This document shows, one piece after another, positions 1 to 32,000 of a stretch of 32,000 nucleotides of DNA. Position 1 is the first letter of the stretch. Each line of letters begins with the position of its first letter. Under the pieces are notes generated by a model that ran no database searches, was not told the origin of the DNA, and worked only from the letters and a program-made list of their open reading frames with translations. The stretch is from Flavobacteriaceae bacterium (lineage in GTDB: Bacteria; Bacteroidota; Bacteroidia; Flavobacteriales; Flavobacteriaceae), in the NCBI GenBank assembly GCA_965224465.1, contig OZ245049.1, positions 900,001-932,000 of the forward strand, in the 5' to 3' direction. Made by a program: the position numbers and the translations under genes.

Positions 1-491
1 GTTGCAGTGTAAGCGCACACCACTTGTGTATTACAGATGATGAATTACAGCATTTTGACAGCCGTACAAAAGTAAGACCTCCCTTGAGAACTCAGACAGA
101 TATTGATGCACTGATCCAAGGATTAAAAGATGGCACCATAGATATGATTACCAGTGATCATCAACCAATTACTATTGAAGATAAAAAAGTAGAATTTCAA
201 AACGCAAAATACGGAACAATAGGTCTCGAAAGTATATTTGGCGCTTTAAATACTGTTTTGGATATTGTTTTAATTATAGAAAAACTAACGGCTACATCGC
301 GTTTTTCTATACAAACACAAAGCATTGATATAGGCAACAAAGCGGACCTTACACTTTTTAGCCCATCTCCTAGTTGGATCTTTACAAAGAAAAACATTAT
401 TTCTACATCTAAAAATTCGATTTTTTTAAATAAAAAATTAAAAGGGTTGGTCTATGGTGTGCTTGCAAATGGACTATTAGTCCAAAATTAA
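1..491 (+). CDS. pyrC: dihydroorotase (amidohydrolase family), C-terminal part; the 5' end lies outside the window and the frame runs from nt 3
   Basis: The frame of ORF 24..491 stays open back to the window edge (..SVSAHHLCITDDEL..). The SDHQP and GTIGLES motifs and the C-terminal tail are typical of class I bacterial dihydroorotases. Stop TAA at 489-491. Confidence 0.75.
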   Translation, partial: CSVSAHHLCITDDELQHFDSRTKVRPPLRTQTDIDALIQGLKDGTIDMITSDHQPITIEDKKVEFQNAKYGTIGLESIFGALNTVLDIVLIIEKLTATSRFSIQTQSIDIGNKADLTLFSPSPSWIFTKKNIISTSKNSIFLNKKLKGLVYGVLANGLLVQN

Positions 492-533
492 AATTGTATA
501 TTAACTGCTTAAACTAACTTAATAAAAACGATC

Positions 534-860
534 ATGAATACACAAAACGTCGAAGAAGGAAAAACCATCGCAATCATTAGCTATTTAACCTGGATTGGAA
601 CACTGATTGCTTTTTTTATGAACAATTCTAAAAAGAACAGCTTCGCTTCTTTTCACATACGCCAAATGATAGGTCTTATTGTTTTACAATTCGGTGTTAG
701 TCTTATAGGAAATCTTGTTGGTTTAGGCATGGTTGAATGGGCCATTCATCTATTTCTACTTATTCTCTGGGGTTATGGTTTTATTGGATGTATTAATGGA
801 AAAGAGAAGAAAATACCATTGCTAGGTGATCTATTCCAAGATTGGTTCAAAGGAATCTAA
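534..860 (+). CDS. small integral membrane protein, DUF4870-like
   Basis: ATG ORF of 108 aa with about three hydrophobic helices. The N-terminus EGKTIAIISYLTWIGTLIAFFMN resembles DUF4870 proteins of Bacteroidota. A strong terminator follows. Confidence 0.7.
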   Translation: MNTQNVEEGKTIAIISYLTWIGTLIAFFMNNSKKNSFASFHIRQMIGLIVLQFGVSLIGNLVGLGMVEWAIHLFLLILWGYGFIGCINGKEKKIPLLGDLFQDWFKGI

Positions 861-888
861 AAAATTAACAGATAAATACTATTTTTGA

Positions 889-914
889 AGTCGCACCTAC
901 TGTGCGACTTTTTT
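889..914 (+). terminator. rho-independent terminator
   Basis: Perfect 8-bp stem AGTCGCAC (889-896) / GTGCGACT (902-909), 5-nt loop, then a T-run at 909-914. Confidence 0.85.
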
Positions 915-924
915 ACATATAATT

Positions 925-1581
925 ATGAGCAAATTAGCATTAGAATATATAGTACGAGAACCTAAAGTGAAGGTTAAAAACCAACCTCTATTATTTATGT
1001 TTCATGGATATGGGAGTAACGAACAGGATTTGTTTTCCTTCGCCGATGAGTTGCCGGACGAATTATTAATTATAAGTGCACAAGCTCCAATGTTTTTAGG
1101 AATGGGAGCTTACGCTTGGTACACCATCCATTTTGACAGTGCTGACGGTAAATTTTCTGACATTCCAGAAGCCATAAAAGCACGAGAACTTATAGGAACA
1201 TTTATCAGTCAAATTCAAGAGCAATACAATTGCGCCCCTAAAAACACTTTTTTATTTGGATTTAGTCAAGGAACTATCTTGGGTTATTCCATTGCATTGA
1301 ATTATCCAGAAAAGATAAAAAACATTATTGCTTTAAGCGGGCATATCAACACCGATTTACTACCTGAAGATATAGAAACAAAAAACTATGAACATCTAGA
1401 TTTCTTTATTTCACATGGGAGTGTAGACCAAGTAATACCTGTAACATGGGCAAATAAAGCTCCTGCATTTTTAAAACAATTAAACATCAAACATTCCTAT
1501 AAAGAATACCCTGTAGGACACGGCATAGCACCACAAAATTTTCATGATTTAAAACAATGGATCATAGACAGGTTGAATTAA
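925..1581 (+). CDS. alpha/beta hydrolase, phospholipase/carboxylesterase family
   Basis: 218 aa with a GFSQG nucleophile elbow (GxSxG), HGxxD and a C-terminal GHG(I) consistent with a Ser-Asp-His triad. The FMFHGYGSNEQDL N-terminal region is typical of the family. Confidence 0.85.
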   Translation: MSKLALEYIVREPKVKVKNQPLLFMFHGYGSNEQDLFSFADELPDELLIISAQAPMFLGMGAYAWYTIHFDSADGKFSDIPEAIKARELIGTFISQIQEQYNCAPKNTFLFGFSQGTILGYSIALNYPEKIKNIIALSGHINTDLLPEDIETKNYEHLDFFISHGSVDQVIPVTWANKAPAFLKQLNIKHSYKEYPVGHGIAPQNFHDLKQWIIDRLN

Positions 1582-1656
1582 AAACAAGGGATTTAGAGCG
1601 CTAAACCTCTGATTAATAAATTACAAAAAAAAATTGGGGCAACCATAGAAACAATG

Positions 1657-1664
1657 TATCTTTG
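1657..1664 (+). promoter_or_regulatory. Bacteroidota-type -7 promoter box (TATCTTTG)
   Basis: Exact match to the TAnnTTTG consensus, 20 nt upstream of the ATG at 1684. It lies downstream of the alternative ATG at 1654, which argues for 1684 as the real start. Confidence 0.5.
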
Positions 1665-1683
1665 CCCCACAAAAACGAGAACA

Positions 1684-2616
1684 ATGAACAACGGATTATA
1701 CGCAAAATTTAACACCTCTAAAGGTGCTATTATAGTAAACTTAGAATTTGAAAAGACTCCTGGAACAGTTGGTAACTTTGTTGCTTTAGCTGAAGGAAAC
1801 ATGGAAAACAAGGTTAAGGAGCAAGGAACTCCTTTTTATGACGGTTTAAATTTTCACAGAGTAATCGCTGACTTTATGATCCAAGGTGGATGTCCACAAG
1901 GATCTGGAATGGGAGACCCTGGTTATAAATTTGCTGATGAATTTCACGCTGATTTAAAACACAACCGTCCTGGAATTTTATCAATGGCCAACTCTGGACC
2001 TGGATCTAACGGAAGTCAATTTTATATTACACACATAGAAACTCCATGGTTGGATAACAAGCATACCGTTTTTGGAAATGTTGTAGAAGGAATGGACATT
2101 GTAAATAGCATTGCTCAAGACGATACCTTAGAATCTTTAGAGATTATAAAAGTTGGAGCAGAAGCAGAAGCATTTAATGCTATTGAAGCTTTCAGATCTT
2201 TTGAAGGAGGCCGTTTAAACGCCGAAGCAGATGCTAAAAAAGAACAAGAAGCTTTGCTAGAAAAAGAAAGCGCTGGATATGATGTAACTCCAAGTGGATT
2301 GCGATACAAAGTATTACAAGCAGGAACAGGTGCACAAGCAGCTAAGAACAAAACCGTTTCTGTACATTACAAAGGGCAATTATTAGACGGTACTGTATTT
2401 GATTCTTCTTACGACCGCAAACAACCAATTGACTTTAAATTAGGAATTGGTCAAGTAATTGCAGGATGGGATGAAGGAATTCAACTATTAAAAGTAGGAG
2501 ACAAAGCACGTTTTGTAATCCCTTCTGAATTAGCTTATGGAGCACAAGGAGCTGGTGGAGCAATACCTCCAAACGCTATCCTTATTTTTGACGTAGAATT
2601 GATGGACGTTAAATAA
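1684..2616 (+). CDS. bifunctional peptidyl-prolyl cis-trans isomerase: N-terminal cyclophilin domain fused to a C-terminal FKBP domain
   Basis: The N-terminal half has the cyclophilin signatures FHRVIADFMIQGG and SMANSGPGSNGSQFYITH. The C-terminal about 95 aa has the FKBP signature VSVHYKGQLLDGTVFDSSYDR..GIGQVIAGWDEG..IPPNAILIFDVEL. An Ala/Glu-rich linker sits between them. Start moved from 1654 to 1684 (MNNGLYAKF). Confidence 0.9.
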   Translation: MNNGLYAKFNTSKGAIIVNLEFEKTPGTVGNFVALAEGNMENKVKEQGTPFYDGLNFHRVIADFMIQGGCPQGSGMGDPGYKFADEFHADLKHNRPGILSMANSGPGSNGSQFYITHIETPWLDNKHTVFGNVVEGMDIVNSIAQDDTLESLEIIKVGAEAEAFNAIEAFRSFEGGRLNAEADAKKEQEALLEKESAGYDVTPSGLRYKVLQAGTGAQAAKNKTVSVHYKGQLLDGTVFDSSYDRKQPIDFKLGIGQVIAGWDEGIQLLKVGDKARFVIPSELAYGAQGAGGAIPPNAILIFDVELMDVK

Positions 2617-2627
2617 AAAACAATAAC

Positions 2628-2682
2628 CTCGTCCCAAAGGGCACGAGAGACTAAAAAAAGCCCGCTATATGCGGGCTTTTTT
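2628..2682 (+). terminator. two tandem hairpins; the second is a canonical rho-independent terminator
   Basis: Hairpin 1 is CTCGTCCC-AAAG-GGCACGAG at 2628-2647 with one mismatch. Hairpin 2 is AGCCCGC (2659-2665) / GCGGGCT (2671-2677), preceded by an A-run and followed by a T-run to 2682. Confidence 0.85.
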
Positions 2683-2940
2683 ATTGATGATACATTCCTT
2701 AAGTTTTACAATTTAATTACCTAATACCCTGCAAGTTCCCCTCGCCTAAAAACAAACAACCCTGCACTACAAGAACAGAAGTTTAGAGACTAAGGAATAA
2801 AAACCATTTCGATCCTTTAATATAAAACTCTAATTATCTGAATGTAGCTTTTCAATAATACTGTACTAGGTAATCATTTCGTAATTCACTTGTACTATTA
2901 CCAGTACTCCAAGCTCCATTTCACTAGCCCAAAAACAACA

Positions 2941-3051
2941 ACCAATTACAATCCAAAATGATCGATATAAATAGGTTGTTTTACGTTATAGCGTTGTTAA
3001 AAAACAGAATAATTACATTTCTAAACTGTCACTTGGAAATATATTTGGTAT
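2941..3051 (+). repeat. intergenic mosaic repeat, short form (modules M1-M3, 111 nt)
   Basis: Aligns with 26013-26171 minus an exact 48-nt internal segment (M2). It starts ACCAATTACAATCC and ends ATATATTTGGTAT. Confidence 0.9.
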
Positions 3052-3353
3052 AATTCAACTCTTTTATTTACAAACAATAAGCGTATATCATGAAACATGA
3101 TCAATCAGAATTTTTAAATCACTAATGGTGACAATCAAGAAAAGTATTGCATTCTAAGAAATGTATCTCCTCATTTTACGCATACATTTACAGTAAAAAC
3201 AAATCCCAATATCTAATGGTAATAACTCTTAGAAAACAAACGTGGTAGCATGCCTTTATAAAAAGTGAGACTCCTACTAAACTTCCGTAACAAAATTTGT
3301 TTTCTATCGTCTAATTGGTATCTTATAAAATTATCAACTTTAAAACCATTTAT

Positions 3354-4043
3354 ATGTTTAAAAATAGGTTGTTCTTTTTCGCAACTATTTGCTTCCTGAA
3401 CCTTATCACCTCCTGTAGTAATCCAGAATTATCAGCAGATTTTATTTCCAAAACTGAAGGTCGGTATTTATTAAACGCTGATGAATTTATTGAAGTATCC
3501 TATGTAGACAAGGAAATACGGCTTAACTGGGGAGGTTTAAAAAACATTAAGGCAATCCAAATGAATCTCAGCGATTTTTACATCAAAGAAATCAATCAAA
3601 AAATAGAATTTAATCTTCTAGATACACCTATAAATATTCGGGTATTAAAAAAATCAAAGACCGATAGTATTCCTGAAATCTATAAAAAAATACCAAGTAG
3701 TTATAAGTTTGCCTTCGAATATATGGATGCTGGAAATTATGAAAAAGCTGTTGAAATCTATTTAGATATTCAAAAACAAGACAGCCTTAGTCCTATTATT
3801 AATGAAAATATGTGGAATAAAAAAGGCTATCAAAATTTACGTAATAACGCCAACCAAAAAGCTATCCTATGTTTTAAAATAAATGTTGCCTTATATCCCA
3901 AAAGTTATAACGTATACGATAGTCTAGGAGAAGCTTATCTAAAAAAAGGAGACACAGCTTTAGCATTGGTAAATTACAAAATGGCACTTAAAATAAATCC
4001 ATCAATGAGAAGTGCTAAAAAGACAATCAAAAAACTGCAATAA
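3354..4043 (+). CDS. TPR-repeat lipoprotein
   Basis: MFKNRLFFFATICFLNLITSC is a signal peptide with a lipobox Cys. The C-terminal part has TPR-like repeats (YEKAVEIYLD.., YNVYDSLGEAYLKKGDTALALVNYKMALKINP). ATG 3354 is preferred over the TTG at 3315. Confidence 0.65.
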   Translation: MFKNRLFFFATICFLNLITSCSNPELSADFISKTEGRYLLNADEFIEVSYVDKEIRLNWGGLKNIKAIQMNLSDFYIKEINQKIEFNLLDTPINIRVLKKSKTDSIPEIYKKIPSSYKFAFEYMDAGNYEKAVEIYLDIQKQDSLSPIINENMWNKKGYQNLRNNANQKAILCFKINVALYPKSYNVYDSLGEAYLKKGDTALALVNYKMALKINPSMRSAKKTIKKLQ

Positions 4044-4044
4044 A

Positions 4045-4587
4045 ATGACAGACCTAGAATCCCTAAGGTATCCTATTGGGAAACCACAGATTCCATGTAC
4101 TATAACTCCCTCAGATCTAAGATCATGGATTGCTATTATAGAAGAATTTCCTGAAAAACTACAAGGACTTACAAAGAAATTGAATAACAAACAATTGGAC
4201 ACACCTTATAGAAAAGGAGGATGGACAATTCGCCAAGTAATACACCATTGTTATGACAGTCATCACAACAGTTATACTCGTTTTAAATGGGCCTTAACAG
4301 AACTAAACCCACTTATAAAAGTATATGACGAAAAAAAATGGGCGGAACTTTTTGATACAAAACATGCACCCATCCAACTTTCCATAAATAGTTTAATTGC
4401 ATTGCACGCAAAATGGAGCTATCTGTTAAAAGGGATGAGTCCTATGGATTTTAATAAAAAATTTAAGCACCCAGACGGAAACGAGCAAGTATCATTGGCT
4501 GAAAACACAGGAATTTACGCATGGCATTGCGAACATCATTTTACACATATTTCAAATTTAATGACAGCAAATCACTGGAAAACTTGA
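4045..4587 (+). CDS. DinB/YfiT-family metal-dependent hydrolase (putative bacillithiol transferase family)
   Basis: LRYPIGK.., TPYRKGGWTIRQVIHHCYDSHHNSYTRFKWALTE and YAWHCEHHFTHI are the His-rich YfiT/DinB signatures. The ATG at 4045 lies 1 nt after the upstream stop (4041-4043). Confidence 0.85.
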   Translation: MTDLESLRYPIGKPQIPCTITPSDLRSWIAIIEEFPEKLQGLTKKLNNKQLDTPYRKGGWTIRQVIHHCYDSHHNSYTRFKWALTELNPLIKVYDEKKWAELFDTKHAPIQLSINSLIALHAKWSYLLKGMSPMDFNKKFKHPDGNEQVSLAENTGIYAWHCEHHFTHISNLMTANHWKT

Positions 4588-4592
4588 ATATT

Positions 4593-4700
4593 ATACTTAT
4601 TACAATCCAAAATAACCGATACAAACAGGTTGTTTTACGATCTAACGTCATTAAAAACAAAACGATAGCTAAGGCTATCCTTAGATTTTCCACCTAGCTA
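4593..4700 (+). repeat. intergenic mosaic repeat, modules M1-M2 (diverged copy)
   Basis: ATACTTATTACAATCCAAAATAACCGAT...GATAGCTAAGGCTATCC...CACCTAGCTA starts 6 nt after the stop codon of the upstream gene. Confidence 0.85.
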
Positions 4701-4863
4701 TACTAACAATTAAAATCCAAAATGACCGATATAAATAGTTTATTTTACGTGCTAGCGTTGTTGAAAAACAGAACGATAGCTAAGGCTATCCTTATATTTT
4801 CCGCCTAGCTAGAACAAAAAATAATTGCATTCCTAAACTGGCTCTTGGAAATGTATTTGGTAT
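4701..4863 (+). repeat. intergenic mosaic repeat, full form (M1-M2-M3)
   Basis: 4714-4826 matches 26024-26136 at 111 of 113 positions, counted by eye. It ends ATGTATTTGGTAT. Confidence 0.95.
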
Positions 4864-4939
4864 AGATCCCGAAACACAACATGTATTTTCGAAATAATAT
4901 TTCTTGTTTTGACTCATTATCTCCCCCCTTAACAAGGAA

Positions 4940-6553
4940 TTAAACCACGGGTTTCTCCGCAATCATTTCCTTAAACCCCACGTTTGTATTCCCTTTTTTT
5001 TCTGAAACATGACTCATTGCATATTCACTCAAAGCTGTAATAGTTAAACTAGGATTCACCCCTAAATTACACGGGATAATAGAGGCGTCAATTATTTTCA
5101 TATTAGGATAATTAAACACATTAAAATACGGATCAACTGTTCCTTTTGAAGCATCTATCCCCATTGGACAACCTCCAATTATATGTGCAGTACTACTCAT
5201 ATTAAAACCTATTTCTGTAATAGCATTCACTCCAAAACCATTTACTTTTTTAGCATACTTATGCATCACTTTTTGACCGATTGGTATATAGGCAGGTACT
5301 CTTATTTTCCCCTTATTGGATTCTATCCTTAACCCACTACCAAACAGCCCTTTTTTCCAGGTCATTTTTAAAGCATTGTCCAAAGACTGCATGACCAATA
5401 GAATTACAGAGTTTTCTGCCAATTTACTTCCAAAAATCAACCTAAGAAAACGCAATGGATGCTTGACTACTTCTACAGGAAACTTTAATAAACGCAGCCA
5501 TGGAATGGCAGAATCTACAGCCAAACTCCCCATTTTCACCATAGAACTAGAACCGTTAGGAAACTTCACCAATTCTATATGCGTATGATCATCGGGATTA
5601 AATACAGCACTGATAGCAACCCCGTTATTCAATTTTATATCTTTACTTACAACTCCTATTAAGGATTCCGAATTGGTCCGTAAGTTTTCTCCCAGAGTCT
5701 CGGATAACTTTGGAAGTGTCTTATAGGTATATTTTTGTTTAAACAATAAGTCTAAAGTTCCCAAAACACCCCCACTAAAAATAATCCCTTTGGTCTTAAA
5801 CTGTTTTTCATCCTGCTTAAAATACCTTGTACTGCGATATGTTCCAACAGTATATACTTTAGACGCCTCATCAAAACATATTTTATCCACCATGGTTTCA
5901 GCTTTAATCTCAGCTCCGTATACCTGCGCAAAATGCAAATAATTTTTATCTAAGGTGTTTTTCGCATTTTCTCTACACCCCACCATACAACCAGCACATT
6001 CGGTACATCCTTTCCTCAAAGGACCATGCCCGTTAAAATAAGGATCGGTCTCCAACTTAGTATCTCCATAATACACTCCAACAGCAACTCTTGCATAGGA
6101 ATCTTTTCTCCCCATATCCTCCGCTACTTCCTTCAATAATTGATCTTCTATATTATTTGTCTTGGCAGGCGTACTCCCCAACATAAAGTTAGCTGTTTTA
6201 TAAAATGGTTTCAAAACAGTTTCCCAATCTTTAAAATCACACCAAGCAGGATTTGTAAAAAAAGATTTTGGAGGTTTCATGTGTGTATTGGCATATACCA
6301 AACTACCCCCTCCTACTCCAACACCACTCAAAATAAATACTTTTTTAAAAAAAGACAACTTTTGAAACCCAAAACACTTGATCAAAGGCATCCAGAGGTA
6401 CTTTCTAATATTCCAATTTGTTTTAGGGAAATCGGTGGTTTTAAAATGCCTTCCTTTTTCCAATATTAAGACTTTATATCCTTTTTCAGAAAGCCTCATG
6501 GCGGATACACTTCCTCCAAAACCAGACCCCACAATAATATAATCATACACCAT
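4940..6553 (-). CDS. GMC-family FAD-dependent oxidoreductase (cholesterol oxidase-like)
   Basis: The N-terminal Rossmann motif YDYIIVGSGFGGSVSAMRLSEKGYKVLILEKG and the C-terminal GGCPMG..NxxVIDASIIP region are typical of GMC oxidoreductases. The start is set at ATG 6553 (MVYDYIIVGSG) rather than 6655. Confidence 0.85.
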   Translation of the reverse strand: MVYDYIIVGSGFGGSVSAMRLSEKGYKVLILEKGRHFKTTDFPKTNWNIRKYLWMPLIKCFGFQKLSFFKKVFILSGVGVGGGSLVYANTHMKPPKSFFTNPAWCDFKDWETVLKPFYKTANFMLGSTPAKTNNIEDQLLKEVAEDMGRKDSYARVAVGVYYGDTKLETDPYFNGHGPLRKGCTECAGCMVGCRENAKNTLDKNYLHFAQVYGAEIKAETMVDKICFDEASKVYTVGTYRSTRYFKQDEKQFKTKGIIFSGGVLGTLDLLFKQKYTYKTLPKLSETLGENLRTNSESLIGVVSKDIKLNNGVAISAVFNPDDHTHIELVKFPNGSSSMVKMGSLAVDSAIPWLRLLKFPVEVVKHPLRFLRLIFGSKLAENSVILLVMQSLDNALKMTWKKGLFGSGLRIESNKGKIRVPAYIPIGQKVMHKYAKKVNGFGVNAITEIGFNMSSTAHIIGGCPMGIDASKGTVDPYFNVFNYPNMKIIDASIIPCNLGVNPSLTITALSEYAMSHVSEKKGNTNVGFKEMIAEKPVV

Positions 6554-6756
6554 ATTTGTTCCTCTTGATTTAATTTGACAGTATTTACACCAATTATAAG
6601 TTCCAAATATAGGAATTCCAATAAAAAAATACGCCACTAATTCATTATAAATCAAGTATTAAAACTTTTTTTGTATATTTCGATTCTAGTTATTCAAGAA
6701 ATTGAATACAAATAAACTACCTACTAATTAAAAATTAACTTTTAAAAACACCACAA

Positions 6757-7215
6757 ATGAGAACAACTGAGCAATGGTTTGACGAATATGCAGTAAGTCA
6801 TCAAAACACCACAAATAAATCCATTCATTATATCTGTGTTCCAGCTATATTTTTTAGTATAATAGGACTTCTAATGAGCATACCTAATACATTTTTTACA
6901 CATACAACAGGACTAGACAATCCACTCTATATCAACTGGGCAGTTGTTCTCCTGATCCCTTTAATGCTATTTTACTTAAAACTATCCTTTAAAATTTTTC
7001 TGCAAATGCTCTTGTTTTCATTCGTTTGTATCACAGCAAATTACTATATTGGGCTCGATTTTCCCTTATTCACCTTTTCAATCATCACTTTTGCATTGGC
7101 TTGGATAGGGCAATTCTACGGACATCATATAGAAGGTAAAAAACCGTCTTTTCTTAAAGATTTACAATTTCTTTTTATTGGTCCTGCTTGGGTATTTAAA
7201 AAAATGTTTTCATAA
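6757..7215 (+). CDS. Mpo1-like / DUF962 membrane protein
   Basis: EQWFDEYAVSHQNTTNKSIHYICVPAIFF and GHHIEGKKPSF match the conserved His-containing DUF962 (yeast Mpo1/YGL010w-like) motifs. There are four hydrophobic segments. Confidence 0.75.
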   Translation: MRTTEQWFDEYAVSHQNTTNKSIHYICVPAIFFSIIGLLMSIPNTFFTHTTGLDNPLYINWAVVLLIPLMLFYLKLSFKIFLQMLLFSFVCITANYYIGLDFPLFTFSIITFALAWIGQFYGHHIEGKKPSFLKDLQFLFIGPAWVFKKMFS

Positions 7216-7224
7216 AATAAAAAA

Positions 7225-8922
7225 ATGTTAAAAAAACTAATTGCTATTTTGTTTTTGTTTGGATTACAAACACACGTATTGAGTATTAATTCTTTCATTT
7301 TAAAACAGCAATCTATTGATACTATTACTCCTGTAAAGAATATAAAAAAACAACTGACACCCAAAGAGATAAAGGATCTTAAGATTACAAATGTTGATTT
7401 TAATACCGCTACTTGTTTTCAACTTATGAAAGGAGTTATATTCAATGCAGGAGATAAGAAACCAATGTACGACGTACATATAATTCTCAGCTTAGATAAT
7501 AAGATCTCACAAGAAGTAATTACGAATAAAACAGGCCGCTTTACGCTCAAACTTTTATGCAACAAAACCTATGATTTAAAGATTAAAAAAACTGGATTTG
7601 AAGACCAGTTTATCACTTTTAAATCGGACATAAAATCAAATACTACTATTAAAAAAGATTTTCTACTTCAAGGCGCTTATTGTTACCAAACAATAAGTGG
7701 TAACATCACTTCATCAAAAGAACGATCCTTTATAAATAACGTTACGGTAAGCCTCCTCCAGAACAACCAAGTTATAAAAACGGTTCAAACCTTAGAAGAC
7801 GGCACCTATTCTTTTAGCTTAGATTGTTCTAAATCTTACACTATAAAAGCAATAAAAGACAGTTTTCACGGCAACTCCATATCATTTAACACATCCCTAG
7901 TGCCACAAACTGCATTGGTAAAACACATCCAACTAAAAAAAATAGATTGCTATAAAACAATATCAGGAACTGTTTTAACTAAACAATTAAAAAAGACAAA
8001 AAACCTTAATCATTTAGATGTAAGCATTGGGGAATTAAACCCACTGGTGGGATTAAAAAATGTGGAGGTTTCAATTTCTAAAGATGGGGAGCAAATCAAA
8101 TCTAGTCAGACAAATTCGAATGGCACATTTACATTCACTATTCCCTGTAATTCTACTTACACTTTAGGCTTAAAAAAAGAAAACTACAATGTGGTTAGTA
8201 AAAAAATTGAAATAAATTCCGACAAAAAAGAAACACAACACTTTGACATACAACTCTCCAAAAAAAAATGCATGCAAATATTAAGTGGGGTTGTCAAAAA
8301 CTCAAAAAACCAAGCAGGAGAATCAAATGTGCTATTAAAACTCCTAAATAACAACCTTGTTATTTCTAAAACCACAAGCGCTACAGACGGTAGTTATACC
8401 TTTAAAACAGATTGCTACAAATCTTATAAAGTAACTGCGTCAAAAAAGAATTTTACTGTTGGTATACAGTATTTTGTTGCTGAAAAAAAACACAATGCTA
8501 CAATCAAAAAAATAATAAAAATAAATCCTCTAAAGGAAATTACATACATCAAAGGCTCACAAAATCTAAAGCTAAACCCAAACAACTTAACCTTTATCTT
8601 AAATAAAAAGGACCTGACTGATGCCCTTATTAAAGAATTGAGAAAGGTGATAATCTTAATGAAAAAAAATACTTCTATAAAACTAGAAATTAAAGTTCAT
8701 ACTGATAGTAGAGCTGATGACAACTTAAACATGACATTGTCTAAACAAAGAGCAGAAACCATATTTGACTACCTAACTACTAGAGGAGTTCCTAAAGAAA
8801 GACTCGCAACGGATGGCTATGGAGAAACACAGCTACTCAATAAGTGTGCTAACGGAGTAAAATGCAGTAATTTTGAACATCTGAAAAATAGAAGAATTGA
8901 TTTTATTGTGACCGATAAATAA
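7225..8922 (+). CDS. OmpA-family protein with four CarboxypepD_reg-like repeats
   Basis: Signal peptide MLKKLIAILFLFGLQTHVLS. Four repeats of about 90-100 aa follow, each framed by two Cys (C.Q.ISG ... G.F.F.L.C...Y). The C-terminal OmpA/peptidoglycan-binding domain reads HTDSRADDNLNMTLSKQRAETIFDYL..GYGETQLLNKC..NRRIDF. Confidence 0.85.
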   Translation: MLKKLIAILFLFGLQTHVLSINSFILKQQSIDTITPVKNIKKQLTPKEIKDLKITNVDFNTATCFQLMKGVIFNAGDKKPMYDVHIILSLDNKISQEVITNKTGRFTLKLLCNKTYDLKIKKTGFEDQFITFKSDIKSNTTIKKDFLLQGAYCYQTISGNITSSKERSFINNVTVSLLQNNQVIKTVQTLEDGTYSFSLDCSKSYTIKAIKDSFHGNSISFNTSLVPQTALVKHIQLKKIDCYKTISGTVLTKQLKKTKNLNHLDVSIGELNPLVGLKNVEVSISKDGEQIKSSQTNSNGTFTFTIPCNSTYTLGLKKENYNVVSKKIEINSDKKETQHFDIQLSKKKCMQILSGVVKNSKNQAGESNVLLKLLNNNLVISKTTSATDGSYTFKTDCYKSYKVTASKKNFTVGIQYFVAEKKHNATIKKIIKINPLKEITYIKGSQNLKLNPNNLTFILNKKDLTDALIKELRKVIILMKKNTSIKLEIKVHTDSRADDNLNMTLSKQRAETIFDYLTTRGVPKERLATDGYGETQLLNKCANGVKCSNFEHLKNRRIDFIVTDK

Positions 8923-9206
8923 GCAATCATTACACAAAAACGTATGATTTTGACCCCCATTATATGTTTAGTAAATTTCACTAAATTAGAGATACAATAA
9001 CTTGGACACAAACCCATCAAATACATTACAAGCTATTTGTAAAAATAGCTTGCCATAGCAAAGGCTATATTAGGCTATTTTAACTATTTAGTATAAAATA
9101 TAATTCCATATAAATATACGGGTTTAACAACTTAAATAGACATAAGACCCAAACAAATCTCGCATTAATAAAGGATTAAAAACTATCTTAGCAAAAAAAA
9201 CAAAAA

Positions 9207-9659
9207 ATGAGAATTACTGCCCTTATCCTATTAACCCTCTTTATAAGCAATTGTTCTAGTAGCAAATCAAGTACAGTAGCCAAGTCTACAAAAATCAATT
9301 TCGAACCTATCATCCAAGAAACTCAAGGAGGATTTGCAATGGCAAAATTCTTGATTATAAAAGAAGAAAATACGGTCATAAACATCTACAATCAGATCAA
9401 TAAAATACACACTCCCGGTTTTAAGATCCCTACAATAGATTTTAACAAAAAAATGCTCATCGCTCTTTTTATGGGAGAAAAAAATACTGGTGGCTTTCAT
9501 ATTTCTGTTGACCATATACTAAGATCTTCTAATAAAACAACAGTATTCGTCAAAGAAACAGCACCTCAAGGAATGGCAACCATGACCATTACATCACCTT
9601 TTTGCTTTGTTCTTGTAGATAAAAGCGACTCCAAAATTATTTTCAAAAAAACACAATAG
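9207..9659 (+). CDS. lipoprotein, PrcB-C-terminal-domain-like
   Basis: The lipobox LFISNC and the central IALFMGEKNTGGFHISVDHI resemble PrcB_C family proteins of Flavobacteriia. The family assignment comes from memory of similar proteins. Confidence 0.55.
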   Translation: MRITALILLTLFISNCSSSKSSTVAKSTKINFEPIIQETQGGFAMAKFLIIKEENTVINIYNQINKIHTPGFKIPTIDFNKKMLIALFMGEKNTGGFHISVDHILRSSNKTTVFVKETAPQGMATMTITSPFCFVLVDKSDSKIIFKKTQ

Positions 9660-9745
9660 CACAACTATTGTTCTCTTTTCTAAAGCAAAAAGAAAGACTT
9701 GATTTTACATTGGTCATTTTAAACAGGAGTTTAAAACAATGCATG

Positions 9746-9824
9746 ATACCAATTAAAATCCAACATAACCGATATAGATCGTTTATTTTATTTTATTTTA
9801 CGTTCTAGCGTTATTAAAAAACAA
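9746..9824 (+). repeat. intergenic mosaic repeat, module M1 only
   Basis: ATACCAATTAAAATCCAACATAACCGATATAGATCG...TTACGTTCTAGCGTTATTAAAAAACAAG carries a 10-nt (ATTTT)x2 expansion. It ends at the same breakpoint where M2 is missing in the 2941 copy. Confidence 0.85.
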
Positions 9825-9828
9825 GTTA

Positions 9829-9872
9829 GAAAAAAAGCTGCTATTTTATAACAAAATAGCAGCTTTTATTTT
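9829..9872. terminator. bidirectional rho-independent terminator between convergent genes
   Basis: Perfect 13-bp stem AAGCTGCTATTTT (9835-9847) / AAAATAGCAGCTT (9853-9865) with an A-run upstream and T-rich sequence downstream. Confidence 0.85.
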
Positions 9873-9887
9873 ATAACAAAAAAGAGT

Positions 9888-10541
9888 CTAGTTTCCTTTT
9901 TCTGCATCTTTTAAAAACTGTGCCAATCCACTATCTGTTAAAGGATGTTTAAACAATCCATCAATTGCTTTTAAAGGTCCCGTCATTACATCTGCGCCAA
10001 TCTTAGCGCAATCCATAATATGCATGGTATGACGTACAGATGCAGCTAAAATTTGAGTTTCGAATCCATAAACATCATAAATATGTCTAATTTCAGCAAT
10101 CAATCCTAAACCGTCCGTAGAAATATCATCCAAACGACCAATAAACGGAGACATATAAGTAGCTCCTGCTTTCGCAGCTAACAATGCTTGCCCTGCAGAG
10201 AAAATTAACGTACAATTGGTTTTAATTCCTTTATCAGAAAAATATTTAATAGCTTTAATCCCTTCTTTAATCATTGGGATTTTCACTACAATCTGAGGAT
10301 GTAAGGCAGCCAATGCTTCCCCTTCTTTTACCATCCCATCAAAATCAGTTGAAATAACTTCTGCGCTCACATCACCCTCTACTAAATTACAAATAGCCAC
10401 GTAGTGATTCAAAATATTTTGTTGCCCAGTAATGCCTTCTTTAGCCATTAATGAAGGATTGGTAGTTACTCCGTCCAAGATACCTAAGGCTTGTGCTTCT
10501 TTTATCTGATCTAGATTTGCAGTATCAATAAAAAATTTCAT
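9888..10541 (-). CDS. fsa: fructose-6-phosphate aldolase / short (type 3B) transaldolase
   Basis: MKFFIDTANLDQIKEAQALGILDGVTTNPSL and the 217-aa length are characteristic of the family. Confidence 0.9.
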   Translation of the reverse strand: MKFFIDTANLDQIKEAQALGILDGVTTNPSLMAKEGITGQQNILNHYVAICNLVEGDVSAEVISTDFDGMVKEGEALAALHPQIVVKIPMIKEGIKAIKYFSDKGIKTNCTLIFSAGQALLAAKAGATYMSPFIGRLDDISTDGLGLIAEIRHIYDVYGFETQILAASVRHTMHIMDCAKIGADVMTGPLKAIDGLFKHPLTDSGLAQFLKDAEKGN

Positions 10542-10615
10542 AGTTGTGTAGTTTTGTATAAATTAGTTAGCATCAGAATTCTAAATGCCAGTTCGTTGCA
10601 AAAATAGTCAAATGA

Positions 10616-11419
10616 TTACAATTTATAGTGATTCATCAATAATTTTTCATACCAAGTATCTGGTAAAATACGTTTTAAGACAATGGAAAATTTTTGAATA
10701 AAATCTCCAACTTTATAATGGATTTTAGGTGATTTTTCTTCTAAGATAGCACCAATAGCTTTTGCCATTATTTTAGGATCATTACCTCCATCCACATGTG
10801 CATTCATAAGGTCTAAATTTAATTGATAAGAAGCTTCATAAGGCGAATTTCTAAGTACGGGAGCATGGTAACGTCCCGCAGCAATATTGGTTGCAAAATC
10901 TCCTGGAGCAACATTTGTAATATGAATTCCAAATTGTTTTACTTCCATTCGCAAAGCTTCTGTCACTAATTCTAGTGCTCCTTTAGACGCAGAATAAATA
11001 CCACGAAAAGGCAATCCCATATAGCCCGCAATAGACGTCACATTCACAATAACCCCTGATTTTTGAGAACGCATTTGCGGTAAAACTGCTTTCATTACAT
11101 CAATAGCACCAAAAAAATTGGTATCAAACAAACGACGCATTTCATCCGTGTCTGTTTCTTCTATAGGCCCCGTAATTCCCATACCAGCATTGTTAATTAA
11201 CACATCCAGTCTCCCTTCATTTTTTATGACCGTTGCAACGGCACTTGCAATAGTAGACTGTTTCCTAACATCCAAAGAAACTAATGGAAAAGGATGATTT
11301 TCTATACGACTGGCATCTCTACTTGTCCCATAGACCTTAAATCCTTTAATTGTTAAATATTCTCCGACTGCTTTTCCTATTCCAGAAGACCCTCCAGTAA
11401 TTAACACTACTTTACACAT
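10616..11419 (-). CDS. SDR-family oxidoreductase
   Basis: TGGSSGIGKA cofactor motif, NNAG, and the catalytic YSASK (YxxxK). Confidence 0.9.
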   Translation of the reverse strand: MCKVVLITGGSSGIGKAVGEYLTIKGFKVYGTSRDASRIENHPFPLVSLDVRKQSTIASAVATVIKNEGRLDVLINNAGMGITGPIEETDTDEMRRLFDTNFFGAIDVMKAVLPQMRSQKSGVIVNVTSIAGYMGLPFRGIYSASKGALELVTEALRMEVKQFGIHITNVAPGDFATNIAAGRYHAPVLRNSPYEASYQLNLDLMNAHVDGGNDPKIMAKAIGAILEEKSPKIHYKVGDFIQKFSIVLKRILPDTWYEKLLMNHYKL

Positions 11420-11529
11420 GTTATTTTTTGATTTAGATAAAACGTAAAATTATGGATTTTAATTTGTTTTTAAAGAATAAGTTCATCCAAGTTTTTCAAA
11501 GAAAAAACCAACTAAGAAAGGATGCCATC

Positions 11530-11558
11530 TAAAAACAAGAAAGACGCTAAAAGCGTCT
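11530..11558 (-). terminator. rho-independent terminator of the SRP RNA gene
   Basis: The minus strand reads AGACGC-UUUUA-GCGUCU followed by UUCUUGUUUUU. Confidence 0.75.
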
Positions 11559-11561
11559 AAA

Positions 11562-11659
11562 AAATGGCAAGCGACCTACATCACACCGCTACAACCTAAT
11601 ACCCTTGCTGCGTTCCCGCCCTGGGGGATTCAAAGGGAGCTAGTTGTGTAGGACTTGCC
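11562..11659 (-). ncRNA. ffs: signal recognition particle RNA (small, 4.5S type)
   Basis: The only GC-rich island in its 416-nt gap. The minus strand folds into one long helix, GGCAAGUCCUACA... pairing with ...UGUAGGUCGCUUGCC. The apex CCAGGGCG-GGAA-CGCAGCAAGGGUA carries the conserved GNAR tetraloop and the AGCA domain IV motif. A promoter box and a terminator flank it. Confidence 0.8.
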
Positions 11660-11663
11660 GTGG

Positions 11664-11671
11664 CAAATGTA
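11664..11671 (-). promoter_or_regulatory. -7 promoter box TACATTTG for the SRP RNA
   Basis: Exact TAnnTTTG match on the minus strand. A TTG lies 19 nt further upstream. The predicted start falls on the first G of the SRP helix, near 11659. Confidence 0.6.
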
Positions 11672-11805
11672 CAACCCTATTTCGTAATTACAACTAAAAA
11701 AACGCAAATATTTTGTAACATTTTCAACAAAATAAACACTAATATTTTGCAGCGCTCATTTTCTGCAACTTAGCGAAAAAACAAGGCTGCTTTTATTTAA
11801 TTAAT

Positions 11806-11813
11806 TATATTTG
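11806..11813 (+). promoter_or_regulatory. -7 promoter box TATATTTG
   Basis: Exact TAnnTTTG match 22 nt upstream of ATG 11836, the first gene of a four-gene co-directional block. Confidence 0.55.
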
Positions 11814-11835
11814 ACCAAACTTTAAAAAACCTATT

Positions 11836-12369
11836 ATGAAAAACATTATTAAAAAGACAGGAACAACATACGGATTAATTCTTGGATTTATCTTATCCCT
11901 AATAACATTATATGCATTTGTTATCGATAGCACTGTACTTACAAAATGGTGGTTAGTTTTACTAGTTCCGTTCTTTTCTGCGATCATTTTAGGACTCTTA
12001 GCAATCGGAACAGTAAAGAAAAAACTTGATGGTTTCATAAGCTTTAAAGAAGGTTTTACAGCATATTTTGTTATGATTGCTTTAGGTCTTTTTATTGCTA
12101 CAATGGTAAATATCTTAATCTATAATGTAGTTGCACCCGAATTTAAAGAAACCGTAAAAGAACAACAAATTGTAAAGACAACAGAAATGATGGAGAGTTA
12201 CAATGTCCCTTATGACCAGATTGACGAAGCAATCGAAAAAATGAGAGAAGGAGATAGCATGTCTGTATCAAAACAAATGCTTTCTTATGTTATAGGTTTA
12301 GCAATTTACGCTATCTTTGGTCTATTATTAGCACTGATACTAAAACGAAATAAACCAGAATTTGAATAA
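11836..12369 (+). CDS. DUF4199 family membrane protein
   Basis: 177 aa with several transmembrane segments. The YGLILGFILSLIT N-terminus and the position directly upstream of a GT2 gene are typical of Bacteroidota DUF4199 genes. Confidence 0.65.
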   Translation: MKNIIKKTGTTYGLILGFILSLITLYAFVIDSTVLTKWWLVLLVPFFSAIILGLLAIGTVKKKLDGFISFKEGFTAYFVMIALGLFIATMVNILIYNVVAPEFKETVKEQQIVKTTEMMESYNVPYDQIDEAIEKMREGDSMSVSKQMLSYVIGLAIYAIFGLLLALILKRNKPEFE

Positions 12370-13336
12370 CCAACACACACACATATCTGTTGTGATTCCT
12401 CTTTTAAACGAGGAAGAATCACTTCCTGAATTATATGATTGGATTGCACGTATTATGCAATCCAATCATTATTTATACGAAGTAATTTTTATTGATGATG
12501 GTAGTACCGATACTTCGTGGAATATCATTCAGCAATTAAGCAAAAAACACACAGAAGTAAAGGGAATAAAATTCCAGAAAAATTACGGAAAATCCCAAGC
12601 ATTAAATGCTGGATTTAAAATAGCCAAAGGCGATGTTATTATCACTATGGACGCTGATTTACAAGACAGCCCAGATGAAATACCAACACTCTACAAGGCA
12701 ATTACAGAAAAAGATTACGACCTAGTTTCTGGTTGGAAAAAGAAACGCTACGATTCTAAAATTCGTAAAAACATCCCTTCAAAGCTCTTTAATTGGGCTG
12801 CCAGAAAAACTTCTGGACTGGAGCTTAACGACTTTAATTGTGGATTAAAAGCCTACAAAAACGAAGTTATTAAAACCGTAGATGTCTATGGGGAAATGCA
12901 TCGATATATCCCTGTATTGGCAAAAAACGAAGGGTTTAATAAAATTGGAGAACAAATAGTACAGCATCAAGCTCGAAAATATGGAGTCACCAAATTTGGT
13001 ATCGACCGATTTATCAATGGCTTTTTGGATTTAATAACCATTTGGTTTTTATCAAAATTCGGAAAACGTCCAATGCACCTTTTCGGACTGCTAGGAACAC
13101 TTATGTTTTTATTTGGTTTCCTTGCCGCAGGTATTATAGGGGTTTCAAAAACATACAAATTAGCCCAGGGAATTCCATCTATTTTAATCACAAACAACCC
13201 TTGGTTTTATATCGCCCTATCTACTATGGTAATTGGAACTCAGTTCTTTTTAGCAGGATTTTTAGGCGAAATTATTTTACGTACAAAAAAAGACGTAAAA
13301 AGGTATACTATATCAGAAAACAGTAACATTAATTAG
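12362..13336 (+). CDS. family 2 glycosyltransferase, polyprenol-phosphate glycosyltransferase type (GtrB/ArnC/DPM1-like)
   Basis: ISVVIPLLNEEE, IFIDDGSTD and MDADLQD (DxD) motifs, with two C-terminal transmembrane helices. The TTG start at 12362 overlaps the upstream stop by 8 nt, and there is no in-frame ATG near the N-terminus. Confidence 0.85.
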   Translation: MNNQHTHISVVIPLLNEEESLPELYDWIARIMQSNHYLYEVIFIDDGSTDTSWNIIQQLSKKHTEVKGIKFQKNYGKSQALNAGFKIAKGDVIITMDADLQDSPDEIPTLYKAITEKDYDLVSGWKKKRYDSKIRKNIPSKLFNWAARKTSGLELNDFNCGLKAYKNEVIKTVDVYGEMHRYIPVLAKNEGFNKIGEQIVQHQARKYGVTKFGIDRFINGFLDLITIWFLSKFGKRPMHLFGLLGTLMFLFGFLAAGIIGVSKTYKLAQGIPSILITNNPWFYIALSTMVIGTQFFLAGFLGEIILRTKKDVKRYTISENSNIN

Positions 13337-13366
13337 CCTTATATTTGTAGGCTTAAACAGATATTT

Positions 13367-15082
13367 ATGAGTACAATTATAAACGAAGCCACCAAATGGC
13401 TAAGTGCACCTTTTGATGCAGAAACACAGCAAGAAATTCAACAACTTATAGATAATGATCCAGATCAATTGACAGATCGCTTTTATAAAAATATGGAATT
13501 TGGTACTGGAGGAATGCGCGGTGTTATGGGGGCAGGAATCAACCGCATTAATAAATACACCTTAGGAAAAGCAACACAAGGATTGGCAAACTACATGAAA
13601 ATTGCATTTCCAAACAGGGATTTAAAAGTTGCTATTGCTTATGATTGTCGCCATAACAGTCAAAAATTCGCTAAATTAGTAGCGGACGTATTTTCAGCAA
13701 ATGGCATTTACGTATATCTGTTTGACAGCTTACGCCCTACTCCAGAATTATCGTTTACCGTAAAACATTTGGACTGCGATGCAGGTATTGTACTCACCGC
13801 TTCTCATAACCCACCAGAATACAATGGCTATAAAGTATATTGGAAAGACGGCGGACAAATAGTTCCCCCAGAAGACCACAATATAATCCATCAAGTAAAC
13901 GCTTTGGAATTTTCAGAAATTAATTTTGAAGCCAATGAAAGTCTGATTGAGATTATAGGAAAAAAAGTAGATGAAGTATTTATTTCTTCTGCCGTAAAAA
14001 ACGGTTCTTTTAACGCCAAAGGCAAGGACAAATTAAAAGTAGTATTTACATCTCTTCACGGTACCTCTATTGTATCAATACCAGAAGCTTTAGAGAGAGC
14101 TGGCTATGCCGATGTACATATCGTAGAAGAACAACGTGTTCCCAACGGAGACTTCCCAACCGTAGTTTCTCCGAACCCAGAAGAACCTGAAGCCTTAAAA
14201 ATGGCAACAGATTTAGCAAACAAAATAGGTGCTGACATCGTCATAGGAACGGATCCAGACTGTGATAGACTTGGAATTGCCGTACGTAATACAGAAGGAG
14301 AATTAGTCTTGATGAACGGAAACCAGACCATGTGTATGATGACTGATTTCTTGATTAAAAAATGGCAAGAAGCTGGACGTTTAAATGGAAAACAATTTGT
14401 AGGATCTACCATTGTTACTACAAGTATGGTGCGTGCTATTTCTGAAAGTTATGGCGTAGAAACCAAGGTGGGACTGACAGGTTTTAAATGGATTGCAAAA
14501 ATGATTCGTGATGCAGAAGGCAGTCAGGAATTTATAGGTGGTGGTGAAGAAAGTTTTGGATATATGGTAGGCGATTTTGTACGTGATAAGGATGCTGTAA
14601 CTGCAACCCTACTCGCTTGTGAAATTGCAGCAGATGCCAAAGCTAATGGAAGTTCTTTTTACGAAGAATTACTACAGTTATACACCAAACATGGTTTTTA
14701 CAAAGAACGATTAATTTCCATCGTTAAAAAAGGAATTCACGGCGCAGATCAAATCTCCAAGATGATGATTGAATTACGTGAAAACCCATTAAAAACAATA
14801 GATGGCTCTATCGTAAATTACATTGAAGACTACGATTCATCCATCCGTAAAAACATGCTTACAGGAGAAGAAATAGCAATGACAGTTCCTACATCTAATG
14901 TTTTAATTTATTATACAGAAGATGGAAGTAAAATAGCAGCGAGACCCAGTGGCACCGAACCAAAAATAAAATTCTATTTTAGTGTGAATTTGCCTTTAGC
15001 AGACACTCACAAAACAAAAGAAGTTGAACATCAATTAGATGATAAAATAAAACGTATCATTACAGAAATGAAATTGAACTAA
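13367..15082 (+). CDS. phospho-sugar mutase (phosphoglucomutase/phosphomannomutase family)
   Basis: Active-site loop TASHNPPEYNGYKVY, metal loop GTDPDCDRLG, sugar loop GGEESFG. Confidence 0.9.
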   Translation: MSTIINEATKWLSAPFDAETQQEIQQLIDNDPDQLTDRFYKNMEFGTGGMRGVMGAGINRINKYTLGKATQGLANYMKIAFPNRDLKVAIAYDCRHNSQKFAKLVADVFSANGIYVYLFDSLRPTPELSFTVKHLDCDAGIVLTASHNPPEYNGYKVYWKDGGQIVPPEDHNIIHQVNALEFSEINFEANESLIEIIGKKVDEVFISSAVKNGSFNAKGKDKLKVVFTSLHGTSIVSIPEALERAGYADVHIVEEQRVPNGDFPTVVSPNPEEPEALKMATDLANKIGADIVIGTDPDCDRLGIAVRNTEGELVLMNGNQTMCMMTDFLIKKWQEAGRLNGKQFVGSTIVTTSMVRAISESYGVETKVGLTGFKWIAKMIRDAEGSQEFIGGGEESFGYMVGDFVRDKDAVTATLLACEIAADAKANGSSFYEELLQLYTKHGFYKERLISIVKKGIHGADQISKMMIELRENPLKTIDGSIVNYIEDYDSSIRKNMLTGEEIAMTVPTSNVLIYYTEDGSKIAARPSGTEPKIKFYFSVNLPLADTHKTKEVEHQLDDKIKRIITEMKLN

Positions 15083-16911
15083 TGGAATATTTTAAGAAAA
15101 TATTATCTTTTGCCAAACCCTACAAAAAGTATGCTTGGCTCAATATACTTTTCAATATATTATACGCAGTGTTTAATGTATTGTCTGTATTAAGTTTTAT
15201 CCCTGTACTTGGGATCTTATTTAGCAAAGAAAAAAAAGTTACTGCAGCACCTATATTTGAAGGACTATCCAACATCCCCAAATATCTCCAAGCCGAATTA
15301 AATTATGTGGTTACGAACTTAATAGAAGAAGGCGGTATTGACAAAGCATTGTTTTTTATATGTATTTTATCTTTTAGCCTGTTTTTCTTTAAAAATCTAT
15401 TTCGCTATTTAGCTTCCTATGTCTTAGCGTACTTACGAAATGGAGTTGTAAAAGATTTAAGAGATCATTTATATCATAAAATTGTAGAACTCCCTTTATC
15501 TTATTTTTCAGAAAAGAAAAAAGGAGATATTATTGCAAGGATGACTTCCGATGTACAAGAAGTAGAGATCTCGTTTCTCTCTTCATTAGAAGCTATAGTT
15601 CGAGAACCTCTAACCATAGTGCTTACATTAATTTCTATGTTTGCAATATCCGTTGAACTCACCTTATTTGTTTTTATTTTACTTCCTGTATCAGGTTTTA
15701 TAATTTCAGCTGTTAGCAAAAAGCTAAAAGCCCAATCCATTTTAGCACAACAGGAAAATGGGAATTTTTTATCTTTTATAGAAGAAACACTTACAGGACT
15801 ACGTGTTATCAAAGGGTTTAATGCCGAACATAAAATCGAATCAAAATTCAACGCTTCAACAACAAATTTTTCGAATTTGATGACCAGTGTGATTCAACGC
15901 AAATCAATGGCTTCCCCAATGAGTGAGTTTTTAGGTTCAGCAACCATTATTCTTATTTTATGGTTCGGTGGTAGATTGGTTTTAGGAGAAGAAAGCACGA
16001 TGGAACCTCAAGACTTTTTTGGTTATATCGGCTTGTTTTATTTAGTACTTAATCCAGCAAAAGCTATTTCTTCTGCATTTTACAGCATCCAAAAAGGGAA
16101 TGCATCAGCAGAACGTATCATCAGCATTTTGGAGACAGAAAACACCATTGTAGACAAACCGAATGCTTTGGTAAAAAAATCTTTTGACAGTGAAATAGTA
16201 TTTGATAATATTTCTTTCAAATACAAAGATGAATATGTCTTAAAAAACTTTTCGTTAACCATTCCCAAAGGAAAATCAGTTGCCTTGGTAGGACAATCTG
16301 GAAGTGGGAAATCTACTTTAGCAAATTTAATCACTCGTTTTTACGATGTCAATAAAGGAAACATCACAATAGATGGATTAAACATCAAAGACATTACTCA
16401 AAAATCGTTGAGGAACTTGATGGGAATTGTAACACAAGATTCCATTTTATTTAACGATACTGTTACCAATAATATAAGTCTAAGTGTTGAGAATTCGACG
16501 AAAGAACAAGTAAAAGACGCTGCAATAATTGCGAATGCTCACGAGTTTATCAAAGACCTTCCACTGCAATATGAAACAAATATTGGAGATAGTGGAAACA
16601 CCTTGTCTGGAGGACAAAAACAACGTTTAAGTATTGCTAGAGCTGTCATAAAAAACCCTCCGATTATGATTCTAGACGAGGCTACCTCAGCATTGGATAC
16701 CGAAAGCGAACAACTGGTTCAAGTGGCTTTGGAAAAAATGATGAAGAATAGAACTTCCATGGTTATCGCCCACCGTTTGTCTACCATTCAAAAATCTGAT
16801 TTGATTGTAGTCCTTAAAAAAGGAGCGGTTGTAGAGCAAGGAAAACATGATGAATTACTCGCTAAAAAAGGAGAATACTATAAATTAGTTACCATGCAAT
16901 CACTAGGCTAG
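15082..16911 (+). CDS. ABC transporter, fused permease/ATPase (MsbA-like exporter)
   Basis: Six-helix N-terminal domain, Walker A GQSGSGKST, signature LSGGQKQRLSIARA, Walker B ILDEATSALD. The ATG overlaps the upstream TAA (TAATG). Confidence 0.9.
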   Translation: MEYFKKILSFAKPYKKYAWLNILFNILYAVFNVLSVLSFIPVLGILFSKEKKVTAAPIFEGLSNIPKYLQAELNYVVTNLIEEGGIDKALFFICILSFSLFFFKNLFRYLASYVLAYLRNGVVKDLRDHLYHKIVELPLSYFSEKKKGDIIARMTSDVQEVEISFLSSLEAIVREPLTIVLTLISMFAISVELTLFVFILLPVSGFIISAVSKKLKAQSILAQQENGNFLSFIEETLTGLRVIKGFNAEHKIESKFNASTTNFSNLMTSVIQRKSMASPMSEFLGSATIILILWFGGRLVLGEESTMEPQDFFGYIGLFYLVLNPAKAISSAFYSIQKGNASAERIISILETENTIVDKPNALVKKSFDSEIVFDNISFKYKDEYVLKNFSLTIPKGKSVALVGQSGSGKSTLANLITRFYDVNKGNITIDGLNIKDITQKSLRNLMGIVTQDSILFNDTVTNNISLSVENSTKEQVKDAAIIANAHEFIKDLPLQYETNIGDSGNTLSGGQKQRLSIARAVIKNPPIMILDEATSALDTESEQLVQVALEKMMKNRTSMVIAHRLSTIQKSDLIVVLKKGAVVEQGKHDELLAKKGEYYKLVTMQSLG

Positions 16912-16956
16912 TTTACGGGACTGACTCTTTGAAGCAGGCTTTAAGAAAAATAGAAC

Positions 16957-16998
16957 TAAAAAAAGTCCCATTGAATTAATTTCAATGGGACTTTTTTA
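16957..16998. terminator. bidirectional rho-independent terminator
   Basis: Perfect 12-bp stem AGTCCCATTGAA (16964-16975) / TTCAATGGGACT (16981-16992), flanked by an A-run and a T-run, between convergent genes. Confidence 0.9.
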
Positions 16999-17013
16999 TA
17001 GACAATCAAATGT

Positions 17014-18441
17014 TTATACTGCTACTTTTAAACCTAATTTAACCCCTCTCTTTAGCATAAAGGCATAGGCTTCATCATAATTATTTTTAATAGTACCATC
17101 AAGGATTGCTTCTTTAATAGCATCTTTTAAGACCCCTATTTCACGACATGGTTTTAATTTAAACGTATCCATAATCATCTCACCCGTTACTGGCGATTGA
17201 AAATTACGCACATGATCCCGAGCTTCAACCTCTTTTATTTTATCTCTTACAATTTTAAAATTGTTATGGTATTTTTTAAATTTCTTAGGATTTTTTGTTG
17301 TGATATCTGCTTCGCAGAGCGTCATTAAACTTTCGATATCATCCCCTGTATCAAACACCAACCTACGAACCGCAGAATCTGTAACATTTGTAGCGAGCAC
17401 AATAGGTCTTGAACTCAAAAATACCATTTTCTGTACAAATTTCATTTTGTTATTCAGAGGCATTTTCAATCGTTTAAATAATTTAAAAACCATTTTTGAG
17501 CCCACAAATTCGTGAGAATGAAAAGTCCATCCAATTTTTTTATCAAACTTTTTAGTAGGAGCTTTCCCAATATCATGTAATAAAGCTGCCCAGCGCAACC
17601 ACAAATTATCTGTTGTTTTACAAATATTATCTACCACTTCTAAACTGTGGTAAAAATTATCTTTATGAGTTTCACCTTCTACATCATCAACGCCTAGCAG
17701 TGCAGTCAATTCTGGCATAAAACGTTTTAACAAACCTGTTTTTTCCATCAATAAAAAACCAATAGAAGGTTTGGAAGATTTCAGTATTTTATTCAGCTCA
17801 TCTACAATTCGTTCCCGAGTAATAATATCTATACGTTCAGCATTTTTCGCAATAGACTCCAAGGATATTTTTTCTATTTTGAATTCTAATTGAGACGCAA
17901 ATCTTACCGCTCTCATCATGCGTAACGGATCGTCGGAATAGGTAATGTCAGGATCTAAAGGAGTTCTAATAATTCCTTTTTCCATATCTTCAATTCCTTG
18001 AAAAGGATCTAGCAACACACCAAAACTATTTTTATTCAAGCTAATAGCTAGAGCATTGATTGTAAAGTCGCGTCGTTTTTGATCGTCTTCTAAAGTACCG
18101 TCCTCCACTACTGGATTCCGGCTATCTTCTGAATAAGATTCCTTTCTTGCTCCTACAAACTCCAATTCAATGTCGTTATAACGTAACATTGCCGTACCGT
18201 ACGTTTTAAAAACTTGTACTTTTGGTTTATTCGGTAATAATTGGGCTACTTTCTGAGCCAATTCGATACCACTTCCAACAGCTACAATATCAATATCTTT
18301 TGCATCACCACGTTTTAATAAAAAATCGCGTACAAAACCACCAATTACGTAGGTTTCCATGTGTAATGTAGCAGCCGCCTCACTTATATAAGTAAAAATA
18401 GTGTCCGAAACAGCTTCCGAACAATTTTTAAAATCAGTCAT
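17014..18441 (-). CDS. tRNA nucleotidyltransferase (CCA-adding) / poly(A) polymerase family protein with HD domain
   Basis: GGFVRDFLL..DIDIV nucleotidyltransferase motif, RDFTINA, and the HD region (HDIGK). ATG 18441 lies 1 nt after the tsaC stop and is preferred. An upstream ATG at 18474 would overlap tsaC by 32 nt and cannot be excluded. Confidence 0.8.
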   Translation of the reverse strand: MTDFKNCSEAVSDTIFTYISEAAATLHMETYVIGGFVRDFLLKRGDAKDIDIVAVGSGIELAQKVAQLLPNKPKVQVFKTYGTAMLRYNDIELEFVGARKESYSEDSRNPVVEDGTLEDDQKRRDFTINALAISLNKNSFGVLLDPFQGIEDMEKGIIRTPLDPDITYSDDPLRMMRAVRFASQLEFKIEKISLESIAKNAERIDIITRERIVDELNKILKSSKPSIGFLLMEKTGLLKRFMPELTALLGVDDVEGETHKDNFYHSLEVVDNICKTTDNLWLRWAALLHDIGKAPTKKFDKKIGWTFHSHEFVGSKMVFKLFKRLKMPLNNKMKFVQKMVFLSSRPIVLATNVTDSAVRRLVFDTGDDIESLMTLCEADITTKNPKKFKKYHNNFKIVRDKIKEVEARDHVRNFQSPVTGEMIMDTFKLKPCREIGVLKDAIKEAILDGTIKNNYDEAYAFMLKRGVKLGLKVAV

Positions 18442-18442
18442 A

Positions 18443-19006
18443 TTATTTTCTAAGCACTTCAAATTCCCCTCCATCCAACAATCTAAGGATGGTAGACGAA
18501 CTCATCGATTCATTTTCTAGCGGCAAATTTACAATATAGTCTACGCTGTTCAAAATAGAAGTTGAAATATTTTCAAATGAAGTTGGAGTTTCTTCCCCAC
18601 TCACATTAGCAGACGTAGAAACAATAGGTTTTCCAAATGCCGTTATCAGCGTTTGACAGAACTTGTGCTTCACAATTCGAACCGCCACAGTGTTGTCTTG
18701 AGCAATCACATTTGCTGCCAATCCTTTTGGGTTTTTATAAATAATTGTTGTTGGTTTTACAAGCGTTTTAAGGGTCTCAATAACCTTTTCGGGAATATCA
18801 TCTATGTATTTCTTCAACATAGCGACTCCGTCTACCAAAATAATTAAGCTTTTACTTTCCTCCCGTTGCTTGCTTTTAAATATTTTTTTAACCGCCTCTT
18901 CTGAGGTTGCATCACACCCAAGTCCCCATACCGTATCTGTTGGATATAAAATTGTTTGTTTATTATTTAATCTTAAAAGACTTTTATCAATTTCTTTAAT
19001 CATCAC
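18443..19006 (-). CDS. tsaC: L-threonylcarbamoyladenylate synthase (YrdC/TsaC type)
   Basis: ILYPTDTVWGLGCDA, SKSLIILV and PIVSTSANVSGE are the YrdC-domain motifs. 187 aa. Confidence 0.85.
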   Translation of the reverse strand: MMIKEIDKSLLRLNNKQTILYPTDTVWGLGCDATSEEAVKKIFKSKQREESKSLIILVDGVAMLKKYIDDIPEKVIETLKTLVKPTTIIYKNPKGLAANVIAQDNTVAVRIVKHKFCQTLITAFGKPIVSTSANVSGEETPTSFENISTSILNSVDYIVNLPLENESMSSSTILRLLDGGEFEVLRK

Positions 19007-19008
19007 TT

Positions 19009-19842
19009 TTAATCATTTTTTAAAATACTTAGGAGGTCATAATAGTTAGACAATGCAAGCCATTGCACATCATTTTTATTTTTACCTACGTTTTCTTTCT
19101 TTAGAGATATTTTTTGAGTTCCAATAATAGGAATAGGTTCTACTGGAATATCTTCGGATTGTCTAGAATTTGTCCCTTGCAACAATGCCATTCCTTTGAA
19201 CCATAAATCATCTGCTTTAGGCGTAAGCTCTAGAAATAATTTTTGATTAAAAATCTCTTGAGAAAGACTTGACGCAGGATATAATATCCCCCAAGCTCCA
19301 ATTGGCAAAAAGGAATTTAATTTGCCTTGAAGATCTACCTTTCTCCACATCACTCCAGGTAAATAATTCCCGTCTGAATCAATTTTAATCTGAGTTACTT
19401 CATTTGCAATAATATCAGCAGGATATTTTAAATGCTGTTGGTACAGTTTTCCAAGCCAATTTTTATCATATATTAAATCATCGTCACAGGTAATAATGGT
19501 CTCATTAGGATACATTTTTAAACTATGAATTAACTTTCTATGAGAACAGGTCAATGCAGAATAATGAATTTCAAAAAGCGATGATTCTAACTTTCTTAAG
19601 CGTCTCGGAATTCTCCCCTTTAAATCATCGTTCAACCATAATACAATTTTTTTTGGACGATATGTTTGATGAAACAAACTTTTGATGACAAGGTGTAACG
19701 TATTGATTCTAGAAGGTATCGATGTTAATGAAATAATAACAGGCAGTTCTTTTTTAAGATTATTACACAACATAGATTTTGGCAACAATGATAAATATGC
19801 AGAATAAAAAAGAGATTTTGGTAATTCTTTAAGTACTTTCAT
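19009..19842 (-). CDS. putative glycosyltransferase (GT-A-like, DDD motif)
   Basis: VIISLTSIPSRI..LH..I.SL..Q followed by ITCDDDLIY resembles small polysaccharide/LPS glycosyltransferases. The family is not identified precisely. Confidence 0.5.
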   Translation of the reverse strand: MKVLKELPKSLFYSAYLSLLPKSMLCNNLKKELPVIISLTSIPSRINTLHLVIKSLFHQTYRPKKIVLWLNDDLKGRIPRRLRKLESSLFEIHYSALTCSHRKLIHSLKMYPNETIITCDDDLIYDKNWLGKLYQQHLKYPADIIANEVTQIKIDSDGNYLPGVMWRKVDLQGKLNSFLPIGAWGILYPASSLSQEIFNQKLFLELTPKADDLWFKGMALLQGTNSRQSEDIPVEPIPIIGTQKISLKKENVGKNKNDVQWLALSNYYDLLSILKND

Positions 19843-19860
19843 CTTGATAATAAGTTCTAA

Positions 19861-20772
19861 TTAATAAGAAGTGATACAATCTTGTCCCACAGGTATTTCT
19901 GGTAAATTCAAATAATCACCAATCACTTTATTGTAAGAATCTGGATAAAAATCCAATCTTCCATCTCCAGGATAAAACGTGAGTTCTCCAAATATGGTTT
20001 TTCCTTTAATCGAATAAAAATCGACCCGTACAAAAGGCAGTTTATCTGCCAATATTCTAGCCAAGGAAATCATTTCTTCAAAATTTTCTGGTTTTTCTAA
20101 TTTCTCAGAAATAACATTTTCTTCTTTGACATCTCTAAATGGCAGTGGTTCAAAATTAAAATCATAGAAACCAGACAAATGCGTTTCTGTCCTGTCTAAG
20201 TGAACTTCTAAAAACCTAGGCTCTCCATTAAAACAATAAAATTTATAATCATTTAATGCAGACCTACCTGCTTCTTCAATAAAAGTATCTGCTAGCAACC
20301 TCGGCTTCACATCTTTATACGCCCATTCTTTACCCGTCCTATTGTATTGATTTATACGCATCCATTTATTTAACAAATAGATAGCTTTAGGTCTGTTCAG
20401 TTTTTCTTTATCATCTACTATTAGATTAAAACCACAGCCATGTACCCCTTTAATTACAAATTTATTCGGCAACGTATCAAAGTCAATATCCGAGACCTTA
20501 TCGTAAACAGCAATCATATCATTTAAATAAATTTTTCCAATTTTCTTTTCCACATAAGATCTAACCGCATATTTATCAACAAGTTGATTTAAAATTACAG
20601 GATGATAAAACACTTTTAACCATGCTATTTTCTGATTAAATTCAACCGGATTATCTAACTCTAACTTTTTACCTGTATAATATTCATAATGAATTTTGAG
20701 ATACTTTTCAGCGGGTAAAAATTTCATTTTCTTTAAAATCCCCAATCTTATTTTATTTATTATTTTAAACAT
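19861..20772 (-). CDS. ATP-grasp fold amidoligase, TupA-like
   Basis: The N-terminal YLKIHYEYYTGKKLELDNPVEFNQKIAWLK and the FVIKGVHGCG, YKFYCFNGEP, VRVDFY..G..IFGELTFYPG motifs are typical of the TupA-like ATP-grasp family. Confidence 0.75.
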   Translation of the reverse strand: MFKIINKIRLGILKKMKFLPAEKYLKIHYEYYTGKKLELDNPVEFNQKIAWLKVFYHPVILNQLVDKYAVRSYVEKKIGKIYLNDMIAVYDKVSDIDFDTLPNKFVIKGVHGCGFNLIVDDKEKLNRPKAIYLLNKWMRINQYNRTGKEWAYKDVKPRLLADTFIEEAGRSALNDYKFYCFNGEPRFLEVHLDRTETHLSGFYDFNFEPLPFRDVKEENVISEKLEKPENFEEMISLARILADKLPFVRVDFYSIKGKTIFGELTFYPGDGRLDFYPDSYNKVIGDYLNLPEIPVGQDCITSY

Positions 20773-20793
20773 CTAAATTCTTATTTTTATGAA

Positions 20794-20801
20794 CAAATAT
20801 A
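20794..20801 (-). promoter_or_regulatory. -7 promoter box TATATTTG (minus strand)
   Basis: Exact TAnnTTTG match 22 nt upstream of ATG 20772. A near-consensus TAATTTTA on the plus strand (20804-20811) sits 22 nt upstream of ATG 20833, giving a back-to-back divergent arrangement. Confidence 0.5.
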
Positions 20802-20832
20802 TGTAATTTTACCTTTTTAAAAAGTCAATTAC

Positions 20833-21651
20833 ATGAAAATATCAGTTATTATTAGTACCTATAATGCTAAAGAATGGCTAGAAAAGGTCTTATGGGGCTA
20901 CAATCAACAAACGTTTAAGGAATTTGAATTGGTTATTGCTGATGATGGATCTAAAAAAGACACGAAAGAACTTATTGACTCCTTTACTGCCATTGCAAAC
21001 TATCCTATTATACATGTATGGCATGAAGACAATGGATTTCAAAAATCAGAGATTCTAAACAAAGCAATTGCTGCGAGTACAACACCTTATATCATAATGT
21101 CTGATGGAGATTGTATCCCACGAAAAGATTTTGTGGAGACACATGACACATTTAGAGAAAAAGGATACATGCTTTCTGGAGGATATTACAAGCTACCTTT
21201 AAATATTTCGAATTTAATTTGTGAAGATGACATTATCACCAACAAATGTTTTGACATTGATTGGTTATTAAAAAACGGCTTAAAAAAAACACATAAAAAC
21301 AATAAACTAACCGCTTCTGGTTGGAAAGAAAGAATACTAAACAGGTTTACTCCTACAAAAGCTACATGGAATGGTCACAATGCATCTGGTTGGAAAGAAG
21401 ATATTATAGCTGTTAATGGTATGGATGAACGCATGCAATACGGCGGTCAGGATAGAGAATTAGGAGAGCGCTTAGTAAATTACGGAATTAAATCAAAACA
21501 AATTCGTTATAGCGCCATTGTTATTCATCTTGATCACCCTAGAGGCTATGCAAATCCTGATAGTTGGAAAAAAAACAATGCCATTAGAAAAAATACGAGA
21601 AACAACAAGGTGAAATTTACACCTTTTGGATTGGTAAAAGAAAACAAATAA
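20833..21651 (+). CDS. family 2 glycosyltransferase
   Basis: ISVIISTYNAKEWLEKVL, LVIADDGS and SDGDCIP (DxD) motifs. The C-terminal region resembles the galactosyltransferase C-terminal domain. Confidence 0.85.
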   Translation: MKISVIISTYNAKEWLEKVLWGYNQQTFKEFELVIADDGSKKDTKELIDSFTAIANYPIIHVWHEDNGFQKSEILNKAIAASTTPYIIMSDGDCIPRKDFVETHDTFREKGYMLSGGYYKLPLNISNLICEDDIITNKCFDIDWLLKNGLKKTHKNNKLTASGWKERILNRFTPTKATWNGHNASGWKEDIIAVNGMDERMQYGGQDRELGERLVNYGIKSKQIRYSAIVIHLDHPRGYANPDSWKKNNAIRKNTRNNKVKFTPFGLVKENK

Positions 21652-21710
21652 TCCCAAAGGCACACTGTTTATCACACCTTAATAAGGTACGATAAACAGT
21701 ATGTTTGGGA
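21652..21710. terminator. long imperfect hairpin between convergent genes (probable terminator)
   Basis: TCCCAAA (21652-21658) pairs with TTTGGGA (21704-21710), and CTGTTTATC (21665-21673) pairs with GATAAACAG (21691-21699). T-rich sequence follows only on the minus strand. Confidence 0.5.
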
Positions 21711-21777
21711 ACAAACCACTCCTTATAAAGACCTAACATGTCATCTAAAAGGAAATTAATCGTTTTTGTTCTGCGTA

Positions 21778-22593
21778 TTATACCGCAACATCATTTTCGC
21801 GCAAGGCATCATTTAAAGAAGTCTTTTTATCCGTACTTTCTTTACGTTTACCAATAATAATAGCACAGGGTACATTGTATTCTCCTGCAGGAAATTTCTT
21901 AGCATAACTACCAGGAATCACTACAGATCTTGAAGGAACTCTCCCTTTTATCTCCACGGGCTTATCACCTGTTACATCAATAATTTTTGTGCTAGCAGTC
22001 AATACAACATTGGCACCTAATACGGCTTCCTTTTCTATATAAACTCCTTCTACAACAATACATCTAGACCCGATAAAAACATTGTCTTCAATAATCACAG
22101 GAGCTGCTTGTAAAGGCTCTAAAACTCCTCCAATACCTACACCTCCACTTAAATGAACATTTTTTCCTATTTGAGCACAACTTCCTACTGTAGCCCAAGT
22201 ATCTACCATTGTCCCCTCTCCTACATAGGCGCCAATATTCACATAACTCGGCATCAGGATAGTTCCAGGTGCAATATATGATCCATACCTTGCCACAGCA
22301 TGAGGAACTACACGAATTCCTTTTTCTTTATAACCTGTTTTTAGAGGGATTTTATCGTGGTATTCAAAAATACCAACTTCCATTGTTTTCATTTTTTGAA
22401 TTGGAAAATACAATACAACTGCTTTTTTCACCCATTCATTCACCTGCCAACCATCTGCAGTAGGCTCAGCTACTCTTAAGGTACCTGCATCTAACAAGCT
22501 AACCACTTTACGAATGGCAGTTGTTGTTTTATCTTCCTTTAACAAGTCTCTATTTTCCCAAGCTTGCTCTATAATAATTCTTAAATTTTCCAT
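21778..22593 (-). CDS. dapD: 2,3,4,5-tetrahydropyridine-2,6-dicarboxylate N-succinyltransferase
   Basis: The N-terminus IIEQAWENRDLLKE and the left-handed beta-helix hexapeptide repeats (GAYVGEGTMVD..GSCAQIGKNVHLSGGVGIGGVLEP) indicate DapD. Confidence 0.9.
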   Translation of the reverse strand: MENLRIIIEQAWENRDLLKEDKTTTAIRKVVSLLDAGTLRVAEPTADGWQVNEWVKKAVVLYFPIQKMKTMEVGIFEYHDKIPLKTGYKEKGIRVVPHAVARYGSYIAPGTILMPSYVNIGAYVGEGTMVDTWATVGSCAQIGKNVHLSGGVGIGGVLEPLQAAPVIIEDNVFIGSRCIVVEGVYIEKEAVLGANVVLTASTKIIDVTGDKPVEIKGRVPSRSVVIPGSYAKKFPAGEYNVPCAIIIGKRKESTDKKTSLNDALRENDVAV

Positions 22594-22613
22594 TTTTTTG
22601 TTAGGTATATCAG

Positions 22614-22621
22614 CAAATATA
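22614..22621 (-). promoter_or_regulatory. -7 promoter box TATATTTG for dapD
   Basis: Exact TAnnTTTG match on the minus strand, 20 nt upstream of ATG 22593. Confidence 0.55.
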
Positions 22622-22646
22622 AAATTAAAACAATTATAGTTTTACT

Positions 22647-22662
22647 TAAATTTGTAAATTTG
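22647..22662 (+). promoter_or_regulatory. two abutting -7 boxes TAAATTTG-TAAATTTG
   Basis: Both 8-mers match TAnnTTTG exactly. The second contains the TTG that the ORF track used as the ruvX start. Confidence 0.5.
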
Positions 22663-22689
22663 TACACTATTATAGAAAATGTTAATATT

Positions 22690-23115
22690 TTGAGTAGAAT
22701 TTTAGCCTTAGATTTAGGAAAAAAAAGAACGGGAATTGCCGTTACTGATGAAATGCAAATTATTGCTTCCGGATTAAAAACCGTTGAAACAAAGAAATTG
22801 TTTTCGTTTTTAATGACGTATTTCAAAACAGAAAAAGTAGAATTGTTAATTATTGGTGAGCCCAAACAGATGGACAATACTCCAAGTGAGAGTGAAGCGA
22901 TCATGCAGCCAATCATTCAAAAGCTACAACAAACATTCCCTAAAATGCCTATCAAACGTATCGATGAACGTTTTACCTCTAAAATGGCATTTCAAACAAT
23001 GATAGACAGTGGGCTTGGTAAAAAAAAGAGGCAAAACAAAGCCTTAATTGATGAAATTAGCGCAACCATAATACTGCAATCATATCTTTACAACAAAGAA
23101 AAAGGTTCTTTTTAA
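22690..23115 (+). CDS. ruvX: Holliday junction resolvase RuvX (YqgF family)
   Basis: ILALDLGKKRTGIAVTD is the YqgF N-terminal motif and DERFTS is the conserved C-terminal motif. The start is uncertain. TTG 22690 gives 141 aa (xSRILALDLG) and is preferred because TTG 22660 lies inside the predicted promoter box. Confidence 0.75.
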   Translation: MSRILALDLGKKRTGIAVTDEMQIIASGLKTVETKKLFSFLMTYFKTEKVELLIIGEPKQMDNTPSESEAIMQPIIQKLQQTFPKMPIKRIDERFTSKMAFQTMIDSGLGKKKRQNKALIDEISATIILQSYLYNKEKGSF

Positions 23116-23154
23116 AAATGGTTGTACTTTTGCACAAAATTAGAAATTAAATAT

Positions 23155-23739
23155 ATGGTGTTACCTATTATCGCTTACGGCGATCCTATATTGAGAAAAG
23201 TGGGTCTTGATATCGACAAGGATTATAAAGATCTAAAATCTCTTTTGAAAAACATGAAAGAGACCATGGAAAACGCCCATGGTGTAGGTTTGGCTGCTCC
23301 ACAGGTAGGACGTGCTATTCGCTTGTTTTTAGTTGACGCATCTCCTTTTGCAGAAGATGATGACTTGGATCAAAAAGAACGTGACTTTCTAGCGACGTTT
23401 AACAGGACATTTATCAATGCCAAAATCACACACGAAGAAGGCGAATCTTGGTCGTTTAACGAAGGCTGCCTAAGCATCCCTAATATTCGTGAAGATGTAT
23501 TTAGACAACCAAAAATAACCATACACTACTTGGACGAAAATTTTAAAGAACACACCGATGTTTTAGAAGGATTAGCGGCGAGAATAGTACAACACGAATA
23601 CGATCATATTGAGGGAATTTTATTTACCGACAAGGTATCATCCCTCAAAAAACGATTGTTAAAGAAAAAATTAGAAAACATTTCCAAAGGAAAAATTGAT
23701 ATTGATTACAGAATGAAATTTCCTTTATTAAAAAGATAA
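23155..23739 (+). CDS. def: peptide deformylase
   Basis: The three deformylase motifs are present: GVGLAAPQVG, EGCLSIP, QHEYDHIEG. The start is at ATG 23155 (MVLPIIAYGDPILR). Confidence 0.9.
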   Translation: MVLPIIAYGDPILRKVGLDIDKDYKDLKSLLKNMKETMENAHGVGLAAPQVGRAIRLFLVDASPFAEDDDLDQKERDFLATFNRTFINAKITHEEGESWSFNEGCLSIPNIREDVFRQPKITIHYLDENFKEHTDVLEGLAARIVQHEYDHIEGILFTDKVSSLKKRLLKKKLENISKGKIDIDYRMKFPLLKR

Positions 23740-23748
23740 GAAAGATAT

Positions 23749-24177
23749 ATGGATTTAAAAAAGATAGTTGCCGTAAGTGGTAGACCAGGATTGTACGAAA
23801 TAAAAGCACAATCTAAAGCAGGAATTATTGTAGAATCATTACTAGATGGAAAACGTTTTCCGATCACAGTTACTCACAATGTGAGTGTACTAAATGATAT
23901 TGCTATATACACCTACGAAGAAGAAGTGCCTCTGCGTGAAATTTTCAAAACAATCTTTGAAAAAGAACAAGGAGCAGCTACAATTACGCATAAAGCAAGC
24001 AGTAAAGAATTAACGACTTACTTTAGCGAGATTTTACCTAGCTACGATGCAGAACGCGTTTATGCTTCTAACATCAAAAAAGTAATACAATGGTATAATT
24101 TATTGGCTGAAAAAAGTTTTGATTTCACTGCGATTCCTGAAGAAGAAGAAGAAAGTGAAGAAACAGCTAAAGCATAA
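23749..24177 (+). CDS. DUF5606 domain protein
   Basis: KIVAVSGRPGLYEIKAQSKAGIIVESLLDGKRFP resembles the flavobacterial DUF5606 proteins usually found between def and mazG. It has an acidic C-terminal tail. Confidence 0.65.
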   Translation: MDLKKIVAVSGRPGLYEIKAQSKAGIIVESLLDGKRFPITVTHNVSVLNDIAIYTYEEEVPLREIFKTIFEKEQGAATITHKASSKELTTYFSEILPSYDAERVYASNIKKVIQWYNLLAEKSFDFTAIPEEEEESEETAKA

Positions 24178-24947
24178 TGAATACACGTAAACAACAACTC
24201 GATGCATTTGAACGATTGTTGGATATTATGGATGAATTGCGATTGAAATGTCCTTGGGATAAAAAACAGACATTTCAATCGCTTCGCCATCTTACCATCG
24301 AAGAAACCTATGAACTGGGCGATGCCATTTTGGACAATAACCAAGATGAAATCAAAAAAGAATTGGGAGACTTGTTGTTACACATCATTTTCTATGCAAA
24401 AATAGGTTCAGAAACAGATGCTTTTGACATTGCAGATGTTGCCAATGAGATCTCTGAAAAACTTATTTTTAGACATCCCCATATCTATGGAGATGTAGTG
24501 GTCGCCGATGAAGAAGAAGTCAAAAAAAACTGGGAAAAACTAAAGTTAAAAGAAGGAAGATCTTCGGTGCTTGAAGGTGTGCCTAAATCTTTACCAGCTC
24601 TTGTAAAAGCTGCAAGAATTCAAGAAAAAGTAGCAGGTGTAGGTTTCGAATGGAATCAAACTTCCCAAGCTTTGGATAAAATAAAAGAAGAAATTAGAGA
24701 ATTAGAACAAGAAATCGCTCTCAAAAACCAAGATGCCATTGAAGATGAATTTGGCGATGTTTTATTCTCCTTAATAAATTACGCTCGTTTTATCAAAGTA
24801 AATCCTGAAAATGCTTTAGAACGTACCAATAAAAAATTTATTAGCCGCTTCCAATTCATTGAAGCAAAAGCAAAAGAAAAAGGAAAGGAAATTACAGACT
24901 TATCCCTGTCAGAAATGGAATCTATTTGGTTGGAAGCCAAAAAATAA
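24177..24947 (+). CDS. mazG: nucleoside triphosphate pyrophosphohydrolase MazG
   Basis: Tandem MazG domains with LRLKCPWDKKQTFQSLRHLTIEETYEL, ELGDLLLHI and EFGDVLFSLINYAR. The ATG overlaps the upstream TAA (TAATG). Confidence 0.9.
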   Translation: MNTRKQQLDAFERLLDIMDELRLKCPWDKKQTFQSLRHLTIEETYELGDAILDNNQDEIKKELGDLLLHIIFYAKIGSETDAFDIADVANEISEKLIFRHPHIYGDVVVADEEEVKKNWEKLKLKEGRSSVLEGVPKSLPALVKAARIQEKVAGVGFEWNQTSQALDKIKEEIRELEQEIALKNQDAIEDEFGDVLFSLINYARFIKVNPENALERTNKKFISRFQFIEAKAKEKGKEITDLSLSEMESIWLEAKK

Positions 24948-24985
24948 TTTCATTTCTAAACCTTCACTTAAAATTTAATTGGTAT
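24938..24985 (+). repeat. intergenic mosaic repeat, module M3 only (degenerate)
   Basis: CAAAAAATAATTTCATTTCTAAACCTTCACTTAAAATTTAATTGGTAT overlaps the last codons and the stop of mazG. Confidence 0.75.
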
Positions 24986-25081
24986 TGCTTTACTCCTTTA
25001 TTTACGAGAATAAACACGTTTAAACTTTAGTTAAAACCGTTTAATTTGATTAAATTAGTTCTTCAACAAAAGAACAAATTT

Positions 25082-25813
25082 ATGCCAAAAACACTCATTA
25101 TTACTGGCGGTAGTAAAGGACTTGGACTTTCCATTGCCAAACGATTTCACAAAAAAGGATTTCGTGTTATTTCTATTGCTAGAAGTAAAGTAAACAAGCT
25201 TTACGAAATAGAACAATACCAATGTGACCTTTCAATTTCAGCTGACTTAAAGGCTACTTTTCTAACTATATTTAAATCGATAAACGAACAAGAGACAGGA
25301 TCTATTGTTATGATAAATAATGCAGGAATGCTTGGTGAAGTAGACACCTTAGGAAATGTCCCTTTAGAAAGCATCCAACAGACCATACAATTAAACCTGA
25401 CCGCTCCAATGCAGATAAATTCCCTATTTATCAAACATACCGAAGATTGGAATTGTCGCAAAAACATCATAAATATTTCTTCGGGAGCCGCCAGTAATGC
25501 ATATGGAAGTTGGAGTAGCTATTGTGCTTCTAAAGCTGGTTTAGACATGATGTGTAAAGTAATTTCTAAAGAGCAAAAAAACAATAAATACCCTATAAAA
25601 ATATCCAATATATACCCTGGCGTAGTAGCTACTGGCATGCAAGTAGAAGTACGTGCTGTAGCTCCTGAAAAATTTAAATCGTCCCAACGTTTTATAGAAT
25701 TTCATTTAAAAGGAGAACTCTCAGATCCAAATGATGTTGCCAAAGTAATTTATAAACTCTACAAAAAGAAAAAACTTACCGGTGGTAAAATTATTGATGT
25801 ACGAAAAATATAG
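25082..25813 (+). CDS. SDR-family oxidoreductase
   Basis: TGGSKGLGLSIA cofactor motif, NNAG, catalytic YCASK. The start is at ATG 25082 (MPKTLIITGG). Confidence 0.85.
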   Translation: MPKTLIITGGSKGLGLSIAKRFHKKGFRVISIARSKVNKLYEIEQYQCDLSISADLKATFLTIFKSINEQETGSIVMINNAGMLGEVDTLGNVPLESIQQTIQLNLTAPMQINSLFIKHTEDWNCRKNIINISSGAASNAYGSWSSYCASKAGLDMMCKVISKEQKNNKYPIKISNIYPGVVATGMQVEVRAVAPEKFKSSQRFIEFHLKGELSDPNDVAKVIYKLYKKKKLTGGKIIDVRKI

Positions 25814-25850
25814 CATGCTGTAACTCCAAACATCCTTCTTTATGTTGGTG

Positions 25851-26011
25851 ATACCAATTACAATCCAACATAACCAATATAAATAGTTTATTTTACGTTC
25901 TAGCGTCGTTAAAAAACAGAACGATAGCAAAGGCTATCCTTCTATTTTTTGCCTAGATAAAACAAAAAATAATTCTATTTCTAAACCGCCACTTGGAAAT
26001 GTATTTGGTAT
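25851..26011 (+). repeat. intergenic mosaic repeat, full form (M1-M2-M3), copy A
   Basis: Runs from ATACCAATTACAATCCAACATAACC to GGAAATGTATTTGGTAT. The M1-M2 part is visibly more diverged from the adjacent copy than the 4701 copy is. Confidence 0.95.
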
Positions 26012-26012
26012 C

Positions 26013-26171
26013 ATACCAATTACAATCCAAAATGACCGATATAAATAGTTTATTTTACGTGCTAGCGTTGTTGAAAAACAGAACGATAGCTAAGGCTATC
26101 CTTAGGTTTTCCGCCTAGCTAGAACAAAAAATAATTCTATTTCTAAACCATCACTTGGAAATTTAATTGGT
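26013..26171 (+). repeat. intergenic mosaic repeat, full form (M1-M2-M3), copy B
   Basis: Starts 1 nt after copy A. It is nearly identical to 4714-4826 over M1-M2. Confidence 0.95.
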
Positions 26172-26275
26172 AGAACAAAAAATAATTCTATTTCTAAACC
26201 GCCACTTGGAAATTTAATTGGTAGAACAAAAAATAATTCTATTTCTAAACCGTCACTTGGAGATGTATTTGGTAT
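26172..26275 (+). repeat. two further tandem 51-nt M3 units (the array 26121-26275 has 3 units of period 51)
   Basis: Units start at 26121, 26172 and 26223 (AGAACAAAAAATAATTCTATTTCTAAACCNNCACTTGGAAAT...). An additional M3 3'-end remnant lies at 26287-26306 (CAAGAAATACAATTGGTAT). Confidence 0.95.
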
Positions 26276-26316
26276 AAGAAACAGGCATCAAGAAATACAA
26301 TTGGTATTGCTACTAC

Positions 26317-26353
26317 ATAAAAAAGCCAGTAATTATATAAATTACTGGCTTTT
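26317..26353 (-). terminator. rho-independent terminator of valS
   Basis: Perfect 12-bp stem AAGCCAGTAATT (26323-26334) / AATTACTGGCTT (26340-26351). A U-run follows on the minus strand (A-run 26319-26324 on plus). Confidence 0.85.
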
Positions 26354-26371
26354 AACATTTAACTTTTATGT

Positions 26372-28999
26372 TTACAAGGCTACCAAACTAGCCTTTAAAG
26401 TCATTATTTTAGCTTCTGCATCTGCTAATTTATTACGTTCAATATCAATCACTTTTGCAGGTGCATTGTTTACAAAACGCTCATTACTAAGTTTTTTCTG
26501 AACAGAAATTAAAAAGCCTTGGGTATATTTTAATTCTTCTTCCAACTTCGCTTTCTCCGCCTCTACATCTACTGCTCCAACCATCGGAATAAAATACTCA
26601 TTTGATTTTACACGGTAACTTAAAGCCCCTTCCACTTTCCCTGTCACGTATGCCAAGTCAGAAATGTTTCCCATTTTTTGAATGACAGTGTCAAATTTAG
26701 TTGTTGCATTTTCGTTATTCATAACAAACAACTCAATGGTATCTTTAAAAGCGATATTTTTATCTTTTCTAATGGTTCTAATCCCCGAAATCACCTCTTT
26801 AACTAGCCCAAACTCTTTTAACAGAACAGTATCTATCGATTTAGTTTTCGGGTATGTTGCAATAATCAATGCTTCTTCTGTAGTTCTCGTTGTAATATGT
26901 TGCCATAATTCCTCGGTAATAAACGGCATATATGGATGTAATACCTTTAAATTATCTTCAAAAAACGCTATAATTGCTTTGTAAGAAACAGCATCTATAG
27001 GTTGTTGATAGCCAGGTTTAACCATTTCCAAAAACCATGATGAAAAATCGTCCCAGAATAATTTATACAGGCTCATCAAAGCTTCACTGATTCGGTATTG
27101 CTCAAAAGAAACATCAATATCAGCAATTACTTGTTGAAATCTAGCAGCATACCATTCGATAGCCATTTTTGCTGATTCAGGTTGTTCAATTTCTTCAGAA
27201 ACTTCCCATCCTTGCACCAATCTATACGCATTCCAAATCTTGTTTGAGAAATTACGCCCTTGAGCGCACAATTCTTCTTCGAACAACAAATCGTTTCCTG
27301 CAGCAGCACATAATAGCATTCCAACACGAACACCATCTGCACCGTATTTTTCCATCAATTCAATAGGATCCGGAGAGTTCCCTAAAGATTTAGACATTTT
27401 TCTTCCTTGTTTATCTCTTACAATTCCCGTAAAATAAACATTGCTAAAAGGTTTCTCGTTTTTAAATTCATAGCCCGCAAACACCATTCTAGCTACCCAA
27501 AAGAAGATAATATCTGGACCGGTCACTATATCATTTGTAGGGTAGTAATATTTAAAATCTTCATTTTCTGGGTTGCGAATCCCATCAAAAACAGATATAG
27601 GCCATAACCAAGAAGAGAACCAAGTATCCAATGCATCTGGGTCTTGGGTTAAATCGGCAACCTTTATTTCTTTACCTAACTTTTCCGAAGCCAAGATGCT
27701 TGCTTCTTCTATGGTTTCTGCAACAACAAAATCGTTTACACCTTCATCATAAAAATAAGCAGGAATTTGATGCCCCCACCACAGTTGACGAGAAATATTC
27801 CAATCGCGAATATTTTCTAACCAATGTTTATAGGTACTATTATAATGTTTTGGGTATAATTTAATTTCTTCATCCTCCAATACTGCTTTTAAGGCAGGAG
27901 TAACAATCGTATCCATTTTCAAAAACCATTGGGCAGATATTTTTGGTTCAATAACGGCTTTGGTACGTTCAGAGGTTCCCACTTTATGCAAGTGTTGTTC
28001 TACTTTTACCAAGCAACCCAATTCTTTTAATTCAGCCGTAATCTCTTTACGAACTACAAAACGATCTTTACCTTGGTAATGCAATCCAAATTTATTTAAA
28101 CTTGCATCATCATTTAAAATATCAATTACTTCTAGTTGATGTTTCTCTCCGAGTACTTTATCATTTTGATCATGGGCTGGCGTTACTTTTAAACATCCAG
28201 TACCAAACTCAATATCTACATATTCATCCTCTATAATAGGAATAGCTCTATTTGCGATAGGCACAATAGCTCTTTTTCCTTTTAAGTGAGAAAAACGCGG
28301 ATCGTTTGGGTTGATACAAATAGCCGTATCTCCTAAAATAGTTTCGGGTCTAGTAGTCGCCACCGTTAACACTTCTTCAGAACCTTCAATCTTATAATTT
28401 ATATAATATAAATTACCTGTTTTTTCTTCAAAGATTACTTCCTCGTCAGATAAGGTAGTTTGTGCAGATGGATCCCAATTCACCATTCTATAGCCACGAT
28501 AAATCAATCCTTTTTTATACAAATCAACAAAAATGGTGTTCACAGCCTCGCTTAAATCAGCATCCATGGTAAACTTGGTACGCTCCCAATCACAAGAAGC
28601 ACCCAATTTTTTTAATTGTTCTAAAATAATTCCTCCATGCTTATCTGTCCATTCCCATGCGTGTTTTAAAAACTCTTCTCTTGTCAGATCAGACTTATCA
28701 ATTCCTTCTTCTTTTAATTTAGCAACTACCTTTGCTTCGGTCGCTATAGATGCATGATCCGTTCCAGGTACCCAACAGGCATTGAATCCTTTAAGACGTG
28801 CTCTTCTGATTAAAACATCCTGAATTGTATTGTTCAACATATGTCCCATGTGTAAAACTCCAGTTACATTTGGAGGTGGAATTACAATTGTATAGGGCTC
28901 TTTATCATTAGGAGTGGAATGAAAATAATTGTTCTTCATCCAATAGTCGTACCATTTATTTTCAACCTCTAGTGGGTTATATTTTGTTGCTAAGTTCAT
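26372..28999 (-). CDS. valS: valine--tRNA ligase
   Basis: 875 aa with a class I HIGH-type motif ([11 protein letters not shown]), KMSKS, and a C-terminal coiled-coil typical of ValRS. Confidence 0.95.
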
Positions 29000-29026
29000 T
29001 TTGGTCTAATATTTGCAAATAGAGAA

Positions 29027-29034
29027 CAAATGTA
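29027..29034 (-). promoter_or_regulatory. -7 promoter box TACATTTG for valS
   Basis: Exact TAnnTTTG match on the minus strand, 27 nt upstream of ATG 28999. Confidence 0.55.
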
Positions 29035-29110
29035 CAATTATAGTACTAAACTAAAAATTTTTTAAAACTTAAAAAAAGACTAGATTTACAATCTAAAAAA
29101 AACAGAAATC

Positions 29111-29545
29111 ATGAAAAAATTATTTACCCTATTTTTTATAGGAACTATTGCTTTGTCAATGAATGCTCAAGAAAAATCTACAGCTACAGTAGTAGATCCA
29201 AATGCACCTGTATTTGAATTTGAATCAGAAGTAATTGACTATGGAAAAATAGAATATAAGGCAGATGGGCTAAGAACTTTCAAGTTTAAAAACACGGGAA
29301 AATCTCCATTAATTATTTCTCGTATTCAATCTAGTTGTGGATGCACCACTCCTAAAAAACCTGAAGCACCAATTATGCCAGGAGAAACAGGAGAGATTGA
29401 CGTAAAATACGCTACAAATCGTGTAGGAGGTTTTTCTAAAACCATCACCGTATACTCAAATGCTACGGAAAATGCAAAACGTTTACGTATCAAAGGAATT
29501 GTTGGAAAAAACCCAGCAGTTGCAAAAAAGAAATCTTCCAAATAA
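29111..29545 (+). CDS. DUF1573 domain protein (secreted)
   Basis: Signal peptide MKKLFTLFFIGTIALSMNA. F.F.N.G..PL.I..I.SSCGCTTP is the DUF1573 signature. Confidence 0.8.
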   Translation: MKKLFTLFFIGTIALSMNAQEKSTATVVDPNAPVFEFESEVIDYGKIEYKADGLRTFKFKNTGKSPLIISRIQSSCGCTTPKKPEAPIMPGETGEIDVKYATNRVGGFSKTITVYSNATENAKRLRIKGIVGKNPAVAKKKSSK

Positions 29546-29560
29546 AAGGAATTTAATTAC

Positions 29561-29598
29561 AAAAAAAAGACTCCGAATTATCGGAGTCTTTTTTTTTT
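29561..29598. terminator. bidirectional rho-independent terminator
   Basis: Stem GACTCCGA (29569-29576) / TCGGAGTC (29581-29588), with 8 A upstream and 10 T downstream, between convergent genes. Confidence 0.9.
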
Positions 29599-29606
29599 GG
29601 ATACAT

Positions 29607-30947
29607 CTAAATTACTTTTTTCAATCTAAAGCTATAACTCTTTTCAATTCCATTTCTAGACACTTTAATTTTAAATTTACGATTTGGCCTGCTATAAAAC
29701 CGATGGATTATTTCCTCTAATTTAAAATGATGAGCTGCTTTGTTATTTATAGACAATAACACATCTCCTTTACGCAAACCTACCTGGTATGCAGGAGAAT
29801 TTTCACGAATAGAAAAAATCTTATATGATGGTTTAAAAATAAAATTATAGGTATGCTTCAATAAAATATTCATGTTACCATTTTCTGAATATCGATCGGG
29901 TTTGGGATTTGAAATATTCTGACGTTGTCTTACCAATTCTTGTCCATTGTACACCAACTCTATACCACTCATATTGTAATTAAAAGCCCGCTGATACTTT
30001 GGTCCTTTTTTTAAATACACCCTAGCATTTTTATAGTCAAAAACTACCCTAAACCTCCCCAGCACCATCCCACCAATACTTCCATTCCTATCCAAATGTT
30101 TACGAGCAATTACAATAGCGCTTGAATCAGGATAAGAAACCGTCGCTTCTTTTAAATGGTAATCCCCTAATATAAGCTTGTGAACTTTACTTCTTTTACC
30201 AAAAATTATCCCACTCAATCCTTCTCCTAAATAATCCTCAAAATAATTCTCTGGAGAAACAATCTGTTTGTGACTCCCTTCAAAAAGCCACAAAGCATCA
30301 CTTCCTCCAGAATCTATTAATAATTTCATCCGTACAGGGGAAGTCTCTTTTTTAAACTGAACATGTACATAGATATACGGTTTTTTATTAAAAAATGTCA
30401 ACTCAAATTTTTTAAATTTTCGTATTTTTTTCTTCTTAAATTTTTGATGCTTGTAGAACGTTATTTTTTCTTGACCATAATTTATCTCAACTACAAAATC
30501 TTTCATCAAATCATAGCCAATAATCCCATGAATAGTCAACCCTAACTTTGCAGACAAATCAAAATCATCATCTATTATAAAAAGTAAATTCTGGGCTACA
30601 CCCAACATGTTTTTAATTTTAAAAGTATTATTTTTGGAGAGCAGTGCATGCACAGGCTTGTTAGCACCTAAACCTCTTATTTTTATCTTCTTCACCTCGC
30701 GTAAATCCAACGAATCTATTTGATTTAAATTAAAAAGCATTGTCCGACTCACCCCTGTATCTAAAATAAAGTTCAATAATTTACCATTTACCTCAATGGG
30801 GAGAATTATTAAATTATTTTTATTGATAAAAGAGACCTGCTGTTTCTCTTTGTTTCCAGTCAAAAAAAACTTTCCTTGCCCAAATAAAGGCTGAAAACAC
30901 AGTAAGAATACCGTTATTAAAACAAAAATAAAACTAGGTAATTTCAA
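29607..30947 (-). CDS. secreted protein with two retropepsin-like aspartic protease lobes and a C-terminal PDZ domain
   Basis: Signal peptide. The first lobe has LD63TG with GIIGYD, and the second has ID212SG with GSIGGM. The C-terminal PDZ motif is SPAYQVGLRKGDVLLSINNK. The start is TTG, and the first in-frame ATG is at Met70, past the signal peptide and the first catalytic motif. Confidence 0.75.
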   Translation of the reverse strand: MKLPSFIFVLITVFLLCFQPLFGQGKFFLTGNKEKQQVSFINKNNLIILPIEVNGKLLNFILDTGVSRTMLFNLNQIDSLDLREVKKIKIRGLGANKPVHALLSKNNTFKIKNMLGVAQNLLFIIDDDFDLSAKLGLTIHGIIGYDLMKDFVVEINYGQEKITFYKHQKFKKKKIRKFKKFELTFFNKKPYIYVHVQFKKETSPVRMKLLIDSGGSDALWLFEGSHKQIVSPENYFEDYLGEGLSGIIFGKRSKVHKLILGDYHLKEATVSYPDSSAIVIARKHLDRNGSIGGMVLGRFRVVFDYKNARVYLKKGPKYQRAFNYNMSGIELVYNGQELVRQRQNISNPKPDRYSENGNMNILLKHTYNFIFKPSYKIFSIRENSPAYQVGLRKGDVLLSINNKAAHHFKLEEIIHRFYSRPNRKFKIKVSRNGIEKSYSFRLKKVI

Positions 30948-30971
30948 TGGTCAGGTTTTTAGATACCTAAG

Positions 30972-31014
30972 ATACAAAACACAGCTATAATTAGCGAATA
31001 ATTAGGATCTATTT
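30972..31014 (+). repeat. direct repeat, copy 1 (partner at 31161-31203)
   Basis: ATACAAAACACAGCTATAATTAGCGAATAATTAGGATCTATTT matches its partner at about 37 of 43 positions, counted by eye. Confidence 0.8.
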
Positions 31015-31046
31015 TACCTCTCCCTAGAATGCAGCAACAACATTAA

Positions 31047-31080
31047 TACAAATACATTTCCAAGTGTCGGTTTAGAAATG
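31047..31080 (-). repeat. intergenic mosaic repeat, module M3 core in inverted orientation
   Basis: The reverse complement reads CATTTCTAAACCGACACTTGGAAATGTATTTGTATT. Confidence 0.8.
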
Positions 31081-31160
31081 TCACAAACAAGCGGTTTTTC
31101 CTGTAAATTTCACGGTGTTGAGCGGGCATAATTTAAACAGTTATCTTTTTAGGAATCAGA

Positions 31161-31203
31161 ATACAAAACACGGCTATAATTAGCAAATATTAATGAACTA
31201 TTT
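31161..31203 (+). repeat. direct repeat, copy 2 (partner at 30972-31014)
   Basis: ATACAAAACACGGCTATAATTAGCAAATATTAATGAACTATTT lies 189 nt from copy 1. Confidence 0.8.
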
Positions 31204-31284
31204 AATGCTGTAATTTCATAAAAAAAAACAGTTAAAATCAAAAATATGTTGCAATTTTGTGTTTTAATATTAATCGATTTTAAC

Positions 31285-32000
31285 ATGCCAAAGATATCCA
31301 CTAAGGGCTTAAACATGCCTGAGTCACCGATTCGAAAACTAGTCCCTTTTGCAGAAATAGCGAAGAAAAAAGGAGTCCAAGTATATCACTTAAACATAGG
31401 ACAACCGGACATTAAAACCCCTGAGGTTGCATTAAAAGCCATTCGTGAAAACAACGTAAATGTATTGGCTTATAGTATGTCTGAAGGATCCGAACAATAC
31501 CGTACAAAACTAGCATCGTATTATCAAAAAAACAATATTGATGTAAACGCCAAAGACATTATTGTTACTACAGGTGGTTCTGAAGCCTTATTATTTGCTT
31601 TAGGAACTGTTTGTGATTACGGAGACGAAATTATAATCCCAGAGCCTTTTTACGCAAATTACAATGGTTTTTCTACAGCATCAGGAGTAACTATCAAACC
31701 CATCATGTCAAGTATTGAAACTGGTTTTGCACTCCCTGAGATCTCTGAGTTTGAAAAATTGATTACAAAAAAAACCAAAGCTATTCTGATTTGTAACCCT
31801 GGGAATCCAACAGGATATGTATATTCCAAAGACGAACTAGAAAAATTAGCTAAAATCGTTAAAAAACATGATTTATTTCTGATAGCAGATGAAGTATATC
31901 GTGAGTTTATTTATGATAAAGACGTAAAACACCAATCGGTATTATCAGGATTTGGTTTGGAAAAACACGCCATTATTATAGACTCTGTTTCTAAGCGATA
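31285..32000 (+). CDS. class I/II pyridoxal-phosphate-dependent aminotransferase, N-terminal part (3' end outside the window)
   Basis: Not in the ORF track because it has no stop inside the window. Hand translation gives MPKISTKGLNMPESPIRKLVPFAEIAKKKGVQVYHLNIGQPD...ILICNPGNPTGYVY...IADEVYREF...IIDSVSKR, including the PLP-lysine motif SxSK. Confidence 0.85.
   Translation, partial: MPKISTKGLNMPESPIRKLVPFAEIAKKKGVQVYHLNIGQPDIKTPEVALKAIRENNVNVLAYSMSEGSEQYRTKLASYYQKNNIDVNAKDIIVTTGGSEALLFALGTVCDYGDEIIIPEPFYANYNGFSTASGVTIKPIMSSIETGFALPEISEFEKLITKKTKAILICNPGNPTGYVYSKDELEKLAKIVKKHDLFLIADEVYREFIYDKDVKHQSVLSGFGLEKHAIIIDSVSKR

Follow-up and report, generated by a model that had tools for sequence, protein, structure and literature searches.

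Intergenic imperfect palindromes of about 100-160 bp with inverted ends of about 26 nt are known from several bacteria, i.e., the Correia (NEMIS) elements of Neisseria, ERIC/IRU and RUP. Besides full-length copies they have size classes with internal deletions; they are found close to the ends of genes and are co-transcribed as hairpins. The repeats described here, from a 32,000-nt stretch of a Flavobacteriaceae genome (the window), share with them dispersal, size, a long palindrome, inverted ends and size classes. However, there is no sequence similarity, the taxon is different, and the target duplication is TWA (3 bp), whereas Correia elements duplicate TA (2 bp). The BOX elements of Streptococcus pneumoniae have an A-B-C anatomy with an amplified middle box and are thought to be moved in trans. 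The likeness to BOX lies in three parts in a fixed order, a variable copy number of one of them, partial forms and a stable hairpin; but here it is the right arm that is amplified, with a 51-nt period, the evidence for target site duplication (TSD) and nesting is explicit, and again no sequence similarity is seen. The REP/BIME sequences of proteobacteria are likewise intergenic palindromic repeats found in clusters, but unit size, orientation grammar and TSD are all different.

Within the same phylum, Bacteroidota, Porphyromonas gingivalis has intergenic MITEs (BrickBuilt, MITE239, MITE464/PgRS and MITE700), some of which carry internal tandem repeats and in which nesting obscures some TSDs (PMC4596501). 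Their ends are of the IS5 family (GAGACC... or ACGTCAG...) and match resident ISPg elements, and their TSDs are irregular (PMC4596501); the element described here has unrelated ends, a regular TSD and no known parent IS. The eukaryotic Tourist-like MITEs, mobilised by PIF/Harbinger transposases that are relatives of bacterial IS5, are also short, non-coding and AT-rich, with terminal inverted repeats (TIRs) and a 3-bp TTA/TAA TSD. The usual Tourist TSD is TTA/TAA and the listed PIF-like TIRs are G-rich (GGG/GGC...; PMC6327408), whereas the host here is bacterial and the ends begin with TACC. Since the cognate transposase of the family is not known, it is only the TSD that links it to Tourist. 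A comparison with published lists only shows that the ends (TACCAATTACA) differ from Bacteroidota IS5-family ends (PMC4596501) and from PIF TIRs (PMC6327408).

The 159-bp unit and its copies in the window

An earlier note had described the repeats as three modules, M1, M2 and M3, in non-coding DNA. Window copies were found by pattern searches for the three modules and with a full-length profile HMM. There are 6 M1, 4 M2 and 8 M3 pattern matches, against an expectation of 0.00-0.01 (100 shuffles), and the loci reported earlier exist and sit where they were placed. The coverage of roughly 1 kb is borne out by the HMM, which gives about 0.98 kb, or ~3% of the window. The copies are as follows.

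2940..3050, + strand: copy A, M1 joined straight to M3 (HMM 2941-3010 plus 3008-3053)
4594..4700, + strand: copy B1, M1-M2, truncated ahead of the right arm (HMM 4592-4702)
4704..4862, + strand: copy B2, full 159-bp unit, TAACAATT...TTTGGTA (HMM 4704-4865)
9038..9109, + strand: decayed centre and start of right arm, possible remnant (HMM E 0.067, marginal)
9747..9824, + strand: copy C, solo left arm (HMM 9745-9823)
24948..24984, + strand: copy D, right-arm remnant (HMM 24935-24987, E 2e-6)
25852..26010, + strand: copy E1, full 159-bp unit (HMM 25849-26014)
26014..26172, + strand: copy E2, full 159-bp unit (HMM 26012-26174)
26173..26274, + strand: two more right-arm units, 51-nt period (HMM 26169-26224 and 26221-26277)
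26287..26306, + strand: isolated right terminal repeat fragment, GAAATACAATTGGTA, possible (HMM 26279-26310, E 3.2)
31046..31081, - strand: copy F, right-arm remnant in opposite orientation (HMM 31081-31046, E 3e-6)

Copy A has a mutated first base (AACC in place of TACC) and flanks AAC and TAA, i.e., its target duplication is not intact; it lost M2 by an internal deletion between A-rich microhomologies. Copy B1 begins 6 nt past the stop codon of a DinB_2-family gene and is preceded by TTA, and copy B2, which abuts it, is flanked by TAC and TAG. Copy C, with an internal TTTTA expansion, sits between the stop of a PrcB_C-family gene and a native terminator hairpin (9828-9868), and is absent from the orthologous spacer of a relative (L026). 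The remnant of copy D starts at ~24948 and not at 24938 as first given, because the first ~10 nt overlap the MazG stop region, which is conserved in element-free relatives. It is found directly 3′ of the MazG stop codon (24945-24947) and amounts to about 22-30 nt of extra sequence relative to the NORP129 orthologue. Copies E1 (flanks TGA and TCA) and E2 are 3 nt apart (TCA), and the right end of E1 and the left end of E2 form a 50-nt hairpin at their junction. The right-arm array that follows, which ends in ...TTTGGTA and then TAA, is a tandem amplification of the E2 right arm. Copy F lies in a divergent spacer upstream of an Asp_protease/PDZ gene, within ~190 nt that are missing from relatives. 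The M2-like fragment noted earlier at 9055-9068 (hairpin ATAGC-AAAG-GCTAT, in a region of 67-71% identity) and the M3 end at 26287-26306 are both present, but neither match is significant alone; the regions 9038-9109 and 26279-26310 could be decayed remnants.

M1, M2 and M3 are not independent modules but parts of one palindromic unit. The mobile unit, read directly from the copies, is a single 159-bp non-coding imperfect palindrome, 5'-TACCAATTACAATCC...GGAAATGTAATTGGTA-3' (ends also given as 5'-TACCAATTACAATCCAAAATRACCG ... CGGTCACTTGGAAATGTAATTGGTA-3'), in which M1 is the left arm, M2 the centre and inner right arm, and M3 the outer right arm. At the centre lies the hairpin GATAGC-NNNG-GCTATC. 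The imperfect inverted outer ends reported earlier were borne out, with a length of about 27 nt; in MAG copies they include 12-13 nt of perfect repeat (TACCAATTACA...), where MITEs have TIRs of at least 10-15 bp. The full-length profile HMM also aligns to its own reverse complement (E 1e-10), and stop codons are present in all six frames. The canonical ~159-bp M1-M2-M3 unit is found at 10 further loci in other genomes, and the order M1, M2, M3 is seen in every copy and is never permuted. Thus the earlier BIME-like picture of independent, reshuffled modules does not hold, and the variants arise from deletion, nesting, adjacent insertion, tandem duplication and truncation. A 57-nt mini form consists of the two ends alone, the centre being absent. 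Both forms lack coding capacity and fall within the MITE size range of about 50-800 bp (PMC11602168).

Dispersal, target duplications and movement

Copies matching the M1 pattern are found on at least 15 contigs besides the window, in MAGs NORP150, NORP167, NORP129 and NORP351. The host genomes are three or four North Pond Flavobacteriaceae MAGs, deep-sea relatives of Lutibacter, and the flanks of the dispersed copies are all different. Confinement of the copies to the window, named beforehand as the outcome that would speak against a dispersed family, is therefore not what was found. A local segmental or tandem duplication restricted to this region would explain the three tandem arrays detected by TRF (period 111 x1.9 at 4599-4811, 162 x2.0 at 25851-26172 and 51 x3.2 at 26120-26281), but it is refuted by the copies on unrelated contigs of other genomes and has practically no probability left; in addition, neighbours are no more alike than distant copies, with E2 showing 91% identity to B2 and only 88% to the adjacent E1.

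Presence/absence polymorphism was observed directly. Orthologous spacers in relatives (L016-L027 and L034-L037) show no module match and are 120-420 nt shorter, and the element is absent from every orthologous site examined in relatives, although the empty sites are not resolved to the nucleotide, the nested case below excepted, because DNA identity to the relatives is only 73-86%. The NORP150 copies reach 97% identity among themselves, which points to recent activity. Many dispersed copies that vary in presence between related genomes are as expected of MITEs.

A perfect 3-bp direct repeat, TTA or TAA, flanks 10 of the 18 two-ended copies. Seven are TTA/TTA, three are TAA/TAA and none is TTA/TAA; thus the inverted repeat does not simply continue into the flanks, which are direct repeats. 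Such a TWA duplication is the IS5/PIF-Harbinger-type feature; IS3- and IS30-family elements also give 3-bp duplications. As no window copy has a perfect duplication, the TSD evidence comes from MAG copies, together with a nested reconstruction. In the nested locus (L002), removal of the inner 159 bp (5084-5242) and one TTA restores the outer copy, which then aligns without gaps to two other copies (L004 and L013). Two loci that differ in their flanks carry the 57-nt ends-only form with 100% identity, each with TTA/TTA, and thus the ends suffice.

These duplications also bear on a REP/BIME-type mosaic spread by a RAYT (Y1, IS200/IS605-like), or an IS200/IS605-derived palindrome-associated element inserted as ssDNA. 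In favour of this are palindromic, intergenic DNA, partial "modules", a GGTAG motif at some right ends, and a strand common to five of the six independent window loci. However, 3-bp target duplications are not made by Y1 single-strand transposition, and REP units are hairpins of 20-40 nt headed by GTAG, whereas this unit has 159 bp and 27-nt TIRs. Neighbouring copies follow one another head-to-tail on the same strand instead of alternating in orientation, and element orientation has no consistent relation to local GC skew. The gene content of the window includes no RAYT and no transposase, as stated in the earlier note. Such an origin is very improbable.

The repeats are very probably a MITE family, i.e., one 159-bp unit moved in trans by a putative DDE-type transposase; the earlier suggestion of a MITE-like dispersed intergenic family is upheld by the TIRs, the TSD and the copies on other contigs. 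The transposase, which like its family is deduced from the features of the unit, would be encoded elsewhere in the genome, bind both terminal repeats and insert the unit into T-W-A trinucleotides by cuts staggered by 3 nt, whose repair would leave the target duplicated as TTA or TAA on either side. Internal deletion explains the M1-M3 form (2940-3050) and the 57-nt ends-only form (in a MAG), insertion beside or into an older copy the pairs at 4594-4862 and 25852-26172, tandem amplification of the right arm the array at 26120-26281, and truncation and decay the remnants at 9747-9824, 24948-24984 and 31046-31081. Copies persist mainly downstream of genes, some right at TAA stop codons regenerated by the duplication, and add hairpin-forming sequence to 3′ regions. 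Counted against the proposal are the ends, which start with TACC, whereas IS5 and PIF/Harbinger elements typically have G-rich termini. A search that covered the window (out of the 5.24-Mb source genome), about 330 kb of related loci, phages, plasmids, and contigs of viral and JGI metagenome origin gave neither an autonomous element nor a transposase with matching ends.

RNA structure, gene context and significance

The whole unit folds as one long hairpin on either strand (+ strand, -37.9 kcal/mol, z -6.6; - strand, -51.4 kcal/mol, z -7.5). In all copies with M2, the central hairpin and the T-run that follows it fit a terminator-like consensus that is weak and bidirectional, and several copies, placed after a stop codon but ahead of the native terminator, are thus probably transcribed. 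These properties, and the location of most copies downstream of genes, are what would be expected if the repeats were first of all structured RNAs (sRNA genes, or 3′-UTR or terminator modules acting in cis) kept by selection on RNA structure and function, with mobility secondary. However, covariation does not support a selected RNA structure: the score is 0.052 vs 0.050 in shuffles and is reached by 199 of 500 shuffles, even though 85% of cells pair, and the RNAalifold covariation term is unfavourable. The 57-nt form has spread without the central hairpin, neighbouring genes keep their own conserved terminators, and target duplications and nesting are what DNA transposition produces. In the window the sole Rfam match is the SRP RNA at 11561-11667, and in permissive mode Flavo-1, which the earlier note had singled out, scores 14.8 bits against a threshold of 42, the remaining matches being chance miRNA-hairpin matches. 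A primarily RNA-level origin is thus decidedly unlikely.

The gene contexts of the copies are 10 co-directional, 7 convergent and 1 divergent. It is true, as had been remarked, that all but one window copy share one orientation, but only six independent loci are involved (5 to 1); among co-directional contexts 7 copies are sense and 3 antisense, which is not significant, and convergent-gene sites give no information on orientation relative to genes.

A broader reading, in which the family would be the bacterial equivalent of Tourist elements and owe its movement to an undescribed TWA-specific Bacteroidota transposase, with its insertions co-opted as bidirectional terminators or 3′-UTR stability modules, is unlikely. 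The weak terminator-like centre, the 3′-end location bias and the stop-codon TSDs are compatible with this reading without proving it, and effects on transcripts are putative. If true, insertions at or directly past TAA stop codons might serve housekeeping genes as terminator or stability modules. The separation of convergent genes that overlap in relatives is an example of what co-option could involve.

No match to the family was found in the literature, in Rfam, or among plasmids, phages, viral contigs and JGI metagenomes, in keeping with the earlier note, which did not recognise it as a described element. The family is new, but of an ordinary, very common kind of element. It is one MITE family more in a phylum for which automatic cataloguing has yielded tens of thousands (PMC11602168), and changes no concept. 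Its value lies in annotation and assembly: the family explains why spacers between conserved housekeeping genes exceed those of sister genomes by hundreds of bases, and it probably causes contig breaks in the North Pond MAGs. With the ends and TSD now established, one can mask the complete genome and look in it for the parent transposase, and the copies can serve as insertion-polymorphism markers in a subseafloor lineage of Flavobacteriaceae about which little is known.

Copies in the window and anatomy of the unit

A repeat finder and the raw sequence both place repeats at the positions listed in the earlier note, where they fall into families of three to seven copies and add up to about 0.98 kb in the 32-kb window, as had been estimated. 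Degenerate patterns for the three modules M1, M2 and M3, into which the repeats had been divided, match the window 6, 4 and 8 times, respectively; window shuffles predict 0.00-0.01. All major loci were recovered by a full-element profile with E values of 3e-52 to 3e-6, and only the two smallest items are marginal in it (9038-9109, E 0.067; 26279-26310, E 3.2). TRF detected three local arrays in the window, with periods of 111, 162 and 51 nt.

Module HMMs trained on the window copies were applied to loci elsewhere. The usual form outside the window, seen at ten loci, is a single M1-M2-M3 unit about 159 bp long. This unit is an imperfect palindrome across its full length, and the reverse complement of its full-length profile matches the profile itself. 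It folds as one long hairpin with GATAGC-NNNG-GCTATC at the centre and with a folding energy of -37.9 kcal/mol (z -6.6) for the + strand and -51.4 kcal/mol (z -7.5) for the - strand. Thus M1 represents the left arm, M2 the centre and inner right arm, and M3 the outer right arm of one palindromic unit. The terminal inverted repeat (TIR) comprises the outermost ~27 nt, TACCAATTACAaTCCAAaaTGACC versus TACCAATTACAtTTCCAAgTGACC.

Module order is never permuted, and each variant architecture derives from the single 159-bp unit. On these grounds the BIME-like half of the initial interpretation, that of reshuffled modules, is rejected. The copies in the window are as follows.

Copies of the 159-bp element in the window
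2940-3050, copy A: centre lost by internal deletion
4594-4700, copy B1: truncated, abuts full copy B2
4704-4862, copy B2: full copy
9747-9824 (+), copy C: one-arm remnant
24948-24984 (+), copy D: one-arm remnant
25852-26010 and 26014-26172, copies E1 and E2: two full copies with a 3-nt gap
after E2: two extra right arms with a 51-nt period
31046-31081 (-), copy F: one-arm remnant

Copy E2 is 91% identical to B2 and 88% identical to its neighbor E1. Thus repeated insertion at one place explains the side-by-side copies better than a recent local duplication does.

Target-site duplication and dispersal

To count target-site duplications (TSDs), the element ends were set as TACC...GGTA. A perfect 3-bp direct repeat flanks 10 of 18 two-ended copies, with seven TTA/TTA, three TAA/TAA and no TTA/TAA pairs. 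Because both identical pairs are seen and the mixed pair never occurs, the flanks are direct repeats rather than further TIR sequence. At one locus (L002) a copy is nested inside the centre of another. Removal of the inner 159 bp together with one TTA restores the outer copy, which then shows a gapless alignment to two independent copies. This reconstruction amounts to the equivalent of an empty site, and it fixes the limits of the unit as well as the 3-bp duplication. In addition, a 57-nt derivative consists of the two terminal repeats alone; it is 100% identical at two loci of the metagenome-assembled genome (MAG) NORP150, which have different flanks and a TTA/TTA pair each. Thus the two ends are enough for spread. 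The MITE half of the initial interpretation is therefore supported, with unit, ends and TSD now defined.

The degenerate M1 pattern was scanned over GTDB, with one genome per species, and matches at least 15 stretches in other genomes, so the repeats constitute a dispersed family not confined to the window. Among the matches listed, all are in MAGs of one study, i.e., the Flavobacteriaceae NORP150, NORP167 and NORP129 and one contig binned as Labilibaculum NORP351, and no flanks are common to any two loci or to the window. The Labilibaculum contig (JAESUW010000033.1, 9.6 kb, 29.8% GC), assigned to a different order, carries a copy at L014 2869-3026 that is 92-94% identical to NORP150 copies, which points to mis-binning of the contig or to transfer of the element. 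The sister genome NORP129 has another repeat in its intergenic DNA, ~120 nt long with the core AGAACCCATGTAAGCACTCGTTACACTCGTTCTCACATGAATTTATTTTAATCA and unrelated to the 159-bp family; it lies in tandem beside an SDR gene (L022 6400-6830) and again at a contig end (L034 13370-13420).

The NORP150 copies reach 97% identity to one another. Those of the window are 87-91% identical among themselves and are without perfect duplications, and those of NORP167 are 72-79% identical among themselves and have a 23-nt insertion. The family thus comprises genome-specific subfamilies that differ in age. The source genome is 5.24 Mb and its lineage adjoins Lutibacter; the window ValRS is 81-83% identical to that of Lutibacter species and 92-94% to that of the NORP MAGs.

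Orthologous regions of relatives were reached via proteins that belong to shared 90% clusters and via ValRS homologues. Gene order is conserved in these regions, and no module matches at all were found in them. The SDR-ValRS spacer measures 125-188 nt in relatives and 558 nt in the window, and that between the PrcB_C-family gene and FSA 108 nt in a relative and 229 nt in the window. In the closest relative (L026 14278-14281) the convergent DinB_2-family and GMC oxidoreductase genes share a 4-nt overlap; in the window (4587-4940) they lie 352 nt apart, and copies B1 and B2 occupy most of the gap. It should be noted that these presence/absence boundaries are not nucleotide-exact, as the DNA of the relatives is only 73-86% identical.

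Other length differences were seen in the same comparison. On a NORP167-like scaffold (L019 6190-6787) the ValRS-SDR spacer is 598 nt, a window-like length, and holds another insert in place of the modules. Copy A is surrounded by about 430 nt of additional non-coding sequence (2700-2940 and 3055-3315) that has no Rfam match and no module similarity; the orthologous spacer in L026 is 157 nt and has no counterpart. A 43-nt direct repeat (86%; 30972-31014 and 31161-31203, 189 nt apart) flanks the inverted right-arm remnant, copy F, and ~190 nt at this site are missing in three relatives (L034, L036 and L018). Between the Mpo1-like and PrcB_C-family genes the window has a 565-aa ORF, 7225-8922 (+), and the same position in L026 holds a 114-aa tRNA_bind gene, which looks like a gene replacement.

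Gene context and possible roles at the RNA level

Flanking genes were called on either side of the copies at 18 loci, and they are co-directional at 10, convergent at 7 and divergent at 1. Only the co-directional class is informative on orientation relative to transcription, the other two being uninformative by construction, and in it 7 copies are sense and 3 antisense. A gene-linked orientation bias, initially 15 of 19, was rejected on this informative count. A replication-linked bias, as in the IS200/IS605 idea, was likewise set aside, since local GC skew on the element strand takes both signs. The left target duplication coincides exactly with the TAA stop of the upstream gene at two loci (L008 6974-6976 and L015 4635-4637), and at a third an ORF now ends ~20 nt within the element (L009 2348-2369). 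The siting right after stop codons and the few copies in divergent (promoter) spacers fit purifying selection together with a TWA target.

Across 14 full copies, 85% of cells retain the long-hairpin structure, versus 35-48% with the partners slid. Covariation in these copies is not above that of shuffles (0.052 versus 0.050, with 199 of 500 shuffles attaining the observed value), and the RNAalifold covariation term is unfavourable. On this basis the palindromy derives from the family consensus, with no sign of selection maintaining it. In every M2-bearing copy the central hairpin, with the T-runs that follow it, fits a terminator-like consensus that is weak and bidirectional, and a terminator-like role is a lead only; neighboring genes retain native terminators that relatives conserve as well. 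Sigma-70-type promoters are not above shuffles in the two stretches that contain the element clusters, 2500-5000 and 24800-26500, by a scan model that is invalid for Bacteroidota promoters.

Search for a parent element and comparison with known repeats

No transposase or parent IS was found in the window or related loci. The genes of the window are housekeeping genes, as judged from window translations and Pfam labels of orthologues, and a Bacteroidales-type small SRP RNA gene lies at 11561-11667 (-), with 106 bits versus a threshold of 55. When 131 ORFs of the window and of the 15 element-bearing loci (L001-L015) were compared by all-against-all blastp, no multi-copy protein emerged. A TIR scan of the window and related loci, allowing up to 3 mismatches, returned the known copies and four isolated weak matches, with no extra TIR pair. 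The ORFs that adjoin the solo left arms of L007 and L015 bear no mark of a parent IS, having no multi-copy match in this blastp and no surrounding TIR pair.

The earlier note had not recognized the repeats as a described element. Rfam gave nothing relevant at gathering thresholds or in permissive mode. The M1 pattern has 0 matches in viral contigs, and a blastn search with the full unit found no match in plasmids and phages. The 36-nt end gave only chance matches to plasmids (E of 1 or more). Six matches of the 20-nt left end to JGI metagenome contigs were discarded as chance; all lie inside coding sequence and M1 does not continue. Full-text literature searches returned no paper with any of three diagnostic strings of the element, and none on a repetitive element in Lutibacter.

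The element shows all the testable features that define a MITE. Closest in anatomy are the Correia, ERIC and RUP class of palindromic MITEs and the three-box BOX elements. Duplications of 3 bp are made by IS families other than IS5 as well. The element has a regular TTA/TAA duplication, as is characteristic of Tourist-like MITEs of the PIF/Harbinger-IS5 superfamily, but the ends of those MITEs are G-rich and unlike the ends found here (PMC6327408). The ends also differ from the IS5-type ends of Porphyromonas gingivalis MITEs (PMC4596501). From REP/BIME sequences the element differs in the defining unit size, alternating orientation and absence of a TSD. Thus, with dissimilar ends and more than one IS family making such duplications, the TSD alone does not name the transposase family. 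Bacteroidota are rich in MITEs, an automated census of 46,051 genomes listing 81,380 distinct ones (PMC11602168), and with this abundance a further MITE family is to be expected rather than surprising.
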